A stretch of DNA of 64,000 nt, taken from positions 4,622 to 68,621 of the forward strand of contig JAKLFP010000009.1 of the NCBI GenBank assembly GCA_022711115.1, in the 5' to 3' direction. The notes under the pieces were generated by a model. The model searched no databases. It saw nothing but the letters and a program-made list of their open reading frames with translations, and had not been told where the DNA came from. This document shows, one piece after another, positions 1 through 64,000 of this stretch. The DNA is from Candidatus Omnitrophota bacterium. Its GTDB lineage: Bacteria > Omnitrophota > Omnitrophia > Omnitrophales > Aquincolibacteriaceae. The first letter of the stretch is position 1. Each line of letters opens with the position of its first letter. Made by a program: the position numbers and the translations under genes.

Positions 1-3000
1 CGGCATCGGATTCCGCAAGGGCTCCGAAGAGGTACGGCACCGTGGCGAGAAAAGTCATGGGCCGGTGATAGATCGGCTTGGCATAGATCAGCCCGTCCGT
101 CAAAGGATCGGAAGTTCGCTTGTGATTGGCGGAAATTTCCTGAAACCCTTTTTCCGCCATGGCCAGATACTTGGGGTCGCGGGTCACAAGATAGGCATAG
201 GCATAACCGTGAATGGCTTCCGGCGCGCCGTTCAAATAATTCAGCATGCGGCTCAGCATTTCAAAAACTTCAGGCTCCTGGGTCAATGCATGATACGCTA
301 TAAAGGCGCCCGTGTCATAACCGGTCATATAGAGCGGTGCCTTGGGACCGGACCAGGTTTTGAGCATGGGATTATAATTTTCCTGGAAACTGCCGTCCGC
401 GTTCTGCCCTTTCAGAAAGATTTCGATCAATTTATCCGCGGCTTTTTTGTACCGCTCATCCCCTGTTGTTTGATAGAGAAGCACATCGCCCCACAAGGCG
501 TTGGCCATGGCGCGCTGCGGCGCGATATTGGGGACATACGGGTACCCGACATACGTGAAAGGCTCCGTCAGAAAAAATTCTCCGACTTCATTCGCGACAT
601 CCCGCGCGCGTTCATCCCCGGTGATAAAGTGGTATAGCAAAAGCCCGACCACGCTCGTGTGGCTTGACTCATCGGTCCGCCCGCCCCAGTGGTTCCCGTT
701 GTGCCGGTGCATGGCGCCGACCTGGGAATATTTCGGGTGCATGGCCTTGAGCCGCTTGTCGTTTGTGATCGTGTCGTAGTGGATGGTGTCCACATCCATG
801 ATGTGCCGCGCCAGATTTTCCCCGAACTTGAAATATTTATAGAACCCGCTGCGCAAGAATTGAAGGAGCGCGCCGGTATGCGTCCCCACGCCTTCGCAGT
901 TATACCATCCCCACCGCCCGACCGGATACCAGCCCGGCTGAGAATATTTTTTTTCGTCATCCTGGTCGCGCCACCAGGTCAGGGTATCGCCGAAATCCAG
1001 CATGCCGTACCACTGAAAATTTTGCGGCTGGCGATCGGCCCAGTCAAAAAGCTTGTCCAGGATTTTCTCCGCGGTGGCGTTGGCCTTGGTCACGGGATAA
1101 AGACGGCCCGCCGCACCCGTGGCGTCGATCCAGTAAGGGTTCACGCGGATCTGAAGCGGTTCCATAAAAGATTGCGCGAGCGGCCGGGCTTTGGCCTTGT
1201 CCGCGTCATAGGGATGAAAATAAAAAATAAGTTCGTGCGTCTTCCCCACGCCGAACGCGCTGCCCCGGCCAAAAGCATCCGGCCCCTTGGCCTCGGCCGT
1301 GGTCGCCAAGCTTAACTCTCCGGCCTCTTCCGGCCACAGATCGATCTGGAGCGCGTTGTCCTCCGGCCGGTATTTGAACGCCTTAGGATAGTTCTCGCGA
1401 AAATTCCGAAGGGCGACCGTCACGCCGCGCGTCATGTCGGAAATATCAAACCAGCCTTCCAGCAACTTTTCGACCGGCGTGTTCCGGTTCCCGGTATGGA
1501 CCGTGGCGGAGAGATAATCCCGCTGGTAAATGATCATCTCGGAAGTGGGAATGCCCCTGTCAGGTTCCATCTCGACCCGGCCGATCGTCAATTGGACACT
1601 GCCAGGATTCTTGAACGTCAAGGGCATCCGGATCCCGAAATCCTCGATCGTCTCGTTCTCCGGAAGCCGCATCATCTGATACGGACCGAACTGTTTGTTT
1701 TCCGGATAACCGGTATAGATCAGCGTGTGCGCGATCTTCACGTCCGTCTTGCCGAAATAAAAATAATAACGCACGACGATCTGGCAGTACCGGTGGCCGT
1801 CCGCGGACTGGAACCAGCCGCTCGCTTTCAGGACCACCCGCTGCCTGCCTTTTTCCTCGACCTCCAGACGGTAAGTTTTCGTGTCGAGGTCCGCGCGGTA
1901 TTCCTTGCCGCGGAACCCGAGATAAAGACTGGCCCCGGACGTCAGCATTTCGTTTCCGCTGTAAATGCCGTCGCCGTTGGAATCCACGGACACTTTGTCA
2001 AAAAGGAAAAAGGATTTTTTGTCCAACACGGCCTTCAAGAGTCCGGTATTGACCGCGATCGTTTGAGCGTCCTCCTCGATCGTGATGCCGGGCCCGTAAT
2101 CGATGGCCTCGATCGTCGACCCGTAATCAAGAAAAAATCCGAGGTCTTCCCCCGGCTGAAACGTCGCGAGAAAATGAAGCGCCGCCCATTGGACGGACCC
2201 GTCCGGCCACCGGCTGAGCACACGCGGCTGGAACGGAAGGTCCTCTTCCGCGTTGTTGCGCAGACGCAGGTTCCGGAGGGAACGGAGTTCTCCCTGCGGG
2301 AACGGCACCCCGCCCTGCACTTCGCCTTTCCACGCAAATCCCGGCGTTTCATTTTTAACGACAAACGGGACCCTCACGATCGGCGTCTTGGTCGCGCGGT
2401 CTTCTCCCGACCACGCGGGCTTGAGTTTGGCGAATCCGTAATCGAGCATATTGACCGCATGTTTTGTCTTCGCCTGCTTCGCCAGTGCCGCGCGCGCATC
2501 GGGAGTGGGCGTCAACCGGATCTCATCCACGTCAATCGCCTGGTCCTGCCTCAAGCGGTTCATGGAAAAGGATATTTGATTCACCTGCTGGATATTGAGG
2601 GACGCGGCGATGGTTTTCACCGGAATGGAAACCGCCTGCCACCGGTCCGGCGGAAGCGTCACAGGCCGCTGGTAATGCTTGCCCCAAAGGTCCGAGACCA
2701 CCAGCATCACCGTCTGCGGGTCCTTCGCCTCATTAAAGAGATCCAGATCCAGCGACTCAAAGGACGTCCAGTCCGAGATCCCCTTGTGGGTCTTGATCAG
2801 GTCTTCAAGGACAATGCCGGAATAATCGCTCAGCCCCCGGAACGTGACCTTCGCGGAACGCAGTCCGTTGCTGGAGCGGTCCATATGGGGCATCATTTTC
2901 GCGTCCACCAGTTTCCACAGACGGATGTCCTGGTCATGCTCAAAATTCGACAGCACGTAACTGCCGTCCTTTTGCAACCCCGGAAACGGGACTCTTTCGC

Positions 3001-3148
3001 CCAGAAGAAAACGGAAAAACCCGCTCTGCCCGCGCGTCGCCACCGCGACCGCCACGATCACGATCACCGCCGCCACCAGAATGTTCTGGAGCCAGCGTTT
3101 CTTCTTTGATCCAGTTTCGAGTTCAAAGTTTTTAGTTTCGAGTTTCAT
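1..3148 (-). CDS. Large membrane-anchored extracytoplasmic protein, at least 1049 aa; C-terminus runs beyond the window start. Possibly a polysaccharide-modifying (lyase/hydrolase-like) enzyme; function uncertain.
   Basis: Minus-strand ATG at 3146-3148, preceded by a purine-rich stretch. The frame stays open to position 1, so the ORF has no stop in the window and is absent from the track. N-terminus MKLETKNFELETGSKKKRWLQNILVAAVIVIVAVAVA is a signal anchor. The + strand ORFs 65..637, 689..1315 and 1496..3109 all share the same codon register and are antisense shadows. C-terminal part reads as real protein (e.g. LYQTTGDERYKKAADKLIEIFLKGQNADGSF). Confidence 0.55.
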   Translation of the reverse strand, partial: MKLETKNFELETGSKKKRWLQNILVAAVIVIVAVAVATRGQSGFFRFLLGERVPFPGLQKDGSYVLSNFEHDQDIRLWKLVDAKMMPHMDRSSNGLRSAKVTFRGLSDYSGIVLEDLIKTHKGISDWTSFESLDLDLFNEAKDPQTVMLVVSDLWGKHYQRPVTLPPDRWQAVSIPVKTIAASLNIQQVNQISFSMNRLRQDQAIDVDEIRLTPTPDARAALAKQAKTKHAVNMLDYGFAKLKPAWSGEDRATKTPIVRVPFVVKNETPGFAWKGEVQGGVPFPQGELRSLRNLRLRNNAEEDLPFQPRVLSRWPDGSVQWAALHFLATFQPGEDLGFFLDYGSTIEAIDYGPGITIEEDAQTIAVNTGLLKAVLDKKSFFLFDKVSVDSNGDGIYSGNEMLTSGASLYLGFRGKEYRADLDTKTYRLEVEEKGRQRVVLKASGWFQSADGHRYCQIVVRYYFYFGKTDVKIAHTLIYTGYPENKQFGPYQMMRLPENETIEDFGIRMPLTFKNPGSVQLTIGRVEMEPDRGIPTSEMIIYQRDYLSATVHTGNRNTPVEKLLEGWFDISDMTRGVTVALRNFRENYPKAFKYRPEDNALQIDLWPEEAGELSLATTAEAKGPDAFGRGSAFGVGKTHELIFYFHPYDADKAKARPLAQSFMEPLQIRVNPYWIDATGAAGRLYPVTKANATAEKILDKLFDWADRQPQNFQWYGMLDFGDTLTWWRDQDDEKKYSQPGWYPVGRWGWYNCEGVGTHTGALLQFLRSGFYKYFKFGENLARHIMDVDTIHYDTITNDKRLKAMHPKYSQVGAMHRHNGNHWGGRTDESSHTSVVGLLLYHFITGDERARDVANEVGEFFLTEPFTYVGYPYVPNIAPQRAMANALWGDVLLYQTTGDERYKKAADKLIEIFLKGQNADGSFQENYNPMLKTWSGPKAPLYMTGYDTGAFIAYHALTQEPEVFEMLSRMLNYLNGAPEAIHGYAYAYLVTRDPKYLAMAEKGFQEISANHKRTSDPLTDGLIYAKPIYHRPMTFLATVPYLFGALAESDA

Positions 3149-3195
3149 GAAATACCACCCAAATTATGAATGAAGATGTAAGACGTAAGAGGTCA
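3122..3195. repeat. Direct repeat DR1a (74 bp), partner at 4485..4558; flanks DUF4143 ATPase copy 1
   Basis: 2 mismatches in 74 bp. Includes the start codon and first 8 codons of the large gene plus its 5' leader. Confidence 0.85.
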
Positions 3196-4353
3196 TCAGG
3201 CCAAAGGTTTTAGGGTTATAAGATCATGCACAGAAACTGCCCGGACTTTTTTTGCCAAATCAAATGTCTTTTCACCGCAGTGGACGATACAGAGACGCGA
3301 AAGTTTTAAGTCCTTGAGCGCATGATACATCGAGGGAGTCATAGACGGAGCACTCGTCCGTTTGATCTCAAAACCATAGCGGAAGCGGCCCCGGCTGATG
3401 AGCAAATCAAGCTCACTGCCCGCATGGGTAGCCCAACTAAAACAATCTTCTCGATTCACTTTTAAAATCCGAATAAGCTGGCTTACGATGAATCCCTCCC
3501 ACGAAGCGCCGATTTTGGGATGGCGTTCCAGATCGATTTCATTTTTGATGCCGAGTAAAGTATGCAGGATCCCTGTGTCCGCAACATAAATTTTGGGCGC
3601 TTTCACCTGCCGTTTGGAAATATTTTCATGCCAAGCGGGCAATTGCCGTATCACAAAAGCACCGGTCAATATATCGAGATAATGCCTGACGGTCGTATCC
3701 GCCAATCCAAAAGCCCTCGCAAATTCCGACGAATTCCATCGCTGACCATGGTAATGGGCAATCATATGCCAAAATCTGCGAAGCGTCTCAGCCCGCACCG
3801 TAATCCCCAACTGCGGCAGATCTCTTTCAAGAAATGTTTTAATAAAATTGCGCCGCCACAGTTCTGACTGCGCAAGCGATTTTGCCAGATAAGAATCCGG
3901 GAAGCCCCCTCTCAACCACAGGCGATCCATAGACTGAATGCCGATTTCCTCAATGTAAAATTCACCCAGTTCATGATAGGCAATCCGGCCGGCCAGGCTT
4001 TCGGATGAAACCTTCAATAAATCCGGAGAGGCACTTCCAAGAATGAGAAACCGGCGAGGGATCTTAGCATCGTCGGCAAGCACTCGAAGCATCGGGTAGA
4101 GGGAGGGTTTTCTTTGAATTTCGTCAATCACCACAAGACCCTGCAAAGATTTTAAAGCAAGCATGGGGTCCGACAAACGAGCGACATCCTCGGGATTTTC
4201 CAAATCAAAATAATGCACCGGCCCCTTAAACGATCTCCCGATCTCTAAAGCGATCGTTGTTTTGCCCACTTGTCGTGCGCCCACAATTCCCACCACCGGG
4301 AATTGCCTTAATAACTTTAAGATGGAAGCCGTCTCACTTTTTCGCTTTATCAT
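3196..4353 (-). CDS. AAA+ ATPase with C-terminal DUF4143 (COG1373 family), copy 1. Start is probably an internal Met of the track ORF 3196..4455.
   Basis: Walker A GARQVGKTT near the N-terminus. C-terminal ELDLLI...FEIK looks like a PD-(D/E)xK nuclease motif. Paralogous to 19216..20358 and 22376..23608. Confidence 0.8.
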   Translation of the reverse strand: MIKRKSETASILKLLRQFPVVGIVGARQVGKTTIALEIGRSFKGPVHYFDLENPEDVARLSDPMLALKSLQGLVVIDEIQRKPSLYPMLRVLADDAKIPRRFLILGSASPDLLKVSSESLAGRIAYHELGEFYIEEIGIQSMDRLWLRGGFPDSYLAKSLAQSELWRRNFIKTFLERDLPQLGITVRAETLRRFWHMIAHYHGQRWNSSEFARAFGLADTTVRHYLDILTGAFVIRQLPAWHENISKRQVKAPKIYVADTGILHTLLGIKNEIDLERHPKIGASWEGFIVSQLIRILKVNREDCFSWATHAGSELDLLISRGRFRYGFEIKRTSAPSMTPSMYHALKDLKLSRLCIVHCGEKTFDLAKKVRAVSVHDLITLKPLA

Positions 4354-4484
4354 GCTAAAACTATACCTTGAAAATTCGGTGTTGTCAACCGAGATTTCAA
4401 TGTCACTTTCCCTTCTATTTTTTATGCTTACCTCTTCCCTTGTCTCCCGTTCCACGATCCACGAACCGCGGATCGGGTTCCGGG

Positions 4485-4558
4485 TTCAGAGTTTTTAGTT
4501 TCGAGTTTCATGACATACCACCCAAATTATGAATGAAGATGTAAGACGTAAGAGGTCA
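4485..4558. repeat. Direct repeat DR1b
   Basis: See DR1a. Confidence 0.85.
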
Positions 4559-4642
4559 GAGGTAAGAGAAAATCTTACTTCTTAATTCTTACTTCTCTAC
4601 TTCTTACTTCTTGATTTACCTCTCCACTTCAGAGTTCCGAGT

Positions 4643-4734
4643 TTCGAGGACCACGTGACGGTGTGCTGGTGTCCTGCCTCTCGTCAGGGACGGTTCTTGC
4701 GACAAGAACCGTCCCTAGCGCGTCCCTCGTCTCT
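4643..4734. repeat. R1 element, partial copy D (core only)
   Basis: Same core. Upstream of DUF4143 ATPase copy 1. Confidence 0.75.
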
Positions 4735-4748
4735 CGCCCCGTTCCCCA

Positions 4749-5993
4749 CTACGCTTCTCTCTTCATCACCGCGACAAGCGCCGCCAGAACCCAGAAATAC
4801 GACGAGACATTATGATAAAAAATTTTTGTCTCATAAAAATTGCTCAACACAAACGCGGGAATACTGCCCAGAAACCCCAGGGCCAGCCCCTTGGCCCACC
4901 GGTCATGCGTCTTGAGGTAGAGCGCGAGCGTGTCCCAAAAGATCTTGATGAGCAGCCACAGGAACACGGCCAATGCCGGCAGTCCCATTTCCGCGCCGAT
5001 CAGCAGATACGTGTTGTGCGCGTCCGTGGAAGCGGCTTTGGACCAGTAATGCACCAGTTTGGCCGGAAACAGATCATAGCCCACGCCCATAAACGGATGT
5101 TCCTTGATCATTTGCATGCCACCCTTGTAGATTTCAACGCGCCCCTGCAGACTCGGGTCCAGGACTTCGCGCACCTCGCCGGCCTGATACCGGCGCTCAT
5201 ACGTCTGGCCGAGCCGGTGCCGAACCCCGTCCGGTAAAAAAGCGGGATTCAAATACAAAAAAATCGAAACCCCGAGCAGTAAAACAAAAAGCAGCCGGCT
5301 CCGCAAAAAGACGATCCCATGCAGCGCGACTGCCAGCGCCAGATAAGCCCCACGCGAAAACGTGCACATCAGGGCCCGCACCATGACCAGAAAAGGGACC
5401 AGCAGCAGCCAATATTTCCGGTCGCGAAAGTTGATCAGAAAAAAACCGAGCATAAGAAACAAGGTGTATGCCAAAAATGCGCCCAGGACATTGGGATCCC
5501 CAAACACCACTTCGATACGGTCCGGCCGCCGCATATACTCCACCAGCGTGTAAACACCGATCAAGCCCGCCACCGCGCACAGGATGACGCAAATTTTTTT
5601 GCCCTCTTCACGGGTTTTCGCCAGATAAAGTACGAGCGTGTAAGCGAAAAAAGGCATCAGCCAGTTCAGATAAAAGGAAAGCGCGGCCTTGCCCAGATAT
5701 TCCGCGCCGTAACTCATGCCGGACAAAATGGAGATGCCTCCGAGCGCCACGAAGCAGAGCATGGGCACTTTAAGCGGATGGGCAACGGACGCGGCGTTTT
5801 TTTCTTCCGCCCGCCGGCGCCACAGAGCCCACCCCGTAAGCAGTAAAAATAAATTAGCAGCGTTAAACACACCCGGCAGGAACGGCAGACTCATCCAGTT
5901 GCTCTGGCTGAACGGCAGGCACGCGAGGAAGCCGTAGAACGGTGTTTGCGCACTACCTAAAAAATCTTTTATTCCGTTAGTGTTTTTTTCCAC
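4749..5993 (-). CDS. O-antigen ligase family (Wzy_C) polytopic membrane protein
   Basis: More than 10 hydrophobic segments. Central periplasmic loop with FSRGAYLALAV and a TDAHNTYL motif typical of Wzy_C/WaaL-like proteins. Confidence 0.7.
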   Translation of the reverse strand: MEKNTNGIKDFLGSAQTPFYGFLACLPFSQSNWMSLPFLPGVFNAANLFLLLTGWALWRRRAEEKNAASVAHPLKVPMLCFVALGGISILSGMSYGAEYLGKAALSFYLNWLMPFFAYTLVLYLAKTREEGKKICVILCAVAGLIGVYTLVEYMRRPDRIEVVFGDPNVLGAFLAYTLFLMLGFFLINFRDRKYWLLLVPFLVMVRALMCTFSRGAYLALAVALHGIVFLRSRLLFVLLLGVSIFLYLNPAFLPDGVRHRLGQTYERRYQAGEVREVLDPSLQGRVEIYKGGMQMIKEHPFMGVGYDLFPAKLVHYWSKAASTDAHNTYLLIGAEMGLPALAVFLWLLIKIFWDTLALYLKTHDRWAKGLALGFLGSIPAFVLSNFYETKIFYHNVSSYFWVLAALVAVMKREA

Positions 5994-6087
5994 AACTTGC
6001 TTTCTTCTCCGAGTTCCACAAACTACGGCCCACGCGCCACATGGTACTTGGTGCGTGATACGCTATTTCAGTTCTTTCTCTTAAATC

Positions 6088-6121
6088 AATATGATTATTA
6101 GACATAATTATTATGATTTTT
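6088..6121 (+). promoter_or_regulatory. Pair of ATATGATTA-like direct repeats upstream of ORF6N gene 1 (candidate operator)
   Basis: aatATGATTAtt...attATGATTttt 40-70 bp upstream of the ATG. The same motif pair is at 16089..16124 upstream of ORF6N gene 2. Confidence 0.35.
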
Positions 6122-6162
6122 AATCTTGACTCTAAAATCTCCTTGCTCTAGACTTCCCCGAT

Positions 6163-6735
6163 ATGGATCATCTAATCCCATCCGCTGTCATAGAATCAAA
6201 GATCTTTTTAATACGCGGTCAAAAGGTTATGCTCGACAAGGATTTGGCAAGCCTGTATGGCGTATCCACGGGTCATTTGAACCAAGCCGTTAGCCGCAAT
6301 TTGTCTCGTTTTCCTGAGGACTTCATGTTTCAACTCAGTGATCAGGAATTCAAAAACTTGATGTTCCATTTTGGAACATCAAGCGGAGGCGGCATGCGCC
6401 GGCCAAAAGTCACTGCAAACTTGATATCACAAAATGTGACATCAAATTGGGGCGGCACCCGGAAAAAGCCACGCGCTTTTACGGAGCACGGCATTTTAAG
6501 CCTCTCCTCCGTCCTCCAAAGTCAAAGAGCGATTCAAGTCAATATTGCGATCATGCGAGCCTTCGTTCAGTTAAGACAAATGATTGCCCACCACAAAGAA
6601 TTCGCGATAAAACTAACCGAGCTCGAACAACGCATTGAAAAACACGACCATGAAATTTGTGAAATTTTTGCTTACCTTCGAAAAATATTGTCGACCGAAG
6701 AAAAACCAAAGCGACAGATCGGTTTTCATCCATAA
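6163..6735 (+). CDS. ORF6N (KilA-N-like) domain protein
   Basis: MLDKDLASLYGV...LNQAVSRNLSRFPEDFMF matches the ORF6N domain signature. Paralog of 16163..16675, with the same C-terminal KPKRQIGFHP. Confidence 0.75.
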   Translation: MDHLIPSAVIESKIFLIRGQKVMLDKDLASLYGVSTGHLNQAVSRNLSRFPEDFMFQLSDQEFKNLMFHFGTSSGGGMRRPKVTANLISQNVTSNWGGTRKKPRAFTEHGILSLSSVLQSQRAIQVNIAIMRAFVQLRQMIAHHKEFAIKLTELEQRIEKHDHEICEIFAYLRKILSTEEKPKRQIGFHP

Positions 6736-6842
6736 ACCTCGGCGCTTTTTGCCGCACCGGTAACGCAAGAAACAAGATGTAAGACGTAAGAGGCTAGAAA
6801 TCTGAAGTGCGAAACATGAAACAGGAAATAATGAAACACAAA

Positions 6843-7244
6843 TCATGTGAAAGATCTCCAGTGATCGTGCAATTTAAATAATTTTGCGCCTAATTCTTCA
6901 TAACCCGCCAAAAGTTTTTCGTAGGAATCAGAAAGCAAATAGCCACAATTCAATGAGAACAACAACCAGCACTTTGTTTCCTCGCAAGAACCAATGGCAT
7001 CGATCAGGTGCCGCTTAAAAAGCTCAGTATAACGACGCTTACCCCACCTTTCTGCAATGTTTGCAGCTGACGAACGTGACGACCTGCGCCTCTGATCCAC
7101 CAGTGAATATTTCTCTTCCTTCGGAAACGTCTTCGTCGCTTCAAAAATTTTTATCGCCAGTTCATGGGCTAATTGATAAACATTCAAATCCCTGAATGTC
7201 TTTATCGCTTTTTCTTTTTTTATACTTCCTACTTCGGACTTCAT
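6843..7244 (-). CDS. Four-helix-bundle protein (23S rRNA intervening-sequence protein family, TIGR02436-like)
   Basis: FRDLNVYQLAHELAIKIF...ANIAERWGK core motif. Three paralogs in the window. Confidence 0.8.
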   Translation of the reverse strand: MKSEVGSIKKEKAIKTFRDLNVYQLAHELAIKIFEATKTFPKEEKYSLVDQRRRSSRSSAANIAERWGKRRYTELFKRHLIDAIGSCEETKCWLLFSLNCGYLLSDSYEKLLAGYEELGAKLFKLHDHWRSFT

Positions 7245-7283
7245 ACTTCTTTTTTTCTCCTTAATTCTTAATCCTGCCTTTTC

Positions 7284-8459
7284 TTAATTCTTATTTCTTG
7301 CTTCCAAATAAATCTCCTCATGCCGCTTCACCATCTGCGCCACGCTGAACTCGCTGCGGACCCGGTCGAGCGCATTGGCGACGAGATTTTTTCTGAGCTC
7401 CGGGCTATCCGCGAATCGCGCCAACGCCTGCGCAAGGACTTCCGGATTTCCAACCGGGATCAAAAGACCGGTCTTTTCATGCTCCACACATTCGCTCACG
7501 CCGCCGACATCCGTGGCCGCCACCGGCACACTCGCCGCCATGGCCTCCAGCACGGTCATGGGAAAACCCTCGCGTTCCGAACAGAGCACAAACGCGTCCA
7601 TGGCCGCGTAAAGCCCCGGCGTATCATCGCAAAATCCCGCGAAAATAATCTCATGCCTGAGATCCCAACCCCGCGCTTTTTCCTCCAGGGCTCGCCGCTC
7701 CGGACCGTCGCCGATCACAAGACCGCCGACATTGCGTCCCGATTTCTTAAGCCGCGCGACCGCCTCGATAAAATCCTCCTGGCGTTTCTGCGGCACCAGC
7801 CTGCCCACGGTCCCGATCAGAAACCGGTTCCTGGGAACCCTGAACCGCTCCCGCACCTTGTCACGTTCCTTGTCCTGCTTAAAAAATTCCGTGTCAATCC
7901 CGTTATAAATCACCGTTGTCCTGGACCGGAGCGCCGGCACCTTGTCTAAATAAAACGCCTCTACTTTTTTACTCACGCAAATCACTTTGCGGCTGATGCC
8001 TGCCACGATCCGGTCTATCCAGAAATGATAAGGTCTTTTCCAAAGGTCCACATTGTGCTCGGTCATGACAATCGGCACGCCGGTGATCCATGCCATCAGG
8101 CGCCCCCACAGATTCGAGGTAAAAAGATGCGAGTGGATCACATCGATCTTTTCGCGGCGTATCAGCTCCCGAAGTCTGCCCAAAAACCCGAAATCCACGC
8201 GCCCTTTTTTCCCGAGCGCTTCGATTTTGATGCCGGCCGCTTCCGCGCGAAAGGCATAGCGCCCTTTTTCATTCAAACAGCAGATCACGGGCTCGAATTT
8301 CTGCCGGTCCAGCCCCGCCGCGAGATTCAGCACCACCTGCTCCGCCCCGCCCTGGTCCAGGGACCAAATTAAATACAAAATCTTGATTTTCTTTGAACCG
8401 TTTTCACACTTCATTGAAAGCCCCTTGAATATTTCCTTGTCAAAATCAAAACCAACCAC
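7284..8459 (-). CDS. Glycosyltransferase family 4 (GT-B, group 1)
   Basis: C-terminal EGFPMTVLEAMAASVPVAATDVGG...E motif (EX7E region). Start is probably the internal Met MKCENGSKKIKILYL, about 8414. Confidence 0.85.
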   Translation of the reverse strand: MVGFDFDKEIFKGLSMKCENGSKKIKILYLIWSLDQGGAEQVVLNLAAGLDRQKFEPVICCLNEKGRYAFRAEAAGIKIEALGKKGRVDFGFLGRLRELIRREKIDVIHSHLFTSNLWGRLMAWITGVPIVMTEHNVDLWKRPYHFWIDRIVAGISRKVICVSKKVEAFYLDKVPALRSRTTVIYNGIDTEFFKQDKERDKVRERFRVPRNRFLIGTVGRLVPQKRQEDFIEAVARLKKSGRNVGGLVIGDGPERRALEEKARGWDLRHEIIFAGFCDDTPGLYAAMDAFVLCSEREGFPMTVLEAMAASVPVAATDVGGVSECVEHEKTGLLIPVGNPEVLAQALARFADSPELRKNLVANALDRVRSEFSVAQMVKRHEEIYLEARNKN

Positions 8460-8735
8460 GCGGATTAAGGATTCAGAATTAAGGAATACGCAAAGCAGAA
8501 GTAGGAAATAAGATGTATGAAGTAAGATTTTTCATATTTCCTACCTCCGACCTCATACTTCAGTTTTCCCTTCTCCATCCCCCATTCCTCACTTGCGCCG
8601 ATGCGCAAGTACCACACCGTGGCGCCCAAGGTTAACGCCTACGGCGACGGCCTTCCCGCATTCGGCATTCCGAATTCTCCATTTCGCCTCTCACCGTTAC
8701 GCCCCACTCCCCACATGGTACTTGGTCCGTGCTAC

Positions 8736-9539
8736 TCAATACGCTCTTTCAATCGAACTGCGGACCAAATCCCGGTCAAAAAGCCTCCGCTCCTGCTCGT
8801 CTTCCAGAAAACGCTCCACATCCGCTTGGGCCGCTTCAAAATCAATGCCCTCGATCCTCTCGAGCAAAAACGCCTTAAACGTTTCTCGGCTCAAATCCAG
8901 GCGCTTTTTCTCCGTCTGTTCAACGGCGTTATTCAAGAAAGTGAAATTCGGGACCGTTTTCCGCCCGACATACCAGATAAAATCATACCAATCCCGTCCC
9001 TTGTTATAGCCGCGGAAAAAACAGGCGTGCAGTTTGCCCGCGAACATGGACGGCAGGTCGTAATGCGCGACCCCGAAAAGATGGATCTTGTTCAGGATCG
9101 TATGAAGGATCACGGCCCCTTCCGGCGGACGCGTGTCCATGTCCCATTTGATCATCAGCTTTTCATCCGGCATGGCCGCCACGCCGAGGTCCTTGAACAG
9201 TCCGGGGAATTTGATCATCAGACTCTTGACCGCGCCCTGCTCCCGGGACTTGCCCTCCGCCTCGATCCCGTAAGACCGGTAGGATTTCAATAACGCTTCC
9301 GCGGCATCCCCAAACACGAACTCTTTTCCCGGAATCAGAGAAAAATCCAGATCCTCCGAAAAACGGCGCAAGTCAAAAAGGATCCTCAGCGCCGTCCCGC
9401 CAAGAAAAGCGGCAAAATCAAACATGCCCTTGTCACTCATGATCTTCAGGCACAAGACCTGAAGATATTCCCGGGCCATGTTCTTTTTCTGCTCCGCGGT
9501 CATCCCTTTCTGAAATTGATTCTGGATCAGATCGATCAT
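8736..9539 (-). CDS. abiEii: AbiEii/AbiGii-family nucleotidyltransferase toxin (type IV TA), pair 1
   Basis: FLGGTALRILFDLRRFSEDLDFSL nucleotidyltransferase motif (GG[TS]A...SEDLDF). ATGA overlap with the upstream AbiEi gene at 9536-9539. Confidence 0.85.
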   Translation of the reverse strand: MIDLIQNQFQKGMTAEQKKNMAREYLQVLCLKIMSDKGMFDFAAFLGGTALRILFDLRRFSEDLDFSLIPGKEFVFGDAAEALLKSYRSYGIEAEGKSREQGAVKSLMIKFPGLFKDLGVAAMPDEKLMIKWDMDTRPPEGAVILHTILNKIHLFGVAHYDLPSMFAGKLHACFFRGYNKGRDWYDFIWYVGRKTVPNFTFLNNAVEQTEKKRLDLSRETFKAFLLERIEGIDFEAAQADVERFLEDEQERRLFDRDLVRSSIERAY

Positions 9540-10171
9540 GACTTCCCCTCCGCGAGTTCGATCACCGCGTCGAGCACGCGCATCAGTTTCGGAGAACAAA
9601 ACAGTTCCCCGAACCGTTTCAGCTTCCCGGTCTTCAGACCAACCGCATTTTGAAAACGGTAGGACTTCATCATCATGGCCTTCACATCCTTCTGGAACAA
9701 ATGGAGATTCAAATAAATAAAATCCACAACGGCTTTTTCAGGCTCGGCCATAAAAAAACGCGCCCCCGCATCGCCTTCGAGCCGGAAACCGCGAAAGGCC
9801 GCTGGACTGACATGCTGATAAATAAAAGTACCCAAAGGGTTGGTGAACCGCATCGTCTTTCGCGTGGTAATCGAAGTGACCGCGGCCACCCGTTCCGGAA
9901 TCAGGTCATAAGACGCGAGCGCCGTTTCAAGACTGACATACGAAGGCGCATAGATCTGACAGGCAAGATACATGCCTCCGGGGTTCACCTTGCGGTCATT
10001 CTCATTCAGGACATAATAACCTTTACGCAAATGCCGGAGTAACCCTGCCTTGGCCCAGCGCGTCAGCTGATTCCGGACCGATTGCGGTGCCTCGCCGCTT
10101 TGCGAGATCACCAGCCGGCTGTCAATGAGCGGTAGATGCTGGAAAAATGCTCGAAACTTGTTGTAATTCAT
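9536..10171 (-). CDS. abiEi: AbiEi-family antitoxin/transcriptional regulator, pair 1
   Basis: N-terminal winged-helix region (QSVRNQLTRWAKAGLLRHLRKGYYVL) typical of AbiEi. Immediately upstream of AbiEii and translationally coupled to it. Confidence 0.8.
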   Translation of the reverse strand: MNYNKFRAFFQHLPLIDSRLVISQSGEAPQSVRNQLTRWAKAGLLRHLRKGYYVLNENDRKVNPGGMYLACQIYAPSYVSLETALASYDLIPERVAAVTSITTRKTMRFTNPLGTFIYQHVSPAAFRGFRLEGDAGARFFMAEPEKAVVDFIYLNLHLFQKDVKAMMMKSYRFQNAVGLKTGKLKRFGELFCSPKLMRVLDAVIELAEGKS

Positions 10172-10302
10172 TTCTAACTATACTCCTTTTTGATTATCAT
10201 TAGAAATGATTACATATAATACCTAAAAAGTCAAGCGCGCCACACCGATACGCCCACTCGCCCATTCGCAATCACGCCGTTACTCCGATACGCCCTTCGC
10301 CA

Positions 10303-12321
10303 TCACGGCCTTCCCCTTACCGCATGAAGCAGGGCATGGAGCTCGTCATAAGCGCCCGCGAGCTTCAGACGGAATCTCTCCAACGTGTCATCGCCCGCGA
10401 TCTCCGTGCGCCTTAGCAAAAACGGATTCTCCACAACCCTCGCATTTTTTTGTTGAACATAGCCATTCCAGCCCGGCCGGTTCGAACACGCGCCGAAATA
10501 GCCGGCCTCTTTCACGAAACGAACGGCTTCTTCATCATAAATACCGTACGGATAACAAAACAATGAAACCTCGCCTCCCAGTTCTTCCTCCAGCATTTTC
10601 TTGGATCCCAGAATTTCCCGCTTTTTGTCTTCCGCGCTCAAAGCATTTAATTTCGGATGGGTGATTGTGTGAGAACCAAACTCAATCCCCTGCCGGCGCA
10701 TTTCGTTGATCTGCGACAGTGTTAAATAATCCGGCTGGCCGACTCTCCCGGCGATGCAAAAAACCGCAGCCGTGAACCCGCATTCCTTCAGCACCGGAAA
10801 GGCGTGTTCGAAATGATCCTGCCAGCCGTCATCAAACGTGATGGCAACAGATCCGTCCGCAGCTTTGCCCGTAAGAATATCCGAAAGCGAGACGATCCGA
10901 TAATCCTGGTTTTTCAGATACTGCATCTGTTCGCGGAAACGGGCCGGCGGCACATTCAGGTAATCTGCCGCGCCATCCTGAACGCGGTGATAACACAGGA
11001 TCCGCGTACATCGCGGCGCCGCGCGGTTCAGGCTTTTGACCGCGTTCACGCACCGGGCAAGCAGTAAAGAGGCCTTGGCCTTCGCGGGGGGGATGGGCCC
11101 ATCTGTGGCAATCAGGCGTTTTCTGAATTCCCCGATATTTTTTTTCAGATCGAACTGTTCATGGACCACTTGATGCCCGGCCTCCGCCGTTCGCACCCGC
11201 AGCGCGTCATCGTGATAAAGACGCTCAAAGGCCTCGGCTAGTTTTTCGGGATTTTTATGCGGCACGAAAAATCCGGTCTCGCCTTCGACGATCAATTCCT
11301 CGACCGAACCGAAATGCGTGGTGATCACCGCCGTCCTGGCCGCGAGCGCTTCGATGATCACATTCGGAATCCCCCAATGCCATTCCGCCTGGGCCATTAA
11401 GACTGAGACATCCGCGCTTCTGCAATAAGGAATCACCTGGGTTTGCTTGAGCGCGCCGGTCATGGTGACATACGACTCGAGACCCAACGTCCCGATGAGC
11501 CCGCGTAACTCCGCCTCCATGGGTCCGCCACCGATGATCGTGCAGTGAAAATTTAGCCGCTTTTTTTTAAGGATCGCGAGCGCGTTCACAAGATGATCAA
11601 AACCTTTGTGTGGGTCCAGGGACCCCACCGAAAGGATCTGAAAAACGGGATTCCGTGTCTTGTCCCCGACATCGAAAAGAGAAAGGTCCAGGCCGTGATG
11701 ATTGATCAGGATCTTGTCCGGATCGACACCTTTTGCCACCTCCCGCAGATACGTCTTGTTGCTTACTGTGCATGTGCCGACAAAAGTCGCGGCCATGATC
11801 TTCTCGCGAAGGTGCGTGGTGTTCAGATAAATATCGTGCGCGTGTCCCGTCATGCTGAACGGGATCCCGGTGATCCGGGAAGCCGCCATCGCCACGGAAG
11901 CAGGATACGTGGCCCAGTAGCCGTGAAAATGCGTGGCCTTGTTTTGGAGCGCCCAATCCGCGAGATACAGGGCCTTGGGGAAGAAGATGAGGTTCTTCCA
12001 TAAAAAATTAAAACTTCCGAGATTCCCGCGCACGAGCTGAAAAAAAGCACCCAGCGTTTTGAGCGGCCGGGTGCAAAGCAATTTGATCCCGGCCCAAATC
12101 AGTCTCCAGGAAAAAAACGAAACATGAACTGTGCGGCTCAAAAGTTCCCGGGCCTGGTCATGGATCACTTTGTCTTTGGATTTTTTCAGGGAAAAGATCG
12201 CGATCGCTGTTTCTTTGGAGAGCGCGTACAATTCGCGCAAAATGAACGCCTCCGTGTAGCATGGAAATTGAGAAACGACAAAAACAATCCTCTTTGATGA
12301 AACCTCTTTACCAGTATTCAT
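10303..12321 (-). CDS. Fusion protein: GT4 glycosyltransferase (N-terminal) plus NodB-type polysaccharide deacetylase (C-terminal)
   Basis: GT4 EX7E-like region (NVIIEALAARTAVITTHFGSVEELIVEGETG). C-terminal TFDDGWQDHFEHAFPVLKECGFTAAVFCIAG and HTITHPKL match NodB motifs. Confidence 0.8.
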   Translation of the reverse strand: MNTGKEVSSKRIVFVVSQFPCYTEAFILRELYALSKETAIAIFSLKKSKDKVIHDQARELLSRTVHVSFFSWRLIWAGIKLLCTRPLKTLGAFFQLVRGNLGSFNFLWKNLIFFPKALYLADWALQNKATHFHGYWATYPASVAMAASRITGIPFSMTGHAHDIYLNTTHLREKIMAATFVGTCTVSNKTYLREVAKGVDPDKILINHHGLDLSLFDVGDKTRNPVFQILSVGSLDPHKGFDHLVNALAILKKKRLNFHCTIIGGGPMEAELRGLIGTLGLESYVTMTGALKQTQVIPYCRSADVSVLMAQAEWHWGIPNVIIEALAARTAVITTHFGSVEELIVEGETGFFVPHKNPEKLAEAFERLYHDDALRVRTAEAGHQVVHEQFDLKKNIGEFRKRLIATDGPIPPAKAKASLLLARCVNAVKSLNRAAPRCTRILCYHRVQDGAADYLNVPPARFREQMQYLKNQDYRIVSLSDILTGKAADGSVAITFDDGWQDHFEHAFPVLKECGFTAAVFCIAGRVGQPDYLTLSQINEMRRQGIEFGSHTITHPKLNALSAEDKKREILGSKKMLEEELGGEVSLFCYPYGIYDEEAVRFVKEAGYFGACSNRPGWNGYVQQKNARVVENPFLLRRTEIAGDDTLERFRLKLAGAYDELHALLHAVRGRP

Positions 12322-12384
12322 TTTTTATTATTCCTCTTTTTTGTTATGAAGCACGCGCTCGCAGTTCCAAATCCCGGATGAAAA

Positions 12385-12437
12385 GGTGACAGTCACCAAA
12401 AAGTGACTGTCACTTCACGCCGTTACATCATTCCGCC
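12385..12437. repeat. REP2 palindromic element (GGTGACAGTCAC-N6-GTGACTGTCAC...), copy 1
   Basis: Near-identical 52-bp copy at 18769..18820. Contains an 11-bp perfect inverted repeat. Confidence 0.75.
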
Positions 12438-12518
12438 GTCACGCTTCTTAATTCTTACTTCTTTTTTACAGTTTCGAGTTCCACAAAACTGAGCTTTTTG
12501 ACTAAAAGATATTTTCAT

Positions 12519-13490
12519 TTACGCCAACACATTCAGGATGACCTTAATCATGGTTTCCTTTTCAGAGGGTTTACTGGCTGCAATCATAAGCGTCAGAGCC
12601 GCTAACGTATTATTTTCCACACGCCGGGATCGGTCTTTACGCAACAAAATATGATTTTTTTGAAGAAAACAAATGAAGAGAGCGGCCGCAATCCGTTTAT
12701 TCCCATCGACAAAACTATGATTCTTGGTCACAAAATAAAGTAAATGCGCAGCTTTTTCTTCAAGGGTAGGATAAAGTTCCCGATGACCGAATGTCTGGTA
12801 AATCGTTTCCAACGAGCTTCTGAAGCTTTCATCTTTTTCTTGTCCAAAAAGAGGCGACCCTCTGAATTTTCGCTTCATGATCTCGATAATTTTTCGAGCT
12901 TCTTCGTAAGCAAGCTTGAATTTCGTCCGACGAGTTCCTTGAGGCTTTGAAAGCCGTCCATGATCGTAATCGTCCAGAAGATCCAATGCCCGCGAATACT
13001 CCGAAATCACCCGGATCAAACCCTTGGTCTCGTCAGAAAGAACCTCCAGATGCATAACATTCCCCAAAAGCTTAAGCGATTTTTGCAACTCAAGATATTT
13101 ATGCTCCGCAACGCGAAGCCGTTTCTCGTTGAGGGTGAATCCGTCGATGAGATGTTTTTTCAAAACATTGGTTGCCCAGATCCTGAATTGTGTCCCCCTC
13201 TTGGAATTCACGCGATACCCGACCGAGATAATGGCGTCGAGGTTAAAATACTCAACCCGATAGGTCTTCCCATCAACCGCAGTTGTTGCAAAATTTGCAA
13301 CAACTGAATTCCTATTCAGCTCATGACTCATGAATATGTTGCGCAGGTGACGCGATATAACCGATTTGTCTCTAGTAAACAATTCCCCAATCTGATTAAG
13401 GTTCAACCAAACAGTTTCTTTATCAAGCCTGACCTGAACTTTATTTTTATAAAGGACGATCGTCCCTTTAGATTGATCTTGAAAAGCCAT
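12519..13490 (-). CDS. RhuM-family virulence protein with a Fic/Doc-like C-terminal motif
   Basis: N-terminus VQVRLDKETVWLNLNQIGELFTRDKSVISRHLRNIF is a RhuM signature. C-terminal HSFVDGNKRIAAALF is a Fic/Doc HxFx(D)GNKR motif. Confidence 0.8.
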   Translation of the reverse strand: MAFQDQSKGTIVLYKNKVQVRLDKETVWLNLNQIGELFTRDKSVISRHLRNIFMSHELNRNSVVANFATTAVDGKTYRVEYFNLDAIISVGYRVNSKRGTQFRIWATNVLKKHLIDGFTLNEKRLRVAEHKYLELQKSLKLLGNVMHLEVLSDETKGLIRVISEYSRALDLLDDYDHGRLSKPQGTRRTKFKLAYEEARKIIEIMKRKFRGSPLFGQEKDESFRSSLETIYQTFGHRELYPTLEEKAAHLLYFVTKNHSFVDGNKRIAAALFICFLQKNHILLRKDRSRRVENNTLAALTLMIAASKPSEKETMIKVILNVLA

Positions 13491-13701
13491 CGATGCTCCT
13501 TTTTGAGCTTATCGCAATTTGCGATAACCTGCTCTGGGTCCAAAACTTCGAGTTTTATACTTTTAAAATTCTAAATTCGAATCTCGAAGCACGAAACAAA
13601 CTATCTTGAAAGCAAGAAATCCTAATTTCTAAATTCGAAACAAATCTCAAATTCCAATTTCTGAAACAACAAAACCCCTTGTTTGGGATTTCTGATTTAG
13701 G

Positions 13702-13753
13702 CATTGTTATTTGTTTCGTATTTCAGATTTAGTGCTTCGGATTTTTTTCATTG
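13702..13753. repeat. About 50-bp direct repeat (partner at 14110..14157) flanking the four-helix-bundle gene 13729..14112
   Basis: About 85% identity. Copy 1 encodes the gene C-terminus and stop. Copy 2 retains a degenerate version of the same 3' end. Confidence 0.7.
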
Positions 13754-14112
13754 TCCGTTTTTTTAAGTATAGCTCCAAAGATACACATAAGCTCCGTGGC
13801 TTCTTGCGCCAAAGCATCTTTCGTTTTCTTAGCAAGATCGTCGTCGACTGAGATCAAGCTGAGCCAATATTTGCTTTCTTTGGCTTCTTTTTTACAAATT
13901 TTAATTCGCATCACAAAATCCTTCTTGCTTAACGAATCATTGGCTTCAATGTAATTCGCCCCGACAGATCCTGACGAACGAACTAGTTGTTTTGCATCTT
14001 CAATATTGGACAAACTGCGCGGTAGTCTTTTAAGAAATTCACGGGTATTTTTCGCAAATCTCAAAGTTCGATCTTCTAAGTCGTATTGTTTGTGATTTTC
14101 CGATTTATTCAT
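13729..14112 (-). CDS. Four-helix-bundle protein (TIGR02436-like)
   Basis: EDRTLRFAKNTREFLKRLP...SVGANYIEANDSLSKKDF motif. Flanked by a 50-bp direct repeat. Confidence 0.8.
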   Translation of the reverse strand: MNKSENHKQYDLEDRTLRFAKNTREFLKRLPRSLSNIEDAKQLVRSSGSVGANYIEANDSLSKKDFVMRIKICKKEAKESKYWLSLISVDDDLAKKTKDALAQEATELMCIFGAILKKTDNEKNPKH

Positions 14113-14157
14113 TGTTATTTGTTTCGAATTTCGTATTTAGTGTTTCGGATTTCATTG
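14110..14157. repeat. Partner of the 13702..13753 repeat
   Basis: See above. Confidence 0.7.
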
Positions 14158-14165
14158 GGCGCGTT

Positions 14166-15332
14166 TCAGCGCACGATGGATGCGTAGAAGGCCTCATACT
14201 CCCCGATCATTTTCCGGAGCGTAAACCGCGCGAGCACCCGCTCGCGTCCCGCCTCACCCATCTGTTTGCGCAAAGCCGGATCTTTCGCAAGGGCCAGGAT
14301 CTTTTCCGCGAGCCCGTCCGCGGAACTTGGCGGCACTAAAAAACCCTGGACGCCGTCCTCGATCGCTTCCCGGTTGCCTCCGACTTCCGTGGCGACGACC
14401 GGTTTACTGCCGGCCATGGCTTCCAAAACGGCGTTTGAAAAACCTTCGGTAAGCGACGGCAGGCAAAAAACGTCGCTCGCATCCAGAAAGGCCTTCACAT
14501 CTTTGCGCGAACCCGCGAAATTGACGAACCGCCGCACCTTGAGCGCGGAGACCTGTTTTTCATATTCCTCCCTCAGCACGCCGTCCCCCACAAAAATGAA
14601 CCGGATGTCCCGGAACTGTTCCGTGACCTTGGCGATCGCTTCGATCAGGAAAGGATACCCCTTGATCGTTTGCCGCATATTGGCGACCGTCAGCACGACC
14701 ACTTCATGGTCTTTGACTTGAAACTCCTCGCGGATCTTTTTCCGGTCTTCACGATGAAGCCGGAACCGCCCTTCATCGATCCCGTTGTGGATCACATGCA
14801 CCCGCTTCGGCTTGACCTTCTCGATCCGCTTCACGGCCCGCGACACCGCGTAGGAATTGACGAGGATATGCGACGCGTAACGGTTAAACAAACGCGCCAG
14901 AAGCACCTGCCGGCTCGTCATCCAGAACCCCTCATCACGCCGCGCCATCACGATCCCCTCGACCCCGACCCACTGCGCGGCAATGGAGCCCAGGATATCG
15001 GCCTTCAGAAAATGCAGCTGGACAATATCGATCTTCTCTTTTTTCATGATCCGGACCAGTTGCCGCAAAGCCTTCCAGGCATGGATCCCGTAGGCCTTGT
15101 GCACTTCAAATTCAAAAAGCGGGATATGGGCCGCGCGAAACTCTTCCTCCAGTTTGCCGCCTTTCTGCAGGACCGCGACAAACACCTGAAACCGCTTTTT
15201 ATCCAGCCCCTTCGCGATCTCAAGCAGGTTCGTCTGCGTTCCCGCCGGCTCCAGTTTGTCGATGATGAATAAAATCCGGATTGGTAAAGATCGGGGCACG
15301 GGGCATGGGACGTGGGGCGTGGTCATGAACAT
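14166..15332 (-). CDS. Glycosyltransferase family 4
   Basis: EGFSNAVLEAMAGSKPVVATEVGGNREAIEDG C-terminal GT4 motif. N-terminal codons lie in a repeat. Confidence 0.85.
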   Translation of the reverse strand: MFMTTPHVPCPVPRSLPIRILFIIDKLEPAGTQTNLLEIAKGLDKKRFQVFVAVLQKGGKLEEEFRAAHIPLFEFEVHKAYGIHAWKALRQLVRIMKKEKIDIVQLHFLKADILGSIAAQWVGVEGIVMARRDEGFWMTSRQVLLARLFNRYASHILVNSYAVSRAVKRIEKVKPKRVHVIHNGIDEGRFRLHREDRKKIREEFQVKDHEVVVLTVANMRQTIKGYPFLIEAIAKVTEQFRDIRFIFVGDGVLREEYEKQVSALKVRRFVNFAGSRKDVKAFLDASDVFCLPSLTEGFSNAVLEAMAGSKPVVATEVGGNREAIEDGVQGFLVPPSSADGLAEKILALAKDPALRKQMGEAGRERVLARFTLRKMIGEYEAFYASIVR

Positions 15333-15515
15333 ACCTCGTGCGAATCGGCGACGGAGATCATGACGGACACCTTGAAGTATGAAGCAGGATGTACGAAGTA
15401 GGAAAAAACAAAAAGCGAATCATTCTTCATACTTCCTATCTCGTACTTCATACTTCGGTTTTCCATTCCGCATTCCCCATTCGTCATTCCCTCGTCTCTC
15501 GCCCTATTCCCCGTT

Positions 15516-16034
15516 TCACTTCTTCACTCTCACCACTTTCGCCGGGACGCCCACCGCGACACCGCCCGCCGCCACGGATTCAAGCACCACGGCATTGGCC
15601 CCGATTTCCGCGTTATCGCCGATCGTGATATCTCCGATCAACACCGCACCTGTCCCGATAACCACGCGATCGCCGATTCTGGGCGACGCGCCGCCCGGTT
15701 TGCGGTTCCCGATCGTCACATGATGATGCAACTGGCAATGCGAGCCGAGCACGGCTTTGGAGTTGATCACGATCCCGCCGAAATGATAAATCACAAGCCC
15801 GGGCCCGATCCGGGTCTGAGGCGAGATGGAAACCCCGGTCCAGAGTTCGTTCAATCGCTGCAGGATCACGGGCAGAAGCGGGATGCGCCATGCCGCGAGC
15901 GCGTGCGACACGCGGAAAAGAAAAACAGCCTGAAATCCCGGCGCGGTCAGCGCGTGAAATACTTTGCGGAAATTCCCGGAATAAGTCGACAGCCGGCATT
16001 CCTGCGAAAAATCTTCTTTGATCATGTCAAACAT
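15516..16034 (-). CDS. Serine O-acetyltransferase-like hexapeptide-repeat acyltransferase
   Basis: Left-handed beta-helix hexapeptide repeats (IGPGLVIYHFGGIVINSKAVLGSHCQLHHHVTIGN...IGDRVVIGTGAVLIGDITIGDNAEIGANAVV), CysE-like. Confidence 0.7.
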   Translation of the reverse strand: MFDMIKEDFSQECRLSTYSGNFRKVFHALTAPGFQAVFLFRVSHALAAWRIPLLPVILQRLNELWTGVSISPQTRIGPGLVIYHFGGIVINSKAVLGSHCQLHHHVTIGNRKPGGASPRIGDRVVIGTGAVLIGDITIGDNAEIGANAVVLESVAAGGVAVGVPAKVVRVKK

Positions 16035-16088
16035 GTTTCCTCCCTTGAAATCAGAACTAAGGATTAATGCTTATCTCTTACTTTATCT

Positions 16089-16124
16089 AAATATGATTAA
16101 AATATATAATAAATATGATTATTT
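16089..16124 (+). promoter_or_regulatory. Pair of AATATGATTA direct repeats upstream of ORF6N gene 2
   Basis: See 6088..6121. Confidence 0.35.
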
Positions 16125-16162
16125 ATCTTTACAACCTAAAGCATTTCTGTTAACCTTCACCC

Positions 16163-16675
16163 ATGCGTCCTTCAAAATATAAGAATCCTCTCATCCCCGC
16201 TGAAATCATCCTCGAAAACATTCATGTCCTGCGAGCAAGGAGAGTAATGCTCGACAGTGATTTGGCTGCGCTTTACAACGTCGAAACTAAATATTTAACG
16301 AGACAAGTCCGGCGCAACATCAAACGCTTCCCGGCGGATTTCATGTTCCGTTTAACTCCGCAAGAATTTTTGAGGTGCCAAAATGTCACCTCAAAACAAG
16401 GCGGCCGCCGCTATCGAGCCTACGCATTCACCGAACAGGGCGTTGCCATGCTTTCGAGCATTTTAAACAGCGACCGGGCGATCCAGGTCAATATTCAGAT
16501 CATGCGGACATTTTCAAAGATCAGGGAAATGATGCAACATCATAAAGAGCTTTGGCGAAAGATCGAAGCCATGGAATCAAAATATGACAGCCAATTCAAA
16601 GTTGTTTTTGACGCCCTCCGCAAGCTTCTGGCACCGCCCCAAAAACCGAAAAGGCAAATCGGTTTTCATCCTTAA
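16163..16675 (+). CDS. ORF6N (KilA-N-like) domain protein, paralog 2
   Basis: MLDSDLAALYNVETKYLTRQVRRNIKRFPADFMF signature. Same C-terminal KPKRQIGFHP as 6163..6735. Confidence 0.75.
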   Translation: MRPSKYKNPLIPAEIILENIHVLRARRVMLDSDLAALYNVETKYLTRQVRRNIKRFPADFMFRLTPQEFLRCQNVTSKQGGRRYRAYAFTEQGVAMLSSILNSDRAIQVNIQIMRTFSKIREMMQHHKELWRKIEAMESKYDSQFKVVFDALRKLLAPPQKPKRQIGFHP

Positions 16676-16679
16676 TTCT

Positions 16680-16874
16680 TTACGCACCACGGGGTACGGG
16701 GACAAGAAAATCAATATCCCTTGTCCTGATTTCCGTGAAATAGGTGATCCCGGAAAAATAGGCCTTATAAAACGGCACACACCAGCTTCCGATCAATAAA
16801 AGTTCATCCAAAACACCCGCATCGCTTAAACACCGCAATGTTTTCATGCACAACTTATACTGACTCTTTTCCAC
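16680..16874 (-). pseudogene. N-terminal fragment of a minimal nucleotidyltransferase. The gene appears truncated where the ORF6N gene now sits.
   Basis: ...GSWCVPFY...TRDIDFLVP resembles the GG/D-x-D region of the 37894..38466 nucleotidyltransferase (KDVDLLVPD). Only 64 aa, ending 5 bp from the convergent ORF6N stop. Confidence 0.3.
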
Positions 16875-17235
16875 GAAGCGACCTCCTTAAAAAGCGGATC
16901 TGATCCTTAATCTTGATGACGTACCCGCGGTATTTCGCAAGCAAAGCCCGCTGCGCCTTATAGGCACGTCTGACTTCTGCCGACAAAGGTCCCTTATAAA
17001 CAAACCGGACCTTCCTCCCTTCGCGTTTGGCCAGATAATAGTAATACCGTCGTCCGATCCGTTTCTTGACAAGACAACCCTTCGCCTTGGCGATCTCCTC
17101 CCGGTAACGTTCCAGCATGGACTGTGAACGTTCGAGCTCTTCTTTCAAAACACCTTTGATCACTCCCATACGATCCTCCCACGCTGTCAAACATTCTACC
17201 TGTAAAACGATAGATTGTTTGGTAATATCTGTCAA
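16855..17235 (-). CDS. Hypothetical basic protein, 126 aa
   Basis: ORF with reasonable composition. An 11-bp perfect inverted repeat (TACCTAACAAA/TTTGTTAGGTA, 17245-17285) lies just upstream. Confidence 0.4.
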   Translation of the reverse strand: MTDITKQSIVLQVECLTAWEDRMGVIKGVLKEELERSQSMLERYREEIAKAKGCLVKKRIGRRYYYYLAKREGRKVRFVYKGPLSAEVRRAYKAQRALLAKYRGYVIKIKDQIRFLRRSLRGKESV

Positions 17236-17307
17236 GGATATTTACCTAACAAATTTAATCTTTTATATGTTTTTGTTAGGTAGCATCCGGAGAGGCGACG
17301 AAGCGTG

Positions 17308-17533
17308 TCGGCGTGTTCACCGTTACGTCCCGCGCCCCGTGTCTCGTTCCCCGTTCCCCGTTCCCCGTTCCGGGTTACGAGCACCACGCGTCGGTGTGCC
17401 GGTGTCCTGCCTCTCGTCAGGGACGGTTCTTGTCGCAAGAACCGTCCCTAGCGCGTCCCTCGTCTCGTGTCCCGAATTTAAAGCTTCGGATTTTGGGCCT
17501 TCGTTACGAAGGAACGTATTGCCACCCTTCATC
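17308..17533. repeat. R1 MITE-like element, full copy A (226 bp)
   Basis: About 95% identical to 23689..23914. Core has a perfect 13-bp inverted repeat (GGGACGGTTCTTG / CAAGAACCGTCCC) plus a second hairpin (CCTTCGTTACGAAGG). Confidence 0.8.
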
Positions 17534-17659
17534 ACCTATTACCCACTTACCGGTCGCATTTCCTACTTCTGAATTCTTACTCCTTATTCCTTACTACATA
17601 ATTCTTTCTGTCACGCCCAGCGCCTGGAAACCAGATGGAAACCGTTTGATTTCCTATTG

Positions 17660-18685
17660 TCAACTTTCTCGCCGGGCACGATTCACAATAAAAGAGACAC
17701 TCGGCGACATACGACAGGGCTCAATTCGAATCTGAGGATGATTCTTGGCAAAAACCCGGAAAACCTCATCCGCAAAACCCTGTCCGACGCCCCGGACACC
17801 GCTGAAATCCATCATGATCCGCTTAAATTTTTCCAGACCGAACAGAAGCCGGCGCGCTTCGGACCGGGAGACGTATTCTCCCGATGTTTTAGAGAACCGG
17901 ATCTTGACCTCGGTCTTATCAAAAACAAGGTCGCTATCGGTGTAGGCGCCAAAGAGCTTCTTGAGATCCTTGCGGGATCTTTGACGTAATGAGAAGGTGA
18001 CTTTCGTCCCTTGGAGGGGCTTCCTATCCAGCAGCGAGACGTCCTGGATAAGATTATTGACATCCAGCTTCAAGGCCCTGCTTTCCAGAACAAAGTGATC
18101 CGCGATGCGGGAAGTGAAAAAAATGCCTTGCCCGGAATGCCGCTCCGGCGCTGTGGTCTGTTTTCCTTTCAGCAAATGTTCCGCAGCTTCAAAGGCATCC
18201 CTCATCTTGAATTTTCTGCGAATGCTTTCAAAAGCCCCGATCCCGCGGTCCGAAACCGTGAAAGTAAGGATCCCTCCCTCCCATCGGACCTCGATCCTGA
18301 CCCTGGCCGCCTTGGAGTGGTCGATGGCGTTGTTGAGCATTTCCGTAAAGGCGTACTGAACGATCTTGAACGCCGATGGAGACAATTGCCTCTTTAAGTG
18401 CGTCCGGTGCGCCCATGCCTCAAAAACACGATCTTCTTCAAGCCCTCGAATTTTATAAACAAGAATGATGGACGGAGTTTTCAAAGAAGCCGCTTTTTTA
18501 GGGTTGAACGGAATATACCGCGCGCCGCGCGTCACCCCCTCCCTGAGAAGCTGCCTGGACGCGACAAGTTCCCGCAAGTGTTTCGCCGCGGCCTGACGGG
18601 AGATCCCGGAAAAGCGGACCACATCGGCGGCCCGGATCGCTTTTTTTTGACGCACAAAACGGAGAATTTTTTCTTTATTCTTCAT
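17660..18685 (-). CDS. HTH plus histidine-kinase-like ATPase (HATPase_c) protein with C-terminal DUF4325 (STAS-like)
   Basis: N-terminal HTH (RFSGISRQAAAKHLRELV). N-box-like FTEMLNNAIDHSKA. C-terminal DFSGVRGVGQGFADEVFRVF typical of DUF4325. Confidence 0.6.
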   Translation of the reverse strand: MKNKEKILRFVRQKKAIRAADVVRFSGISRQAAAKHLRELVASRQLLREGVTRGARYIPFNPKKAASLKTPSIILVYKIRGLEEDRVFEAWAHRTHLKRQLSPSAFKIVQYAFTEMLNNAIDHSKAARVRIEVRWEGGILTFTVSDRGIGAFESIRRKFKMRDAFEAAEHLLKGKQTTAPERHSGQGIFFTSRIADHFVLESRALKLDVNNLIQDVSLLDRKPLQGTKVTFSLRQRSRKDLKKLFGAYTDSDLVFDKTEVKIRFSKTSGEYVSRSEARRLLFGLEKFKRIMMDFSGVRGVGQGFADEVFRVFAKNHPQIRIEPCRMSPSVSFIVNRARRES

Positions 18686-18764
18686 AAGAAAAGACTACCT
18701 GATGGGAAACCAATTGTAAACCTTAAAATAAATAATTGTAAACCACGCCTCACGCACTTGCGCC
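18685..18764. repeat. Direct repeat DR2a (80 bp, identical), partner at 20534..20613; flanks a block containing DUF4143 ATPase copy 2
   Basis: Perfect 80-bp identity. Begins at the start codon region of gene 17660..18685. Confidence 0.85.
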
Positions 18765-18768
18765 CAAA

Positions 18769-18820
18769 GGTGACAGTCACCCAAAAGTGACTGTCACTTC
18801 ACGCCGTTACATCATTCCGC
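18769..18820. repeat. REP2 palindromic element, copy 2
   Basis: See copy 1. Confidence 0.75.
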
Positions 18821-19203
18821 ATTCGGCGTTCGGCATTCCCTCGTCTCGCGCCCCGTGCCCCGTCTGTGGCATTTTCAATCAAAATTTTCCTGATCTTCAA
18901 CGTCTTCCCGGTCAGGATCTGTAAGGGGTCGATTACGTTCTTTCTGTTTTGTAAACCAACCAGACGCCCGGCCTCGGTCATGATTTTAATGTTTGTACCG
19001 TTAAGCTTCTCGACAGCGATCGTGTCTGGATCGTCAAAGACCCATTCGAAACCAGGGCTCACCCGGTCGACCGCGAGACGCACCTCCGGAGCACGCAAGC
19101 CGTACCGGCTGCCACATTGCGCAAACTGATCCTTATTGACCGGAAAGGTCTGGCGAAGGAACGGGCATTCGATCTTTGGGAAATCAGTCAGTGTTTCCAT
19201 CAT
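18799..19203 (-). CDS. Hypothetical protein, 134 aa; possibly a truncated ATP-dependent ligase-like nucleotidyltransferase
   Basis: VEKLNGTN resembles ligase motif I (KxNG). The ORF ends in the REP2 palindrome. Weak. Confidence 0.3.
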   Translation of the reverse strand: MMETLTDFPKIECPFLRQTFPVNKDQFAQCGSRYGLRAPEVRLAVDRVSPGFEWVFDDPDTIAVEKLNGTNIKIMTEAGRLVGLQNRKNVIDPLQILTGKTLKIRKILIENATDGARGARRGNAERRMRNDVTA

Positions 19204-19215
19204 TTTTCTTATGGA

Positions 19216-20358
19216 TCAAAGGAGCTTACCGCTCCAAAGACGCTCGAGGAATTCTTGCCAGGGTAAGATTTCGATCCCTCCGGGGATGCTCCGGGGTTCC
19301 CTCTCAGTACAAACCACCACAGCCTTTTTTACGGGACCGTCTTCGAGAAGAGCTCGAAGGCCCCTCAGGTCCCCTTCATGAACTTTTCCGGACTTGATCT
19401 CGACCGCCGCTTCTTTTTCGCCAAGAATAAAATCCACTTCCTGTTTCGCTGCGGTACGCCAGTAGCGGATCGTCATCTCCGGCTCCCGGTAGGCCTGGTA
19501 CGCGCGCAATTCCATGAGGATGAAATGCTCGAACGCTTTTCCGAAATCGCTGTTACCCGGAACGGGATGCCGGCCGGCCAGAAACCCCGCGACGCCGACG
19601 TCAAAAAAATAAAATTTTTCGGCAAGAATCATGCGCCTGTTCTCTGACTTTGTCCAAGGGGGGATACGAAAACCCAAAAAAGTATCCTCGAGAATGTCAA
19701 AATACAAACGGACCGTCCGCTGCGAAACGCCGCACTCGCGGGCGATGTTGGTATAGTTCAGGATTTCGCTCGAAGTCAGCGTGGCGACCCGCAAAAAATC
19801 AGAAAAAGAAGGAATGCTCTGCGTCAGCGCTTCCGCGGCGATCTCTTCTTTCAGGTAATCCGCGACATAGGAGCGAAGATCCTCGGCGGGGCTCTCTGAA
19901 AGAAAATGGGGTGGCAGCATCCCGGTGAAGAGCGCCTTTTCCAATTGGAAGCCCGTGACCTCGGAAAAGGATAGCGGCAACATCACACGCCGCCACGCCC
20001 GTCCTCCCAACAAATTGGCATGCCCTCTTCGGAGCTTCCTGGCGCTGGATCCCGTCAAAAGAAATTGTGCTCCCCGTTCTTCGATCAACCACTGAACCTC
20101 GTCGAGAAGCCGCGGTATTTTTTGAACTTCGTCGATCACGATCATTTTTCCGTATTTTTCGTACCGCTCGCGCAAAAGCGCCGGTCGCGCCGCATATTCG
20201 GCAAAAACATCCGTTTGAAGCAGATCGATCAGCTTAACGCCTTTAAGGTGTTTGCGGATCCAAAAGCTTTTTCCTGCTTTACGCGGACCCCACAAAAAGC
20301 AGGATTTTCCCTTAGGGAGGTGAAGGTCGACTTGGCGCTCTATGATTTTTGTACTCAT
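19216..20358 (-). CDS. AAA+ ATPase with C-terminal DUF4143 (COG1373), copy 2
   Basis: Walker A GPRKAGKS. C-terminal EVDFILGEK...VEIK looks like a PD-(D/E)xK motif. Confidence 0.8.
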   Translation of the reverse strand: MSTKIIERQVDLHLPKGKSCFLWGPRKAGKSFWIRKHLKGVKLIDLLQTDVFAEYAARPALLRERYEKYGKMIVIDEVQKIPRLLDEVQWLIEERGAQFLLTGSSARKLRRGHANLLGGRAWRRVMLPLSFSEVTGFQLEKALFTGMLPPHFLSESPAEDLRSYVADYLKEEIAAEALTQSIPSFSDFLRVATLTSSEILNYTNIARECGVSQRTVRLYFDILEDTFLGFRIPPWTKSENRRMILAEKFYFFDVGVAGFLAGRHPVPGNSDFGKAFEHFILMELRAYQAYREPEMTIRYWRTAAKQEVDFILGEKEAAVEIKSGKVHEGDLRGLRALLEDGPVKKAVVVCTEREPRSIPGGIEILPWQEFLERLWSGKLL

Positions 20359-20533
20359 GGCGTTATATTATCGTGATAAATTTACAGTTGTCAACATATT
20401 ATTTTTCTTGTTTTTTGCCATATCTAGAGAGAACAGGAAGCTCAATACGTACCACGGGCCACGAGCCACGGGCCACGCCCCACGTTCCGCGTACCACGCA
20501 CCAAGCACCACGTACCAGGTACCATATCGTACC

Positions 20534-20613
20534 TAAGAAAAGACTACCTGATGGGAAACCAATTGTAAACCTTAAAATAAATAATTGTAAACCACGCCTC
20601 ACGCACTTGCGCC
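20534..20613. repeat. Direct repeat DR2b
   Basis: See DR2a. Confidence 0.85.
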
Positions 20614-20649
20614 GATCCGCCCTCACCCCGCGCCCCTCGCCCCGTTCCC

Positions 20650-20768
20650 CGTTCCGGGTTACGAGGACCACGCGTCGGTGTGCCGGTGTCCTGCCTCTCG
20701 TCAGGGACGGTTCTTGCGACAAGAACCGTCCCTAGCGCGTCCCTCGTCTCGTGTCCCGGGTTTCGGGA
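20650..20768. repeat. R1 element, partial copy C (core only)
   Basis: Same 13-bp IR core. Upstream of DUF4143 ATPase copy 2. Confidence 0.75.
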
Positions 20769-20787
20769 AGAGCATGAAACAGAAATG

Positions 20788-21531
20788 CTATCCGGGCAGA
20801 TGTTTTTCCAGCTCTGAGATTAACGTTTTGTTGAAGTTCTTGAGCAGGATGTGCTGGCTGACCGGAAGGAACTGCTTAAGTTCGCTTTTAAGATCGAGTC
20901 TCTGTTTTGACGCCACGCTCACTAACTTGGCCTTGATTGTTTTATCCTTACCAAACACCGGCCCGAACGCCATCCGGCTTCGCAGGATGAAATAAAGGTC
21001 ATAAAAATCCCTGGCCTTGCTGCGTGTCAAGGCAGCCTCGACTTTTTCTCTCACCAGATCCTGCTCGTTTAAATGATAAAGTGTATAGGCCGGCACAAAG
21101 TCGGATTGAACAAGAGCCGCGGTACCGCCTTTCCTTTGGGCCTTGTTGCGCAGGGACACTTCCATCTGAATCCCGCTTTGATATCCATCCCCCGACAACT
21201 GAAAGACCGCCAAGTAACCCCCTGATGTTTTTTTGGACTCCTCGATCACCGCTTGGATCCCTTGCGCTTCCATGCTCACTAAAACAGCTTCCACGACCCC
21301 CTCGATCTGGCGGATGGATATTCCGACCCCGTTAAAGTCCAGGTCCTCCGAAAAGCGCGGACTCCCATAAACAATCCGCAGAGCCGTGCCGCCTTTAAAA
21401 AGAAGTTTTTCGGAGTGCTTTTCCCGGTAGAGTTCCGAAAGAAAAATGTGCTGGAAGTATTCTTTCACCACATGATCAAGGGTCGTTTGATATTGATCCG
21501 TGATCTGACGCAGCGCTTGGACGCCGATCAT
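20788..21531 (-). CDS. abiEii: AbiEii-family nucleotidyltransferase toxin, pair 2
   Basis: FKGGTALRIVYGSPRFSEDLDFNG motif. 4-nt overlap with upstream AbiEi. Confidence 0.85.
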   Translation of the reverse strand: MIGVQALRQITDQYQTTLDHVVKEYFQHIFLSELYREKHSEKLLFKGGTALRIVYGSPRFSEDLDFNGVGISIRQIEGVVEAVLVSMEAQGIQAVIEESKKTSGGYLAVFQLSGDGYQSGIQMEVSLRNKAQRKGGTAALVQSDFVPAYTLYHLNEQDLVREKVEAALTRSKARDFYDLYFILRSRMAFGPVFGKDKTIKAKLVSVASKQRLDLKSELKQFLPVSQHILLKNFNKTLISELEKHLPG

Positions 21532-22133
21532 AAAACCTTCTCCGCTAGGATCATCAGGCTTTTTCTGTCGAAAAGTTTTGCGTAGCGCATCACCGTTTCA
21601 CCGTGAACCTTCCCTTTCAGATTCAGCCGTTCATTCAGTTGTTTTAGCTTGAGATCCACGAAGTAAAGATAATCCGCAAGCGCTTTTTCCGGCTCAGCGA
21701 TCAGGATCACACCGGCATCCGCCTTTAAGTTCCGGTATCCCGTAAAGGCCCTGCGCTTGATCCGCGAGTATTCGTAGGACCTGCCCTCCGCGGCAAATGT
21801 CCTTGTGATTTTTGTCGTGACGGAAGTCACGGAATAGACTGTCTCCGGGATCATTCGGTAATGAGCGAGCGCGTATTCCAGGGAAAGGTAGGATGGCGTA
21901 TAAAGGCGATTCGCGATCTCGGTCTCAGCCGGAAGATTCGAGCGGAGCGCGTAGAGGTTGTTTTTCAACTTAACAAAAAGGTCCGTTTTGTGGTCCTTGA
22001 TAAACTCTTGGGCCGCCCTGAGGGATATCCCAAAGACACGCCGGAATTCTTCAGGCGAAAAGAGCCGGACCTTCTTTTGAGTCAAGCTGTTTAAAACATC
22101 GATCGGTTTAAGCAATTTCATTTTTCGCTCCAT
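21528..22133 (-). CDS. abiEi: AbiEi-family antitoxin, pair 2
   Basis: N-terminal wHTH-like region. Position and coupling immediately upstream of AbiEii. Confidence 0.8.
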   Translation of the reverse strand: MERKMKLLKPIDVLNSLTQKKVRLFSPEEFRRVFGISLRAAQEFIKDHKTDLFVKLKNNLYALRSNLPAETEIANRLYTPSYLSLEYALAHYRMIPETVYSVTSVTTKITRTFAAEGRSYEYSRIKRRAFTGYRNLKADAGVILIAEPEKALADYLYFVDLKLKQLNERLNLKGKVHGETVMRYAKLFDRKSLMILAEKVL

Positions 22134-22161
22134 ATAGCGCTAAAACTGAAACGATTAAATT

Positions 22162-22449
22162 CTACCGCAAACCATCCTCCTTGACTATAAAAATCTCATG
22201 CCCGCCATCCCTCGCCCCGTTCCCCGTTCCGCTCCCCGTGTCTCCTGCCCCTTGCCCCGCGAATTCTCGCTTGTCCAGAATTCGCAGACGCATAATCAGC
22301 GCCGCGAGGATCCAGAGATAACTGGAGACTTCCTGCGAATCAAGCCGCGAGCCGAACATGTTGCTCAGAGCAAAATCAAAGCAGAGAGAAATGGCAATTA
22401 TGGACAGAATGGCCAATGAGGCCCATTTGCCTGGAATTTGAAACCACAA
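22162..22449 (-). pseudogene. Duplicated C-terminal fragment of the O-antigen-ligase-like gene 23889..25454
   Basis: Encodes ...SNMFGSRLDSQEVSSYLWILAALIMRLRILDKREFAGQGAGDTGS, identical to the C-terminus of the 521-aa ligase. A 135-bp nucleotide direct repeat (22231..22365) matches 23961..24095. Confidence 0.6.
22231..22365. repeat. Direct repeat DR3a (135 bp), partner at 23961..24095; flanks DUF4143 ATPase copy 3 plus R1
   Basis: About 95% identity. It is the 3' coding end of the ligase gene. Confidence 0.8.
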
Positions 22450-23608
22450 GCCCCGCGGGACTACGGCCTCCCGAGAGCTTAAGCCATGCTTTTAATGACG
22501 CTGCATGCTGGTCCGTCACCGTTGAAGACAATTTAAATTCTACGGGGAATATCTTGTTGGAAACTTCCACCAAGAGATCGACCTCGAAACCATCGATACT
22601 TCTCCAGAAATAAAGACTTGCCGGATCAAGAAAAGCTGAGAAGCGTTTGATGAACTGAGTCACACATGCCGTTTCAAAAAGCGCCCCGGCCATCGGTCCC
22701 TGCAAAAGGTGCTCCTCATCCTGCAATCCAACCAAATAACAGACAAGCCCCGTATCCATGAAATAACACTTTGGGGTCTTGACAATCCTTTTGCCGAAAT
22801 TTCGATGATAGGGATAAAGAAGGTGGATCAGAGAACTGGATTCCAAAAAAGACACCCAAGACTTGATGGTCGGAACCGTGGCACCTACGTCCCTTGCCAA
22901 AGTGGAATAATTCATTTCCTGCGCCGTGCGACTTGCCAGGAGCCTCACAAAACGCTCGAACTCATTCAAATTTGAAGTTCTTATATTGCCCCTCACATCC
23001 CGGTCAATATAACTTTGCAAATAACTTGAAAACCATAACTTTAAAGAAACTTTTTTCTTGGTAAAAATTTCCGGATACCCGCCACGCAAAAGCCATTGAC
23101 CGCAAGAAAGAGATTTATCTACCGGGGTGCCCGCGGAATATAAATGCCGGATGAAAGATTCCGCCGTCCTAAGCTTTACGCGTAGATGATGGTTCATTTC
23201 ACTCAAAGAAAATGGGAACAAGGTGAGAATCGCAACGCGCCCGGCCAAGGACTCCCCGACATTCCGCATCAATGGAAAAGCCTGCGAACCGGTTAAAATC
23301 CATTGCCCCGGTTTCCGGTCACGGTCAATGGCAGCTTTGATATAAGAAAGAAGCTGGGGAGCATGCTGAATTTCATCAATGATAACCGGATTCGGATATT
23401 TTGTTAAAAAACCGCGCGGATCATGAATCGCCAAGGAGCGGGTATCCATTTCATCCAGAGAAACATAACGATACCGCTCCCCTCCCGCTTTTTGAACCAA
23501 GGTGCTCTTCCCCGCTTGACGGGGACCAGTCACCACAACGGATGGGAACGTTTTTAAAGCCTTACCCAGAGACTCTTCGAGCAGTCGATGAATATACATG
23601 GCGACCAT
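22376..23608 (-). CDS. AAA+ ATPase with C-terminal DUF4143 (COG1373), copy 3
   Basis: Walker A GPRQAGKST. C-terminal FEVDLLVEVSNK...VEFK looks like a PD-(D/E)xK motif. Confidence 0.8.
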   Translation of the reverse strand: MVAMYIHRLLEESLGKALKTFPSVVVTGPRQAGKSTLVQKAGGERYRYVSLDEMDTRSLAIHDPRGFLTKYPNPVIIDEIQHAPQLLSYIKAAIDRDRKPGQWILTGSQAFPLMRNVGESLAGRVAILTLFPFSLSEMNHHLRVKLRTAESFIRHLYSAGTPVDKSLSCGQWLLRGGYPEIFTKKKVSLKLWFSSYLQSYIDRDVRGNIRTSNLNEFERFVRLLASRTAQEMNYSTLARDVGATVPTIKSWVSFLESSSLIHLLYPYHRNFGKRIVKTPKCYFMDTGLVCYLVGLQDEEHLLQGPMAGALFETACVTQFIKRFSAFLDPASLYFWRSIDGFEVDLLVEVSNKIFPVEFKLSSTVTDQHAASLKAWLKLSGGRSPAGLVVSNSRQMGLIGHSVHNCHFSLL

Positions 23609-23688
23609 TTTAAAGTACTACTTTAAAATTGCAATCCTTTTTTATCCCTCTTCATTTTCAAGGTCAACGCCTACGGCCTTGGTACCAT

Positions 23689-23914
23689 GTGCCGGCGTAT
23701 CGGCGTGTTCGCCGTTACGTCCCGCGCCCCGTGTCTCGTTCCCCGCTCCCCGTTCCGGGTTACGAGCACCACGCGTCGGTGTGCCGGTGTCCTGCCTCTC
23801 GTCAGGGACGGTTCTTGCGACAAGAACCGTCCCTAGCGCGCCCCCCGTCTCGTGTCCCGAATTTAAAGCTTCGGATTTTGGGCCTTCGTTAAGAAGGAAC
23901 GTATTGCCAACCAT
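23689..23914. repeat. R1 element, full copy B
   Basis: See copy A. Lies between DUF4143 ATPase copy 3 and the ligase 3' end. Confidence 0.8.
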
Positions 23915-25454
23915 CCTCACCTATTTTCCACGTCCCGCCCCCTGCCCCGTTCCCCGTCTCGCTCCCCGTGTCTCCTGCCCCTTGCCCCGCGAATTCTCGC
24001 TTATCGAGAATTCGCAAGCGCATAATCAGCGCCGCGAGGATCCAGAGATAACTGGAGACTTCCTGCGAATCAAGCCGTGAGCCGAACATATTGCTGAGAA
24101 GAAGCCCGAAAATACCTCCGAGCCAACCGAGCGCAAGCGCTTTTGCAAAAGGATCTTTGGTTGTGAGATAAAGTTTTCGCGTATTCAAAAAAATAAGCAG
24201 AATAATCCATAGGAAAATAACGAGCGCCGGGATCCCCATTTCTCCGGCAATAATAAGATAAGTATTGTGCGCATCCCACTTCCTATCGACTTCCAGATAG
24301 TATTTAATGACGATCGGAAAGAGCCCGTAGCCAACGCCGAATATTGGATTATCTTGGACCATCTGGAGCCCTGCACGCCAAATTTTCACCCGTTGCTGAG
24401 AGCTCGCGTCCAGATCGCCTTCATTGTATTCCTCTTTCAGGGTCTCGCTGTAATCACCCTGTGATTTCACGGTTTGACCCATTCGGTACTGGATCCCCGA
24501 GGGTAACAGTGTAGGATTCAAATAAACAAAGAAACCGAGCAAGAGAAGAAACATGAAAAGTATTTTATTCCGGAAAAAAGTGATCGCAAAAAGTCCCAGT
24601 GCGAATGCCAGATAACCGCCCCGCGAAAACGTGACCATGATGCCGCGGAAGCACAACAGAAACGGAATGAGCAAAAGCCAATACTTTGCTTTTTTCATAT
24701 TTAACAGAAAAAAACCAAACACAAGGAACATATAATAATTAAAAAATGCCGCCAACATATTGGGTTGTTCGCAAATCCCCCCGATCCTGGATTTTTCCAA
24801 ACTACCCATCTCCCCCTGATCGATATATGTCCAGATGGCCATCAATGCGGCCACGGTGGTGACGATCATCATGATAATCGATACATTTTTGATCGTGCCG
24901 CGATCCTTCACAGTATTTAATACCAGGAAGTAAAACAAAATCGGCGTGATCCATCGCTTATAATCGATCAAGATCCCGTTAATGCTCGAGATATCATAGA
25001 AACTGCCCCTGGCAATTGAAATAAAACCAATCAGGAGAAATAAAAAAACCGGCAAATTGAGCGATGTCCTCAGCCACAGCGGTTCGCCTTCCTTGTACCG
25101 GCCGCTCACCCAGACAAAGATCATGAAGATCATCAGGATATTGGTAAAGTTCAAAGCCGGCAAAAAATCACCGGCAAGCTCCCTGCTGAAAGGCATGTAG
25201 GCTACCAGGGCGTACGTCACAATCTCCGGCTGTTTGATTCCCTTGAACAACAAAAACATCCCGGCCACTGCGGTCATCCCCAAAATAAGGGCCTTGGGAA
25301 GTTGGACTTCCTTGATGATCAGATACGCGAAAAAGCACACCGCGCCCGTGACCCAGAGATAGGTTTTGCTATCGGGTTTTGGTAACGCTTTCTCACTCGC
25401 GTTCTTATTCATCGTTGTTCTTTCTGGTTCCACGATCCACGGCCCACGAACCAC
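23889..25454 (-). CDS. O-antigen ligase family (Wzy_C) membrane protein
   Basis: Many TM segments. FSRGGYLAFALGLFA and WDAHNTYL motifs, Gly-rich C-terminal tail. The first ~14 codons of the track ORF (a GTG start at 25452-54) lie in CGTGG heptad repeats, so the real start is probably the ATG about 25412 (MNKNASEK). Confidence 0.75.
   Translation of the reverse strand: MVRGPWIVEPERTTMNKNASEKALPKPDSKTYLWVTGAVCFFAYLIIKEVQLPKALILGMTAVAGMFLLFKGIKQPEIVTYALVAYMPFSRELAGDFLPALNFTNILMIFMIFVWVSGRYKEGEPLWLRTSLNLPVFLFLLIGFISIARGSFYDISSINGILIDYKRWITPILFYFLVLNTVKDRGTIKNVSIIMMIVTTVAALMAIWTYIDQGEMGSLEKSRIGGICEQPNMLAAFFNYYMFLVFGFFLLNMKKAKYWLLLIPFLLCFRGIMVTFSRGGYLAFALGLFAITFFRNKILFMFLLLLGFFVYLNPTLLPSGIQYRMGQTVKSQGDYSETLKEEYNEGDLDASSQQRVKIWRAGLQMVQDNPIFGVGYGLFPIVIKYYLEVDRKWDAHNTYLIIAGEMGIPALVIFLWIILLIFLNTRKLYLTTKDPFAKALALGWLGGIFGLLLSNMFGSRLDSQEVSSYLWILAALIMRLRILDKREFAGQGAGDTGSETGNGAGGGTWKIGEDGWQYVPS
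23961..24095. repeat. Direct repeat DR3b
   Basis: See DR3a. Confidence 0.8.
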
Positions 25455-25699
25455 GCACTTCGCACCAGACGGCAGTATGCACTCGGCAGCCTACGGAATG
25501 CTGATTGCTGAATTCGGAATGCAGAATACCGGGTCCGGGTGCTGAATTCCGCATTCGCCATTCGTCATTCCGCATTCGCCATTCGTCATTCCGCATTCCT
25601 CCGCCTCCTACTCCTGAATCCTTAGTCCTTAGTCCCGTTTCTCGTTCTTACTCCTTATTCCTTAATCCTGATCTGTCTTATTTCCTGATCTTTCCTTGG

Positions 25700-26578
25700 C
25701 TATTTCACGCACGAAAAAACCTGATTCAAACGCGAGAGCGCGGTTTCGAGGTTGAAGTTCTTGCGCTCTCCGGCAGTCAAGACCTCAAAGAGTTCTTCCT
25801 CGATCCGGCTGCTCATATCCCTGATCTCTTCGGGCTTTCTCCCCAGGTCCACCCGGTACTTGGCCAACTCCGTATCGCCCCCGTCTTCCGCAAGCTTCTT
25901 CCGGAAAAGTTCCAGAACCTCGGGATCTGCAAGATCAAAATTCTTCCGAAGAATAAAATCAAGGTCATAAAAATCACGGGGGGCGATAGTTTCACGGATG
26001 GCCGCGGCACGCAGTTTTTCAGCTACCAGCTCTTTGAGATCCAGACAACTCACCTCGCCACCATCAAACAAAAGTTTCCCGGTAAAGGGATGTATGAACT
26101 TATGTTGAACCTTATGTTTTCCGACAGGATAGAGCGGGTTAAACCGAAGACCGACCTCGAACTTGATCCTGGCCTCTTGCGGCAGAACCACGGAGGGGTA
26201 GATGAGATAAAAGACATATTGCCTGGACTCGTTCCGGCCGGGGTTCTCCGCGGTATCGAGTTTCATTCCAAACTGCGCCGCGAACTCCCCCATCTTTTCC
26301 TTGATGGGTTTCATGCACCGGCTCCGCACAGACTTGGTCACCTTCCCGTCCGGCAACCGCATGCTGAAATCGAGATCTTCGCTTAAACGATAATAGGAAT
26401 AATAAACTTTGTTGAGACATGTGCCGCCTTTGAATATGAGGTCTGAGCTGAGCTCCTGAAGACGCGAAAGCGCAAGCGTCAGGTAATAATCCTTTTCGAT
26501 CAGCGGGAGAATGAATCCTGTCCGCGCGGAAGTTTGTTTCAGGACATTCAGGAAATCCTCATTATTTTCGTGGATCAC
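25700..26578 (-). CDS. abiEii: AbiEii-family nucleotidyltransferase toxin, pair 3
   Basis: FKGGTCLNKVYYSYYRLSEDLDFSM motif. Confidence 0.85.
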   Translation of the reverse strand: MIHENNEDFLNVLKQTSARTGFILPLIEKDYYLTLALSRLQELSSDLIFKGGTCLNKVYYSYYRLSEDLDFSMRLPDGKVTKSVRSRCMKPIKEKMGEFAAQFGMKLDTAENPGRNESRQYVFYLIYPSVVLPQEARIKFEVGLRFNPLYPVGKHKVQHKFIHPFTGKLLFDGGEVSCLDLKELVAEKLRAAAIRETIAPRDFYDLDFILRKNFDLADPEVLELFRKKLAEDGGDTELAKYRVDLGRKPEEIRDMSSRIEEELFEVLTAGERKNFNLETALSRLNQVFSCVK

Positions 26579-27362
26579 CGACGATCACTCTCCATGTTGT
26601 GCTCAGGTCGCCTTTGCGGGAACCGGTCAGGGAACTGATCGCTGTTTTCTGAACGCTTTTGACGAGAGACCTGAGGACCTTCTGATCGATGCCAAGTCTC
26701 TCCAGAGTCACTCCGATCCGTTTGCGAGTCGTGACATTCGGAAAGCGCGATGCCATGTCCACAAGCTTCGCGACATCGCATTGCTTCCGCTTGACGACCT
26801 CCTTAAGGATCCGGACCGCCGCCGCGGCTCCTCCGACCGGTTTATTAAAATAAACAAGATCGACGAGAGTCCGCTCCCTGGAACTGACCGGAACGGACGC
26901 GCCCTGAACCGTAATTTTTTCGATCCCATACATGCGTTTTTCCGGAACCTTGACGAATTTATAAGCGATGCCGCAGATCGTCTTTTCTTTACAAAGCGTT
27001 GTATTGATCACATAGACCGTCTGGAAGATCTGTTCGGTGAGCCTGTAATAGTTGAACATCGTGGAATAGCCGAGGTAGTAGTTCCCCCGAGGAAGGAAAA
27101 CGGCCGGGATCAGGAACTCATTTACCCGTGTCCCGGTTGGAATCAAATCGAGTGGTGTAAAAACATAGACTCCGTTCTTGATGGGCGTGAGCACTCGCTT
27201 CTGCTTCAGGGTATAGACGAACTGTTTCCGGTATTTAAACCCGTCCGGAAAGAATTTGTCTATCTCGCTTGCCGTAATGATCGTTTTCTTCTCGTAAGTA
27301 AGGCGAGCGATAAATTCAGCTTCCTTAGGCCCAAAACCGCTGATTATATTTTTGTTTATCAT
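26562..27362 (-). CDS. abiEi: AbiEi-family antitoxin, pair 3
   Basis: Position upstream of AbiEii with overlap. N-terminal HTH-like region. Confidence 0.75.
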   Translation of the reverse strand: MINKNIISGFGPKEAEFIARLTYEKKTIITASEIDKFFPDGFKYRKQFVYTLKQKRVLTPIKNGVYVFTPLDLIPTGTRVNEFLIPAVFLPRGNYYLGYSTMFNYYRLTEQIFQTVYVINTTLCKEKTICGIAYKFVKVPEKRMYGIEKITVQGASVPVSSRERTLVDLVYFNKPVGGAAAAVRILKEVVKRKQCDVAKLVDMASRFPNVTTRKRIGVTLERLGIDQKVLRSLVKSVQKTAISSLTGSRKGDLSTTWRVIVGDPRK

Positions 27363-27377
27363 AAGTAACCCAATGGC

Positions 27378-27680
27378 TTACTTTAACATAACGAATTTAC
27401 AATAAAAATCTAGCACGCCGGTCGCATTTGTCAACGGCAAAAAATCACCGGCAAGCTCCCGGCTGAAAGGCATGTAGGCCACCAAGGCGTACGTCACGAT
27501 CTCCGGCTGTTTGATTCCCTTAATAAGCAGAAAAATACCGGACACCACTGTTAATCCCACAATAAGCATTTTCGGAAGCTGTACTTCCTTAATGATCAGA
27601 TAAGCAAAAAAACAAACCGCGACTGTCACCCAAAGGTACGTATTTTTCCCTTCAGAATTGGCAACGGAATTAGTGGTCAT
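27378..27680 (-). pseudogene. Duplicated N-terminal fragment of the O-antigen-ligase-like gene 23889..25454
   Basis: Encodes KNTYLWVTVAVCFFAYLIIKEVQLPK...IVTYALVAYMPFSRELAGDFLP, about 85% identical to the ligase N-terminus. About 250 bp of nucleotide similarity to 25165..25457. Confidence 0.6.
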
Positions 27681-28770
27681 GATTTTTTAGAATCGAATCG
27701 TAAAGAGCTTCGATTTCCTTGGCTTTTTTGAACATATCAAATTTCTCAACCGCATATTTGCGCCCATTTTCACCCATCAATTTAATGCGGCCAGGATCTT
27801 TGAGCAACGCTACAATCTGCTGAGCCATGACTGCCGAATCACGGTATGGGATCACAAAACCGCTTTGGCTTCTTTCAATAAGCTCCCGAACCGGGCCGAC
27901 ATCAGTAGCAATAATGGGTTTAAAAGCAATCATAGCTTCTATGATCGTCCGCCGTAAGCCTTCCGGAAGATACGAAGCATCCACTACAAGATCTAAATTC
28001 GAAATAACAGCCATGATATCCTTTTGCCAGCCCAAAAAACTGACATGATCTCCAAGTCCTTCATCAACAACTTGCCGTTGCAATTCAGCCTGATATCCCG
28101 GGGATTCCGCCGCTTCCTCCCCCACAATAAAAAAATGCACCTCTGGCTCCTGTTTGACAACTTCTGCTGCGGCCTTGATAAAATATTCGTGGCCCTTCCC
28201 TCGCGTAAGCCGACTGCAAATGCCCACTTTCTTTCCCGAAAGGTTCATCGCAGGCGCAATTGCGCGTGTGGCCGTCACATTTACGTCAAAAGGATCATAC
28301 GAAACTGTGATTTTGTGAGGCGGCAAACCCTCCTTGATATAAAAGTCCCTGCCTGCTTCTGAAATCGCAATGAAATGATATATTAATTTCGCCAAGAACT
28401 TTTCCTTGCGCGTGAGAGACCTCATGCTGCGCAAATGACAAACAAACGGCTTGTTCGTTATCTTGGCGGCAAAAATGCCTGCATTTTGAGAATCAATGTC
28501 ATTATTGAGATGAATTAAATCGATTTTCTTTTCGTTTATGATCCTTGCAAGTCTAAAAACATTTGTAAAAATACTCATAAAAGTTGGTCCGTCGGGCGTT
28601 CGCAGGATCTCAACATCACGCCAATCAAAGCCATAAAGATCCGCGTCAGGATGCGTAAAAACAAGAATGGGGCGATACTTTGTTCGGTCAAGTGCATCAA
28701 GTAAGTATTTGAGACTCAATGCGGACCCACCACGCCCCATTCCTGTTTCTATATAAAGGATATTAATCAT
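27670..28770 (-). CDS. Glycosyltransferase family 4
   Basis: GT4 C-terminal motif region (EGLRRTIIEAMIAFKPIIATDVGPVRELIE). Confidence 0.85.
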   Translation of the reverse strand: MINILYIETGMGRGGSALSLKYLLDALDRTKYRPILVFTHPDADLYGFDWRDVEILRTPDGPTFMSIFTNVFRLARIINEKKIDLIHLNNDIDSQNAGIFAAKITNKPFVCHLRSMRSLTRKEKFLAKLIYHFIAISEAGRDFYIKEGLPPHKITVSYDPFDVNVTATRAIAPAMNLSGKKVGICSRLTRGKGHEYFIKAAAEVVKQEPEVHFFIVGEEAAESPGYQAELQRQVVDEGLGDHVSFLGWQKDIMAVISNLDLVVDASYLPEGLRRTIIEAMIAFKPIIATDVGPVRELIERSQSGFVIPYRDSAVMAQQIVALLKDPGRIKLMGENGRKYAVEKFDMFKKAKEIEALYDSILKNHDH

Positions 28771-29606
28771 CTGTTTTCTATTTCCGTTCTATTCGATGGG
28801 AAAAGAAATGAACCCAAATAACCCAAGGCTACGCCCCAAGATCCTTTCTTAACAGCATTTCTCATCAATAAGTTCGAATATTTCCTGACCTTCGCAGAAA
28901 GAAGTCTCTGCGCTTTAGGATCATCCGAGATTTGCATCCATTTTTGCGCAAGCTTAACTTGCTGTTTGTAATTCTTAACATCATCCAGCGTCGATTGATT
29001 CGAGTGTTCACGGTAACAGCCGAGCGACTTTTCTACAAACAACGCCGGAAATTGATTGACTACACGCAAAAATAAATCCATGTCTTCATAAATCGCTAAA
29101 GATTCGTCAAATATTCCGGCAGCATCGAGACTCCGTTTTCTCATCAGGCAAGAAGATGTCATTGCGCTCCCGGCCTCAAGCATGGTTAGAAAATCGATGC
29201 CGGGTTTTTGCTTAGGCTTCATGCGGCCTGTCCGCCGGCCATATTCATCCATTATCTCAAGATACGAAAACACCATTCCTAATTTTGGATTGAATTCCAA
29301 AATCGGAATTTGCACGCTTAATTTTTCCGGGAGCCAGCTATCATCGGCATCGAGAAACGCGATATATTCCCCCCGCGAAGCTTTGATGCCTTTGTTTCTC
29401 GCAGCCGATACCCCAGCATTATTTTGATATAAATACTGTATCCTTCCCCCGTACTTTTTTAGCGCTTTTTCCGTATCGTCTATTGAGCCATCGTTAATGA
29501 CGATAATTTCGAGGTCATGATAAGTTTGTGCCAGTACGCTGTCGATTGCATCGCAAATATATTCTGCTCGATTGAATGTAGGTATAATGACGCTAACCTT
29601 AGGCAT
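28767..29606 (-). CDS. Glycosyltransferase family 2
   Basis: VSVIIPTFNRAEYICDAIDSVLAQTY...EIIVINDGSIDDT and DADD motif. Confidence 0.85.
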   Translation of the reverse strand: MPKVSVIIPTFNRAEYICDAIDSVLAQTYHDLEIIVINDGSIDDTEKALKKYGGRIQYLYQNNAGVSAARNKGIKASRGEYIAFLDADDSWLPEKLSVQIPILEFNPKLGMVFSYLEIMDEYGRRTGRMKPKQKPGIDFLTMLEAGSAMTSSCLMRKRSLDAAGIFDESLAIYEDMDLFLRVVNQFPALFVEKSLGCYREHSNQSTLDDVKNYKQQVKLAQKWMQISDDPKAQRLLSAKVRKYSNLLMRNAVKKGSWGVALGYLGSFLFPSNRTEIENR

Positions 29607-29616
29607 GGCGTCTTAA

Positions 29617-30780
29617 CTAGAGCTCTGTTTCTTCGATGACATTTTCACTTTTAATAACCTCTAAATATGCCTTCCCAAATTTCAAATCAGGTTCGAGATG
29701 ATTACCCTCAGCCCATTCATTCCATGACTTTATGATGATAATCCGCTCATCATATTTTCGAACACTAACCTGATTGATCGCAGCTCTCAAGTGTCTCCTG
29801 AATAACTCCGGCGTCGAGTTGTGCAAGACCAAACCGCGCATACCACTTCTCGGTGTGTTATCCCAGTTCGGAAGCACCATGGGGAACTCCATAACACCCT
29901 CTCGGAAATCCACTGTTCCAACGTTCACAAAGTTTTCGTATAAATAGTTGTCAGGTTTTCGGGCAATTCTGCGTCTATAAAAATCACGGAAATCTCCGCC
30001 CATAAGAAAAGAAAATAGTTTATCGCTAAAAGTTTCGGTTGATTTAGCCAAATCATGATAAACCGCAGGGAGAATATTGGTAACAGTGGCATCAAATCCA
30101 TTTTTGAGAGGGTTCCATTCCGTCTCAGTATGTGCGACAAGATATATCCCCTTCAATCCTGAACGGGCGGCAAGATTACGCCAACAGTCGGCAAATTCTT
30201 TAGGGTTTGGCAGATTGTTGACTTGATACACGAGGAATAGCGGACGGCCATCTACCGTAATATAACGCTGATCAAAAAAAGCACCTTCCAATGCTTTGAA
30301 ATGCGCTTCATAATCAGACAATCCTGGATAAGTCTGCTCGATTAGTATTCGATCCGGGGCACCATGCCACTTTCCTGACCAACTCTCATTTGCCCAACCC
30401 AAACAAAATGGGAAATCAGGCTCGCCAAATTTCAAAACTTCGTTGAAAGGGCGTTCGAGCAGTCTTCTTCCATTACCAAACCAATAATGCCAATAGCAAA
30501 AACCTTCGATACCGTACTCTTTTGCCATTTCCGCTTGGGCGATGCGCACTTCCGGCAATCGAAGATCATAAAAACCCAAATCCGCCGGAACATGTGGCTG
30601 ATAATGCCCACGAAACATGGGTTTTGCTTTCGCGGTATTCGTCCACTCCGTAAACCCTTTGCCCCACCATTCATCGTTTTCAGGAATAGGATGGAATTGG
30701 GGGAGATAAAAAGCGATCAGACGAACATTTTTTTTCAAGCTCTCTTTAGTCGATCGCTTTTTGTTGAATATTGGCGACAT
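29617..30780 (-). CDS. Glycoside hydrolase family 99-like (WbsX-like) LPS/EPS biosynthesis protein
   Basis: FYLPQFHPIPENDEWWGKGFTEWTN N-terminal signature of WbsX/GH99-like proteins. Confidence 0.55.
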   Translation of the reverse strand: MSPIFNKKRSTKESLKKNVRLIAFYLPQFHPIPENDEWWGKGFTEWTNTAKAKPMFRGHYQPHVPADLGFYDLRLPEVRIAQAEMAKEYGIEGFCYWHYWFGNGRRLLERPFNEVLKFGEPDFPFCLGWANESWSGKWHGAPDRILIEQTYPGLSDYEAHFKALEGAFFDQRYITVDGRPLFLVYQVNNLPNPKEFADCWRNLAARSGLKGIYLVAHTETEWNPLKNGFDATVTNILPAVYHDLAKSTETFSDKLFSFLMGGDFRDFYRRRIARKPDNYLYENFVNVGTVDFREGVMEFPMVLPNWDNTPRSGMRGLVLHNSTPELFRRHLRAAINQVSVRKYDERIIIIKSWNEWAEGNHLEPDLKFGKAYLEVIKSENVIEETEL

Positions 30781-30787
30781 ACTTTTA

Positions 30788-32023
30788 TTAAGCTCCTTTT
30801 ATGATTCGGCTAATGGCAGCCATGTTTTGATAGGCTGCAGCAATCAGCTCACTTCGTTTTTGAATAATTCTCGCCTTCGGTATCTTTATCAATTTATCAT
30901 AGGTATTCACAACTTCATCAAACGGAATAATCGGATGGAGACTAAAATCGCTCCATGTTTTTACAAATGCAGCAACCTTAGAGACGCCAACAAAACCAGC
31001 ACTGGGCACACAAAATGAGCATGCAGTTAGATTACCGTGTAAGCTAGTACCAAAAAAGGCCTTTGCTTTTGAAATTAAAAACATAATATCGAAGATGGAA
31101 GCTTCATCCGTAGGCATACAACACGCAACAGAACACTCCTTCTTCAACTGTTTCAAGGCTATATGGTCTTCGTGATCAGGAACACGGCCAATTGGCAATA
31201 AAACAATATTAAGACCCTTTTCAAGAACTAGCCTCGCTATCTGGTCAGCAAGCAAGAGAATTTTATCGTAGGTTACTTTTCTGCTAATTTGAATGCAAAC
31301 GTAGTTGTCTTTTTGTTTTTCAGTTAGTAGTAGGTTCAATTTAGGAGAAACTAAGCACTTCAGCATCTCTGCGTTGAAATATTCCGACACGAGAATCGCA
31401 GAATCTGGTGCGAGAACCAATTTATTTTGATTAACACCCGCTTCCAATATAGATTGAAAAGTGTCACAATCTCTGACGGACACATATTTCGCCGCATTTA
31501 ATAATTTCGCTGCGCAATCCCTTTGATCTTTACACAAATTATTAAAATCAGTACCCCCGACAGAATTATAAATAATGTTAACATTTTGTTTACACAACAA
31601 CGGGTCAACAACCCATGGCAGCTCCGTCATACCGCCTAGTAAATATTTGCTGAATCGATGAAAAGATCGTCTACTTAAAGTTTCTCGAAGATATTTCACA
31701 ATTATGGTCGAAACACCCCTAGTCAAATGAAGCAGCATTGTTCCCCACTCTGGCCCGATAACATCTCCACCAGCAACAATAATCGCGTCACCGCAACTAA
31801 ACTTATTTTTTCGAAGCAAGCTCTTCACCGATTTTGTTTTTTTTCCTCCATAGCGTGACAAGTCACTTTTAATTAGGCCGTAATATTCGATTGCATGTCT
31901 AATTGCCTCACGATGCAAATGTTTTTCCAGGATATATGGAAACAATAAATCACCATAATTAAACCTATCGAATGCCCCGAATATTGCAACTTTGTTCTTC
32001 GTCATTTTGATATCACCTTGCAA
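30788..32023 (-). CDS. Polysaccharide pyruvyl transferase family protein
   Basis: N-terminal KVAIFGAFDRFNYGDLLFPYIL matches the G-x-x-N-x-GD motif of PS_pyruv_trans (CsaB/WcaK-like). About 400 aa. Confidence 0.55.
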   Translation of the reverse strand: MQGDIKMTKNKVAIFGAFDRFNYGDLLFPYILEKHLHREAIRHAIEYYGLIKSDLSRYGGKKTKSVKSLLRKNKFSCGDAIIVAGGDVIGPEWGTMLLHLTRGVSTIIVKYLRETLSRRSFHRFSKYLLGGMTELPWVVDPLLCKQNVNIIYNSVGGTDFNNLCKDQRDCAAKLLNAAKYVSVRDCDTFQSILEAGVNQNKLVLAPDSAILVSEYFNAEMLKCLVSPKLNLLLTEKQKDNYVCIQISRKVTYDKILLLADQIARLVLEKGLNIVLLPIGRVPDHEDHIALKQLKKECSVACCMPTDEASIFDIMFLISKAKAFFGTSLHGNLTACSFCVPSAGFVGVSKVAAFVKTWSDFSLHPIIPFDEVVNTYDKLIKIPKARIIQKRSELIAAAYQNMAAISRIIKGA

Positions 32024-32090
32024 GGCATATAAATATGTATAACTTTTCGATAAAAATAGACTGAATAATCAAAAACCACTTTGTTTATTG

Positions 32091-33323
32091 CTATGAGTGC
32101 GCTGTTTTCGAGGCCAAGGTCATCTTGTGTAGTAAATTTAACGCTCTCTTAGGCCAGCCTTTAATACCCATATAATAGATACCACTCACGCAATCCTCGA
32201 TCGCATCTACTAATGCAGGATCGCAATTGGCTTTCTTAGCCGCCACTAGATTAGTTAGCCATTCCCGCCTCAGACTGGTGTCCAGCTTAATCCGCCGAAT
32301 CCTCCAGTATTCAAGGGGATTATCGAACGCCTGACATTGTTGCAATGTGTTTGTTATTGCCAAATTCACCATGCTTCGCACACATTTTTCACAAATACCA
32401 CAATTATACAAATTGCTACGGTTCTCATGGCAGACTCTGATTGCGTTCAAAGCAAACAAATCCTGCGAAACAAATTGAGCTTTTTGAACCCTAGTTGCTT
32501 CACAGCCATCGTGAACTATTTCTATCGCATCTGTACTCCAAAATGGATCAATTAACGGATGTGTACCCCAAGGCTCTAAAAGGCCAAAAGGATTTGATGA
32601 AGCAATGTAGACCTTATGCAGTTCTTTCGAGAGCAACATGGCAATTCCAGCTAATGCAGGGCCGTGCATCTGATGTCCCCAATCCCCATAATCATCAGAA
32701 AAATTGCGGACATCTGTTTCAACTTCTATGATTGATTTATTATAATGGTTTGCAATTTTTTTTAATTCAGTCGAAACCTTTTCCCTTAAGGCATGATTAT
32801 CTAAACGAATATCCAATCCATAGCAAATTATAATCCTATTAATTTCGGAATTGCGTTTCAGAAAGGAATAAAATGAATCAATTCCACCAGTAAAAAAACA
32901 TCCTACTGATCTTTTGACATTTTCCGTGATAGGCTTTTTTGATAATGCCCAATAATCAACGGGAATTAAACGATAGGTTGGCCACCAGCTATTTACAATA
33001 AGTTGAATTATTTTATGATTCTCAGCCAATCGCCTTGACAGAACACCCTCTATTTTTAACGGCAGATTTTCTTTCATTGCGGCATAGAGACTGATTGGAA
33101 AAAAAGAGTCTATCTCAGATGAAATATTTTCCACACCTTTAACAATGTGTGAAATCTGATAGTCGCGCGCACCTACAGATATCTTCGTTGATAAATTTAT
33201 GCAATCTTTTCTCGAAACTAAAGTAGGCTGTTTAACTATTACAGGCACTGTATTTGTGTCCATCGGAACAAAATCCAGCACATTCATAGGCTTCTCATCT
33301 CCTTCATCAACAGCGTTATTCAT
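32091..33323 (-). CDS. PP-loop ATPase superfamily protein (QueC/ExsB-like); possibly an N-acetyl sugar amidotransferase of LPS/EPS biosynthesis
   Basis: FFTGGIDS is a PP-loop-like motif. C-terminal CGICEKCVR is a zinc-binding C-G-x-C-x-x-C-x-R motif as in QueC. Confidence 0.4.
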   Translation of the reverse strand: MNNAVDEGDEKPMNVLDFVPMDTNTVPVIVKQPTLVSRKDCINLSTKISVGARDYQISHIVKGVENISSEIDSFFPISLYAAMKENLPLKIEGVLSRRLAENHKIIQLIVNSWWPTYRLIPVDYWALSKKPITENVKRSVGCFFTGGIDSFYSFLKRNSEINRIIICYGLDIRLDNHALREKVSTELKKIANHYNKSIIEVETDVRNFSDDYGDWGHQMHGPALAGIAMLLSKELHKVYIASSNPFGLLEPWGTHPLIDPFWSTDAIEIVHDGCEATRVQKAQFVSQDLFALNAIRVCHENRSNLYNCGICEKCVRSMVNLAITNTLQQCQAFDNPLEYWRIRRIKLDTSLRREWLTNLVAAKKANCDPALVDAIEDCVSGIYYMGIKGWPKRALNLLHKMTLASKTAHS

Positions 33324-33331
33324 TGATAAAA

Positions 33332-33961
33332 TTATTTCTTAACCCACTCCGACTCTTTTTTATCATACTGCCGAACAACTCGCGCTGGGCATCCCACCAC
33401 AACCGAATAATCGGCAACATCACTCGTTACAACAGCGCCGGCACCGACAACAACATTTTTTCCAATACAAACCCGCGGTAATATTATGGCCCCATGACCG
33501 ATATAACAGCCATCACCAATGATCACATATCCTCCTTCTGTAAGAGGCTGTGAGATAATTGGTTTGTTCACGTCATAGAAAGTATGGCTAAGATCCGTAA
33601 TTCCAACTTGAGAACCAATAAGAACATTATTTCCAATGATTACTTTATTATTAGATTGAATGGACGCAAACCACCCTATATGAGTACCATTACCAATAAC
33701 AATTTCTGGCTTAAATTTCTGCTCGCTGTCGCTCCAGTGATCGCAAGCAACTAATCGGACATAAGGTTCTATTTCCACTTTGTCACCAATAGATATATGT
33801 TGCGGGTTTAAAACCCAAGCAATCGGTTCCTGCAAGTGAGATCCCCTACCGAAGTGTTTAAATTTATTTTTCAATTCGTAACTTCTATGAGCATGCTTAA
33901 CAAATCCCCACCCATTTAGAATATCTATGACCGGCTGTTTAAACCATGTTGGTATTGTCAT
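33332..33961 (-). CDS. Hexapeptide-repeat O-acetyltransferase (maltose/galactoside acetyltransferase-like)
   Basis: IGNNVLIGSQVGITD...IIGDGCYIGHGAIILPRVCIGKNVVVGAGAVV LbH repeats. Confidence 0.8.
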   Translation of the reverse strand: MTIPTWFKQPVIDILNGWGFVKHAHRSYELKNKFKHFGRGSHLQEPIAWVLNPQHISIGDKVEIEPYVRLVACDHWSDSEQKFKPEIVIGNGTHIGWFASIQSNNKVIIGNNVLIGSQVGITDLSHTFYDVNKPIISQPLTEGGYVIIGDGCYIGHGAIILPRVCIGKNVVVGAGAVVTSDVADYSVVVGCPARVVRQYDKKESEWVKK

Positions 33962-34069
33962 AAATCACCTCTTTTGAAATATGTAATTGCCAAATTATTT
34001 TTTTGAATAGTTACTATAGCGTGTCGCACTTCACATATCGACGTCTCTCGTCAGCGCCTTACTTGTCCA

Positions 34070-35575
34070 TCATAACTTCTTACGTATGAGGAGCTGCTTT
34101 ACTTCAACCGCTGCGGCACGGTCAAAGAGCCAGGCACTGCCAAGGTAAGCACCTAAAGACAGTGCGCTAATCATGCCGACATAAATCAAACGGGGCAGCA
34201 TATTATCCAGAACATTCCAAGGTGCTGACAGCCAGCGAATGCCAAGAATTATGGCAATCATGGCTCCGGAGCAATAAATCGACAGCAAAAACTGCGGCAA
34301 GAATTCCCGCCAGCGGAACGTGATGATTTTCCGGACAAGTGAAATATTCAGCGGTAAACCAATCGCTAGTGTGACGAACCCCGAGGCCACGGCACCGATA
34401 AGACCGAATTGATGAGTTAAGAAAATAAGTGCAGGAATCTTGACCGCAAGACTAACAAGCGACAAATAATAATTGTATTTCGGATGACCGCAACCGAGGA
34501 AAAGGGCTCCTGAGCATGCAAGAACAGGCACAATAAGTTGAAAAACACCAAAAAGCTGAATCAGCGGAACAATGGATATCCATTTCCAGCCATACAGTGT
34601 AAGAACGAGCTCTTTAGCAAGGAATATCAATCCCACGGCAAAAGGCATGGAGATTAAAGAAACGAATTTTGTGGTCTTCAGATAAACGCGTTTGACTTCC
34701 TCGATATCATGCTGAAGCGAGGCGTAGGCGGGAAGCATGACGCCTGAAAACAGAAAGGTAAAATGTGTATTAATAAAATTTCCTATATTTCCGGCCAACG
34801 CAAAATAGCCAAGCATGGTGGTACCGAGGATCTTTCCCACAACAATGTTCCCCATATTATCACTGACGTAACAAAGAATACCCAACCCCACCATAAATTT
34901 GCCGTAATGGAGGAGTTCCCAGGCGATCTTTTTGCTGAATTGCCATTTGACACGATATCCGGAAAGCCGCCGTGCCAGAACTGCCGTCACAAATTGTTTT
35001 GCGACATAGGCCCACACAAGCGCCCAGACCGTTGGACTGAACAGCGCTATGACAATGGCAACTGCGGAATTGACAACGGCACCCACCAGTTCGATCAAGG
35101 CCAAGGTGTCAAATTTCATGGCTTTGGTCAAAAGGGTCATGGGAATTTTTGAAAAACTGGTAAAGATAAAGATGATACCGAGCGCGCGGACAATGGAAGT
35201 AACATCCGAGTTGTGAAAGAAATAGCCCGCAACAGGTGCGACAAGAAAACAGATGCCGAACAAGACAAAGCCCTGGATCTGGACAATGAAATAAGCGGTG
35301 TGGCTCGCCTCTTCGATATTGTCTTTTCTTTGGATGAGCGCGGTATCAAGGCCGAAGGATTTCAAAACCTGAAAGCCGTCGATCAGGATAAACGCCATGG
35401 CGAAAAGGCCGAAGGTAGAGGGTTCGAGGATGCGGGCCAGGACGGCGAACGTGGCGACGGAGATGACTTTTTGGGCGATTTTGTTGACCATTTGCCATTT
35501 GACGCCGGAAACCGTCTTCGCCTTCAGCGAAGGACGCGGCGTGGGGCCTGGGGCGTGGGGCACGGGAGACGTCAC
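34070..35575 (-). CDS. Polysaccharide biosynthesis protein / Wzx-type flippase (MOP superfamily)
   Basis: About 12-14 TM helices, 501 aa, typical Wzx architecture. Confidence 0.8.
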   Translation of the reverse strand: MTSPVPHAPGPTPRPSLKAKTVSGVKWQMVNKIAQKVISVATFAVLARILEPSTFGLFAMAFILIDGFQVLKSFGLDTALIQRKDNIEEASHTAYFIVQIQGFVLFGICFLVAPVAGYFFHNSDVTSIVRALGIIFIFTSFSKIPMTLLTKAMKFDTLALIELVGAVVNSAVAIVIALFSPTVWALVWAYVAKQFVTAVLARRLSGYRVKWQFSKKIAWELLHYGKFMVGLGILCYVSDNMGNIVVGKILGTTMLGYFALAGNIGNFINTHFTFLFSGVMLPAYASLQHDIEEVKRVYLKTTKFVSLISMPFAVGLIFLAKELVLTLYGWKWISIVPLIQLFGVFQLIVPVLACSGALFLGCGHPKYNYYLSLVSLAVKIPALIFLTHQFGLIGAVASGFVTLAIGLPLNISLVRKIITFRWREFLPQFLLSIYCSGAMIAIILGIRWLSAPWNVLDNMLPRLIYVGMISALSLGAYLGSAWLFDRAAAVEVKQLLIRKKL

Positions 35576-35949
35576 GAGAGCTTCCCTCCCAGGGTAATAA
35601 GCATGGCGCGTAAATGATCTATCTTATTTTTAAGCAGCTCAAGATTCTCCGATTTTACAAATTGAAGGTTTTGGGCGATTTGAATTTGCGTTTCCAATTC
35701 CGCGAGAGAACCTACTGCAATATAAACGAATTGCCGGTATTCCGCCCGATGCTTCCGCGAATGACCTTCAGCAATATTCGAAGGGATTGAAACCACGGCT
35801 CTTTTCATCTGGCTTGCCAAGCCGTAAATCTCTTCTTTAGGTAATTGTGCACACAATTGATAAACCATTTCTGTAAGCGCCATTCCTTCCTGCCACACCC
35901 TCAGGTCCTTAAAACTTGTTATCTTATTTTCCGTTTTTTCAGCTGTCAT
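35572..35949 (-). CDS. Four-helix-bundle protein (TIGR02436-like)
   Basis: FKDLRVWQEGMALTEMVY...SIPSNIAEGHSRK motif. Confidence 0.8.
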   Translation of the reverse strand: MTAEKTENKITSFKDLRVWQEGMALTEMVYQLCAQLPKEEIYGLASQMKRAVVSIPSNIAEGHSRKHRAEYRQFVYIAVGSLAELETQIQIAQNLQFVKSENLELLKNKIDHLRAMLITLGGKLS

Positions 35950-36905
35950 TCCCTTTTCCCCTGTCTCTTGCCCCGTTCCCCGTTTTTCCGCCCTAAAATA
36001 CCGTAAGCCTCCATCATCCCGTCACAGAGAAGATCTTCCAGCAAACTAGAATCATTCTCCATTTGGGATTTGTTTAAATATTGAATATAAAATCGCCGCT
36101 TTTCTTGCCGGATAATGGCCGGAGGGAAATCCTCTCGCAGCAGCATGGCCGCCAACAACAATCGCCCGACTCTTCCGTTGCCGTCTGAGAAAGGATGGAT
36201 TTGTTCAAAACGGCTGTGGATCAAAGCCCCATGGCCCAAAATATCCTTCCCCTTTTCCGCGATCACCTCATTGAGCTGTTTCATTAAAAAAGGAACTTTT
36301 AAATAGTTCGCAGTCGGAACATGGGAACCCGCAATCCGCACCCCATGCTTCCGGTATTGACCCGCATCTTCCTGAATGCCATTGAGAAGGATCCCGTGAA
36401 GTTTCAAAATAAAGGCATCCCCGATCGGGGTTTTTTCCGCAAGACTTCTGAACAAAACCCCTAATGCGGCTTGATGATTTTTGACTTCCATCTGCTCAAG
36501 GATGGTCTTATTCGGCAATGAAGCATTCTGAAATAAGATGGCAGCCGTTTCCGGCTCCGTCAGGGTGCTCCCCTCAATACGGTTCGTGTTATAAGTGAGC
36601 GCCAGAACAAAGTCATCATAGATATCCCGATTTTCAGCAAGCCTTCTTAAAACACCGGAACACCGGGCCCGCTTCGCGTGCAGGATCTGTTTTTTCGCCT
36701 CCAAAGCACTTGCCGGGATGACATTTTGACCCGTGAACCGCAGGTAGGCGGCATCAATACGGGCGCATGCCTTTTGACGCGGCACCGAACGCCCATTGAT
36801 CCAGCTATTCAAGGTCGGAAATGAGACCCCCAACTCTGCAGCAAGCTGCTCTTGGCTCATTTGAGACAATTGCTTTATAAGGGTAAGTTTGTCTTGAGTT
36901 CTCAT
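35946..36905 (-). CDS. Fic-family protein with N-terminal XRE-type HTH
   Basis: Canonical Fic motif IHPFSDGNGRVGRLL. N-terminal HTH (SQEQLAAELGVSFPTLNSWINGRSVP). Confidence 0.85.
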   Translation of the reverse strand: MRTQDKLTLIKQLSQMSQEQLAAELGVSFPTLNSWINGRSVPRQKACARIDAAYLRFTGQNVIPASALEAKKQILHAKRARCSGVLRRLAENRDIYDDFVLALTYNTNRIEGSTLTEPETAAILFQNASLPNKTILEQMEVKNHQAALGVLFRSLAEKTPIGDAFILKLHGILLNGIQEDAGQYRKHGVRIAGSHVPTANYLKVPFLMKQLNEVIAEKGKDILGHGALIHSRFEQIHPFSDGNGRVGRLLLAAMLLREDFPPAIIRQEKRRFYIQYLNKSQMENDSSLLEDLLCDGMMEAYGILGRKNGERGKRQGKRE

Positions 36906-37198
36906 AGTTGAATAATAGCTAACTTTATAATAAGTGTCAAATTCTTATAACTTTATAAAGTTTCAAATCCTCTAAAAATGCCGCACAAATCGACAGATTT
37001 AAAACTCTGGCTTCCTGCGAGACGGCAGCGGGTGGTTGGCAGGCGACAACACTGCTTCCTGCCTCCTGTTTACTGCCAACTGTTTACCGTTTCCCGTCTT
37101 TCCCTCGTCCCTTGCCCCGTTCCCCGTGTCTCATTCCGCATCTCTCTGCTTCCTGCCGACTGCTTCCCGCTAACCCCTCCCCACGGGACGGCGTCCGG

Positions 37199-37897
37199 TT
37201 AGAGCAGGGCTTTGGCCATCTGATGCAGGTCCTCATGCGCCAGGGCTTTCAACCTTTTTTTAACGACCCTGTAAAAGTACTCTTTTTCGGTCTTCGTCAT
37301 CGCCTTGCCGGCGAGTCTCTTTTTCAGGACTTCTTTCTGCCTCGCCGTGAATATTTCGGAAAGCAATAGTTCATATTCCATCTCCTGCTTTTTTTTACAG
37401 ACTGCCCGGGTATCCGGCTCCTGCACGACGTAATTCTTGAAATTCTCCTTGAGCCTCTGTGTCGATAATTCGGTCCCGCCGGCCGAGACCGTTTCCGAAC
37501 GCGCAAAGGCTCTCTCGAGAACCTCCGCCGTTTGTTTGCCGGCTCCGGACCGATGCAACAGTTTTTCAGTCCGGTCCGAGTATTTTTGTTCAAGTCCGAA
37601 AAGCCGCACCAAATGCCCTGTCATCTCCAGAAGCATCCGGAGCTTTTCGCCCAAAGCCGCGGGCAGCTTCCTGCGTAAGTCTTCCCGGGACCGCTCCCAG
37701 CTGAGCGTCTCTTTTTCCTTCATCGCATTCACAAGAACGACGGGAAACCCTTCCAGGAGGCGCGGGTCACTTTGCCTGAGAAGATTTTCCAGGACCTCCG
37801 TGGGGTCTCCGGCGAAACGGCGGCTCACGAGGGGGTACCCGTACCCGGACAATGAATCCAACAGATCCTGCTGCGTCATTTTTTTCATCTGGCTCAC
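37199..37897 (-). CDS. Hypothetical protein, 232 aa; downstream partner of the nucleotidyltransferase and possible toxin/HEPN-like component
   Basis: 4-nt overlap with the upstream nucleotidyltransferase gene. Rx5H-like RTEKLLH. No confident family. Confidence 0.4.
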   Translation of the reverse strand: MSQMKKMTQQDLLDSLSGYGYPLVSRRFAGDPTEVLENLLRQSDPRLLEGFPVVLVNAMKEKETLSWERSREDLRRKLPAALGEKLRMLLEMTGHLVRLFGLEQKYSDRTEKLLHRSGAGKQTAEVLERAFARSETVSAGGTELSTQRLKENFKNYVVQEPDTRAVCKKKQEMEYELLLSEIFTARQKEVLKKRLAGKAMTKTEKEYFYRVVKKRLKALAHEDLHQMAKALL

Positions 37898-38466
37898 CCC
37901 TTGAGGTGTTTCATGAGTATTTCGTAATTGCGTAAAACGCGCGTTTCATTCGTTTCATACTTCGCGGTCTCGCGATAGCGTTTTTCCATCTTCCTGAGAT
38001 CCGGTCTCTCGCGGCGTATCAAAACAAGACTGTCTTCGATATCCACCAAGGTGCCCCGAAACATTTTCGAGATGATCAAGTCCGTCGGATCCAATACCCC
38101 GAGATAAATTTTCTTCCACGAGCGGATCTTCCGGTTCCCGCCTCTTCGAAGCGGCGTCGTCAAAAGTTCCGTGGTATAGACCTTTTTTCCGGGATAAATG
38201 TCAAACAAGATCGCCTCCCCCGGCCTTTGCCACCCAAAACCGCTTCTCCGGTCATAGCCGGCGCTTCCCAGAAAGCGGACCAAACGAAGATACTCTCCGG
38301 CATCCGGCACCAGCAGGTCAACATCCTTAGTCGAATCCTTATAACCCAAAAGAGTGAGCGCCGTTCCCCCGCACGCGATCAAACGGATCCGGCCCCTCCC
38401 GGGGATCAACGCATCCCACGCCTCAACGGTATGAAACAATTCGTTGGCATTGATGCGGTATTCCAT
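37894..38466 (-). CDS. Minimal nucleotidyltransferase (MNT/AbiEii-N-like)
   Basis: IACGGTALTLLGYKDSTKDVDLLVPD is a GG[TS]-x...D-x-D nucleotidyltransferase motif. Confidence 0.6.
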   Translation of the reverse strand: MEYRINANELFHTVEAWDALIPGRGRIRLIACGGTALTLLGYKDSTKDVDLLVPDAGEYLRLVRFLGSAGYDRRSGFGWQRPGEAILFDIYPGKKVYTTELLTTPLRRGGNRKIRSWKKIYLGVLDPTDLIISKMFRGTLVDIEDSLVLIRRERPDLRKMEKRYRETAKYETNETRVLRNYEILMKHLKG

Positions 38467-38632
38467 GGCCCTCTCCCTTCATCCCGATACCAATGGTAGC
38501 GCGGGAAAGCACGAAAGTCAATAGAATAATGTATTATATTATACATACACATGTATTATTTTGAACAATTTAATGAGTCTTTTAATACATTTATTAATAA
38601 ATTTGCCCCTCGTCTCGTGTCCCGTTCCCCGT

Positions 38633-39400
38633 TCAATCCTCCGGAAGGAACGGCCCCAAACGCGTGACCATTTTTTCGATCATCGCATCGGACACCGTTT
38701 TTGCGTACACAATCCTTTCCAATTCGGTTTCTTTGTCTCTTTGAGCCCTTTGCCAATTTGCCTTTACATTCGAGTGCTTGATCGGGTTTCGGATTTCTTT
38801 GGCTGCGATCAACTTTCGCACCTCCGCCGCATCAAATTTGAATTGGTCGACAAGAAGCACCAGGTCATAAAAATCCCTATACCGGGCACGATCATTGGCT
38901 GCCCTTATTTTTTCAGCACAAATTTCGCGTTCATCCATGACCTTCACCCGGGCTTGAACGCCCCAGGCATTACGATAGTCCTTACTTTTTGCCGGCAATA
39001 CGACATTTTGTTTAAAATCGATCTCCACCTTCAGGGAGTTGGGCAATCCCAGCGGGCCGGCGTATTTCAACCGATCGATCTTAATCGTCGCACCGGAGAA
39101 ATATTCTTTCTTTACTTCCAAAAAATCATGGCCCAGAAAAACGGATTTGACTTCTTCCAGGGTGATGCGCGGATCCAGCGATGTGAAATCCAGGTCCTCC
39201 GAAAACCGGGTCTGCTCCAGATAACAATGATGAATGGCCGTCCCGCCCTTGAAGACCAGTTTTCCGGCCAGCGGGGATCCGTAAATGATCTTCGCAACCA
39301 CCGCTAAAAGATAATCTTTTTCAGCGACGGACAACTGATATTTCAGGGACCGTTTATTCAGGATGCTAAGCTGGGTTTTGGTCAATAAGACGATCATCAA
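38633..39400 (-). CDS. abiEii: AbiEii-family nucleotidyltransferase toxin, pair 4
   Basis: FKGGTAIHHCYLEQTRFSEDLDFTS motif. Confidence 0.85.
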   Translation of the reverse strand: MMIVLLTKTQLSILNKRSLKYQLSVAEKDYLLAVVAKIIYGSPLAGKLVFKGGTAIHHCYLEQTRFSEDLDFTSLDPRITLEEVKSVFLGHDFLEVKKEYFSGATIKIDRLKYAGPLGLPNSLKVEIDFKQNVVLPAKSKDYRNAWGVQARVKVMDEREICAEKIRAANDRARYRDFYDLVLLVDQFKFDAAEVRKLIAAKEIRNPIKHSNVKANWQRAQRDKETELERIVYAKTVSDAMIEKMVTRLGPFLPED

Positions 39401-40151
39401 AATACAGTCTCCATTTCGAATTGAACTGCTTTGCTTCCGGCGTCATCCTGCTAAAACTGGATTTTTTTTGTATTTTTCGCTCTAGCTCACCGGTGGGGAT
39501 CCCGAGACGGTCAAGAAAAAAACCGGTCTGCCGGATGACCTGATAATTGAATTTGGACGCATACTCTTTTAGCCGGTCAAAATCGATCTCCTTGCGGTAT
39601 TGCCGGAGCTTTTCCCATACCAGACTGGCGGCGTATCCCGACGGATTAAAATACAGCAGGTCCAGCATGGCCTTTTCAATACACGCAACCTGGAGGCTTC
39701 CCAAGTCGGACCGCTCGGGAGAAAATCCAAAAAAGAGCGCCTTCTTCACGCTAAAAAACCGTATCTCCCCGCCCTGGATCCTGTATCTTCCGGGTTTCTC
39801 AAAAGTGACTGCGCCAACGCTTTTGATCATCTGATCAAAGAGCCCGTGATACTGCAGCGCCCTTTCAAATGAAATATAGCAGTTTTTTTTGATGGCTTGG
39901 GCGATGGCATCCAGCGAGACGTCATTCGCCCCTCTGCTGCCAACATCCGTCATGACGACAAAAAGCCCCCGCTTGATCCGGATCAGCCAGCCAAGCTTTG
40001 TAAGAAGCGCAACGCGGTTGCGAATGACCGGATCCGATGTTTGCCCGGACAAAATTTCCCTGATTTGGGCAAAGGTCACAATGCGGCCATGGCGAGCGGT
40101 GATTTCCTCAAGTAATTCGTTTGTCTTATGAGACAGTATTGTTTTTTTCAT
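39366..40151 (-). CDS. abiEi: AbiEi-family antitoxin, pair 4
   Basis: N-terminal wHTH (GRIVTFAQIREIL...LTKLGWLIRIKRGLFVV). Upstream of and overlapping AbiEii. Confidence 0.8.
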   Translation of the reverse strand: MKKTILSHKTNELLEEITARHGRIVTFAQIREILSGQTSDPVIRNRVALLTKLGWLIRIKRGLFVVMTDVGSRGANDVSLDAIAQAIKKNCYISFERALQYHGLFDQMIKSVGAVTFEKPGRYRIQGGEIRFFSVKKALFFGFSPERSDLGSLQVACIEKAMLDLLYFNPSGYAASLVWEKLRQYRKEIDFDRLKEYASKFNYQVIRQTGFFLDRLGIPTGELERKIQKKSSFSRMTPEAKQFNSKWRLYFDDRLIDQNPA

Positions 40152-40530
40152 AGCTCAATAATAACTCTATTTGATTATTAACAAGTAATAAAATACACTA
40201 TTCCTTGTTATTTGTCAATTTCAAGGAGTTAAATTCCTTATTATTAATATATCCCACTACAGCTACTTTTTTTCCCATGAGTTCCGAATAGCCTTTCTCG
40301 TTCTTCATCGGTATTACTAAATGCAACCAAGATTTCGAATAGATATACTAAAGGAAATCATAAATTCTCGAAATTAAGTACCGACAGCGCCCCTCGCCCC
40401 GCGTCTCGCTCCCCGTTCTGCGCCGCCTTCGGCGATAAAAAAACCCGAATCCCCATGAAAGGAACTGCCTGGCTCATGAGATCATCGGGCTTGCTTCCCG
40501 CACAAAGCGCGGGTTACAGAAGCATGATGT

Positions 40531-40650
40531 ATGAAATATGAAGTACGAAGCCGGATGTATAAAAAAATGATCCGCTGTTCGCTTTTTCCTACTTCATACG
40601 TCTTACCTCATACTTCGTACCTCTTACCTCTTACTTCTTAATCCTTACTT
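40531..40650. repeat. GAAGTA(A/T)GA / TCTTACTTC palindromic intergenic repeat (representative copy)
   Basis: Purine-rich arm and complementary pyrimidine-rich arm. Related copies at 4500..4625, 8505..8570, 15379..15440, 41700..41790, 44641..44705 and 47845..48000. Half-copies at 6772..6800, 7240..7305, 12440..12470, 17560..17600 and 25600..25680. Confidence 0.7.
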
Positions 40651-40651
40651 C

Positions 40652-41707
40652 TTATTTCAAAAACGTGCGCTGCCACCAATTGTTGAACCGTTCTTCAAGC
40701 GACGTGAACCTTTTCCCGGTATTCCGGAGGTGGTTCATGGCCTTTTCCTTGATCGGCTGTTTGAGCATCTTCCCGGAATCATCGTAATACTCATAGCCGT
40801 AATATTTATAGTCCGCGGTCTGGAATTCCACGTTGGTCAGGACATAGCCGAGCATCTTCACCGCGGTCTGTTTGAAAAGGGTGTGCGCGTGGGCCACAAT
40901 GCTTTTGGGCGTGCGGCCGATCTGGATGACAAAAAGCACGCCGTCGACTTCCGAGGCCATGATGCCGGCATCGGCGGTCGCGAGAATGGGCGGCGCGTCC
41001 ACGATAATATAATCGAAATGGTTGCGCAGGCCCTGGATCAGGTAATGGAATTTTTCCGAGCCGACCAGTTCTCCCGCGACCTTGGAGACACGCCCGCGCG
41101 GGATGATGAAAAGGTTCGGCCTGGAATTCTTGACCATGACTTGCTGAGGGCTCATGTCCGAGGACAGAAGGTCCGAGAGGCCGTCCGCGACCTTGAAACC
41201 CAGATAATCCGCCACTTTGCCGCGCCGCAGGTCCGCATCGATCAACGCGACCCTGGTTTTGCCGTCTTCGGCCAGCGAATAGGCCAGGTTCACGGCCGTG
41301 AGCGTCTTGCCTTCCGAATGGGTGGAGCTCGAGATCAAGATCACTTTCGCGTTTTCGTTGTTCATTTTGGCCTTGAGCCGGGTACGGAGCATGCGGTACT
41401 GTTCGCTGATCATGGATTCCGGGAACATCAGCGACACGACGCGGTTGTCCGTGTTCGCGTGTTTGATGGTGGTGATGCGGTTTTCCCATTCGTCAAACGA
41501 GGGATGACCGGCGCTTTTGATCACGCGTTCTTCCTTGAAAGACGCGTCAACGCCGTTTTCGTTCCCGCCTTCGGCTTGTGCCGCGGGGTCCGTTATTTTG
41601 TTTTCCCGTTCCTGCTGGGCTTTTTCTAATGCTTTCGTGTATTTGCTCATAAGTTGTTTTTTATCCTCTTCCTTGATCCTTGTCGCTTTTTGTTGCGTCA
41701 AGATCAA
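40652..41707 (-). CDS. Polysaccharide-biosynthesis tyrosine autokinase (BY-kinase, CpsD/EpsG-like)
   Basis: Walker A SSTHSEGKT. Walker A' VALIDADLRRG. Walker B DYIIVDAPP. C-terminal Tyr cluster DYKYYGYEYYDD. Confidence 0.8.
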   Translation of the reverse strand: MILTQQKATRIKEEDKKQLMSKYTKALEKAQQERENKITDPAAQAEGGNENGVDASFKEERVIKSAGHPSFDEWENRITTIKHANTDNRVVSLMFPESMISEQYRMLRTRLKAKMNNENAKVILISSSTHSEGKTLTAVNLAYSLAEDGKTRVALIDADLRRGKVADYLGFKVADGLSDLLSSDMSPQQVMVKNSRPNLFIIPRGRVSKVAGELVGSEKFHYLIQGLRNHFDYIIVDAPPILATADAGIMASEVDGVLFVIQIGRTPKSIVAHAHTLFKQTAVKMLGYVLTNVEFQTADYKYYGYEYYDDSGKMLKQPIKEKAMNHLRNTGKRFTSLEERFNNWWQRTFLK

Positions 41708-41802
41708 AACTCTCGTTTTGAAGAAGTAAGAGGTAAGATAAAAGCTGTTTCTTATTTCTTAATTCTTACTTCTTATTTCTTACTTCTCGGCGCTTTCCGC
41801 CG

Positions 41803-42633
41803 CTACGCCTTCTGGGCGTAAAGAAGTTCATCGCCTACTTCCTTGATCATGTCGCGGCTGATCTGCTGGGCTTCCGAGACATAGCCCGTCAGAAGCGCGG
41901 AATCGCACAAGTGATTGATCACCCGCGGGATCCCCCCGGACATCTGGTAAATGGCCTGGAGCGCTTCCTCGGTAAAAAGATTTTCATAAGAACGTCCGTT
42001 GGACCTCGCGGCCTCCAAACGGTGCAGGATATACTTGCGCGCATCGGCTTCGCTGAGCGGATGAATGTGATACTGGACCGCCACGCGCTGGCGCAACTGG
42101 CGCAGGGACGGCATCTCGAGTTTCTTGCGGAGCTCGGGCTGGCCGATCAAAATGATCTGCAGGAGTTTTTCCTTTTCGGTCTCCAGATTGGAAAGCATCC
42201 GGACCTCTTCCAGACAGGCCGGCGAAAGATTTTGCGCCTCGTCGATAATCAGGACATCGTTCTGGTTTTTCTGGAGCTGCTGGATCAGGTAGGTGTTCAG
42301 CTGGATCAGCAGTTTTTCCTTCGAGCCGTTGACATATTGCACGCCGAGATCGTCCAGGATCATGGTAATGACGCCCTTGGGACTTAAGTAGGTGTTAAAG
42401 ATCGATACGGTCTGGACATTCCGGTCCACGGAACGCAGGAGCCGGCGCGCGACCGTGGTCTTGCCGCAGCCGACCTCGCCGGTCAGGACAATAAAACCCT
42501 TGCGTTCGCCGATGGCGTAAAGCAGCGCGTTGAGCGCGGTCTGATGATATTCGGAAGCGAAAAAAAACGACGGGTCCGGCGTCTGGTTGAAGGGTTTCTC
42601 TTTGAATCCGTAAAATTGATTATACATAAGCAA
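41803..42633 (-). CDS. ExeA-like AAA ATPase (XrtA/PEP-CTERM-system-associated ATPase type)
   Basis: GFIVLTGEVGCGKTT Walker A. VLIIDEAQNL Walker B. About 276 aa, typical of TIGR03015-type EPS-locus ATPases. Confidence 0.7.
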   Translation of the reverse strand: MLMYNQFYGFKEKPFNQTPDPSFFFASEYHQTALNALLYAIGERKGFIVLTGEVGCGKTTVARRLLRSVDRNVQTVSIFNTYLSPKGVITMILDDLGVQYVNGSKEKLLIQLNTYLIQQLQKNQNDVLIIDEAQNLSPACLEEVRMLSNLETEKEKLLQIILIGQPELRKKLEMPSLRQLRQRVAVQYHIHPLSEADARKYILHRLEAARSNGRSYENLFTEEALQAIYQMSGGIPRVINHLCDSALLTGYVSEAQQISRDMIKEVGDELLYAQKA

Positions 42634-43021
42634 CCTTCCCCTTCCATAAGTCTTCCGGAGCCGCCTGATTCACGCAGGCATCACGCTGGCTCTCGAGCTC
42701 GCTGATCTTTTTTTCCGCTGCAATCACGTGCGGGTCTGTTCCCGCATGTTTCGCGAGCATTTTGAGCAAACCGGTCCGGAGTCGGATGATGCACAGCGAA
42801 TATTTGATTTTCGCGAAACGGATTTCCCAATCACCGTCCCGGGAATGGCAGGCGTTTTCGACTTTATCCGTGATCGAGCCTCCGTCTCCGGGATAGGCTG
42901 TGTCCATCCACTGTTTGTTTTCCCGTTCGCGCTGGGCTTTTTCCAATGCCTGTGTAAATTTACTCATAATTGTTTTTATTTCATCCTCTTCCTTGATCCT
43001 TGTCGCTTTCTGTTGCGCCAA
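42620..43021 (-). CDS. Small protein (133 aa) whose N-terminus duplicates the BY-kinase N-terminus; either a gene fragment or a small regulatory paralog
   Basis: MAQQKATRIKEEDEIKTIMSKFTQALEKAQRERENK compares with MILTQQKATRIKEEDKKQLMSKYTKALEKAQQERENK. About 110 bp of nucleotide similarity (42908..43022 versus 41587..41700). Confidence 0.4.
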   Translation of the reverse strand: MAQQKATRIKEEDEIKTIMSKFTQALEKAQRERENKQWMDTAYPGDGGSITDKVENACHSRDGDWEIRFAKIKYSLCIIRLRTGLLKMLAKHAGTDPHVIAAEKKISELESQRDACVNQAAPEDLWKGKVAYV

Positions 43022-43198
43022 AATTAAAATCCTAAATTCTAATTTTCCGCCAGACAGCGTCGGCGGATCCGTCCACGATTTGTGGCGGCACTGGCTGTCT
43101 ATTAAAAATTCTATCGAACGCTAGTGCCGCACTAAACTTCCTATAAATTTTAAAGAGTCGTTCAGTGCGGACTTACTTCTCTTACTTCCTATCCGTTT

Positions 43199-43284
43199 GT
43201 CATTGCGAGGGCGATTTTTGCCCGAAGCAATCTCGTTTTTAAAACAGATCGCCACGTCGCCCCTTAGGGGCTCCTCGCGATGAC
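43199..43284. repeat. Conserved upstream element with 12-bp inverted repeat (GTCATTGCGAGG ... CCTCGCGATGAC); partial second copy at 44610..44636
   Basis: TTTGTCATTGCGAGGGCGATTTTTGCC is shared by both copies. Each lies upstream of a minus-strand eps gene start (42620..43021 ORF; chain-length determinant). Confidence 0.6.
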
Positions 43285-43338
43285 AGCTTTGTTAGCCGCT
43301 CTTGCTGCTCGGCGTTTTTCACCGCTTCAGCCAACCCT

Positions 43339-44553
43339 CTATCCATGCGCCCCGGCCTTCAAGGCTTCTCCCATCAAAAGTTCTTCGGGCCGGATGGGAG
43401 AAATGGATCCCAAGATCGGCTTTTCCAGAAGGTTCCGGGCCTCTTCCGCGTTGCGGATCGAGGTATCGCTGACATCAATCAGATAAACCAGCACCACGCC
43501 CAGGGCGATCCCGATAAAAAGACCGCCCAACATAAAGAGCGGTTTGTTGGGTTTCACCGGCACAAGCGGCAGACGCGCGGGTTCCAGGACCTTGAATTTG
43601 GTCCCTTTGTCCGATTTTTCCAGCGTTTGCGAGATCTTCGCGGTCTCGAGGCGCTGTAAAAGTTTCTGATAGAGTTCACTGTTCACCTGATAGTCGCGCT
43701 GCAGTTTGGCGAGCTGCTGCTCCTGGAGCGGGACGCTGGTGACGAGCTTGGCATATTCCTCCGGCGTGATTTTGGCCCCTTCCTGGGTCGCCTGTTGCAT
43801 GTAGGAATCGCGCTGGCCTTCAAGCTGGCTGATCAATTTCTTGGTCGCGACCACGCGCGGGTGCTCTTCCGTGTTGTCCACGAGCATGTTCTGCAGATCG
43901 ATCTTCAGCTGGACGATCTGCTCGTTCATCCGGGTCGCCACCGGCAGGGTGTTGCCGTAGATCTCGCGGAATTCGCGCAATTTCTGTTCGGAGAGTTCCA
44001 ATTTGCCGCGGTATTCGTCCAGCTGATCCTGGATGAAACGGATGGCGCTGTTGGCCTCGAGGTCCGCGGTCGCGATCGTTCCGTGGATGATGATGTCGGC
44101 GAGTGTCTGGACGATCGCCTGCGCCTTTTGGGGTTCCCTGCCTTCGTAAGCCACCGTGATGATGTCGCCGCCCTTGAAACGGACCGCGATACTTTCCCGC
44201 AAATGTTTGATGAGTTTTTCAAATTCGACCGGATTCTTGGCCCTGTCATTGAGCTTCAGTTTTTCCACGACGAGTGTCAGGCGCTGCCAGGCCAGGAGTT
44301 CTTCCTTCAGGGTGCGCATGCGCGACGCCGCCGAAGGCGAAATGGCAAGGCCCGCGATCAGCGGGTTCAGCAGTTTTTGATCCTCCACCAAAAGCACCGT
44401 CTCGGCGCGGTACATCTTCGGCAGCGCAAAGGCGAGGATGGCCGCGATCAAAAAGCACACGACCATGCTGGTGAAGAGCCAGAACTTATGGCGCACGACC
44501 ATATAGTAATATTCACGAATCCTGAATGTTTGACCGATCTGATCGATATTCAT
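43339..44553 (-). CDS. Polysaccharide chain-length determinant protein (Wzz/GumC family, PEP-CTERM-locus type)
   Basis: N-terminal TM (FWLFTSMVVCFLIAAILAFALP), long coiled-coil periplasmic region, C-terminal TM (LFMLGGLFIGIALGVVLVYLIDV). Confidence 0.75.
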   Translation of the reverse strand: MNIDQIGQTFRIREYYYMVVRHKFWLFTSMVVCFLIAAILAFALPKMYRAETVLLVEDQKLLNPLIAGLAISPSAASRMRTLKEELLAWQRLTLVVEKLKLNDRAKNPVEFEKLIKHLRESIAVRFKGGDIITVAYEGREPQKAQAIVQTLADIIIHGTIATADLEANSAIRFIQDQLDEYRGKLELSEQKLREFREIYGNTLPVATRMNEQIVQLKIDLQNMLVDNTEEHPRVVATKKLISQLEGQRDSYMQQATQEGAKITPEEYAKLVTSVPLQEQQLAKLQRDYQVNSELYQKLLQRLETAKISQTLEKSDKGTKFKVLEPARLPLVPVKPNKPLFMLGGLFIGIALGVVLVYLIDVSDTSIRNAEEARNLLEKPILGSISPIRPEELLMGEALKAGAHG

Positions 44554-44861
44554 AATTTTTTCTTCTGACCCCTTTTCTTAATTTCTTATTATTTCTTACT
44601 TCCTACCAGTTTGTCATTGCGAGGGCGATTTTTGCCACCGCCAGAAGTCTGAAGTAAGATGTATGAAGTAAGATTTTTTCATACTTCCTACCTCCTATTT
44701 CATACTTCCTATTTCTTATTCAATCATGTCCCACAAATTCAAAAAAACACGGCTGACAACCCGGCCGGCCATGACAAGCAGGCCGAGAAAATAAATCCGC
44801 CGGTACGAAGACATCTCGTGGGCCCAATGCCAACATGTGTGAAAAATTTTTGCATTTTTCA

Positions 44862-45926
44862 TTATTTATCCGATCGGAAGAAACCGCCGTTGCTGTCTCC
44901 CCAGCCTAGTTCATACACCGCGGCCGTTTGAAACACGGGGCCGACAATCTTGCTGTAGCCATCGACAAAGATATCGAAATACCGGCGGTCGACCACAATG
45001 GTATCGCCGGGCTGAAGCACGAAGTCCTGCGCGGACTCCCCTTTTTGCAATAATTTCTTCAAATTGATTTTGCGCGACGTCGGTTTGCCGTCCGCGTTGA
45101 ACTTGCCAGGTCTGACCACGTAGACGCGCTTCGTGGCGGCATCCATGCGCGGCAATCCGGCGGCCACGACCGCGTCTTTCACGGTGATCTGGTCGCCCTT
45201 CATGGCAAATTTACCGGGATTGTTGACATAGCCGATCACATAAACTGCCTTACTGCGGTATTCGGAGATCATGACAGCGACTTCGGGGTTACGGATGTAT
45301 TTTTTCAGCCCGTTGACGATGTCGGCCTTTAACTGTCCCTTGGTCTTGCCGTCTGCTTTGATGTCGCCGACAAAGGTATATTGAATGTTCCCTTCCGGAT
45401 CAATGGCGAACCGTCCGGAAAAATCCGGCTGGTCCCGGACCACAATGGTGACCACGTCATCAATGCCGAGGATATATTTGGAATTTTCACCGACGATTTC
45501 CATATAAGGCGAGTAATGAGAAAAAGGCGAAACTTCGGAGGCCCCATACGGGTCCGCCGCGGATTTTAACGCGGGATTGACCGGCAAATCCGGCCCCTGC
45601 GCAAAACCCGCCTGCATCGCGCGTTTGTTGCTATTCGTATAAGGTGATTTCATGAAACTCGCATACTGCGAAAACTGGGCATCATAGCGGGTGGAATGGG
45701 TCACGGGCACGAGCAGACTGTCGGTCGGGACAACGGTCGGGACCTGCGTCCCGGACGGGTCGTCATCCTGTTTCAGGAGCGGGTCTCCGGCATAGGCCGT
45801 CGAGTGAAAAAACACAACGGCCAGAACTAGGCCGGCGGCTGTCACTTTTTTGATCATGGCATGAACGTTCATGGATCGTTTGCTCCTCTTCCTCTGTCCC
45901 TCAGGCTTTCCCGGACTAAATTTCAT
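44862..45926 (-). CDS. Polysaccharide export protein (Wza/EpsE-like, SLBB domains)
   Basis: Signal peptide. LQPGDTIVV motif characteristic of polysaccharide-export (Poly_export/SLBB) proteins. Confidence 0.8.
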   Translation of the reverse strand: MKFSPGKPEGQRKRSKRSMNVHAMIKKVTAAGLVLAVVFFHSTAYAGDPLLKQDDDPSGTQVPTVVPTDSLLVPVTHSTRYDAQFSQYASFMKSPYTNSNKRAMQAGFAQGPDLPVNPALKSAADPYGASEVSPFSHYSPYMEIVGENSKYILGIDDVVTIVVRDQPDFSGRFAIDPEGNIQYTFVGDIKADGKTKGQLKADIVNGLKKYIRNPEVAVMISEYRSKAVYVIGYVNNPGKFAMKGDQITVKDAVVAAGLPRMDAATKRVYVVRPGKFNADGKPTSRKINLKKLLQKGESAQDFVLQPGDTIVVDRRYFDIFVDGYSKIVGPVFQTAAVYELGWGDSNGGFFRSDK

Positions 45927-46101
45927 AAACTGAATTCAGCAGCCGGTGAATATGCTGAAAATCCTCCTCTGCGTAAATCCTCCAGCCTTTCCAATTGCGC
46001 TTGGGCTTGCGGATCTTACCGGTCTTTTCCCAGCGAATGATCGTTTTAGGCGTGAGCCCTGTTTTATCTGCGAGTTCGGTGATGGTCATACAATCCTCCA
46101 A
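45916..46101 (-). CDS. Small MerR/excisionase-type HTH protein
   Basis: MTITELADKTGLTPKTIIRWEKTGKI HTH. 61 aa. Confidence 0.5.
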   Translation of the reverse strand: MEDCMTITELADKTGLTPKTIIRWEKTGKIRKPKRNWKGWRIYAEEDFQHIHRLLNSVYEI

Positions 46102-46711
46102 CTTGATCCTCCAGTCTTAAAAAAATTTGATTTTTATGCTTCTATACTTATGATTTTGCCTGGTACGATGCCTTTCTCGCCCGATAGAGAGAAAGGAAAC
46201 CATTCCGAGCGAATCAAAATGTCCGGGTATTTCCTATAACTTCACGGTAGGTAACAGACAAAGCACGTTTCATGCCAATTTAATTGAATCGAGGCATATT
46301 TTTGAGGGGCTCTGGAATTGTATTCTAAAAATCATTTGCAAAATATTTTATTTGTTTTAAATGGCAGCCTCAAAAACCGTCCTCTTAAAATGAAATGATT
46401 GATTTTTAAAACAAGAAAAATTGTTTTTTTTGTAAAATGTTTCTATGAATGAAGTTAACATGCGTTTAAAAAATTGGACACCTGCGGACACTCGTTTTTT
46501 TATCCAATGACTAGAAATATGAACGGAAAGGAAGCGATGCTATAAATTGCTTTATGAACGTAACACGTCCCACGAGCCACGCACCACGATTCACGTGTTC
46601 GAATGCGGAATGGGGAATGTAACGGCAAAACGGAGTAACGGGCGTGTGGCTTGTGGCATGCAGCCTGTGTCGTGCGGCTTGTGGCCGTGTGTCGTGTGGC
46701 CTGGCGTGGAG

Positions 46712-47500
46712 CTACGCCAGCCGGGTGCGGCGGTATAGCAGAAAGAGGCCGAGTCCCACAAACAGAAGAAAATAGGTCTGAGGCTCCGGATTCAGAACAG
46801 GACGAACGTGCAAATCAAGCGCATCGTTGCCGCATCCCATGGTCCAATGAACGGTAAAATCAGGATTCCAATACGTCACAGCGTCCCAATAGGCACCGAA
46901 AAGCGCGATGTTGATCCCGTATTCATAAACATAATGCCCGTTGCCGATGTTGGCATAGCCAAACAGAACATCACTGAGCAGAGGGTCCCCCGCATCGATC
47001 CCTCCCAAGAGACGGCACGGGCCGCTATCATAGTAGGGGAAGCTCCACGTCGCGTTCCTCAACAGATTCCCCCGTGTCGCAGTGGAATTATAGCTGTCTA
47101 ATTTGACGCCGAATTCATAAGAAGTATCGCTCCCCATATCAATGGCCAAGTCACCGGCTCCCCAACCCCTTGCGCCAGTGATCGGGAAACCCGTGACAAG
47201 CGCAAAATAGGCGATATCCGCTTCCCGTTTGAAATACAATGCTTCGACGTCAAACTGCTGGCCACCCCAGCCGGGATTCAGGTAGTCCACACTGGGATTC
47301 TGATCTTCAGAAATATACGAGACTCCGGCGCCGGGCGCCCATTGAGCCTGTGATCCGTTATAAGCTCCGGGAGTCACTCCCCAGTCGGAAAGGGATCCGT
47401 CAACCACCATAGCCGCGGACGCAAACGGAGAAAAAACAAAGCACGAGAATATCAAAGCAAAGAAACTAATCACACAGCTCAAATCCTTAAGTTTTTTCAT
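46712..47500 (-). CDS. PEP-CTERM sorting-domain protein (secreted; predicted exosortase substrate)
   Basis: N-terminal signal peptide. C-terminal PEP motif followed by TM and basic tail: VLNPEPQTYFLLFVGLGLFLLYRRTRLA. Confidence 0.8.
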   Translation of the reverse strand: MKKLKDLSCVISFFALIFSCFVFSPFASAAMVVDGSLSDWGVTPGAYNGSQAQWAPGAGVSYISEDQNPSVDYLNPGWGGQQFDVEALYFKREADIAYFALVTGFPITGARGWGAGDLAIDMGSDTSYEFGVKLDSYNSTATRGNLLRNATWSFPYYDSGPCRLLGGIDAGDPLLSDVLFGYANIGNGHYVYEYGINIALFGAYWDAVTYWNPDFTVHWTMGCGNDALDLHVRPVLNPEPQTYFLLFVGLGLFLLYRRTRLA

Positions 47501-47582
47501 ATATATTCCTCAGTTTTTCTTCCCCCTCAATCATTATGACTAGATAGAATACGGAAACCAAATTTACAAAGCATATTTCGTG

Positions 47583-47597
47583 GCATATTTCGTGCCA
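47583..47597 (-). promoter_or_regulatory. Candidate sigma-54 (-24/-12) promoter upstream of the PEP-CTERM protein gene
   Basis: Minus-strand TGGCACgaaatATGC matches the GG-N10-GC spacing and the TGGCAC half-site. About 85-95 nt upstream of the start codon at 47500. Confidence 0.3.
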
Positions 47598-48014
47598 AAA
47601 AGGCATAATAATTTAAGAATCTTAACGTTTCAAAAATTGTAGAGACAGATCAGCCGGAAAATATATTTTTCCTTCAGAGGTGGTCCGATTCACATACACT
47701 TTGAGGTAAAGCGAATGCTCTATTTTTTAGACAGAATAACACTGTTTTTCTTTAACCTGTTTTAAGAAAACAATTTAGCCCATGTCTAAAATGCTAAACG
47801 TTTTCAAGCCTTGATTTCATCTTTGGCAAATAATATGAAAAAAGAAGCACGAAGTATGAAATAGGAGGTAGGATACATGAAAAATCTTACTTCATACATC
47901 TTACTTCAGACTTCTAGCGTCGGTAAAAGACACCGAGAAGTAAGAAATACACTCTACGCTGCGCTCCGAGTGCGACGGAAAGCGTCGAGAAGTAAGAGAT
48001 AGGAAAGTTTAGCT

Positions 48015-48836
48015 CTAGAATTGCTCGAAAGCAGGGCCCTGACGGCCTAAATCGCCGGAAGGGGTTGCATGGAGAGGGACCAGGGATTCTTTTAAATCGG
48101 CATCGATTTTTTTCAAAGGAAGGATGATCACAAAACGGGCACCGGAATCCGGTTCGGAAACATTCTCGAAACGCAGTTCCCCGCCGCACCGTTCCACGAT
48201 TTCACGGGACAAGCACAATCCGATCCCTGTCCCCTGATTTTCTTTTTTTGTGCTGAAGAAAGGCTCAAAGATGCGCCCTCTGATTCCTTCCGGGATACCC
48301 TTTCCCGTGTCCTGGACCGAGATGCCGACACTTCCGTTTTGACGCCAGGTCGAAAGCGTCAGGATGCCGCGGCCCTCCATGGCCTGGAAGGCATTCTTGT
48401 AAAGATTATGGAAAACCAGTAAAAGGCCCCGGTCTTCGACATATAAGGGCTCCGGGTGGAAATTCTTCTGGATGGTCACGGCCTTGGATTCCTCATATTC
48501 GCTAAGTGCGTTCAAGCTCAGCTTCAGGAAGGAATGGATCTCGACAATTTTTGACGCGCTTTGATAACATTGCTGCGAATAGGCCACGAATTCATTCATG
48601 GCAAGAAAGGCTTGAAAGACTCCTTGTTTTGCCTTGGCAAGGTAGTCTCTTGTGACGGGATCGTCTTTTGCCTGGTCCCAGGCCAGATTGAGATACCTGC
48701 GAACAGCATCAAGAGGGTTGGTCAGCTCGTGGGCAAGACCGGCAGCGAACATGGCCATCGTGACCCCGGCGTTTTTCCCCTGCTCGTTCTTATTTGTTTT
48801 TCTTCTCTCTTGGAATACACAGTCGCTTTTAATCAA
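48015..48836 (-). CDS. Sensor histidine kinase core (HisKA plus HATPase_c), with no obvious membrane sensor domain
   Basis: H-box FAAGLAHELTNPL. G-boxes DTGKGIP and GTGIGLCLSREIVERCGG. Confidence 0.75.
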   Translation of the reverse strand: MIKSDCVFQERRKTNKNEQGKNAGVTMAMFAAGLAHELTNPLDAVRRYLNLAWDQAKDDPVTRDYLAKAKQGVFQAFLAMNEFVAYSQQCYQSASKIVEIHSFLKLSLNALSEYEESKAVTIQKNFHPEPLYVEDRGLLLVFHNLYKNAFQAMEGRGILTLSTWRQNGSVGISVQDTGKGIPEGIRGRIFEPFFSTKKENQGTGIGLCLSREIVERCGGELRFENVSEPDSGARFVIILPLKKIDADLKESLVPLHATPSGDLGRQGPAFEQF

Positions 48837-49415
48837 AGAAATGCCTTTCGATTCTAAGTGAGAAACTCCCCCTTAAAAACCCAACAGGAGTGCTGGTTCC
48901 TGAATGACTTCCTTGAAAATCTTCATAATGCCTTATGTCGAAAAATTCCAACACGATCACCTGATCTCAGAGATGATTCAGATTTTATAGGACTTGAAAT
49001 AACGGTGGTGCTCGTATGCGGTATTCACCGATTTCGAAGATTGTGATTTAACAATAACCTATCTTTTGAAAAATTGCAAGTCTGAAAAAAAAGATTTTTC
49101 TTTTCTGTTTATAAAGTATTTTCTTTGGAAAAACCCTAGTTTTGCATACTTACAACTGCCCCTGCGGCGCCTCACAGATAACGGGCGCAACCCATCCAGC
49201 TGAATACTCTCTCTTGATTCCAAATCTATATCCATGAAGCGTATCCACCATCAAATTACAAGAAGCGGGAGAGGCCCATTCCCCATTTCTGAGCTTTTTC
49301 CGCCACCTCAAGACGAAATGGACCTTTCAGTCGATCCTGCATGAGGGATTTCGATGATACGAACGAAGCGTCTTGTCTGACGGGAGATTCGCGGGCAAGG
49401 CCGCATGACAGGCGC

Positions 49416-50144
49416 CTAACGGGCGGCGCAGGACTCTTCGGGTTCTTTCAAAAAATAGGATTTCATGCTGTGCTCCTGCGGCACAATATCAAACCACCGC
49501 TGGATGTTCATATGCATGGCGATCGACGGATGGCCGCAAGCCGGGGCGTACGGGCGTTCAGATCCGATTTTTTGAAAGGTAAAGGACCGATAAAGCGGTT
49601 CGTGCTTCGGATGGACCGCAATCACAAAATCCGTCATGCAAGTGAACCGGGCATAATCGAAGGCGCCCTTAAACAGGATGAAGGCATCGGCCAGCTTCCT
49701 GAAATAGGCGAGGTGCCCGCGATCGCTCCGGAATAACGCGGGGTCGAGCGCAAACAAACCTATTTCGGCAATACAATGGACCGGCGACTTCAAGGCCTTG
49801 ATCTCACTCTCAAATGCCGATTCCGCGGGCAATCCGTGCGGAGAATCCATCATCAAACTCAAAGTACCCGCCACTTGCCCTTTTTTCTCCAGAATAAAGG
49901 TCCTTGATGTAGGAAGAAAACAGTGAAACGTGTAATGCATCCGGGAAGGATTGGGCTGACAGAACCCGCGCTTCAAATATTCGCGGTAAAGCAACCGGTA
50001 AGCAGCCGCAAGTTCGTCCTCACTGCGGGCAATGCGGAGAACGCTGTCGTCATCCTCTTTTCGTACTGCGACCGCGTCACAAAGCCTACGGATCATGCTA
50101 AAATTTTCATTTGATGAAGCTGTATGTTGAATCATGGTCATCAC
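49416..50144 (-). CDS. GNAT-related N-acyltransferase (FeeM / autoinducer-synthase-like; PEP-CTERM/exosortase-associated acyltransferase type)
   Basis: About 240 aa, N-acyl amino acid synthase-like core. Context is a PEP-CTERM locus. Confidence 0.45.
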   Translation of the reverse strand: MMTMIQHTASSNENFSMIRRLCDAVAVRKEDDDSVLRIARSEDELAAAYRLLYREYLKRGFCQPNPSRMHYTFHCFLPTSRTFILEKKGQVAGTLSLMMDSPHGLPAESAFESEIKALKSPVHCIAEIGLFALDPALFRSDRGHLAYFRKLADAFILFKGAFDYARFTCMTDFVIAVHPKHEPLYRSFTFQKIGSERPYAPACGHPSIAMHMNIQRWFDIVPQEHSMKSYFLKEPEESCAAR

Positions 50145-50486
50145 ACCTCGATTTATTGTCGGCCCTTTTAAAGATTTATTAAGCGTTTGAATTTATTAAA
50201 AAATGCGTCGCCTCTCAAATCAAAGAGGTCTTTTATATTTCCGGCGGGAAACGAAGTTTCACCCGGGAGTCATTGATCGCAACGGACTATCCACTTTCCA
50301 GGCAAAAAAAATGCGGCAATACCCGGATGTCCCATTTGATATTTTATGGATGATCACGGAAGGCGTCCCGACTCCAATCCATGATTTTTGATGCGAGGAC
50401 TTCATCGGTTTTTGATTGAATAGTGCTTGATGAGAACAAGAGGCAGGTCGTGTTTCAAAGTTTCAAACTACTGTTATGTCACTTGC

Positions 50487-50930
50487 TTACTTTCCGCCAA
50501 CGGTGTCCAAAACCTCCCCTGTCTTGCGGTCAACAAAAACCCAGAGATCGCCGCCTTTCATCATTTGCTTTGGACCAAAATATAAAGTTTGATAGTCTTT
50601 ACCCTTCAGCTTTGGACGATCCTCTTCAGGTGTCGTTCCCCTCACGGGCTTCCACTCATTTGTTTCCTTGTTATATTTAGAAACACCTTTCCGCTTTAAA
50701 TGTTTTTTGAACATTTCATTGCTATCGTCATAAATAATCTTCATGGAATCAATATCGTATCCACGCTCCACTGCTTTTGCTTTGGCAATCTCAATGATTT
50801 TTTCCTTGGACAACGCTTCAGCGGCCTTAACGCCGTTGACCATTCCCATTGCCAACAAAAAAACACAAATCCCAAATCTTAGAGATTTTTTAAATCGCAT
50901 ATTTTTAACCTCCATTTTTTTGAATATCAT
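50487..50930 (-). CDS. Secreted small protein (PepSY-like)
   Basis: Signal peptide (KSLRFGICVFLLAMGMVNGVKA). KEKIIEIAKAKAVERGYDIDSMKI is PepSY-like. Confidence 0.4.
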   Translation of the reverse strand: MIFKKMEVKNMRFKKSLRFGICVFLLAMGMVNGVKAAEALSKEKIIEIAKAKAVERGYDIDSMKIIYDDSNEMFKKHLKRKGVSKYNKETNEWKPVRGTTPEEDRPKLKGKDYQTLYFGPKQMMKGGDLWVFVDRKTGEVLDTVGGK

Positions 50931-51166
50931 CTATTAAGACGAGCTGAGCGTTTTCATACCGATAACGCTCAACTTCCAGCTCCTTAGTCTCATAGAGCCA
51001 GTTTATAAATAAAGACGTGGAGGTGCCCTGATTACTATCAAACTTTAAGGAAATCAGGACTCCTGCAGTTCCCGATTTATTTTTTGAATGATACTGGAGG
51101 TGGAGCGTACAACCTCGTTTCGCAAACTAAGCTAAGCCTGTGAAGATTTCACGACCTCGTATGATC

Positions 51167-51487
51167 CTAGCCAACAATTTTGATGATTTTTCCTGGCGGC
51201 AATTTCCTCAGTGCGGCCAGAATCTTCGGAACCATCGGCCAAATGTTTTCAAGGCGGTTATTTTTGACCGAAAGCAAGATTACCGTCATTGTAGACCTGC
51301 TCAGATTCTGCTGAAACTGCAGGTTTTGATCGAGCGTGATAAATACGTCGAATTCCTTTTCAGCCAACCGAAGAAGCTCACCGTTTTTCTTGCCAGCCCA
51401 TCCCGCCTCGGGCACTGTCACAACCTGGAAACCTCGAAACTCCTTTTTCAGAGCACGCGGAAGGCACTCATCAAGCAACAATCGCAT
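51167..51487 (-). CDS. DUF5615 (PIN-like/Mut7-C-like) putative toxin
   Basis: MRLLLDECLPRALKKEF...VFITLDQNL typical of DUF5615. Paired with the upstream DUF433 gene. Confidence 0.6.
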   Translation of the reverse strand: MRLLLDECLPRALKKEFRGFQVVTVPEAGWAGKKNGELLRLAEKEFDVFITLDQNLQFQQNLSRSTMTVILLSVKNNRLENIWPMVPKILAALRKLPPGKIIKIVG

Positions 51488-51695
51488 GCTTTTCCCTCGC
51501 GAGCATCAACTTTAGCTTTTCCAGCACAATAACCGCTTGAGTCTTTCGGACTGTCGGGAAATCATCCAAAAAATCGCGGAGCGTCTTTCCTTCCTCAAAA
51601 TAGTCGATGAGCGATTGGACCGGCACCCGCGTGCCGGCAAAAACAAGTGTTCCGCCCAAAACATCTCTGGATCGACTTAACAATTTTTGTTTCAT
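51471..51695 (-). CDS. DUF433 putative antitoxin
   Basis: VLGGTLVFAGTRVPVQSLIDYFEEGKTLRDFLDDFP is a DUF433 signature. Overlaps the DUF5615 gene. Confidence 0.6.
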   Translation of the reverse strand: MKQKLLSRSRDVLGGTLVFAGTRVPVQSLIDYFEEGKTLRDFLDDFPTVRKTQAVIVLEKLKLMLAREKHAIVA

Positions 51696-51926
51696 TTTTC
51701 ACATTCCTTTCAACTTTTTAGATCCTCACACTCACCCTTAATCAGAATCAACCGTGAGTCGCGATAAACATACTTCTCTATTTCTAACTCTTTTTCTAGA
51801 TAGTCTGCGCATAATGGCTGGAGGTGGAGGGAATATCTTTATCCCCTTTCCTATCTCCTTTCTCCACCAATACATTAGCAAAATCCATATCGATTTGCCA
51901 CCAGTTCTTGCCACTGTAACTCATAT

Positions 51927-53111
51927 TCAGATCTCAGTGAATTTAAGTGCTGTCTTCGTCGCAGCATCCGTTCGGTGCGAATAATGACGCAGGCACACCT
52001 TTATGTCCCGATGTCCCGTAATCCCCATAACGTTTTTCGGGGCAACCCCCTGATCCAGCAATTCCGTAACCACACACTTCCTGAAGACCTTGGATGTGAT
52101 CTCACGTCCCAGGATCTTCAAGGATGCTTTCTTGAGATAATTATTAAAGCGGTCGTAGGACAGCCGTTTGCCTTTGGAATTAGGGAATAGGCAAGTCGCG
52201 TTCGGATTGTAATAGTGCAGCAGGACATCACGTAACCCCCTGTCGTCCTTGACCAGGGTGGAGTGCAGCTCCTCCTTGTTCTTTCGATCCCCCGCTTCGA
52301 CACGAATGGCGATCGAAACAGCATTTTCAAAAGCGATATTCTTGGTCTTGATGGATAAGATCTCACAAATCCGCCAACCGAGTCGCATCAGGAAATACAA
52401 CACCCCCCAATATACAGGCTTGTCCTTCTTAACAAATTCCAGCAATTTCCGCTTTTCATCCTTAGCAATCGGGGTATACGGGGTTTCTCGCATTCTGGGA
52501 ACCTTCAAATCAGACAATTCGGTCACAACGTCACTTCCGCAATAACCCGCTCGGTAGAACCGCTTCATATTGGATTTAAGCACTTGTAGCTCAGTCCGCC
52601 AGCCCTTTTCACGATTCAATTTAATCGTTACATACCGTTGGAAATCCAGCAGTGCACCTCTTGGCAGCTGACTGATTCTCTGCAAGTCGGGATACTCCTG
52701 TCGGAGAAAATCGATGAAGTGCTGCCACCCACTGAGCGATCGGTTGATGGTCTTGCGTCGGCAGGCGTCGGCAACCATCATCTGTCTAAGTTCATCCTTC
52801 AATGCCTCGAACGACTGGCTCTGTTTGGATCCGCTTTGAAAACTCTTTTCACTTCGGAGGGTTCTCAGCCATTCGTGACGCTGGAATTCCGCCTCTCGCT
52901 GGGATTTCTTCTCCAGATGAATGGTCTTGTATTTCCTATCGCCCGATGCATCATAGCCATCAAGCAGATAGACATGCAGGCCAATCTTGTCAGTGTTTCG
53001 GTACCGAACACCCTTAATTTGCTTCGCCAACTTCCCCTCCTGCAACAGCCATTCCCCGCTCTTTAACCCACCGCCTGAAGTCAGCGACTGGCGAAAGGAG
53101 TCGTTTCCCAA
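51927..53111 (-). CDS. Tyrosine-type site-specific recombinase/integrase
   Basis: C-terminal catalytic region ITGHRDIKVCLRHYSH (H-x-x-R ... Y). Domain size typical of phage integrases. Confidence 0.8.
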   Translation of the reverse strand: MGNDSFRQSLTSGGGLKSGEWLLQEGKLAKQIKGVRYRNTDKIGLHVYLLDGYDASGDRKYKTIHLEKKSQREAEFQRHEWLRTLRSEKSFQSGSKQSQSFEALKDELRQMMVADACRRKTINRSLSGWQHFIDFLRQEYPDLQRISQLPRGALLDFQRYVTIKLNREKGWRTELQVLKSNMKRFYRAGYCGSDVVTELSDLKVPRMRETPYTPIAKDEKRKLLEFVKKDKPVYWGVLYFLMRLGWRICEILSIKTKNIAFENAVSIAIRVEAGDRKNKEELHSTLVKDDRGLRDVLLHYYNPNATCLFPNSKGKRLSYDRFNNYLKKASLKILGREITSKVFRKCVVTELLDQGVAPKNVMGITGHRDIKVCLRHYSHRTDAATKTALKFTEI

Positions 53112-53226
53112 GCCTGATCAGCGGACAACCAGACGACTTTTTCCACCGACTCGACTGGATTGTATTCGGTCGAATCCGCAAGATTTTCGCAATCTCTTCA
53201 ACGCTTAAGAACTCCGATTCAATCAT
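53014..53226 (-). CDS. Excisionase/AlpA-like HTH DNA-binding protein
   Basis: LSVEEIAKILRIRPNTIQSSRWKK HTH. 70 aa. Directly upstream of the integrase. Confidence 0.5.
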   Translation of the reverse strand: MIESEFLSVEEIAKILRIRPNTIQSSRWKKSSGCPLIRLGKRLLSPVADFRRWVKERGMAVAGGEVGEAN

Positions 53227-53227
53227 T

Positions 53228-53800
53228 TCAATCTACCCCCTGTGTTGGACTTCGTTTCCCAAGTTTCCTGGATTCTTTATCACGCCCTGCATACCTCAAA
53301 CAATAACCTGAAGTTGCCCTCTTTCGCTTATCCCCAGCCCCGACAGGCCGCCCCAACCGCCGCCCACTTGCCCGTGCACGATCCAATCCTCCAAGCACCC
53401 GTGAACGGATGATTTCTCTTTCGAGTTCCGCAAATATGCCGAGGAGTTGCCAAAATGCTCGGTTCATCGGACTGTCGTTTGAGGTGTCGATGCCATCGGC
53501 GATTGAGACAAGACGAACGTTTCGATTCTTAAACTCTGCCAGCAAATTCAGAAGGTGCTTGAGTGATCGGCCAAGCCGATCCAACTTAGTTAAAAGAATC
53601 GTTCTGATCGATCCCAATCTGACTTCTTTTAAGAGTAGATCCAACTGCGGCCTAGAATCCCTCACCCCACTGATCCCGACATCAGAATAGATCTTGAATT
53701 TTGAGATCCCTTGATTCGAGCAGTAGTCTTTCAGCATCTTCACTTGGGCAGCAACGTCCTGTTTTACCGTGCTTACCCTACAATACAATGCAGTGCTCAC
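53228..53800 (-). CDS. Serine recombinase (resolvase/invertase family)
   Basis: N-terminal ALYCRVSTVKQD catalytic-serine motif. C-terminal HTH. Confidence 0.85.
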   Translation of the reverse strand: MSTALYCRVSTVKQDVAAQVKMLKDYCSNQGISKFKIYSDVGISGVRDSRPQLDLLLKEVRLGSIRTILLTKLDRLGRSLKHLLNLLAEFKNRNVRLVSIADGIDTSNDSPMNRAFWQLLGIFAELEREIIRSRVLGGLDRARASGRRLGRPVGAGDKRKRATSGYCLRYAGRDKESRKLGKRSPTQGVD

Positions 53801-53876
53801 GCTTCACCTCATACTACGGTCATACGCCGTATGAATTATACAAATTTCAATCTCCTTGTCAAATGCTTAATTAGAT

Positions 53877-54425
53877 TTATTTCTTAGGAATAGGCTTGTA
53901 AAGGGACGCTGCGGACTTATGCAGATCACGCATCTGCACTTCGAAAGACTGACCTCTGCTGACCATCTCCTGGACAACGTCGGCGAGCTCATGCTTGCTG
54001 GCAATCATTTTGATCTTACTCAGAATCTCTTTCTCTTTTACCGATCCACCACCCTCATAGAAAATGCTGCTGGAGCAAAAACTGTATGATTCGGTTAAAG
54101 CAAATGGGATCACCATCTGGTGGCCCTTTTCCTCATCAATCGAGAAATCATCTTTTGTTATGGTCTTAAAATAAATCTGAATTTCATGACGTGTTCGTTC
54201 TTCACGCCTCCGTGCCTCATAGAGCTGGCTCCATGAAATGCCACACAGTCTCAGCAATTTCACATTATTCAGAATCCGCAACTCTTCGAGAGTAAAGAGG
54301 CGTTGCTTCCCCCTCCCCTTCCTCTCCATTTTGAGTTTGATCAAAGCCTTACCAACCCACGCAGCGGTCACCTGGAGGCGGTGGCAGATCTCGGTTAGAT
54401 TTAATTCCTTAGGGATAATCGCCAT
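53877..54425 (-). CDS. Hypothetical protein with N-terminal HTH
   Basis: LTEICHRLQVTAAWVGKALIKL helix-turn-helix-like. 182 aa. Confidence 0.4.
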   Translation of the reverse strand: MAIIPKELNLTEICHRLQVTAAWVGKALIKLKMERKGRGKQRLFTLEELRILNNVKLLRLCGISWSQLYEARRREERTRHEIQIYFKTITKDDFSIDEEKGHQMVIPFALTESYSFCSSSIFYEGGGSVKEKEILSKIKMIASKHELADVVQEMVSRGQSFEVQMRDLHKSAASLYKPIPKK

Positions 54426-54519
54426 GGCCGAATATCATACATCGTATGACCTAGAGGTCAAGGTATTTCAAGGTATTCGCATTTCACGGCCTTCGCCGTC
54501 CGCAGGATCTTTAGGAACA

Positions 54520-55131
54520 CTATATCGCAGGATTCGTCGATTTCGAGGCATCGGGAACATGATCCTTCAACCTCTCTTTAACCGATTCCTTCCAGGCCAC
54601 GTCCGCAAGAATATGGGCAACCTGCTCCATCCGAGATTGCTTATCATCAAAGATCTGGCGAGCTACTGCCTTAGAAACCCTGATGGTGCAGTTGTAGGTG
54701 GTAGCCTTGGCTGGTTCTTGCTCAGGGGCAGGCTCCGCCCGCTTCTTTTTACCCTTCTTTTTGGGCGGAAGCGGAATCGTCATAGAGTGCATAAACGTAA
54801 CTTGAAGCTCATCATTAGGGATGCTTTCTAAGTATTTCTCGAACTGCTTAAGTGTTTCCTTGCTGCAGAAAAATCTCTTTCCACCAAAGATCGCATCCCA
54901 AAGCGACAGGTTTTCAGAGCCATCACCTGCGACTGTAAGTACTCCTTCGGTTCCATCTTCAAAAATGACCTTTTTGCCATCCTTGAGGACTTGAGTGGAA
55001 GCCTGGCGTGCGAGGTTCTCATTCTTCTCCAGCTCAACGCATTCGACACACTTCGCCAGAGTCTCTTTTGGATCATTCAGGGGTTCGATCTCCCCCATCG
55101 TTTTGTCACATCTTCTGCAAACGATTTTCAC
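54520..55131 (-). CDS. Hypothetical protein with N-terminal CxxC...CxxC zinc ribbon and a Lys-rich linker
   Basis: MKIVCRRCDKTMGE...KCVECVE. KKKGKKKR stretch. Confidence 0.4.
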   Translation of the reverse strand: MKIVCRRCDKTMGEIEPLNDPKETLAKCVECVELEKNENLARQASTQVLKDGKKVIFEDGTEGVLTVAGDGSENLSLWDAIFGGKRFFCSKETLKQFEKYLESIPNDELQVTFMHSMTIPLPPKKKGKKKRAEPAPEQEPAKATTYNCTIRVSKAVARQIFDDKQSRMEQVAHILADVAWKESVKERLKDHVPDASKSTNPAI

Positions 55132-55308
55132 GGCTCCATCATCCTTAAAATGTTTCCTTTATCTTAACGAATCGATCAAGAGAGCTCTACCAAATAATCA
55201 TTTGATTATTTGGTTTCATAGATCACCGCTCCCATCGAAGGGGTTTTGGACAATAAATTAGGGGGAGGTTTATTTGGTACGCCTTCCATGGCTGGGTTAT
55301 AATCCCGC

Positions 55309-55530
55309 ATGAACCCCAACTTCAAAATATCATCATCCACGGATTCGGAAGGTTTCAAGATCACATGCTACGATATGCGAAACGGTAAGCGGATTCCGCT
55401 GACAGGAATTTGCACTCACGAGAATATCCGAAAGATCAAAGCAAAGAAACCAGCATCAGACCCTGTCGCTCAACTCCGAGATGTAATGCAACGATCGCTC
55501 GAAGTGTGGGAAGAAAAGGGCCTGATTTGA
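55309..55530 (+). CDS. Hypothetical small protein, 73 aa
   Basis: Only + strand ORF in the element. No recognisable motif. Confidence 0.25.
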   Translation: MNPNFKISSSTDSEGFKITCYDMRNGKRIPLTGICTHENIRKIKAKKPASDPVAQLRDVMQRSLEVWEEKGLI

Positions 55531-55554
55531 CCGAGCAGTAATTCGGTTACTGAA

Positions 55555-55731
55555 TTATTCTGCCTTCTGTCTTCCTACCACGTTGTACTTCTTATCTAGC
55601 TTGATCAACAACTCGAATAAATTCGCCGTGTTCGTGGCGATTTCCCTGGCATCCTCCATGGTCAACGGCTCCTTGGAATACGGTTGCCAAACCTTGATCG
55701 TCTTCTCCAAGAACTCGTCGGAATAAGTCAT
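55555..55731 (-). CDS. Small ORF, 58 aa (MTYSDEFLEKTIKVWQPYSKEPLTMEDAREIATNTANLFELLIKLDKKYNVVGRQKAE); not in the supplied track because it is under 60 aa
   Basis: ATGA start/stop overlap with the upstream gene 55728..56096. Clean protein-like composition. Confidence 0.35.
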   Translation of the reverse strand: MTYSDEFLEKTIKVWQPYSKEPLTMEDAREIATNTANLFELLIKLDKKYNVVGRQKAE

Positions 55732-56096
55732 GACAACGCTGCCAGGAGCTGCCGTGCAGCCCGCTCATTTCGGATTGCCTTGTTCATTCCATACGGATCT
55801 GATTTGAGGTGAAGCCTGAGAAACCTACGAGACTTCTTCGGATCACGAGATGCGTAGTACCTGCCAAGCTTAAAGAGTTCGTCGGTGTTTGGTAACGGGA
55901 GTGGGATTCGCAACCTTTGGTACTCAGCTACCAGGTGCTCCAATTCCTTCGCAGCTGGCCCAGTCTTCCCCCGTCGTTCGAGGTGCCGAGCAACCTGCTG
56001 TGTAAGCCAAAAAGGGCGTTTTAAGCGACGGTATAAAGCCAGGGCCTTCCCGTATTGCTTCCGTTGCCATAACTGATCAAATACCTCAACCTTCAT
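55728..56096 (-). CDS. Hypothetical protein, 122 aa
   Basis: Member of an overlapping five-gene minus-strand operon. Confidence 0.45.
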   Translation of the reverse strand: MKVEVFDQLWQRKQYGKALALYRRLKRPFWLTQQVARHLERRGKTGPAAKELEHLVAEYQRLRIPLPLPNTDELFKLGRYYASRDPKKSRRFLRLHLKSDPYGMNKAIRNERAARQLLAALS

Positions 56097-56655
56097 GCGT
56101 ACCCATTCCTAAAGGCCGTATCTTCGCCGTCTCAGGCCCTGGCTTGCCCGAACGAAGCTCCTCAAGAACAGCGGTAGCAACCTTGATTCTTCCACTTTCT
56201 TCTTCGCCCGACGCAACCTTGAAATAGTGTTCAAAGTAATCCACCGCTTCAGAATCTTTCCCATCTCGAACAGAATTGTAGCCAAGCCAGTACCAACTCG
56301 GTGCGAAGTTTGGATTAGCCTCCGTCGATTTCTTGAAGTATCCGTTACCTTCCTCCGAGCCCATATTGATCAAGGCGAGGTCATACCAGGCCACGTATCG
56401 TTTCGGATCAAGCTCAACCGCCCGCTTCAAATGAACAGTTGCCCGCTCTGCCTGATTGTCCGACATCAGGAGTGCATGGCCGATCGCTTCCTCGATCTCC
56501 GCCTCACCCCTACCCTGGCCACTTAGATCTTCGTACAGCTGCTGCTCGATCCTGACCCAATCAATGTCATTAGGCGTATCTGCGGAATAACCAGCAATCG
56601 TCAAAGATAGGAAACAAATAATCGCCAAACCAGCATTCTTCAAACTGCAACTCAT
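56086..56655 (-). CDS. Secreted TPR-repeat protein
   Basis: Signal peptide MSCSLKNAGLAIICFLSLTIAGYSA. TPR-like repeats (AVELDPKRYVAWYDLALI..., ANPNFAPSWYWLGY...). Confidence 0.6.
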   Translation of the reverse strand: MSCSLKNAGLAIICFLSLTIAGYSADTPNDIDWVRIEQQLYEDLSGQGRGEAEIEEAIGHALLMSDNQAERATVHLKRAVELDPKRYVAWYDLALINMGSEEGNGYFKKSTEANPNFAPSWYWLGYNSVRDGKDSEAVDYFEHYFKVASGEEESGRIKVATAVLEELRSGKPGPETAKIRPLGMGTHEG

Positions 56656-57098
56656 TATGGAATTTGAGCCACCCTAAATCGAATGGTCTTGTGAGTTGTA
56701 TTATTGAAGAGAACTCGAATACCATAAGTGTCAAATTTCTCGAATTTAATGTTCTCGAAATTTAACACTGCCAGAAATCCCTCAGGCCATCCCTTTGGGG
56801 TTAATCGATTCTTTCCTACATGAAGAGGCCCTCCTGCAGCAACCACCTCGTGACCATCGCCATCCAAGATGATCACTCGCAGATCATGATCTCTGTCAAC
56901 TTCCGCAGCATCAAATGACAATTTAATGACCACCGACAAACTCTTATGAATCACGGGTAGTTGTTTCGCAAAGATTGTGTCGAAAGCACCACCCAAGACA
57001 TAAAGTTTCCCTCCAACCGCCTCCGCTCTATCTGCTAATAGACAAAAGTCAACTTCCATTCTAATCACCTCCGTCGTAATTCTTGCTTTCAGTTCCAA
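56655..57098 (-). CDS. Hypothetical protein, 147 aa
   Basis: Overlaps both neighbours. No recognisable family. Confidence 0.45.
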   Translation of the reverse strand: MELKARITTEVIRMEVDFCLLADRAEAVGGKLYVLGGAFDTIFAKQLPVIHKSLSVVIKLSFDAAEVDRDHDLRVIILDGDGHEVVAAGGPLHVGKNRLTPKGWPEGFLAVLNFENIKFEKFDTYGIRVLFNNTTHKTIRFRVAQIP

Positions 57099-57381
57099 TA
57101 GAACTGCTACCCGTTTGAATAATGACTATCTTGATTTCTCTTTGCACACCTGGCTCTAACTGAACAACCTGTGTTTCTTCTCTTAACTTCAACTCACGGT
57201 GTTCGGATTCGAGTTGCTGCTTCAACGATTCGTTCGCCTTGATTTCCGAACCGTGAATCATCGAATTAAGTTTCCACCCGATAAACCCGACAAGCAGAAG
57301 ACAACCATAGAATGTGGGCTGAATACAAAGAACTTTGAGCTGCTCAAAATTGTCTTCCAAAAATTTCATTAGATCATTCAT
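57061..57381 (-). CDS. Small single-pass membrane / coiled-coil protein, 106 aa
   Basis: One hydrophobic segment (CIQPTFYGCLLLVGFIGW) followed by a charged coiled-coil-like region. Confidence 0.4.
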   Translation of the reverse strand: MNDLMKFLEDNFEQLKVLCIQPTFYGCLLLVGFIGWKLNSMIHGSEIKANESLKQQLESEHRELKLREETQVVQLEPGVQREIKIVIIQTGSSSIGTESKNYDGGD

Positions 57382-57532
57382 ACTTCAAAACTCCAAACTT
57401 TCTATACGCATCAAGGGCGGCATCTTTGACAGGCTGCGGAACGATCGGGAAGGTGCTGAGGATGTGGGCGAACTCCTCCTCCGTGAGATCGTACAAATGA
57501 GCAACCATGCCGTCCAGTCTCATGACACGTAC

Positions 57533-60301
57533 TCAACGCACAACATCAAATAGATTCTTCGGATCATCGAGGACTTTGAATTCCCACGTCCCGAAACGAC
57601 CATCCACATTGACGGCATTGATCCATTCCTTGGTGGCCTGCCACTTCGCCTTGTCCTGCTCTGTGGTTTGCCCCTTTACTTCAAGTATCAGATGTCTGTT
57701 GCTTTCAAATCTGATGATGTAGTCAGGATAATAGGTGTGAGTCTGTCCCTGCCACAGATAAAAGATCTCGAAGCCAAGATGGTCGTTCTTCACCCATGAT
57801 ACGAGCCCAGGAATCCGATTCCGCTCGAACTCAAGACCGACCTTCTCCCAACCGCTGTCAATCACGATGTGACTCAACTGGCTCTTCTTTACGGGTTGCG
57901 TCGGCTTGCTCGTGTACCAGGTCATGGCAGTGGCAGTACTCCGCTTAGGTCTCACAGGATCCAAGATCAGTGTCGGGGCTTCCTTGCTGGAGCTGCGGAT
58001 GAAATTACCGATGTGGTTAATGATCTTTTGAGCATTGATTGCAATAACGATATTCCGCAACTTCTCAGCTCCCATATACAGTGGGATCTTGATATCGAGT
58101 TTTGGAGATGCCAGGAACTCATCGAAAATCTGCATCAGCTGGCTGATGTGACTGCCTGGATCTCCCTCCCAATTCTTTCCAAACTGCTCATGGAGTCGAA
58201 CAGCTGCCTGAAGTTTGATGCCCTGCAACCGATGTTCTTCCGCCAGCTTCGCCAGATCAATCTCACTGATCATGTCGTAGCGTGGTTTATTATCAATCGT
58301 TGGAGCCACTTCGACGACGGTAGGAGCATCTTCAGGAGACAAGGTCAGTTTTTCCATGCTGTTCCAGTCAAGATCGAGGAAATAATTTAATTTGTAATCG
58401 ACCCTGAGGACGTGGGGCCAGTCGATCTCCAACGCACCACGCTCCTGGATAGGAGCAATTTTCGTCTTCGGTTTCTCTTCTTTTGGCTTTCCTTCCTTTT
58501 GTTCCGCAGGCAAAAAAGTGAACGGTACACCGAAAACAGTTACATATTCAGGCTCATACAAACCCGTCTCCTCGTTCACGTCGTATGAAATCCGTCGTAG
58601 TCCTCGACCAATGACTTGTTCGCATAGTAATTGACTCGTGAATGCACGGAGACCGAGGATATGCGTCACCGTACGTGCGTCCCACCCTTCTGACATCATG
58701 TTGACTCCAATGACGCACTGAACTAATTCGCCAGCTTTCCCTTTTTTCCCGACCGTGTTGAATTTCTCTCGTTGGTCTAAAACTAGATCCTTTTTCGACC
58801 TGTCGAGTTTCTCTTCCTCTTCAGCTTCGATTTTATCCAACGCATCCTGATCGATTCGGATGAGACGTTGTCTGTCGCCCAACTCTTCGACCGATATGAA
58901 GCCATTGAGCAACGAATACTCGACCCTTGCTGCAGTCTCGATCCGATTACAGATCATGATCATGACAGGAGGCGTTTCCCTGGGGGGACTCTGCTTCTCC
59001 CAAAGCTCCTTCTCTTTCAACCAGTCACCGCCTAGAATTGTCATGGCATTTCGCACGAGATCAGGCAGACCTTCGTTCGGCTCAGCACGACGGTTCAGAT
59101 CCTCTCGAACTTCTGGATAAATGTGGAAGAGTTTGGTCTTTAAGTCCGCACCCATGTTTGAGTCATCACGCACAGCAACCTTTGGCGTTTTCACGAGACC
59201 GCTTTCAATGGCATCATTCAGACCGAAATCACTCACGATCCATGGGAAGAGCTGCTCGCCTTGGATATTCTTTCCAGTAGGTTTGAACGGTGTAGCCGTA
59301 AGATCGTAAGTCTTCAATACACCCCTACCGTTATGGATGCGGTCGATCCCGCTGATCCAGATAGTAGCCTTTTCTTCTTCCTCCTTATCCTCTTCGTCGC
59401 CTGAGGGTCTGTGACAATGATGTGCTTCGTCATTGATAACCAGCACGTTGCTGGCGTTGCCAAAATCAGGAAGAATTCTGCGGAAGAAAGCCTCGTTACT
59501 TTCGGGCCCTTTCTTCACAACCTTGGGGCCATAGTTCTCATTGATGGGTGCCAGTGAGTGCCAGTTGGTCACGATGATTTTGGCCTGAAGAAGTTCCTGC
59601 CACATGGAAGAATCTACGAGGTTGAACTGCTGGTAGAAGTTTTCAGCATTCTCAGGCTTTAGAACCTGAAGCCTGTCACGAACAGTAATACCTGGAGCAA
59701 CCACAAGGATATTTTTCGAGAACCGTGGATCTTTGGAATTTGCAATCTTATTAAGAGCCTGCCACGAAATTAACATGGCCATAACCACGGTCTTGCCCGT
59801 ACCCGTCGCCAGTTTGAGACACTGCCGTTCCCACCCGCTTCCATCAGCGGGGATTTCAATACCTTGTTTTTCGGCAGGACTCGCTTCAGTCAACCAAATC
59901 GCCGTTTCAACCGCTTCAAGCTGACACCAAAAGAGCTTGGATTCCCGCTGACTATTATCAGTCCAGAACTGGAGCAATTTCCGTGTTACGCCCGTAACAT
60001 TCGGATAACCATTCTCTTTCCACGCCTTGACCCTGGGCCTGATCTTATTGACCAGTTCGATTTCCTGAAACTCCCCTGGATCATCGAAGTTCCTCGCTGT
60101 CCTTACCGTCGCTCGCCAATAACCTGATTCCCGCCGACCAGCATGACGTTCAAAAGACTGCGTTTCCCTGATGTAGTGCCAGTGCTCTTTCGGCTCCTCG
60201 TAGGGGCTGCAGATAATCAGCTGATCGATCCCTTTTTGGCTCATCGTGTTACCATTTCCCCTCTGTGGGCAAGTAAGGAAGTCGTAACCCTTTATAAACA
60301 A
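57533..60301 (-). CDS. res: Type III restriction enzyme Res subunit (SF2 helicase plus endonuclease)
   Basis: Walker A ATGTGKTVVMAMLI. DEAH box LVINDEAHHC. About 900 aa. Downstream of the mod gene. True start probably the internal Met (MSQKGIDQL) about 60244. Confidence 0.85.
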   Translation of the reverse strand: MFIKGYDFLTCPQRGNGNTMSQKGIDQLIICSPYEEPKEHWHYIRETQSFERHAGRRESGYWRATVRTARNFDDPGEFQEIELVNKIRPRVKAWKENGYPNVTGVTRKLLQFWTDNSQRESKLFWCQLEAVETAIWLTEASPAEKQGIEIPADGSGWERQCLKLATGTGKTVVMAMLISWQALNKIANSKDPRFSKNILVVAPGITVRDRLQVLKPENAENFYQQFNLVDSSMWQELLQAKIIVTNWHSLAPINENYGPKVVKKGPESNEAFFRRILPDFGNASNVLVINDEAHHCHRPSGDEEDKEEEEKATIWISGIDRIHNGRGVLKTYDLTATPFKPTGKNIQGEQLFPWIVSDFGLNDAIESGLVKTPKVAVRDDSNMGADLKTKLFHIYPEVREDLNRRAEPNEGLPDLVRNAMTILGGDWLKEKELWEKQSPPRETPPVMIMICNRIETAARVEYSLLNGFISVEELGDRQRLIRIDQDALDKIEAEEEEKLDRSKKDLVLDQREKFNTVGKKGKAGELVQCVIGVNMMSEGWDARTVTHILGLRAFTSQLLCEQVIGRGLRRISYDVNEETGLYEPEYVTVFGVPFTFLPAEQKEGKPKEEKPKTKIAPIQERGALEIDWPHVLRVDYKLNYFLDLDWNSMEKLTLSPEDAPTVVEVAPTIDNKPRYDMISEIDLAKLAEEHRLQGIKLQAAVRLHEQFGKNWEGDPGSHISQLMQIFDEFLASPKLDIKIPLYMGAEKLRNIVIAINAQKIINHIGNFIRSSSKEAPTLILDPVRPKRSTATAMTWYTSKPTQPVKKSQLSHIVIDSGWEKVGLEFERNRIPGLVSWVKNDHLGFEIFYLWQGQTHTYYPDYIIRFESNRHLILEVKGQTTEQDKAKWQATKEWINAVNVDGRFGTWEFKVLDDPKNLFDVVR

Positions 60302-60343
60302 ATGCGTTAAATTTTACTTGTACTGACACACGGCAAGTAACCG

Positions 60344-61804
60344 TCATTGCTTCTTCACCTCTTGTGCATCTGGTAACTTGTATTTCGTCCCCTTCACATA
60401 TCCTGACGGAGGGACAATCTGAATAAGTAATCCGTGCTTAACCCAATTCTTCAGCATCTTCGCCATCTTGTCCCGTTGAACAACTCCCGTAATCCTCCGA
60501 GCCTCCTCATTCGTGACATATTTATTGTCTTGAAGATAGACACTCAATTTCTCCCATTCGGAAATCCGATGTTCGTTCAAAAGAACCACTTTCACGGAAT
60601 CTTGATAGAGCGGATAAGTTAAGAAGATCGGCGGATACAACTGGCGATCAGACATCTCATGCCGCATTGCACGAACGCCTTCGCTCTGATCTAAATTAGG
60701 CGGAGACGGAAATTCCCTCAAATGCTTTACAATCAAATCATTCCGATACCCTTCAGCCCGAACCCATCCAATGTTCGTCCGAGTAATGTTAAATGGGAAC
60801 AATCCAGGGCTCTCCACTTCAACACGGTCTTCGTAAATCTTCACTTCGATATCCCGCTTCATGTGATAATCACGGTGAATGATGGCATTGGTAATCGCTT
60901 CTTTAACCGCCCGCTCAGGAATCTGATAGACAGTCTTGAAACCCGATGGGATCCTGATCCCTGCCTGCAACAGCGTCAGCACATATTCATGGGCATCCCG
61001 AATTTGTTTAATCAATGGCCCCTGGATAGTTTTTGGAACGCTGATGAGATTGGGAGTTTCCGCAATGGTCTCGATAGTGCCCGTGTATTGGAAAACCCTG
61101 ACAGCACACTTCGCCTCGGTCAAATCATTCGGATATTCAGCAAACAAAAGGACTGCTGCCAGCGTTGGCAAAAGCGTTCCTTCATCATTCTTTCGGGCAA
61201 GGCCAGTCTTTTCAAGCACCGTCTCAATCGGTGCCCCGTTAATACGTCGAGCTTGCTTCCATTCGTCAAAGACAGGCGTCCTCAACAAATCGAATTCAAC
61301 CTTCACGAGCCCCTTATCCGCCTTCTCAAATCCTTTCGCATAAGCGAATTTGACAACTTCGTGGGCAGTCATCATCCGATTGCCCTTTTCACCTCGCACG
61401 AAAACATGGTTGTTTGTCGACCTAAAACTATCCATGGCTTTGGGAACAAAAATAAGTCCGATCCTTTTTTTGGCCTCAGGGACATCCAAGATGGTCGGAG
61501 GCCACAGCGGAGCTAATGGAGGGACTATCTTCTGGATTTCATGACCGAGGGAGTCGAAGACTTGAAGGTTCTCATCGATGCCGTAAATGCGATCCAATCC
61601 CTTAAGCTTCGTCTTTTCAGGATCATCTACGCCAAGAACGATGACACCACCATCCGTATTCGCCATTGCGACAACGGTCTCGACCGTCTTGCCGACAACT
61701 TTCTCGTCCCCAAGACGCTTAAATTCGACTGTCTGTGTCTCAGCAGGGATATCTAGGATGCTATTCAAAAATTCGCTTGGGCCATCTTTTGCCATGAATT
61801 TCAC
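60344..61804 (-). CDS. AlbA_2 (Schlafen-like) DNA-binding domain plus HATPase_c_4 ATP-binding protein (COG2865-like), embedded between mod and res
   Basis: N-terminal ETQTVEFKRLGD...VETVVAMANTDGGVIVLGVDD is an AlbA_2 signature. C-terminal KEAITNAIIHRDY is a HATPase_c_4 signature. 4-nt overlap with mod. Confidence 0.8.
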   Translation of the reverse strand: MKFMAKDGPSEFLNSILDIPAETQTVEFKRLGDEKVVGKTVETVVAMANTDGGVIVLGVDDPEKTKLKGLDRIYGIDENLQVFDSLGHEIQKIVPPLAPLWPPTILDVPEAKKRIGLIFVPKAMDSFRSTNNHVFVRGEKGNRMMTAHEVVKFAYAKGFEKADKGLVKVEFDLLRTPVFDEWKQARRINGAPIETVLEKTGLARKNDEGTLLPTLAAVLLFAEYPNDLTEAKCAVRVFQYTGTIETIAETPNLISVPKTIQGPLIKQIRDAHEYVLTLLQAGIRIPSGFKTVYQIPERAVKEAITNAIIHRDYHMKRDIEVKIYEDRVEVESPGLFPFNITRTNIGWVRAEGYRNDLIVKHLREFPSPPNLDQSEGVRAMRHEMSDRQLYPPIFLTYPLYQDSVKVVLLNEHRISEWEKLSVYLQDNKYVTNEEARRITGVVQRDKMAKMLKNWVKHGLLIQIVPPSGYVKGTKYKLPDAQEVKKQ

Positions 61805-64000
61805 TCCAACTTTTTGATCACGAATGATTCGATGCCACGGTTGTCGATGATCTTGACCGCAACCTTCTTTTGATCGCCTGCGGAAAAGGGCAGGGATTCG
61901 ACACCACGAAAGTGCTCCAGTAATTCCTCGTTCACTTCACCGTTCAGGGCTTTCGCCAACTTCGTCCAGTCCCGCTTCGGATCGGATTCGGGAAAGAACA
62001 CCTGGTCGGGATAAAGGCTGCGTTCGTCATAGTCCGTATCCAGGAACCACATCGCAATATGCTTCGTGCCCCGTGAAATGATCTCACCGCTCACGGGATC
62101 GTAATAATCGAACCCATTGACCGTCACTCGATATTTCCCATCCTTGGCTTTCTTGACCTCAACATCAGGTTGACCGATCAGCCAGTAACTTTGACTGGAC
62201 GATCGCTTTTTCCGCAGATCTTTAGTCAGGAGATCGACGCTCATTTGAGCCTTCAAAATCTTCACACCAGGCCAGTTAATCTGGTCGATGTCTTTGGCAG
62301 CTTCAGGATCGAAGTGGAATGCAGCGAAGATGACGAAGTCGGGCTTGTCTTTTAATGCCCTGGATTCTTTAATGGCTTCCTCAACCTGGCGTTGTTCGAG
62401 CGGGCCGTAATCAGGGCCGAAACTGATGTGGGCTTTCTTGGTTTCGCCTGCTTCCAGGATCTCGCCTTCGGCGTGGAGAAATCTTGTCGCCACCATCGGC
62501 TCGATCCTTGAGAACGAAATAATTTTGTTCCCAATGGTACGGATTCCCGTTGCCTTGAGCTCGTCCCGCCACTCCGCTTGTCTTCCAGTCTCACCAGTTC
62601 GAGCCAGCTGATCTTTCGTTACCTCAACGATCGGCTCCTTGCCGTCAAACGGCTTCACCCGAAGACTGGGTACCGCTTCAACCGTAAATGGCCCAGTCAC
62701 TCGAACCTTATCTCTTTCTACGAGAGGTTGGTCGTAAAGAGTTTCCTGCTGGGAAGGAAGGTTATTAGCAAGATCACGGAGAGTAATGTGAGGGACGGTT
62801 TGATACTTGAAACCGCTTCTCACCCCTTCGTTCGAGTGGGCCAACTCCCAATAATCGAATTTTGCTGTCATTAGACGTTGTTTTGTCAGAGTAATCGCAA
62901 CTCGTGAAGTATCGCACGTAATCCACCGCCGCCCCCATAGTTCGGCGACATAACCCGTAGTGCCCGAACCACATGTTGGATCGAGTACGAGCTCTCCTGG
63001 ATCAGTCGTCATCAGCATGCATCGTTCAATTACTTTTGGATTAGTTTCTACTACATACAGCTTCGCAGCAGCAAAAGTGCTTCGTATCGTGTCGTCCCAC
63101 ATATTTGTAAATGGGGCGAAAGGAAAATCAGCAGCGTAACGTTTGAACGAAAGCGTTTTGCCTACTGGGAAGAGCCTGCCCTTATGGCCCAGTTCATTCA
63201 ATCCAGGAATAGAAGTTTTCCAATGTTTATTGTTCCCTATCTCGTAAACAACACCGTTGTATTCGAATGGTTTTGAACCTTCGGCTGACGAACCTTGAGA
63301 TGTTAAGTTCGAGCTCTGAAATCGTTTAGATCCCAGTGGATCTTGCGAAATTTTCTTCGGAGCTTTAGTAATTTCTCCATCCTCCAATTCGAGCCATGTA
63401 AAGCCTGATTCGATCATTTCGTCAGGTCGATCTTGATACAACTGGTGACATTTCACTTTTCGTTTGTCCTTCGCATACCATATCAAAAAGTCGCAAACAT
63501 TGGGCAGGAGCTCCGTCTCTTGGTAGGCGGTTTTCTTAAACTGAATGATCGAACAAAAATTGCTGGCACCAAATAATTCATTCATCAATTCATGAACATG
63601 GTGAAGGTTTTCATCGCTAATTTGGACAAAACAGCTGCCAGACTCGTGAAGAAGTTCTTTTGCAAGGAACAACCGTTCACGCAAATAGGTCAAGTAACTG
63701 TGAATGCCAAGTTCCCAAGTGTCTCGGAAAGCCTGGATCATTTCAGGTTCTGCTGGAATGTCACCATCGTTACCGTCTTTCACGTCACGTTTATTAACGA
63801 ATGGCTGAAAATTAGAATTGTATTTAATACCGTAAGGTGGATCGAGATACACCATCTGAACCTTGCCAGCCATACCTTCCTTCTTGAGAAGGCTGTTCAT
63901 AACCAGCAACGAGTCTCCAGCGATGAGGCGGTTCGTCCAGTCCTGTTCATGACGATAGAAATCAACGGCCTTGTTCAGGGGCGGATCATTGTCGGGCTCT
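61801..64000 (-). CDS. mod: Type III R-M Mod subunit (N6-adenine DNA methyltransferase, beta class); N-terminus lies beyond the window end
   Basis: Motif IV DPPY (VQMVYLDPPYG) precedes motif I FxGxG-like (LDPTCGSGTTG). NRLIAGDSL N-terminal region. The reading frame stays open to position 64000. Confidence 0.85.
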   Translation of the reverse strand, partial: EPDNDPPLNKAVDFYRHEQDWTNRLIAGDSLLVMNSLLKKEGMAGKVQMVYLDPPYGIKYNSNFQPFVNKRDVKDGNDGDIPAEPEMIQAFRDTWELGIHSYLTYLRERLFLAKELLHESGSCFVQISDENLHHVHELMNELFGASNFCSIIQFKKTAYQETELLPNVCDFLIWYAKDKRKVKCHQLYQDRPDEMIESGFTWLELEDGEITKAPKKISQDPLGSKRFQSSNLTSQGSSAEGSKPFEYNGVVYEIGNNKHWKTSIPGLNELGHKGRLFPVGKTLSFKRYAADFPFAPFTNMWDDTIRSTFAAAKLYVVETNPKVIERCMLMTTDPGELVLDPTCGSGTTGYVAELWGRRWITCDTSRVAITLTKQRLMTAKFDYWELAHSNEGVRSGFKYQTVPHITLRDLANNLPSQQETLYDQPLVERDKVRVTGPFTVEAVPSLRVKPFDGKEPIVEVTKDQLARTGETGRQAEWRDELKATGIRTIGNKIISFSRIEPMVATRFLHAEGEILEAGETKKAHISFGPDYGPLEQRQVEEAIKESRALKDKPDFVIFAAFHFDPEAAKDIDQINWPGVKILKAQMSVDLLTKDLRKKRSSSQSYWLIGQPDVEVKKAKDGKYRVTVNGFDYYDPVSGEIISRGTKHIAMWFLDTDYDERSLYPDQVFFPESDPKRDWTKLAKALNGEVNEELLEHFRGVESLPFSAGDQKKVAVKIIDNRGIESFVIKKLE

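Follow-up and report, generated by a model that had tools for sequence, protein, structure and literature searches.

A gene for a predicted ATPase-nuclease of the AAA_14-DUF4143 family sits between two near-identical copies of the start of its downstream neighbour, a PcRGLX-like gene, in the genome of an Omnitrophota bacterium. On balance, this arrangement is best explained by the horizontal acquisition of a cassette, composed of a promoter and a single open reading frame (ORF), the insertion of which duplicated its target. The positions given below refer to the window, i.e., the whole stretch of 64,000 nucleotides that was analysed, and the features concerned are collected in Table 1.

Table 1. 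Features at and around the Wzy-PcRGLX junction of the window
Feature	Position	Strand	Description
PcRGLX-like polysaccharide lyase/hydrolase (GH127-annotated)	<1..3148	-	N-terminal TM helix; truncated by the window edge; target gene
Lineage-specific segment	3109..4772	-	1664 nt in place of 132 nt at the sister's Wzy/PcRGLX junction
Left (downstream) repeat copy	3108..3195	-	near-identical core 3121-3195; functional PcRGLX leader
Conserved cassette unit	3196..4408	-	palindrome to stop codon; sole stretch aligning with the closest relative
AAA_14-DUF4143 ATPase-nuclease gene	3196..4353	-	385 aa; PADLOC PDC-S01 (COG1373)
Cassette promoter in palindrome	4360..4403	-	16-bp arms 4388-4403 and 4365-4380
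Filler	4409..4470	-	62 nt, non-conserved, low-complexity (CGTGG-type), between right copy and cassette
Remnant ORF	4428..4511	-	27 codons; MKLETKN, 20 diverged codons, TAA stop; begins at the duplicated ATG; probably non-functional
Right (upstream) repeat copy	4471..4558	-	core 4484-4558
Wzy_C (O-antigen ligase/polymerase-like)	4749..5993	-	ancestral upstream neighbour of PcRGLX

The host locus and its ancestral arrangement

The locus is an exopolysaccharide operon of the PEP-CTERM/exosortase type. In the sister lineage (contigs L096-L098), the Wzy stop codon overlaps the PcRGLX start codon, and in two more distant relatives (L093-L095) Wzy stands directly next to PcRGLX; a DUF4143 gene is found in none of them. 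Since the sister and both relatives join Wzy to PcRGLX without the ATPase, the insertion is derived, as the first-pass annotation had proposed in placing the ATPase as an insert at the 5' end of a large gene. The lineage-specific segment comprises, in the order of transcription, a repeat called B (4634-4741), a hairpin (4531-4620), the right copy, the filler, the cassette and the left copy. Compared with the sister lineage, the order of the genes is shuffled. Of note, the genome is rich in intergenic repeats, the B element and the hairpin being among them.

The same annotation had called for a comparison with empty sites, the outcome of which was mixed, i.e., an ATPase-free junction exists in the sister lineage and in more distant relatives, but no polymorphism was found within the population. 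A strain-level empty site, that is a single 88-mer with no ATPase, was not found, and every contig of the population carries the insertion. When JGI metagenome contigs were scanned with the exact pattern of the repeat core, only L009 matched, which bears the same PcRGLX and ends inside the left copy, and for Wzy1, PcRGLX and the ATPase, as for the variants in their 90% clusters, the contigs recovered presented only the same arrangement or were broken in repeats. For a PcRGLX relative of 81% identity (P0002), the contig begins 124 nt upstream of the gene. As the sister has no leader altogether, its junction is not a clean pre-insertion site.

The direct repeat

The core of the repeat aligns by blastn over 75 nt with 97.3% identity (73/75 bases, 2 mismatches, E = 8e-33), and a repeat search combined with self-blast extends it to 88 nt with 93% identity and 6 mismatches. 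Five of these six mismatches lie within 19 nt of the end on the side of the coding sequence (CDS), so that the length originally duplicated is uncertain, i.e., 75 nt, 88 nt, or more with a later deletion. No copy beyond these two was found in the 64-kb window. In the left copy, a 47-nt leader is followed by the ATG of the PcRGLX-like gene (3146-3148) and by its first codons, 9 of them in the core and 13 in the extended repeat. The right copy diverges after the ATG and 7 identical codons, and the remnant ORF that it opens is, judging from its sequence, probably non-functional. Because the long GTAAGA/TCTTAC hairpin has one of its arms in the 3' part of the right copy (4531-4558, + strand coordinates), this copy stands in its native upstream context. 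The stop codon of the ATPase gene (3196-3198) directly adjoins the left copy, and its ATG lies 117 nt from the right copy. As such, the analysis bears out the first-pass description of a near-identical duplication of 74 bp with 2 mismatches, holding the start codon, first codons and leader of the large gene and enclosing the ATPase gene, apart from a slightly greater length.

In its coding part, the repeat is PcRGLX's own sequence, since the N-terminus of the protein (TKNF...GSKKKRW) is recognisably related to that of its relatives (VKDF...KKKRRW). A foreign origin of the repeat with respect to PcRGLX, considered because 3108 is exactly where the blastn alignment with the sister takes up again, was dropped in view of these related N-termini.

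Both copies were recovered with 100% identity in three long contigs of different projects, namely JGI Ga0116241_10000470, NCBI DAOOUA010000008.1 and ENA k141_848702. In additional samples, short contigs (L005, L006, L102) connect Wzy with the ATPase gene across the right copy, and two others (L008, L009) end within the repeat, which is the expectation for a genuine repeat. Altogether, the insertion arrangement is found in at least four independent assemblies.

The cassette and its palindromic promoter

The closest relative of the cassette (P0040; L090/L091) aligns with 80% nucleotide identity over the cassette unit only, the flanks being unrelated. The promoter lies within a palindrome and consists of a -35 box TTGACA (4383-4388), a 17-nt spacer and a -10 box TATAGT (4360-4365), with 11 of 12 positions matching the consensus. 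As the ATG follows 6 nt downstream of the -10 box, its position suggests a leaderless mRNA for the ATPase. The palindromic promoter recurs in 67 of 77 loci from about 15 phyla; 88% of cells pair, 12 of the 16 pairs show compensatory changes, and the observed value is reached in 0 of 500 shuffles. In the inner 5 bp, the sequence is free to vary and complementarity is kept. With a palindrome spanning the -35 box, the gene probably represses itself.

The cassette ends 3' with a bare stop codon, and conservation does not extend 5' of the palindrome. The ATPase gene is the only credible ORF in 3196-4470 and has no transposase domain. The insert holds neither transposase nor integrase; terminal inverted repeats of the insert were not found either, nor was an attC-like site 3' of the ATPase ORF, and no Rfam family matched in the window at gathering thresholds. 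Inspection of the two novel junctions revealed no convincing microhomology. The filler weakly resembles both the PcRGLX CDS at 3052-3070 and the sister's Wzy/PcRGLX junction; its derivation from the former was discarded as too weak (P about 0.01-0.03).

The ATPase-nuclease

The protein matches the Pfam families AAA_14 (74.6 bits, cutoff 27) and DUF4143 (143 bits, cutoff 28.1), in that order, and so do DUF4143 copies 2 and 3 of the window. In PADLOC, it matches PDLC04790 with E = 1.4e-80, together with six other PDC-S01 models. None of the NCBIfam models match, and a search by sequence found no solved homologue. Respective to the motifs, Walker A (GARQVGKT) and Walker B (VVIDEIQ) are followed by the nuclease motif D316...E329-x-K331. 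In the structure model, a STAND/Orc-like ATPase precedes a winged helix region and, at the C-terminus, a domain with the PD-(D/E)xK fold, in which the catalytic D...ExK motif is intact, in agreement with the first-pass reading of an ATPase with a Walker A motif and a PD-(D/E)xK-like C-terminus. The protein may act as a STAND-like NTPase by which a PD-(D/E)xK nuclease is activated, and its gene is a candidate for defence or abortive infection.

Domain architecture is the same as in PDC-S01, with HMM matches far above threshold. The archaeal Walker-type/AAA+ ATPases PABY2304 (2qen) and SSO1545 (2fna) and the STAND NTPases (Avs, NLR, CED-4) are comparable at an identity of only 13-22%, and, unlike Avs and NLR, the protein has no C-terminal sensor repeat domain and carries its nuclease at the C-terminus. 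DUF4143 appears in a published list among the PD-(D/E)xK families with no assigned function (PMC3424549), and PDC-S01, in which an ATPase is fused to PD-(D/E)xK, is reported to rank fourth in frequency among the (candidate) defence genes of prokaryotes (PMC12988326). A published screen in Escherichia coli identified four protective candidates, and the single PDC-S01 gene tried was not one of them; the AAA_14-DUF4143 gene is here considered a candidate defence gene only. The searched literature describes for PDC-S01 neither the promoter palindrome, nor a bounded promoter-plus-ORF cassette, nor target duplications bracketing it.

The family yields more than 8000 matches, with about 65% amino-acid identity across phyla, and the three DUF4143 copies of the window are only 21-28% identical. 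Viral contigs gave 0 and then 2 matches among 2.9 million, i.e., carriage by phages is negligible.

Bracketing repeats in the family and in the window

Among 88 family genes, 13 are bracketed by direct repeats, vs. 11 among the 328 other ORFs of their loci, an enrichment with an odds ratio of 5 (p = 2.5e-4). The control comprises all ORFs of at least 250 aa in these loci and thus mostly core genes, so that the enrichment may mark recently acquired genes rather than DUF4143 specifically; two of the 11 bracketed control ORFs are themselves of other DUF4143 subfamilies, with repeats of 95-130 nt and 96-99% identity. About 85% of the family loci have no bracketing repeat. Where present, the repeats measure 24-150 nt, and their identity of 76-100% across loci fits either old duplications or copies that were different from the start. 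Where the arrangement is compact, 58-124 nt separate the end of the upstream repeat from the ATG, and the start of the downstream repeat falls at -12 to +46 nt relative to the stop codon. The repeats always consist of local host sequence, namely (i) 3' ends of upstream genes, (ii) 5' ends of downstream genes, or (iii) the terminator of a convergent gene, and the targets differ from locus to locus, e.g., the 3' end of a methyltransferase-like gene, the 3' end of a gene for a protein of 1041 aa, the 5' end of a gene for a secreted protein, or the terminator of an EtfA-like gene.

Within the window, bracketing repeats occur at 7 of 15 accessory modules vs. 3 of 24 core genes. The seven modules include all three DUF4143 copies, the third of which is flanked by an 80-nt repeat of 100% identity, as well as an AbiE pair. 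Duplicated host sequence also brackets cassettes other than DUF4143, i.e., the AbiE pair (AbiE-3) and a 23S-IVP gene (IVP-2), and the bracketing footprint is not specific to DUF4143.

Comparison with known mobile elements

The insert does not qualify as a transposon or insertion sequence, having no transposase and no terminal inverted repeats, with a duplication that is neither short nor fixed (75-88 nt here, 24-150 nt elsewhere); that it is far longer than a transposase target duplication, as the first-pass annotation had stressed, is confirmed, and similar repeats recur around the family. In genomic islands at the 3' end of tRNA and tmRNA genes, as with integrases specific to the 5' end of dusA, insertion regenerates the end of the target gene and direct repeats flank the insert. 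Likewise, the flanking repeats here correspond to the end of the target gene, one copy completes the gene and, as for dusA, the end concerned is the 5' one. Unlike such islands, the cassette is a single gene of 1.2 kb with no tyrosine or serine integrase, the targets vary, being different in independent insertions, and the repeats range over 24-150 nt; the nearest recombinases lie at 51.9-53.8 kb in a separate island. With no integrase, transposase or terminal inverted repeats in the insert, it does not belong to the integrative elements of the tRNA-island type, and of the likeness to tRNA-targeting elements earlier proposed for it, the repeats made of the target gene end stand and the integrase is missing.

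Free-standing homing endonuclease genes of the seg/mob type are known from phages, and homing normally leaves no flanking duplication. In terms of architecture, the cassette is alike in being a single nuclease gene with its own promoter, set between conserved adjacent genes and spreading horizontally, but differs by the additional STAND-like ATPase and by its place in the cellular rather than the phage gene pool. Integron cassettes are similarly compact units of one ORF, found in arrays with toxin-antitoxin-like genes and having a structured palindromic boundary; they are nonetheless promoterless with a 3' attC, whereas the palindrome is here 5' and contains the promoter. An integron was rejected, as the only tyrosine recombinase lies 48 kb away and scores 31.9 bits against an integron-integrase cutoff of 265.

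Origin of the duplication

In the reading favoured here, the cassette, from its palindromic promoter and leaderless ATG to the stop codon of the ATPase-nuclease ORF, would have entered a once-tight Wzy-PcRGLX junction, and the leader, ATG and first codons of PcRGLX would have been duplicated upon insertion, giving the repeat of 75-88 nt. Of its two copies, the downstream one would leave PcRGLX intact and translatable and the upstream one would be an orphan; the asymmetry of the junctions fits such a target duplication, as the right copy runs natively into the hairpin and the left copy into the CDS. Insertion was most likely the work of host recombination or replication and not of a transposase encoded by the element, and candidate routes would be (i) integration of a circularised fragment by single crossover, (ii) homology-facilitated illegitimate recombination, or (iii) template switching at hairpin-rich spacers. 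In an operon of overlapping genes, the only insertions to survive may be those that also duplicate the end of the disrupted gene, which would account for the build-up of such footprints here.

Several other explanations can be set against this target duplication. That the 88-mer is a dispersed intergenic repeat, REP- or MITE-like, present by chance on both sides of the gene, or else an artefact of assembly, is extremely improbable and largely refuted. Intergenic repeats are indeed plentiful in the genome, with a 108-nt B element present four times and recurrent GTAAGA-type hairpins, in one of which the 88-mer partly lies, and its coding part is of low complexity, (CGAAACT)n; still, it occurs in just two copies in the 64 kb plus flanks and spans the unique leader-ATG-CDS junction. 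An artefact is ruled out by the concordance of the four or more independent assemblies and by the 2-6 positions at which the copies differ, unlike k-mer artefacts. An integration of Campbell type, which we regard as unlikely, would involve a circle carrying the cassette together with the PcRGLX start of a related donor, recombining with the chromosomal copy through the host RecA; the repeats would have been non-identical from birth and the gene would now use a replacement start, as in islands targeting tRNA genes or dusA. The single crossover of a target-bearing circle yields exactly the topology observed, the repeat identities of 76-95% elsewhere fit the divergence of donor and recipient, the cassette at locus L050 is accompanied by orphan 3' fragments of FolD resembling a hitch-hiking donor flank, the footprint extends beyond DUF4143, and the gene order shuffled relative to the sister implies frequent recombination at the locus. 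On the contrary, a donor with the cassette already beside PcRGLX would be needed, homologous recombination works poorly between stretches of 100-200 nt that are 76-82% identical, the repeat around copy 3 shows no divergence over its 80 nt, and neither a circular form nor a donor allele was observed.

That the cassette is a minimal selfish element of one gene, moved by its own DUF4143 ATPase-nuclease, appears quite unlikely. The palindrome would then be a recognised end, possibly as a DNA hairpin, and staggered cuts by the PD-(D/E)xK domain, set far apart and at variable distances, followed by repair would generate the duplications of 24-150 nt. Such a role is suggested by the repeats around all three copies of the window, around the 13 family genes and around the two genes of other subfamilies, by a repeat geometry anchored on the cassette ends, by a unit sharply bounded from palindrome to stop codon, by variable yet complementary inner bases, as expected if pairing itself is selected, by the size and promiscuity of the family across phyla and by the intact nuclease motif. 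Against it, nothing 3' of the stop codon is conserved, a variable and non-conserved filler of 8-70 nt separates the upstream repeat from the palindrome, the length of the repeats varies strongly, the great majority of loci have none, like footprints surround AbiE-3 and IVP-2, and near-identical copies at different sites were not seen, those of the window being highly divergent. Extended to PDC-S01 as a whole, it is improbable that these genes are very widespread minimal one-gene selfish elements and not primarily defence genes, with the covarying palindrome as a recombination end (hairpin or cruciform) and with the ATPase-nuclease inserting the unit at staggered, widely spaced nicks, thereby leaving long and variable target duplications.

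Significance

PDC-S01 is reported as a very common candidate defence gene, and the locus bears on the question of how single defence genes with no mobility genes enter genomes, even in tight operons. Respective to this question, the locus offers (i) a precisely bounded cassette, from palindromic promoter to stop codon, (ii) a derived insertion with an ATPase-free junction in the sister lineage, and (iii) a footprint recurring across phyla, i.e., long direct repeats of host sequence and variable length. This footprint hints at a transposase-free spread of such genes; if the protein itself were to drive insertion, a major "defence" family would have to be reinterpreted as a selfish element.

The direct repeat around copy 1

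As described in the first-pass annotation, the first of the DUF4143 ATPase genes (copy 1) sits between two near-identical direct repeats, which blastn retrieves as 75 nt with 2 mismatches (3121-3195 versus 4484-4558; E = 8e-33) and which a repeat search together with self-blast of the window extends to 88 nt, 5 of the 6 mismatches falling within 19 nt at the coding-side end (Table). The left copy, read on the minus strand, holds the beginning of PcRGLX, i.e., the large PcRGLX-like target gene continuing beyond the window edge, as also claimed: a 47-nt leader, the ATG at 3146-3148 and 13 initial codons (MKLETKNFELETG). The right copy retains the ATG and seven codons before diverging into a 27-codon remnant ORF (4428-4511). 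The ATPase stop codon directly adjoins the left copy and its ATG lies 117 nt from the right copy. An assembly artefact was rejected because both repeat copies read identically in three long contigs of different projects and short contigs from further samples run across the right copy into the ATPase gene; some other contigs end inside the 88-nt repeat. Two short contigs from different samples (L005, SPAdes; L006, MEGAHIT) both end exactly at 4208, inside the ATPase gene, where strains may differ or the assembly graph may branch.

Derived state of the insertion

In the sister lineage (L096, L097 and L098, i.e., three sources; Wzy 72% identical in amino acids), the gene order is GT-deacetylase, Wzy, PcRGLX, the Wzy stop codon overlaps the PcRGLX ATG by 4 nt and the locus contains no DUF4143 gene. 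Wzy and PcRGLX are also adjacent in more distant relatives, with an 8-nt overlap (L093/L094) or a 115-nt gap (L095). Nucleotide homology with the sister spans 5891-4773 (Wzy1, the upstream neighbour) and 3108-1 (PcRGLX), the 1664 nt of 4772-3109 standing in place of 132 nt of the sister; by this comparison, the insertion at the Wzy1-PcRGLX junction is derived. Because its two genes overlap, the sister PcRGLX has no leader, and what the sister offers of the empty site sought among relatives is therefore the lineage-level version, i.e., Wzy-PcRGLX without ATPase, but not a clean single-copy allele of the 88-mer. The PcRGLX N-termini are related between the window (TKNF-ELET-GSKKKRW), the sister (VKDF-L-AAKKKRRW) and the database relative P0002 (VKDF-F-GSKRKHAW), which makes the coding part of the repeat native to PcRGLX and the right copy the derived one. 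Each copy continues natively, the left one into the PcRGLX CDS and the right one, itself an arm of the GTAAGA/TCTTAC hairpin upstream, into the rest of that hairpin, in agreement with the right copy being derived.

Cassette boundaries and promoter palindrome

The copy 1 protein combines AAA_14 and DUF4143 domains (Pfam) and matches PDC-S01 (PADLOC, E = 1e-80); it had no NCBIfam model, and sequence search returned no solved homologue. Its closest relative, P0040 (86% amino acid identity; L090/L091), comes from a host with similar low-complexity spacers, and the two loci align, at 80% nucleotide identity, only over 4408-3196, i.e., from 5 nt before a promoter palindrome to the stop codon, the flanks on both sides being unrelated. 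The 62-nt filler between right copy and palindrome (4409-4470) is unconserved, with a weak likeness to host low-complexity sequence.

The -35 box (TTGACA) is positioned in the "loop" of the palindrome and is followed, after a 17-nt spacer, by a -10 box (TATAGT), together the top promoter-like site of the region (11/12 match); as the ATG comes only 6 nt past the -10, the ATPase mRNA is probably leaderless. The arrangement ACCWTGAAAAT...TTGACA...ATTTTCWAGGT-TAnnAT-N6-7-ATG recurs upstream of homologues at 67 of 77 loci from about 15 phyla. Among 44 aligned sequences, 88% of cells are paired, a value reached by none of 500 shuffles and compared with only 32-53% in slid controls, and 12 of the 16 pairs have changed on both sides (120 cells). 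Conservation across homologues is found in the outer half-sites, as expected of a putative operator to which a dimer binds. Within the palindrome (4365-4403 in the window; upstream of the DUF4143 ATG in L010-L092), the inner five bp are free to vary between lineages and are still complementary, which exceeds the needs of a simple operator model. It seems to be the pairing itself that is under selection, suggesting a role as a DNA hairpin or cruciform beyond that of a plain operator.

Bracketed modules in the polysaccharide locus

In this Candidatus Omnitrophota MAG, the window covers a polysaccharide locus of PEP-CTERM/exosortase type with genes for Poly_export, Wzz/GNVR, a ParA-type kinase, AAA_22, a flippase, many glycosyltransferases, two Wzy and the PcRGLX-like enzyme. 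Unusually, accessory genes occupy nearly every core-gene junction, namely three DUF4143 ATPases, four AbiEi/AbiEii pairs, two ORF6N, two Fic, a HATPase-DUF4325 gene, a DUF6036 gene and three 23S-rRNA-IVP genes, a fourth lying just past the left window edge. Repeats bracket 7 of the 15 accessory modules, all three DUF4143 copies among them, versus 3 of the 24 core genes, and the insertion-plus-duplication footprint is not DUF4143-specific in this genome.

Coordinates of the copy 1 cassette, of bracketing repeats and of spacers (window positions unless a locus is named)
Feature	Gene or module	Repeat copies or parts	Description
Copy 1 ATPase ORF	3196-4353 (minus)	3108-3195 / 4471-4558	385 aa, between both repeat copies; 88 nt, 93%, PcRGLX leader and start
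Copy 1 palindrome		4388-4403 and 4365-4380	16-bp arms enclosing the -35 TTGACA
Copy 2	22379-23608	22201-22369 / 23934-24099	169 nt, 93%, Wzy2 3' coding end
Copy 3	19219-20358	18685-18764 / 20534-20613	80 nt, 100%, HATPase-DUF4325 promoter
AbiE-3 (AbiEi/AbiEii toxin-antitoxin pair)	25703-27362	25158-25367 / 27435-27644	210 nt of Wzy2 5' end, 82%
IVP-2 (23S-rRNA-IVP gene)	13732-14112	13679-13744 / 14086-14152	67 nt, overlaps its own gene ends
AbiE-2			23 nt
DUF6036 module			26 nt
AAA_22 gene		41597-41709 / 42914-43029	Between two copies of ParA-type kinase 5' end; orf133 orphan
DUF4143 gene of another subfamily, Elusimicrobia MAG	L060	2066-2195 / 3572-3701	130 nt, 99%
DUF4143 gene of another subfamily, Elusimicrobia MAG	L062	8722-8816 / 10528-10622	95 nt, 96%
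Family locus	L084		Last 106 nt of upstream methyltransferase-like gene
Family locus	L026		Last 60 nt of 1041-aa gene
Family locus	L043		Signal-peptide start of downstream 1131-aa gene, as in the window
Family locus	L010		3' end and terminator of convergent EtfA-like gene
Family locus	L050		Orphan FolD 3' fragments and second, degenerate operator
Spacers, window		4531-4620, 7216-7305, 8496-8561, 44630-44720, 47839-47928
Spacers, sister	L096	4300-4350, 5470-5520, 7810-7880, 9880-9960

The displaced Wzy2 3' copy begins 6 nt past the stop codon of copy 2, the upstream palindrome of which differs (ATTTTAAAGTA/GTACTTTAAAAT). The repeat of copy 3 also encloses a truncated ligase-like ORF (18802-19203); the promoter duplicated there is apparently leaderless and the duplication looks very recent. 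At AbiE-3, the upstream Wzy2 5' copy, orf100 (27381-27680), still overlaps GT4-c, the ancestral state also seen in the sister, and is the orphaned original Wzy2 start, both 5' copies being ~78% identical to the sister Wzy. Two core glycosyltransferase genes, GT4-a and GT4-deacetylase, stand in the opposite order in the sister (7287-12321 versus L096 6707-9882); the locus is therefore recombination-active, and its core genes have undergone shuffling in addition to invasion. Where the genes of an operon overlap, any surviving insertion must restore the disrupted gene end.

Intercistronic spacers are simple hexamer/heptamer runs in the window lineage and sister alike, i.e., (GTAAGA)n/(TCTTAC)n, (CGAAACT)n/(AGTTTCG)n and (GGTACGTGG)n; they form long imperfect hairpins, encode some gene starts and ends, and are possibly an odd, lineage-wide style of operon punctuation. 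A 108-nt repeat, B, with a conserved hairpin (GGGACGGTTCTTG-TCGC-CAAGAACCGTCCC), occurs in four copies of 89-97% identity (4634-4741, 17367-17474, 20651-20758 and 23752-23859), each just 3' of a gene (Wzy1, HATPase-DUF4325, AbiEii-2 and Wzy2). B is absent from the sister locus and matches nothing in Rfam; it could serve in termination, RNA processing or recombination. A separate island, mobile or for restriction, seems to adjoin the FeeM/HisK end of the locus at 51930-63909, where genes for a tyrosine recombinase and a small serine recombinase are accompanied by one for a ResIII helicase-type protein of 922 aa and by a 702-aa methylase-like ORF.

Footprint across the family

A genome scan yielded 80 loci with ATPase homologues of 48-66% identity, from Deltaproteobacteria, Planctomycetota, Chloroflexota, Verrucomicrobiota, Acidobacteriota, Elusimicrobiota, Chlamydiota, Spirochaetota, Bacteroidota, Omnitrophota and others. 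Direct repeats (blastn E <= 1e-3, within 700 nt of the gene) bracket 13 of 88 family genes; among the remaining ORFs of these loci with a length of 250 aa or more, taken as controls, the figure is 11 of 328 (odds ratio 5.0, p = 2.5e-4), and 2 of these 11 "controls" (L060 and L062) are themselves DUF4143 genes of other subfamilies. At L060, the final 55 nt of the ATPase ORF belong to the repeat, a pattern resembling circular permutation or tandem duplication of the unit. The regions ATG-250..-45 and stop-15..+150 share an identical stretch of 12 nt or more at 6 of 65 loci versus 0.13% of mismatched pairs. About 85% of family loci have no bracketing repeat, and the L078 case is probably one of merely neighbouring ankyrin paralogues.

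The family repeats (24-150 nt, 76-100% identity) are made of local host sequence differing by locus. In compact cases, the downstream repeat starts -12 to +46 nt from the stop codon and the upstream one ends 58-124 nt ahead of the ATG, so that the unit inserted at these other loci is again the promoter-plus-ORF cassette.

Mechanism and comparison with known systems

The copy 1 insert contains no transposase, integrase or terminal inverted repeats, and the sole recombinases of the window, which are not integron integrases, belong to a separate island at a distance of 48 kb. A classical transposon is disfavoured by the variable repeat length, the unconserved filler and the absence of any conserved 3' end, features that fit host-mediated routes better: a circularised fragment carrying a gene-end copy could integrate by single crossover, or the insertion may have come about by illegitimate recombination facilitated by homology, or by template switching at the abundant hairpin spacers. 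The repeat copies may have been identical at birth, or one may be an element-borne replacement end. That the cassette moves by itself is unlikely but retains some weight, being supported by the family enrichment of bracketing repeats, by a repeat geometry anchored on the cassette ends and by a palindrome constrained by pairing. The observation of the first-pass annotation is confirmed and its interpretation partly supported: the cassette behaves like gene-end-regenerating islands and like free-standing homing endonuclease genes, yet tests of membership place it outside such islands, transposons and integron cassettes, and it would not count as a homing endonuclease gene either.

Copy 1 belongs to PDC-S01/COG1373, reported as a fusion of an ATPase with a PD-(D/E)xK domain and as the fourth most common defence candidate, with 29,494 bacterial and 9,986 archaeal instances (PMC12988326); PDC-S01 is outside the protective candidates of one E. 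coli screen, and its antiviral role is that of a candidate only. Literature searches on DUF4143, COG1373, PDC-S01 and the Pfam accessions returned nothing on the promoter palindrome, cassette boundaries or flanking duplications. What is new is that a known candidate defence gene is a sharply bounded promoter-plus-ORF cassette, the insertions of which would leave long target duplications of variable length.

Follow-up and report, generated by a model that had tools for sequence, protein, structure and literature searches.

The window analysed here, a stretch of 64,000 nucleotides from the MAG of an uncultured Omnitrophota bacterium from an anaerobic digester, contains an EPS operon of the XrtA/PEP-CTERM type that runs in a single orientation over about 43 kb (42.7 kb). 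Its conserved core (40652..46089, minus strand) comprises, by Pfam, a MerR-like gene, Poly_export, a GNVR chain-length determinant, an AAA_22 ATPase and a tyrosine autokinase-like AAA_31 gene, and is syntenic in relatives. The NCBIfam eps_fam match passes, and those to pepcterm_ChnLen (277.1 bits, cutoff 278.9) and pepcterm_ATPase (321.7 bits, cutoff 324.5) fall just under their cutoffs. The base composition of the locus is a GC mosaic, in which a low-GC (0.39–0.44) glycosyltransferase cassette (27670..33961, minus strand) carries GT4, GT2, WbsX, a pyruvyl transferase, a 410-aa unknown and an acetyltransferase. Most intergenic spacers across 4451..47928 hold imperfect tandem arrays of heptamers and heptamer-built hairpins (e.g., 8480–8575, 15368–15466, 20441–20529, 25421–25671, 40515–40660, 41741–41794, 44625–44725 and 47835–47932), and IVS-like elements occur throughout the locus.

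Inside this one surface-polysaccharide cluster lie four different, intact copies of AbiE, a known toxin-antitoxin and phage-defence module, all on the minus strand and in the direction of the operon. Their open reading frames are exactly where the preliminary description placed them. In pair 1, the AbiEi antitoxin (9536..10171; 211 aa, short class; PADLOC AbiEi PDLC02241, 9e-53, residues 1–205), "hypothetical" in the NCBI record, precedes an AbiEii toxin (8736..9539; Pfam PF08843, 2e-24; PADLOC, 2.6e-67; motifs intact), which likely starts at ATG 9539 and not at TTG 9599, to which the longest open reading frame extends. Pair 2 consists of a 201-aa antitoxin (21528..22133; PADLOC AbiEi, 4e-37), 41% identical to AbiEi-1 over 122 aa, and a 247-aa toxin (20788..21531; PF08843, 9e-25; PADLOC, 2e-28) named "AbiEii/AbiGii toxin family" by NCBI. 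Pair 3 has its antitoxin at 26562–27362 (Pfam AbiEi_1, 5.8e-8, passing; PADLOC, 6e-47) and its toxin at 25700–26578 (PF08843, 9e-32; PADLOC, 1.3e-35), and pair 4 has a 261-aa antitoxin at 39366..40151 (PADLOC, 1.5e-34; Pfam AbiEi_4/AbiEi_1 sub-threshold) and a toxin of 254–255 aa at 38633..39400 (PF08843, 1.7e-27; PADLOC, 1.5e-34). All four PF08843 matches are far above the gathering score, and the PADLOC AbiEi models align over almost the whole length of all four antitoxins, which are also homologous among themselves. The antitoxin-first, overlapping arrangement described earlier was likewise recovered, with ATGA overlaps in pairs 1 (given the start at ATG 9539) and 2, 17 nt in pair 3 and about 32 nt in pair 4. 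The motif GGTA...SEDLDF, attributed earlier to every toxin, is found in toxins 1, 2 and 4, whereas toxin 3 reads GGTC...SEDLDF; the EK(L/V/I)xA and RD(F/W)YD motifs are invariant across the four.

These features also bear on whether the pairs might be pseudogenes or the locus a chimeric metagenome assembly. The sole hint of this is that two antitoxins, AbiEi-1 and AbiEi-2, have no match in Pfam. However, all eight AbiE open reading frames are uninterrupted and cover the PADLOC models to near full length, the catalytic residues are invariant, and at least five independent metagenome assemblies (ENA, JGI, Logan) yielded the same gene order. Artefact or decay is thus effectively refuted and scarcely credible as an explanation; the locus was not created by misassembly, and the pairs are apparently functional two-gene operons.

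Judged by their divergence, the four pairs appear to have been acquired independently. Pairwise identity is 25–37% among the toxins and 18–41% among the antitoxins, and the best PADLOC sub-models differ among the pairs. Toxin 3 shares 83–86% identity with homologues in other Omnitrophota and 60–73% with hundreds elsewhere, but at most 30% with its neighbours in the window, in agreement with the earlier statement that the pairs are not recent tandem copies. Using a profile of the four toxins, and only with that profile, we obtained PDB matches to AbiGII (9HLO) and MenT4 (6Y56) at about 3e-10; the antitoxins gave no PDB match.

The AbiE pairs are part of a larger accessory complement that makes up about 39% of the 42.7-kb locus, and 14 of 16 modules run in the same direction as the operon (p = 0.002). 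The earlier inventory of companions was largely borne out: the locus holds two ORF6N genes, three 23S_rRNA_IVP four-helix genes (the third at 35572–35949) and a DUF6036 nucleotidyltransferase pair (37199–38466), and there are three DUF4143 ATPase genes. It needs amending in that two Fic-domain genes are present, one with an HTH (35946–36905) and one fused to the RhuM-N domain (12519–13490), and in that one DUF4143/AAA_14 ATPase gene (3196..4455, minus strand) lies outside the range given earlier. The second DUF4143 gene accompanies a 134-aa open reading frame (18799..20358, minus strand), and the third (22376..23608, minus strand) is inserted at the 3' end of Wzy_C#2, a polymerase/ligase-like gene (23889..25454, minus strand; Pfam Wzy_C, 3e-21). 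No integrase or transposase was found by Pfam between 3 and 46 kb.

Several of these modules have left visible scars. Wzy_C#2 is itself intact, though bracketed by inserted modules and by two Wzy remnants. One is a 100-aa open reading frame directly upstream of AbiE-3 (27378..27680, minus strand), 77% identical at the amino acid level to Wzy_C#2 residues 29–114, and the other lies between the third DUF4143 gene and AbiE pair 2 (22162..22449, minus strand) and is 80% identical to residues 448–515. Within the window, AbiE-3 and each of the three DUF4143 genes lie between direct repeats derived from the target. The repeat around AbiE-3 (27435–27644, in the N-terminal remnant, and 25158–25367) is 210 nt long; its identity is 82% over the full length and 95% in an 87-nt core. 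Those around the DUF4143 genes measure 88 nt at 93% (3108–3195 and 4471–4558), 89 nt at 96%, enclosing the 134-aa open reading frame as well (18676–18764 and 20525–20613), and 161 nt at 93% (22209–22369, in the C-terminal remnant, and 23939–24099). Similar repeats flank AbiE modules in three further genomes (L138, L139, twice in the latter, and L142). The flanking repeats as a whole are diverged and range from 41 to 210 nt. The identities of 82–96% fit either old duplications or imported, already diverged flanks. No flanking direct repeats were found for pairs 1 and 4, and therefore the insertion signature is not universal.

Comparison with relatives reveals turnover directly. The interval from the tyrosine-kinase-like gene to the flippase (35572..40651, minus strand), two genes upstream of the low-GC glycosyltransferase cassette and past the flippase, holds AbiE-4, the DUF6036 pair, the HTH-Fic gene and the third IVP gene; homology to relative L015 stops at 40673 and restarts at 35516. 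In relatives whose AAA_22 ATPase is 89–91% identical, this slot carries different cargo, for example an AbiEi_2-like plus NTP_transf_8 pair with an IVP gene in one and a Schlafen/AlbA_2 gene in another. Together with the accessory fraction and the scars, this turnover supports the hotspot reading of the preliminary description.

Sharp borders are equally evident for pair 3, which forms a 1.7-kb cassette from promoter to stop (promoter, operator-like inverted repeat, AbiEi-3 and AbiEii-3; 25713..27442, minus strand, as delimited by homology with other genomes). By blastn, nucleotide identity of 78% to the glycan loci of two other Omnitrophota, L138 and L139, is confined to 25713–27442, and the genes flanking the orthologues there are unrelated. 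Further orthologues at 64–65% identity lie outside glycan gene clusters, with regulators or an integrase fragment as neighbours or as part of a generic toxin-antitoxin island. These data speak to the proposal that each AbiE pair is an addiction module that retains a neighbouring glycosyltransferase cassette and moves with it. Toxin-antitoxin cassettes are known to stabilise chromosomal integron arrays, and pair 3 (just downstream, at lower coordinates) and the slot of pair 4 sit near opposite ends of the low-GC glycosyltransferase block. However, the pair-3 cassette occurs among three wholly different sets of flanking genes, with no homology beyond the limits of the module, and in close relatives whose glycosyltransferase cassettes differ, the slot is filled with other, non-AbiE cargo. 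Because its flanks are unrelated and it occurs outside glycan loci, pair 3, the one of the four pairs whose orthologues were followed across genomes, does not move together with a glycosyltransferase cassette; this part of the preliminary interpretation was not supported, and we consider such stabilisation quite improbable.

A sigma-70-like promoter match lies just upstream of each of the four pairs, all on the minus strand: for pair 1 at 10206..10234 (TTGACT-17-AATCAT, TG; a consensus match only), for pair 2 at 22187–22159, for pair 3 at 27407–27434 and for pair 4 at 40190–40218 (TTGACA-17-TATTTT). Such matches are overall no commoner than in shuffled sequence, and it is their placement alone that is suggestive. 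Pairs 1, 3 and 4 also have a short inverted repeat nearby, a candidate operator, which in pair 1 is 12 nt long and spans −40..+6 and in pair 4 overlaps the promoter-like site. For AbiE-3, TTGACA-N17-TAGATT and the inverted repeat before the ATG are conserved in six orthologues/genomes, and the border of the cassette falls at the −35 box.

Such sites matter for the idea that AbiE is kept in the glycan locus as a layered phage defence, co-transcribed or co-regulated with EPS, which would give cells that produce a phage-receptor glycan an abortive-infection backstop as well. More than 500 genomes of Escherichia coli have a conserved AbiE pair beside the group 2 capsule genes; the pair shares transcripts with capsule genes and, jointly with the capsule, changes susceptibility to phage (PMC12488582). 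All four pairs here share the orientation of the operon, orthologues of pair 3 occupy glycan loci in three genomes of Omnitrophota, and in L139 the Wzy gene is immediately followed by another, unrelated AbiE pair. Against this, each pair has a promoter-like site of its own, the pair-3 border coincides with a −35 box, the 64–65% identical orthologues lie outside glycan clusters, and the locus also houses many unrelated selfish genes. Functional coupling appears unlikely.

A less specific account is that the genome is rich in modules everywhere, the EPS locus being one of many long, non-essential stretches that collect them. The right flank of the window is a defence island, integrated at a tmRNA, with a restriction-modification system, a Schlafen-like gene and a DUF433/PIN pair directly beside the integrase; in relative L141, two AbiE pairs, an MNT/HEPN pair and two DUF4143 genes lie in a non-EPS region among housekeeping genes; and AbiE is reported to be the fourth most abundant defence system (PMC11375011). 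Yet four AbiE pairs and about 12 other modules in 43 kb is extreme, the roughly 4 kb of housekeeping DNA past the island has no such modules, and more distant Omnitrophota with syntenic EPS loci have none within 10 kb downstream of the core. We regard this account as possible, if on the doubtful side.

We propose instead that small selfish or defence modules have probably colonised the EPS operon repeatedly, the AbiE pairs being independent, self-contained cassettes in a recombination-prone locus. By analogy with studied relatives (PMC3985639, PMC7450476, PMC10435456, PMC11375011), AbiEii, a DUF1814 nucleotidyltransferase, would add nucleotides to tRNA 3' ends and halt translation, and AbiEi, a winged-helix protein, would repress its operon and neutralise the toxin; toxicity, neutralisation, phage defence and autoregulation are thus predicted for the four pairs. 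In the original type IV model, AbiEi and the toxin act without direct contact. A 2026 preprint revises the label to type VII: AbiEi binds the toxin and triggers its auto-phosphorylation at the Ser/Thr of an R-x-S/T-x-D-x-D loop (bioRxiv 10.64898/2026.01.19.700257). Modules may enter intergenic spacers or the ends of genes through a target-duplicating process that needs no recombinase. This process would leave the 41–210-nt direct repeats and keep the interrupted EPS gene intact. The modules would accumulate because diversifying selection acts on the locus, a recombination hotspot, because the operon tolerates co-oriented insertions, and because loss of toxin-antitoxin modules is counter-selected, producing a ratchet.

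The pairs resemble AbiE of Streptococcus agalactiae and Lactococcus lactis (Dy et al. 2014, PMC3985639) in being bicistronic with overlapping genes and the antitoxin first, in the DUF1814 toxin with the same four motifs and the AbiEi-family antitoxin, and in having a promoter with inverted repeats. They differ in that their antitoxins fall into two size classes, about 200 and 260 aa, and in being chromosomal and inside an EPS operon, in contrast to a plasmid; sequence identity to characterised members is low. With MenAT of Mycobacterium tuberculosis (MenT1/3/4; PMC7450476, PMC10435456, PMC11375011) they share the toxin superfamily (profile match to MenT4, 6Y56, 3.6e-10), several divergent paralogous pairs per genome, and a Ser in R-x-S-E-D-L-D-F that aligns with the phospho-acceptor position, but in the mycobacterium the pairs are spread around the chromosome, whereas these four lie within 31 kb.

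Chromosomal integron arrays likewise consist of small, independent modules in one direction, some of them toxin-antitoxin modules that carry their own promoters, and short repeats mark the boundaries between modules. Unlike those arrays, the present locus has neither an integron integrase nor attC-type imperfect palindromes, its boundaries consist of either a target duplication or a G-rich, non-palindromic array of heptamers, and its modules are interleaved with the genes of a functional operon. Closer at hand, the accessible parts of two preprints on Omnitrophota hypervariable regions (bioRxiv 10.64898/2026.05.20.726742, 10.64898/2026.06.07.730766) describe a similar conserved export and chain-length core followed by a strain-variable glycosyltransferase region, with restriction-modification and toxin-antitoxin cargo. 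Their statistics are at the level of categories, and those parts do not describe the fine structure found here, namely promoter-to-stop cassettes, target-derived repeats, remnants and junction heptamer arrays. The association of AbiE with capsule genes is already published for E. coli, where the CFT073 pair c3681-c3682 adjoins a surface-polysaccharide locus and runs in its direction, and a link to phage susceptibility was proposed (PMC12488582). However, E. coli has a single conserved pair, placed at the margin of the cluster, whereas in the present locus, in another phylum, four divergent pairs are interspersed among biosynthesis genes and accompanied by many other modules, and there is evidence of turnover in place of conservation.

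The four AbiE pairs lie in an operon that is transcribed almost wholly from the minus strand, from ~46.1 kb down to 3.2 kb, and that begins with a polysaccharide-export core. According to Pfam and NCBIfam scans, this core comprises a MerR-like gene, a Poly_export gene (44862-45926), a GNVR chain-length determinant (43339-44553), an AAA_22 ATPase (41803-42633) and a tyrosine-autokinase-like AAA_31 protein (40652-41707), all on the minus strand. Genes for a MOP flippase, two Wzy_C proteins, four GT4 and one GT2 proteins, WbsX, a pyruvyl transferase, two hexapeptide acetyltransferases (e.g., 15516-16034, minus strand) and a deacetylase fusion are found downstream. When scored against NCBIfam XrtA/PEP-CTERM models, the core reached 277.1 bits for pepcterm_ChnLen (cutoff 278.85), 321.7 bits for pepcterm_ATPase (cutoff 324.5) and 112 bits for pepcterm_export (cutoff 180), and it passed the eps_fam autokinase model (151 bits, cutoff 108). 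Since the ChnLen, ATPase and eps_fam scores fall just under or over their cutoffs, "EPS biosynthesis locus," the term used in the preliminary description, is a fair one. No exosortase gene was found among the window proteins scanned, and the exosortase may be encoded outside the window; a protein at 46712-47500 gave a borderline PEP-CTERM match (20.3 bits vs. 20.7).

Two further features of the core region were observed. Between the gene for this PEP-CTERM protein and the first EPS gene (MerR-like) lies a 620-nt leader (46090-46711) with CCACACG-type heptamer arrays, which may have a regulatory role for the operon. A 133-aa ORF (42620-43021), located between the chain-length determinant and AAA_22 ATPase genes, is a mosaic: its first part resembles the N-terminus of the AAA_31 protein (~41% identity), and residues 78-123 match an internal stretch of GNVR, residues 213-258, at 41%. 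The ORF is missing in relatives, where the chain-length determinant and AAA_22 genes overlap, and it looks like a duplication or recombination scar.

Besides the AbiE pairs, this 42.7-kb operon carries three DUF4143/AAA_14 ATPases, three 23S_rRNA_IVP four-helix-bundle genes, a RhuM-N+Fic gene, an HTH+Fic gene, a DUF6036 nucleotidyltransferase pair, an HATPase-DUF4325 gene and two ORF6N genes, the latter being the sole plus-strand accessory modules. The domain scans recovered, with small corrections, the companion modules that had been listed from the sequence (Fic, RhuM, two ORF6N, three four-helix-bundle, the nucleotidyltransferase pair and three DUF4143). With the AbiE pairs included, accessory modules make up ~39% of the locus, and 14 of 16 run in the direction of the operon (binomial p=0.002). 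The GC content is mosaic, 0.54-0.56 in the core and 0.39-0.44 in a glycosyltransferase block at 27.7-34 kb. Pair 3 (25700-27362) adjoins one end of this low-GC block, and a variable slot (35572-40651) that contains pair 4 (38633-40151) lies just past the flippase gene at its other end.

All four pairs, including pair 1 (8736-10171) and pair 2 (20788-22133), are on the minus strand with the antitoxin gene upstream, and the genes overlap by 4, 4, 17, and ~32 nt in pairs 1-4, respectively, as expected from the AbiEi-upstream overlapping arrangement previously noted. For toxin 1, the start is most likely the ATG at 9539, which gives the classic ATGA overlap. The toxins match Pfam AbiEii (PF08843) at 87-111 bits (E 1e-24 to 1e-31; cutoff 22.5 bits) and the PADLOC AbiEii models at 2e-28 to 2.6e-67. 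Single-protein searches of PDB sequences gave weak matches, and a profile of the four toxins matched AbiGII (9HLO), MenT4 (6Y56) and JHP933-like structures at ~1e-10. The four antitoxins are homologous to one another, fall into a short (~200 aa) and a long (~260 aa) size class, and all match PADLOC AbiEi models nearly full-length (1.5e-34 to 9e-53). In Pfam, antitoxin 3 alone exceeds an AbiEi cutoff (AbiEi_1), one is sub-threshold and two are without match, while scores against the NCBIfam TAA_AbiEi equivalog (14-39 bits) are far under its cutoff of 150. Antitoxin searches against the PDB, with single sequences or a profile, gave no meaningful match, and an AlphaFold2 model of antitoxin 1 from a four-sequence alignment was unusable (pLDDT 39.5, pTM 0.30). 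Taken together, the toxins are AbiEii proteins and their partners probable members of the AbiEi family, which combines an N-terminal winged helix with a C-terminal antitoxicity domain, in agreement with the four AbiEi/AbiEii pairs first noted. At NCBI, where proteins HOW59364-HOW59403 belong to a "Candidatus Omnitrophota bacterium" MAG, AbiE names have already been given to toxins 2 and 3 and to antitoxins 3 and 4, and antitoxins 1 and 2 are "hypothetical."

The alignment of the toxins (toxin-3 numbering) shows G51, G52, T53, R64, S66, E67, D68, L69, D70, F71, K188, R201, D202, Y204, and D205 to be invariant in all four, and an acidic residue is conserved in an IK(F/W/V)E/D strand after the SEDLDF motif. 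These residues constitute the four NTase motifs GGT, R-x-S-E-D-L-D-F, K...A...R and RDxYD, which are the same as those described for AbiEii and MenT (PMC3985639, PMC11375011), and a function may be assigned by analogy. Of the GGTA...SEDLDF motif originally reported for each pair, SEDLDF is present in all toxins, but toxin 3 has GGTC instead of GGTA. All eight ORFs are uninterrupted, which, with the invariant catalytic motifs, agrees with the earlier statement that the pairs are intact rather than pseudogenised, and the identical gene order was assembled independently in anaerobic-digester data sets from ENA, JGI, and Logan.

MenT1, MenT3, and MenT4 toxins lengthen tRNA 3′ ends (PMC7450476, PMC10435456), and by analogy the AbiEii proteins here are most likely nucleotidyltransferases that would block translation by extending tRNA 3′ ends. 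AbiEii from S. agalactiae is reported to bind GTP (PMC3985639), while a 2026 preprint re-examining the same protein reported a preference for UTP (bioRxiv 10.64898/2026.01.19.700257). In the original type IV model, AbiEi and AbiEii make no direct contact; the same preprint describes an AbiEi-AbiEii complex with AbiEi-induced auto-phosphorylation of AbiEii at T65, and moves AbiE to type VII (bioRxiv 10.64898/2026.01.19.700257). The residue equivalent to T65 is the Ser of R-x-S-E-D-L-D-F, which is invariant in all four toxins.

AbiEi is known to repress its own operon via inverted repeats in the promoter, in addition to neutralising the toxin (PMC3985639). Promoter-like sites were found 30-70 nt upstream of each antitoxin gene, and pairs 1, 3, and 4 also have inverted repeats (10-12 nt). 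The promoter and inverted repeat of pair 3 are kept in six genomes, in which the cassette starts with TTGACA-N17-TAGATT-like hexamers, followed by the inverted repeat (AAGTAAnCC...GGTTACTT), a putative operator abutting the ATG. This layout is as expected for an autoregulated AbiE operon (PMC3985639, PMC7319586).

The four pairs are probably independent acquisitions, judging from how little they resemble each other. Pairwise identities are 25-37% among the toxins and 18-41% among the antitoxins, and the best PADLOC sub-model differs between pairs. Toxin 3 has full-length homologues of 83-86% identity in other Omnitrophota, as well as hundreds at 60-73% in Omnitrophota, Kiritimatiellia, Proteobacteria, and unclassified metagenome contigs, and is far nearer to these outside homologues than to any paralogue in the window. 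The paralogues are therefore divergent and not recent tandem copies, as had been proposed. Among the viral contigs searched, AbiEii relatives were distant only (≤38% identity), with no sign of phages carrying these cassettes.

Pair 3 is the sole pair traced across genomes, and its distribution points to an autonomous cassette that moves without glycosyltransferase co-travel. Orthologues (toxin 83-86%, 266-aa antitoxin ~80%) occur in the glycan loci of two other Omnitrophota. On contig L138, the pair lies between a GT4 gene and an Asn-synthase-GT4 fusion; on contig L139, PMT_2/DUF2079 genes are on one side, and a VapBC-like pair (11063-11685, directly after the orthologue), then GT2, deacetylase and Wzy genes, are on the other. 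Nucleotide homology between these two contigs and the window is confined to 25713-27442 (78% identity), a span bounded by the −35 box and the toxin gene end, and no flanking gene is common to the three. The proposal that the pairs travel with particular glycosyltransferase cassettes is therefore contradicted for pair 3, where homology ends at the cassette borders and the flanks are unrelated. Orthologues at 64-65% identity are found beside PEP-CTERM-linked regulators (L140), adjoining an integrase fragment (L142), and, on L141, in a generic island that also carries two DUF4143 genes, an MNT/HEPN pair, and another AbiE pair. Glycan loci thus account for three of the six contexts, namely pair 3 in the window and its two closest (83-86%) orthologues.

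The surroundings of pair 3 retain insertion scars. Immediately upstream, a 100-aa ORF (27378-27680) is 77% identical to residues 29-114 of the intact Wzy_C gene product encoded at 23889-25454, and is a Wzy N-terminal remnant; an ORF at 22162-22449 is 80% identical to residues 448-515 and is a C-terminal remnant. Between the two remnants are pair 3, heptamer arrays, the intact Wzy_C gene, a palindromic element and the third DUF4143 gene. Pair 3 is flanked by a direct repeat of 210 nt (82%) with an 87-nt core (95%). Direct repeats likewise flank the first DUF4143 gene (3196-4455; repeat 3108-3195/4471-4558, 88 nt, 93%), the second with a small ORF (within 18799-20358; 18676-18764/20525-20613, 89 nt, 96%) and the third (22376-23608; 22209-22369/23939-24099, 161 nt, 93%). 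Since each is flanked by an 88-161-nt direct repeat of 93-96%, it is suggested that the DUF4143/AAA_14 genes are individually inserted mobile units without a recognised recombinase. Elsewhere, AbiE pairs are flanked by direct repeats in L138 (68 nt, 82%), L139 (41 nt, 88%) and L142 (50 nt, 88%), and a second, unrelated AbiE pair in L139 (17297-18546), right after a Wzy gene, is flanked by a 93-nt repeat (92%) whose upstream copy is the 3′ end of the intact Wzy gene. The repeat sequence differs from site to site, and the repeats are therefore derived from the target rather than from the element. No flanking direct repeats were found for pairs 1 and 4, and the two sides of pair 2 have in common only a 23-nt G-rich array.

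From 3 to 46 kb, Pfam scans detected neither integrases nor transposases. We considered and rejected three alternatives. For an integron cassette array, both IntI and attC are missing, and the module borders consist of direct repeats derived from the target or of G-rich arrays that are not palindromic. A prophage or ICE with the pairs as cargo was rejected because phage, conjugation, and recombinase genes are absent at 3-46 kb and because the stretch homologous to relatives does not extend past the 1.7-kb module. Bracketing of AbiE by complementary arms in the style of an intervening sequence (IVS) was rejected as well, as duplex energies of the flanks were no better than those of shuffled sequences (z +0.3 to +0.9). 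We infer instead that the modules would be inserted by a duplicative, recombinase-independent process, with selection keeping the interrupted EPS gene whole. Candidate mechanisms are template switching in replication or repair, and homology-facilitated illegitimate recombination of imported DNA with a diverged copy of the flank; the data do not discriminate between them.

Two other repeat families were observed in the same region. A dispersed element of 108-220 nt, with four copies at 89-93% identity (4634-4741, 17333-17552, 20617-20836, and 23718-23937), contains the perfect 31-nt palindrome AGGGACGGTTCTTGCGACAAGAACCGTCCCT, and three of the four copies are just upstream of DUF4143 ATPase genes. 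A 55-nt repeat (98%) at two distant intergenic sites (12382-12436 and 18766-18820) includes the palindrome GTGACAGTCAC...GTGACTGTCAC, followed by a T-run, and looks like a terminator.

The EPS core gene order is conserved in Omnitrophota relatives, and Omnitrophota MAGs are the nearest named relatives of the AAA_22 protein; a genome-contig search with the tyrosine-kinase-like protein returned one match only, from Sulfurovum (31% identical). In two relatives whose AAA_22 is 89% identical (L014 and L015), the core retains synteny, with 72-83% nucleotide identity, and homology ends exactly after the AAA_31 gene and restarts at the flippase. In their slot, an AbiEi_2-like + NTP_transf_8 pair is found along with an IVP gene, and a Schlafen/AlbA_2-HATPase_c_4 gene occupies the slot of a relative with 91% AAA_22 identity. 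In two relatives at 65% identity, the 10 kb downstream of the core are free of such modules. Given these differences in cargo and the absence from the 65% relatives over those 10 kb, the slot turns over and the load in the window is extreme, in line with the earlier suggestion of a hotspot, as is the ~39% accessory share of the locus.

Outside the EPS locus, the right flank (51927-64000 and beyond, L144 1-7800 on the adjoining stretch) is a defence island of ~15 kb, integrated at the tmRNA gene beside smpB. The tmRNA lies ~3.4 kb past the window end (L144 4031-4420), and the sole integrase found is the tyrosine integrase of this island (51927-53111). Its cargo comprises a resolvase, a Schlafen/AlbA_2 protein, a type III-like N6/N4 methylase of 837 aa that extends beyond the window, and a ResIII helicase whose C-terminus is TnsA-like. 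A DUF433 + PIN (DUF5615) toxin-antitoxin pair (51167-51695) is just outside the EPS locus, adjoining the island integrase.

As for why so many modules are present, the explanation with the best support is threefold: diversifying selection acts on the variable portion of the glycan operon, which is a hotspot of recombination; the operon tolerates cassettes that are co-oriented and bring their own promoters; and toxin-antitoxin pairs resist deletion, although the flanking repeats would allow recombinational excision. The first of these is a familiar theme, and two 2026 Omnitrophota preprints, one of them with 176 complete genomes, describe hypervariable polysaccharide cassettes and restriction-modification/toxin-antitoxin cargo in hypervariable regions (bioRxiv 10.64898/2026.05.20.726742, 10.64898/2026.06.07.730766). 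Alternatively, a functional link between the AbiE pairs and the polysaccharide is possible, for which there is a precedent in E. coli, where an AbiE pair is conserved beside group 2 capsule genes in >500 genomes, is co-transcribed, and modifies phage susceptibility (PMC12488582).

The AbiE family itself is ordinary and well known, and we regard the locus as a good, moderately interesting case of defence/addiction cassettes colonising a glycan operon. It offers a natural, base-resolved example of how small modules of this kind invade a polysaccharide operon without destroying it, the modules being co-oriented, with their own promoters and with target duplications that regenerate the interrupted gene, and three different glycan loci share one 1.7-kb cassette. 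Phages use surface glycans as receptors, and this, together with the AbiE-capsule link in E. coli and the recurrence in a distant uncultured phylum, suggests a general association between AbiE and surface glycans.

Imperfect tandem heptamer arrays of several unit types occupy most intergenic spacers between 3.1 and 47.9 kb (e.g., 4451-4612, 8480-8575, 15368-15491, 17325-17386, 20441-20529, 25421-25671, 40515-40660, 41741-41794, 44625-44725, 46601-46700, and 47835-47932). They are present in 20 of 29 spacers inside the locus vs. 0 of 17 outside (p=2e-6). In a strict lag test, 13 arrays had a period of 7, whereas periods 5, 6, 8, and 9 gave none. Purine-type (GARGTAN)n and pyrimidine-type (NTACYTC)n arrays are predicted to pair into imperfect hairpins of 25-35 bp, with RNA folding z-scores of −5.5 to −6.5 in four and weaker scores of −1.9 to −3.5 in three others; their three-unit pattern with ≤2 mismatches occurs 34 times vs. 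0.01 expected. Over the window, Rfam at gathering thresholds returned nothing, rRNA included, and neither did a tRNA scan. A separate class of G-rich (GGGGAAC)n arrays is on the sense strand in 15 of 15 cases (e.g., 4722-4751, 17334-17377, 20625-20654, 22200-22262, 23726-23755, 35956-35985, 37107-37136, 38605-38634, and 40396-40425, all minus strand). These are situated, like boundary marks, at the 3′ edge of many genes or modules, for example downstream of AbiEii of pair 4 and of the DUF6036 pair, and where a Fic gene ends, and they could form G-quadruplexes. No heptamer arrays were found in L138 and L139, and such arrays are therefore not required for AbiE insertion.

One reading of these junctions, which we consider improbable, is that the EPS operon is an integron-like array without an integrase, into which minimal promoter-to-stop modules, among them the AbiE pairs and DUF4143 ATPases, would be copied co-oriented by a target-duplicating, recombinase-independent process that spares the EPS gene, for instance template switching or homology-facilitated illegitimate recombination, the junctions being marked by sense-strand G-rich heptamer arrays and IVS-like heptamer stems. 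Heptamer arrays and stems at the junctions may then insulate or process the long transcript. If this were true across Omnitrophota, it would constitute an undescribed route for defence genes into and between surface-glycan loci.

At two of the four-helix-bundle genes, IVP#1 (6745-7290) and IVP#2 (13600-14165), complementary heptamer arrays enclose the gene, with terminal stems in both MFE and centroid folds, and at IVP#1 the arrays span the start of the gene. A metagenome scan with a four-unit GARGTAN array returned at least 120 contigs from many habitats; among the 80 loci listed, four have arrays directly on both sides of an IVP gene, and in all three that were folded (L047 2790-3300, L025 240-760, and L070 800-1400) the ends are predicted to pair. 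Hairpins without an ORF may be empty derivatives of such IVS-like elements. Tandem intergenic heptamers without known function have been described in Beggiatoaceae, Cyanobacteria, and Bacteroidetes (PMC4679880) and in Geobacter metallireducens (PMC2700814), and the hairpins and IVS-like elements reported here provide a separate lead on the old puzzle of what S23p/IVP elements and intergenic heptamers do. The intervening sequence of Coxiella 23S rRNA carries an S23p ORF whose start codon is preceded by tandem heptamers, and RNase III cleaves this sequence at its terminal inverted repeats (PMC4990558). IVP#1 and IVP#2 resemble it in having an ORF between complementary stem-forming termini and tandem heptamers at the start, but they are located between protein-coding genes of an EPS operon rather than inside a 23S rRNA gene.

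Follow-up and report, generated by a model that had tools for sequence, protein, structure and literature searches.

The window analysed here, a 64-kb stretch of DNA from a Candidatus Omnitrophota bacterium, encodes three DUF4143 genes (copies 1 to 3). Copy 2 lies, together with the remnant of an RNA-ligase gene, between the two copies of an 80-bp direct repeat, and a regulator gene follows on the same strand. The features of the locus are:

17660..18685, minus strand: regulator gene, 341 aa, with an N-terminal HTH, a GHKL/HATPase_c and a STAS-like DUF4325 domain according to Pfam
18685..18764, minus strand: left 80-mer, the regulator's working promoter, operator-like repeats and leader
18766..18820: REP2, a double palindrome GGTGACAGTCACC ... 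AGTGACTGTCACT, at the downstream end of the block
18799..19203, minus strand: RNA-ligase pseudogene, a 134-aa ORF with PF09414 homology
18813..18863: degenerate heptamer array between the ligase remnant and REP2
19216..20358, minus strand: DUF4143 copy 2, 380 aa, with AAA_14, DUF4143 wHTH and PD-(D/E)xK nuclease region
20367..20394, minus strand: own promoter of DUF4143 copy 2, sigma-70-like, TTGACA-16-GATAAT, 11/12 consensus matches
20447..20524: heptamer array of 11 degenerate units, consensus ACGTACC (plus strand), in the upstream part of the block
20534..20613, minus strand: right 80-mer, a duplicate of the regulator promoter and leader, 175 nt upstream of the DUF4143 copy 2 ATG
20617..20836: R1 repeat copy with a 31-nt palindrome AGGGACGGTTCTTG..CAAGAACCGTCCCT, on the outer flank of the target site

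The two 80-mers are identical at 80/80 nt, as an earlier note on this DNA had claimed, and the identity breaks off sharply at both ends: the flanks differ as TATTCTTCA from TATCGTACC at one boundary and as C-AAAGGTG from GATCCGC at the opposite one. They enclose 1769 bp (20533-18765, read on the minus strand). The earlier note had placed REP2, the 134-aa ORF and an AAA-DUF4143 gene between the repeats and had let the repeat start at the 5' end of a neighbouring gene; both descriptions are accurate, the left 80-mer terminating on the A of the regulator's ATG (CAT at 18683-18685), so that the unit is indeed bounded by a direct repeat beside a gene 5' end. R1, said to abut the right repeat, begins 3 nt past it and is a terminator-like module behind the AbiEii gene (20788-21531). 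The objection named beforehand, that the 80-mer might be a dispersed repeat, does not hold in the 64-kb window, where with up to 3 mismatches allowed it occurs twice (expected in shuffles: 0).

The block carries none of the usual signatures of a mobile element. Neither a hairpin nor an inverted-repeat structure was found in the 80-mer, which folds no better than shuffled sequence (z=0.57) and has no Rfam match; no tRNA was found at the block, no terminal inverted repeats at its ends, and no integrase, transposase or att-like structured site in or next to it. With no fold, Rfam or tRNA signal, we ruled out an attC-like, hairpin, RNA or tRNA nature of the 80-mer. Template and variable repeats of the DGR type were set aside for lack of a reverse transcriptase and of any difference between the 80-mers. 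The nearest recombinases, a tyrosine integrase (51927-53111) and a serine resolvase (53228-53800), lie 32 kb from the block. Elsewhere in the window, short intergenic repeats bracket several genes other than DUF4143, among them Wzz (43173-43222 and 44589-44636) and IVP (13679-13744 and 14086-14152).

On the minus strand the left 80-mer contains a predicted promoter (-35 TTTACA, 18742-18737; -10 TACAAT, 18718-18713) and two GGTTTACAATT direct repeats (18734-18744 and 18712-18722) with a 22-nt period, one embedding the -35 and the other the -10 element, an arrangement that looks operator-like. A 27-nt leader follows the -10 region and ends on the A of the start codon. A metagenome scan with the GGTTTACAATT-N11-GGTTTACAATT core returned 12 loci, of which four are regulator homologues; the eight in unrelated contexts were set aside as chance or other biology. 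All four homologues (L009, L011, L013 and L014) are preceded by a homologous promoter, repeat pair and leader at an equal distance to the start codon, the conservation of the motifs being partly by construction since the loci were picked by an exact match to the motif pair. The L014 alignment to the 80-mer comes to 66 of 80 nt. In three of the four contigs (L009, L013 and L014) the homologous stretch is single-copy, and the sites are non-orthologous; in L011 a second copy of the promoter region adjoins another defence operon, hsdM. Because homologous stretches stand upstream of regulator homologues elsewhere, the 80-mer is, on this comparative evidence, native to the regulator and not to the inserted block. 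Its right copy is now directed into the heptamer array and the DUF4143 copy 2 gene.

The copy 2 protein scores above the Pfam gathering thresholds for AAA_14 (70.4 bits) and DUF4143 (114.1 bits) and matches the PADLOC candidate single-gene defence system PDC-S01 (E=2.5e-55). The Walker A (G29, K30) and Walker B (D76, E77) residues and R120 are intact, as are the nuclease residues E277, E307-x-D309 and E320-x-K322, and each of these positions (G29, K30, D76, E77, R120, E277, E307, D309, E320 and K322) is invariant in 18 sequences of 21-94% identity. The family has been assigned to the PD-(D/E)xK nucleases (PMC3424549, PMC12988326). Judged by its sequence, copy 2 is a candidate anti-phage gene, an AAA+ ATPase fused to a nuclease. 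Its subfamily spans more than 10 phyla at 61-81% protein identity, and a sequence search for DUF4143 relatives with solved structures returned none.

The 134-aa ORF covers the N-terminal ~108 aa of an RNA ligase family (PF09414) whose proteins are ~230 aa long; it has 195 homologues with up to 72% identity over residues 1 to ~108, some of them annotated PF09414. It retains nucleotidyl-transfer motif I (KxNG) as EKLNGTN and lacks the full-length ~230-aa catalytic domain. What became of the gene can be read from a relative, L026, in which the same DUF4143 gene (protein 94% identical to copy 2) precedes a ligase gene that is intact, the flanking repeat there being a 78-nt duplication of the ligase 5' end. 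The shared DUF4143-ligase segment has 90.5% nucleotide identity, and the homology begins at 20408, slightly upstream of the copy 2 promoter. Positions 19203-18899 are homologous to codons 1 to ~101 of the L026 ligase gene; a ~420-bp internal deletion at a GGGRAGAC microhomology joins them to the gene's final ~40 nt (18911-18872), and past the deletion the ORF is frameshifted relative to L026 and runs out of frame into the heptamer array. Given the deletion and the frameshift, we count the ORF as a pseudogene, by this alignment the remnant of an earlier target gene and no functional partner of DUF4143. The earlier note, which had called it ligase-like, was right about the kinship to RNA ligases and the retained KxNG motif. 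A functional two-gene module of DUF4143 and RNA ligase was also considered and rejected: ligase homologues elsewhere occur in other contexts with no DUF4143 neighbour, and a ligase adjoins DUF4143 at only 1/80 DUF4143 loci (L026).

We consider it probable, at roughly 0.6, that the 80-bp repeat is a long target duplication that arose when a 1769-bp foreign segment inserted into the promoter/leader of the regulator. The order before insertion would have been AbiEii, the R1 terminator module, the 80-mer (promoter, GGTTTACAATT repeats and leader) and the regulator, and the incoming segment would have carried a heptamer leader, its own promoter, the DUF4143/PDC-S01 gene, the RNA-ligase remnant and REP2, in this order. 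In the present arrangement one 80-mer still drives the regulator, leaving that gene undamaged, and the other lies 175 nt upstream of DUF4143. The arrangement in L026, with its intact ligase and its duplicated ligase 5' end, indicates that the DUF4143-ligase pair is older than the present insertion: DUF4143 would have inserted upstream of the ligase gene in an earlier step, the composite reaching its present site later. On its downstream side the block stops where REP2 stops, and since REP2 is a module repeated within the locus, with a second, 98% identical copy 6 kb away (12382-12436), there is room for repeat-mediated recombination.

An empty site was sought among all contigs encoding the exact regulator and DUF4143 proteins, as well as their 90%-cluster variants, and none was found: at least seven contigs/samples with exact or 99%-identical regulator and DUF4143 genes are all filled. 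The duplication is also present in a strain that has diverged by 0.5-0.8% (L024, L025), and at that divergence zero differences in 80 bp are unremarkable. The earlier view that perfect identity means a recent event is thus correct in a relative sense only, the duplication being shared by all of these contigs/samples, the diverged strain included.

The two other DUF4143 genes of the window share this architecture:

3108..4558, minus strand: DUF4143 copy 1 unit, gene 3196-4455 between 88-nt direct repeats
22201..24099, minus strand: DUF4143 copy 3 unit, gene 22376-23608 and an R1 copy between direct repeats

Direct repeats therefore flank 3/3 DUF4143 genes in the window, and each repeat is the start or stop region of a neighbour gene. 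At copy 1 (3108-3195 and 4471-4558, 88 nt, 93% identity) it combines the initial 41 nt of a PcRGLX-like gene starting at 3148 with the 47 nt that precede this gene; at copy 3 (22201-22369 and 23934-24099, 166/169 nt, 93% identity) it corresponds to the 3' end of a Wzy-like gene (23889-25454). The mutual identity of the three DUF4143 genes is only 25%, which argues for independent acquisitions. A scan of viral contigs with copy 3 found nothing.

The architecture also recurs at DUF4143 genes of unrelated genomes. We surveyed 80 DUF4143 loci from other phyla, counting an ORF as tightly flanked when its direct repeats measured ≥28 nt with ≥85% identity. With the window included, 10/87 DUF4143 ORFs are tightly flanked versus 9/518 other ORFs (odds ratio 7.3, p=7e-5); with the window and L026 left out the counts are 7/83 and 5/457 (p=7e-4). 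The enrichment is about 7-8 fold, and only ~10% of DUF4143 genes have detectable flanking repeats. Two of the three 'control' matches in an earlier control test proved to be DUF4143 paralogues. In an independent IMG/VR set 4/27 DUF4143 genes are flanked versus 0/168 others, the four representing two distinct cases, each in two related contigs (L111, L112).

The upstream repeat ends 15-326 nt before the ATG, and in 9/10 tightly flanked cases 0-57 nt separate the stop from the beginning of the downstream repeat (the exception is L111, at 263 nt). Copy 2 is atypical in that its downstream repeat lies 451 nt past the stop codon and its unit also includes the ligase remnant and REP2, and the mobilised segment would accordingly have been larger than the minimal DUF4143 unit seen elsewhere. 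Between cases, the repeats of 12 DUF4143 insertions share neither sequence kinship nor a common att core. A fixed 'ruler' of ~80 bp, to which lengths of 78, 80, 81, 83, 84 and 88 nt had pointed, was abandoned when lenient realignment gave lengths from 29 to more than 200 nt, and tandem gene duplication was rejected as the source of the repeats around adjacent DUF4143 paralogues, these being 20-26% identical versus 88-100% for the repeats. The direction of events is seen in a nested case, L093: when unit B is deleted together with one of its 83-nt repeats (100% identical), a continuous 84-nt sequence results, and this sequence is also present intact upstream. This indicates that the repeat was made by the insertion and was not there beforehand, and it provides an internal counterpart of an empty site for another DUF4143 insertion.

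The closest known counterpart is the insertion of restriction-modification (R-M) systems with long target duplication (Nobusato et al. 2000; Furuta, Abe and Kobayashi 2010; PMC2853133), in which repeats of variable length above 30 bp, often spanning translation starts or stops, bracket an insert that carries no mobility gene and may be a single nuclease gene (PMC2853133). Here, too, a nuclease-encoding defence insert without transposase or integrase lies between repeats of unrelated sequence that cover the start or stop of a neighbour left intact; single-gene (Type IV) cases are known among the R-M insertions, and both phenomena are found across phyla, with flanking repeats significantly commoner than at average genes. 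Measured against Furuta et al. 2010, the copy 2 repeats (80 nt) exceed 30 bp and bracket the insert immediately, they are not dispersed within 64 kb (2 copies, ≤3 mismatches), and the insert, at 1769 bp, is below 20 kb and encodes nothing beyond the DUF4143 gene and the ligase pseudogene. The R and M genes of an R-M cargo are absent: the cargo here is DUF4143/PDC-S01, without a methyltransferase and not a recognised R-M system, and it brings along a decayed passenger gene. The R-M papers also build on an empty-site genome, whereas the copy 2 contigs (at least seven) are all filled. We file copy 2 as the same insertion mode with a new cargo family. By analogy with R-M systems, a double-strand break or widely staggered breaks would have occurred at the target, possibly on two sister copies, and the broken ends would have been joined to the incoming DNA and then filled in, giving long duplications of variable length. 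Duplications that span a neighbour's start or stop codon would survive because the neighbour is left intact.

Other mobile units share single traits with the block. Integrase-borne islets and prophages are also bracketed by direct repeats that include the end of a neighbour gene, which stays functional; however, the 1.8-kb insert has no integrase, tRNA or common att core, and the 80-mer has no inverted-repeat arms. IS elements and DNA transposons duplicate target DNA on both sides of an inserted coding unit, but their duplications measure 2-14 bp (19-26 bp in IS1630) against 29 to more than 200 bp at DUF4143 genes, and the block has neither terminal inverted repeats nor a DDE, HUH or serine/tyrosine transposase, nor a short duplication of fixed length. 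Integron cassettes resemble the DUF4143 units in being compact, mostly single-gene, in one orientation, with very short flanks and stacked in an accessory region; in contrast to them, the block shows no attC-like imperfect palindrome (z=0.57, no Rfam match) and no adjacent IntI/attI platform, and its flanking repeats are copies of neighbour genes, where a cassette would carry a recombination site of its own. Free-standing homing endonuclease genes are selfish single nuclease genes that sit between host genes without a transposase, yet homing leads to the same locus in a relative via flanking homology and duplicates no target, whereas DUF4143 targets differ and duplications are present.

A bolder reading goes beyond the insertion itself: DUF4143/PDC-S01 genes could be autonomous single-gene mobile elements whose own AAA+/PD-(D/E)xK nuclease makes breaks staggered by tens to ~200 bp at non-specific targets by gene ends and thereby furthers the insertion of the gene. 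We think this improbable, compatible as it is with the enrichment in the family, the tight 3' boundary (0-57 nt, 9/10), the nested insertions and the intact catalytic residues.

As to how the repeat itself came about, two other routes are unlikely to a similar degree. In the first, the block stood in front of the regulator beforehand, and what moved was a copy of the 80 bp of promoter and leader, placed 1.8 kb further upstream, for instance by template switching or ectopic gene conversion, and then kept for putting a defence gene under the regulator's control. Both 80-mers do hold a complete promoter, with GGTTTACAATT overlapping -35 and -10, the right copy is aimed at DUF4143, the boundary lies exactly at the start codon, and L011 has its second homologous promoter region beside the hsdM operon. 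However, copy 2 is already served by its own near-consensus promoter, which lies 140 nt downstream from the right 80-mer, we know of no mechanism for an exact transfer of promoter plus leader over 1.8 kb, and the same bracketing is seen where the repeats are coding 3' or 5' ends without promoter function. The end product is topologically equal to that of an insertion.

In the second, which we also regard as doubtful, a circle with the block and one 80-mer would have recombined in Campbell fashion with a chromosomal 80-mer, by homologous recombination or through a recombinase in trans, the repeats being att-like or homology sites. Single-crossover integration leaves direct repeats of such length, units flanked by repeats can be excised as circles and integrate again in related genomes, and an integrase and a resolvase are encoded in the window. 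Yet such a circle must first have gained the regulator promoter, so that the origin of the duplication is merely moved one step back; the repeats of different DUF4143 genes have no common att core, the 80-mer lacks any hairpin or inverted-repeat structure, and the nested case L093 duplicates arbitrary, freshly created sequence.

It is less probable still that the pair is one more shared intergenic module, like R1, REP2 and the heptamer arrays, placed by chance and homogenised by recombination. The window does contain Wzz and IVP genes bracketed by short intergenic repeats, and the REP2 copies are 98% identical across 6 kb; but the 80-mer occurs only twice in the window, its homologue is conserved upstream of the regulator in other organisms and extends to the start codon, the copy 1 and 3 repeats contain unique coding sequence, and DUF4143 genes are ~7-8-fold enriched for flanking repeats. 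Finally, the arrangement is no assembly artefact, and a join of two strain variants via the common 80-bp sequence has a negligible chance of being right, for although the source is a metagenome and short-k graphs branch at the 80-mer, several assemblers and samples give the same path and k=141 contig k-mers span every junction. Assemblies made independently from different samples contain the identical arrangement, on an 82-kb contig (SPAdes), a 50-kb contig (MEGAHIT k141, with k longer than the 80-bp repeat) and a 14-kb contig (JGI), and the contigs of Logan (k=31) end exactly 30 nt inside the repeat, matching the prediction for a true two-copy repeat.

PDC-S01/DUF4143 genes occur in bacteria and archaea in tens of thousands of copies (PMC12988326) and have been reported to rank fourth by frequency among prokaryotic candidate defence systems; their distribution is patchy. 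How they spread has not previously been described, and here they are found repeatedly between long target duplications without transposase or integrase. Insertion with long target duplication would account, through the duplicated promoter and leader, for the regulator staying functional, and predicts that DUF4143 copy 2 may be read from a second, regulator-controlled promoter. In practice, a direct repeat derived from the end of a neighbour gene can serve as a marker of insertion boundaries and of the pre-insertion state. The link to the unexplained long-target-duplication mode of R-M systems suggests a general property of nuclease-type defence genes and, if DUF4143 genes should prove to be autonomous elements, they would represent transposase-free mobility with long target duplications, which could also account for the R-M insertions.

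The 80-bp direct repeat around the second of the three DUF4143 genes (copy 2) is genuine. Its left (18685-18764) and right (20534-20613) copies are identical at 80 of 80 positions, with a sharp loss of identity at either edge of both, and the final base of the left copy is the first base of the ATG of a gene for an HTH-GHKL-DUF4325 regulator (17660-18685, minus strand). A gap of 3 nt separates the right copy from the intergenic module R1 (20617-20836). The earlier note had described a perfect repeat beginning at the regulator start codon and abutted by R1 on the right, and both points were borne out. The possibility that the 80-mer is a common dispersed repeat was checked as well: at up to 3 mismatches, the 64-kb window holds no copy beyond these two (0 expected by chance). 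An 82-kb SPAdes contig matches the window at 100% identity, and the same gene order is present in two contigs assembled from other samples, one of 50 kb (MEGAHIT k141) and one of 14 kb (JGI). Two variant-strain k=31 Logan contigs (99.2% and 99.5% identity) start precisely 30 nt into the 80-mer, as follows from a true two-copy repeat in a k=31 graph.

Perfect identity had also been taken to imply a recent event, which holds in a relative sense at most: the duplication predates the divergence of the sampled strains (0.5-0.8%). Since two 80-bp copies would still be free of differences about half the time at this divergence, identity is no proof of a very recent event. The two 80-mers could also be held identical by gene conversion among the intergenic modules, whose REP2 copies share 98% identity.

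Read on the minus strand, the 80-mer has a pair of GGTTTACAATT direct repeats with a 22-nt period, with a -35-like TTTACA in the first and a -10-like TACAAT in the second (spacer 18 nt), followed by a 27-nt leader into the regulator ATG. Neither a secondary structure nor a match to Rfam or to a tRNA was found for it. A metagenome scan with the repeat pair recovered 12 loci, and in four of these (L009, L011, L013 and L014) the pair lies 12-27 nt before the start codon of a regulator homologue (70-77% nucleotide identity), with a similar leader (GTTTxC.ATC.xGTAx..CTTTTxTxATG); in L014, 66 of the 80 nt can be aligned. The scan demanded the exact motif, and its conservation is therefore partly by construction, but its fixed position before regulator homologues is not. 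Because a homologous stretch occupies this fixed position, we assign the 80-mer to the regulator: judged from sequence, it would be the promoter, operator-like repeats and leader native to the regulator, neither a dispersed repeat nor part of the DUF4143 block.

The idea that relatives carry this region once stood for three of the four loci with a regulator homologue and failed for L011 (Ga0265297_10046412), which has a second, diverged copy. In L011 the promoter region occurs at 392-568 and 2699-2897 (gene orientation; 177-199 nt, 81% identity), bracketing the regulator homologue and a DUF1016-like nuclease gene, with the second copy upstream of hsdM of a Type I restriction-modification system. 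Its sister contig L009, 96% identical until near the regulator 3' end, has one copy and other downstream genes. The diverged copy beside the hsdM operon indicates that the regulator control region has been duplicated recurrently, for a reason that may be mechanistic or selective. It also speaks for a pure promoter copy event, which would leave the same topology as an insertion and which we consider improbable for the window.

The interior between the 80-mers (20533 to 18765 in gene direction, 1769 bp) lies in a part of the window where all genes are on the minus strand, and holds the following features.

Features of the block between the two 80-mers
20524-20447: heptamer array, upstream part of the block
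20394-20367, minus: putative near-consensus promoter of the DUF4143 gene (TTGACA-16-GATAAT)
20358-19216, minus: DUF4143 copy 2, 380 aa, AAA_14 and DUF4143 domains, match to the PADLOC candidate single-gene defence system PDC-S01
19203-18799, minus: 134-aa ORF, 12 nt after copy 2, equivalent to residues 1 to ~108 of an RNA-ligase family protein of ~230 aa
18820-18766: REP2, downstream end of the block, with 1 nt between it and the left 80-mer

The Walker A and B motifs, the arginine finger and the E...ExD...ExK nuclease signature of copy 2 are invariant in very divergent family members. The DUF4143 family has been listed among PD-(D/E)xK (PMC3424549), and the candidate defence system ranked fourth most common, with experimental validation pending (PMC12988326).

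The 134-aa ORF had been called ligase-like. Its homology to the RNA-ligase family agrees with this, but it is a truncated remnant. The ligase gene is full-length in L026, a contig of 6.8 kb. This contig encodes a DUF4143 protein with 94% identity to copy 2, and its alignment to window 20408-18899 is free of gaps (90.5% nucleotide identity). The window gene lacks ~420 bp between two GGGRAGAC microhomologies and retains the last ~40 nt, and its ORF reads on, in another frame, into the heptamer array that follows. Around the L026 DUF4143 gene there is a 78-nt direct repeat (92% identity) that corresponds to nucleotides 1-77 of the ligase gene. In other contexts, ligase homologues stand alone and lack a DUF4143 gene next to them, and a ligase is absent from all 80 other DUF4143 loci examined. 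This rules out a functional DUF4143-ligase module and makes the pair a historical accident.

The most economical history has three steps. DUF4143 would first have inserted upstream of an RNA-ligase gene, an event common to L026, where the 78-nt duplication is still seen. A unit of promoter, DUF4143, ligase and a tail ending in REP2 would then have entered the regulator promoter region, with the R1 terminator module of an AbiEii gene on one side and the regulator on the other, duplicating 80 bp. At some point before or after this second step, the ~420 bp would have been lost from the ligase gene. The first and third steps are, at the level of alignment, evident from L026; we infer the second from the bracket structure, the regulator's ownership of the 80-mer and the family-wide pattern. 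As promoter, repeats and leader are all duplicated, right up to the ATG, a complete control region would have stayed with the regulator, and the right 80-mer is directed into DUF4143, which has its own promoter besides. Copy 2 is atypical in having a passenger pseudogene and REP2 within its bracket. Neither an empty site nor a circular junction turned up among contigs carrying the regulator or the copy-2 gene.

The other two DUF4143 genes of the window are bracketed as well. Around copy 1 (3196-4455) there is an 88-nt repeat (93%, within 3108-4558) made of 47 nt upstream and the first 41 nt of a PcRGLX-like polysaccharide lyase/hydrolase gene, thus spanning its start codon; this gene (>1049 aa, minus strand) starts at 3148 and extends beyond the window start, and a 537-aa plus-strand ORF at 1496-3109 is its shadow and was rejected as a gene. 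For copy 3 (22376-23608) the flanking repeat measures ~166 nt (93%, within 22201-24099) and is the 3' end of a Wzy-like gene (23889-25454), with a 95-aa pseudo-ORF left at 22162-22449. Copies 1-3 share only 25% identity and so represent independent events.

Generality was assessed on 80 loci of the copy-2 subfamily (L027-L106) from species-representative genomes of Omnitrophota, Elusimicrobiota, Planctomycetota, Verrucomicrobiota, Nitrospirota, Desulfobacterota, Spirochaetota, Acidobacteriota and others. Protein identity of 61-80% across more than 10 phyla indicates extensive horizontal transfer. The subfamily is often found on very short metagenome contigs (1.2-2 kb), and this, together with the wide phylum range, fits frequent horizontal transfer as well as assembly-breaking flanks. 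No match of at least 81% to copy 2 was found among GTDB species representatives; the window's species is either missing from them or represented by a genome without the copy-2 gene.

All ORFs of 100 aa or longer were scored, and one counted as flanked if direct repeats of at least 28 nt, with an identity of 85% or more, lay no further than 500 nt from each of its ends. Over all loci, 10 of 87 DUF4143 ORFs were flanked versus 9 of 518 others (odds ratio 7.3, p=7e-5); leaving out the window and L026, the counts were 7/83 and 5/457 (p=7e-4). Two of the three repeat-flanked 'control' genes in the first version of the test were DUF4143 paralogues, as was another flanked ORF (L087, 282-1409) when all ORFs were later scanned. 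For 25 IMG/VR loci that carry distant DUF4143 genes and form an independent set, the counts were 4/27 versus 0/168, representing two distinct cases, each in the related contigs L111 and L112; one 81-nt repeat (96%) in this set derives from the gene downstream, at its 5' end. Between the upstream repeat and the ATG there are 15-326 nt, space enough for a promoter, and the downstream repeat begins 0-57 nt past the stop in nine of ten tightly flanked cases, the exception being the L111 gene at 3330-4523 (263 nt).

The DUF4143-flanking repeats are 29 to ~200 nt long and unrelated in sequence from case to case. Campbell-type re-integration of a repeat-bounded circle would produce the same topology as insertion, and an integrase and a resolvase lie 32 kb from the block; the repeats share no common core, which argues against site-specific recombination, and we give this route little chance. 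Tandem gene duplication is excluded as the repeat source, with adjacent paralogues 20-26% identical versus 88-100% for the repeats. L111/L112 3100-7990 carries three tandem DUF4143 paralogues (20-26% identity), two flanked by 146-220-nt direct repeats, one of which is the 5' coding end of a downstream metallophosphoesterase-like gene.

A nested case is found in L093 5806-9118, from the Elusimicrobia MAG JAHFCA010000025.1, where two unrelated DUF4143 genes, A and then B, were inserted successively. An 84-nt sequence S is intact upstream of A; downstream of A there is just S[1-29], followed by a 1792-bp unit with DUF4143-B, an 83-nt repeat and S[30-84]. The 83-nt repeat, 100% identical, consists of the 3' end of A plus S[1-29]. 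Removal of unit B and one repeat gives back S-A-S, so the repeat was made by the insertion of B, and L093 provides the internal equivalent of an empty site, for another DUF4143 insertion.

The window's locus is an exopolysaccharide/O-antigen cluster (genes for GT4 glycosyltransferases, Wzy-like, Wzz/GNVR, Poly_export, flippase and pyruvyl transferase) densely scattered with accessory or defence-type genes: the three DUF4143 ATPases, four AbiEii (at least one paired with a confirmed AbiEi), the regulator, three 23S-rRNA-IVP proteins, two ORF6N and two Fic. Its spacers are built of shared modules.

Intergenic modules of the window
4634-4741, 17333-17552, 20617-20836, 23718-23937: R1 family, 108-220 nt, 89-93% core identity
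12382-12436, 18766-18820: REP2 double palindrome GGTGACAGTCACC / AGTGACTGTCACT, 98% identity, 6.4 kb apart
20447-20524, 40586-40658, 25546-25599, 4573-4612, 46641-46700: examples of degenerate period-7 arrays

R1 contains a perfect 31-nt palindrome (AGGGACGGTTCTTG-NNN-CAAGAACCGTCCCT) and lies directly past a gene end in each case; it has the look of a common terminator or REP-like module. Both REP2 copies have a heptamer array on one side and the next gene's promoter region on the other, and the end of REP2 is the downstream end of the block. Degenerate tandem arrays of period 7 (also 14 and 21) fill most spacers from 3100 to 47700 (~35 of 64 TRF rows), with a consensus that varies between spacers. 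Over 21 kb, the sole difference between the window and L001, from a second population, is a 21-nt (3x7) indel in an array (25546-25566). Intergenic heptamer repeats are known from Beggiatoaceae, Nostoc and Xanthomonas; we found no literature report of them in Omnitrophota. A tyrosine integrase and a serine resolvase (51927-53800) adjoin a Type III-like restriction-modification region (57533-63909; ResIII helicase, Schlafen/AlbA_2-HATPase_c_4 protein, N6/N4 methylase), and together these may form a separate mobile island. Repeats of 50-67 nt (87-92% identity) also bracket the gene for an IVP four-helix-bundle protein at 13729-14112 (13679-13744 / 14086-14152) and the Wzz/GNVR gene at 43339-44553 (43173-43222 / 44589-44636); long flanking repeats in the locus are thus not exclusive to DUF4143.

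The comparative evidence supports, without proving, the insertion of copy 2. The pattern of the DUF4143 insertions matches the 'insertion with long target duplication' described by Kobayashi's group for restriction-modification gene complexes (PMC2853133). In those cases the repeats are variable and longer than 30 bp, the insert has no other mobile element, and all system types are represented, including a lone Type IV nuclease gene; flanking repeats are significantly commoner than for average genes (PMC2853133). Double-strand breakage was suspected as the common property and the mechanism left unestablished (PMC2853133). That the DUF4143 ATPase-nuclease itself drives the insertions seems doubtful to us. 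What the DUF4143 cases add is a new and very abundant cargo family for a known mode of insertion.
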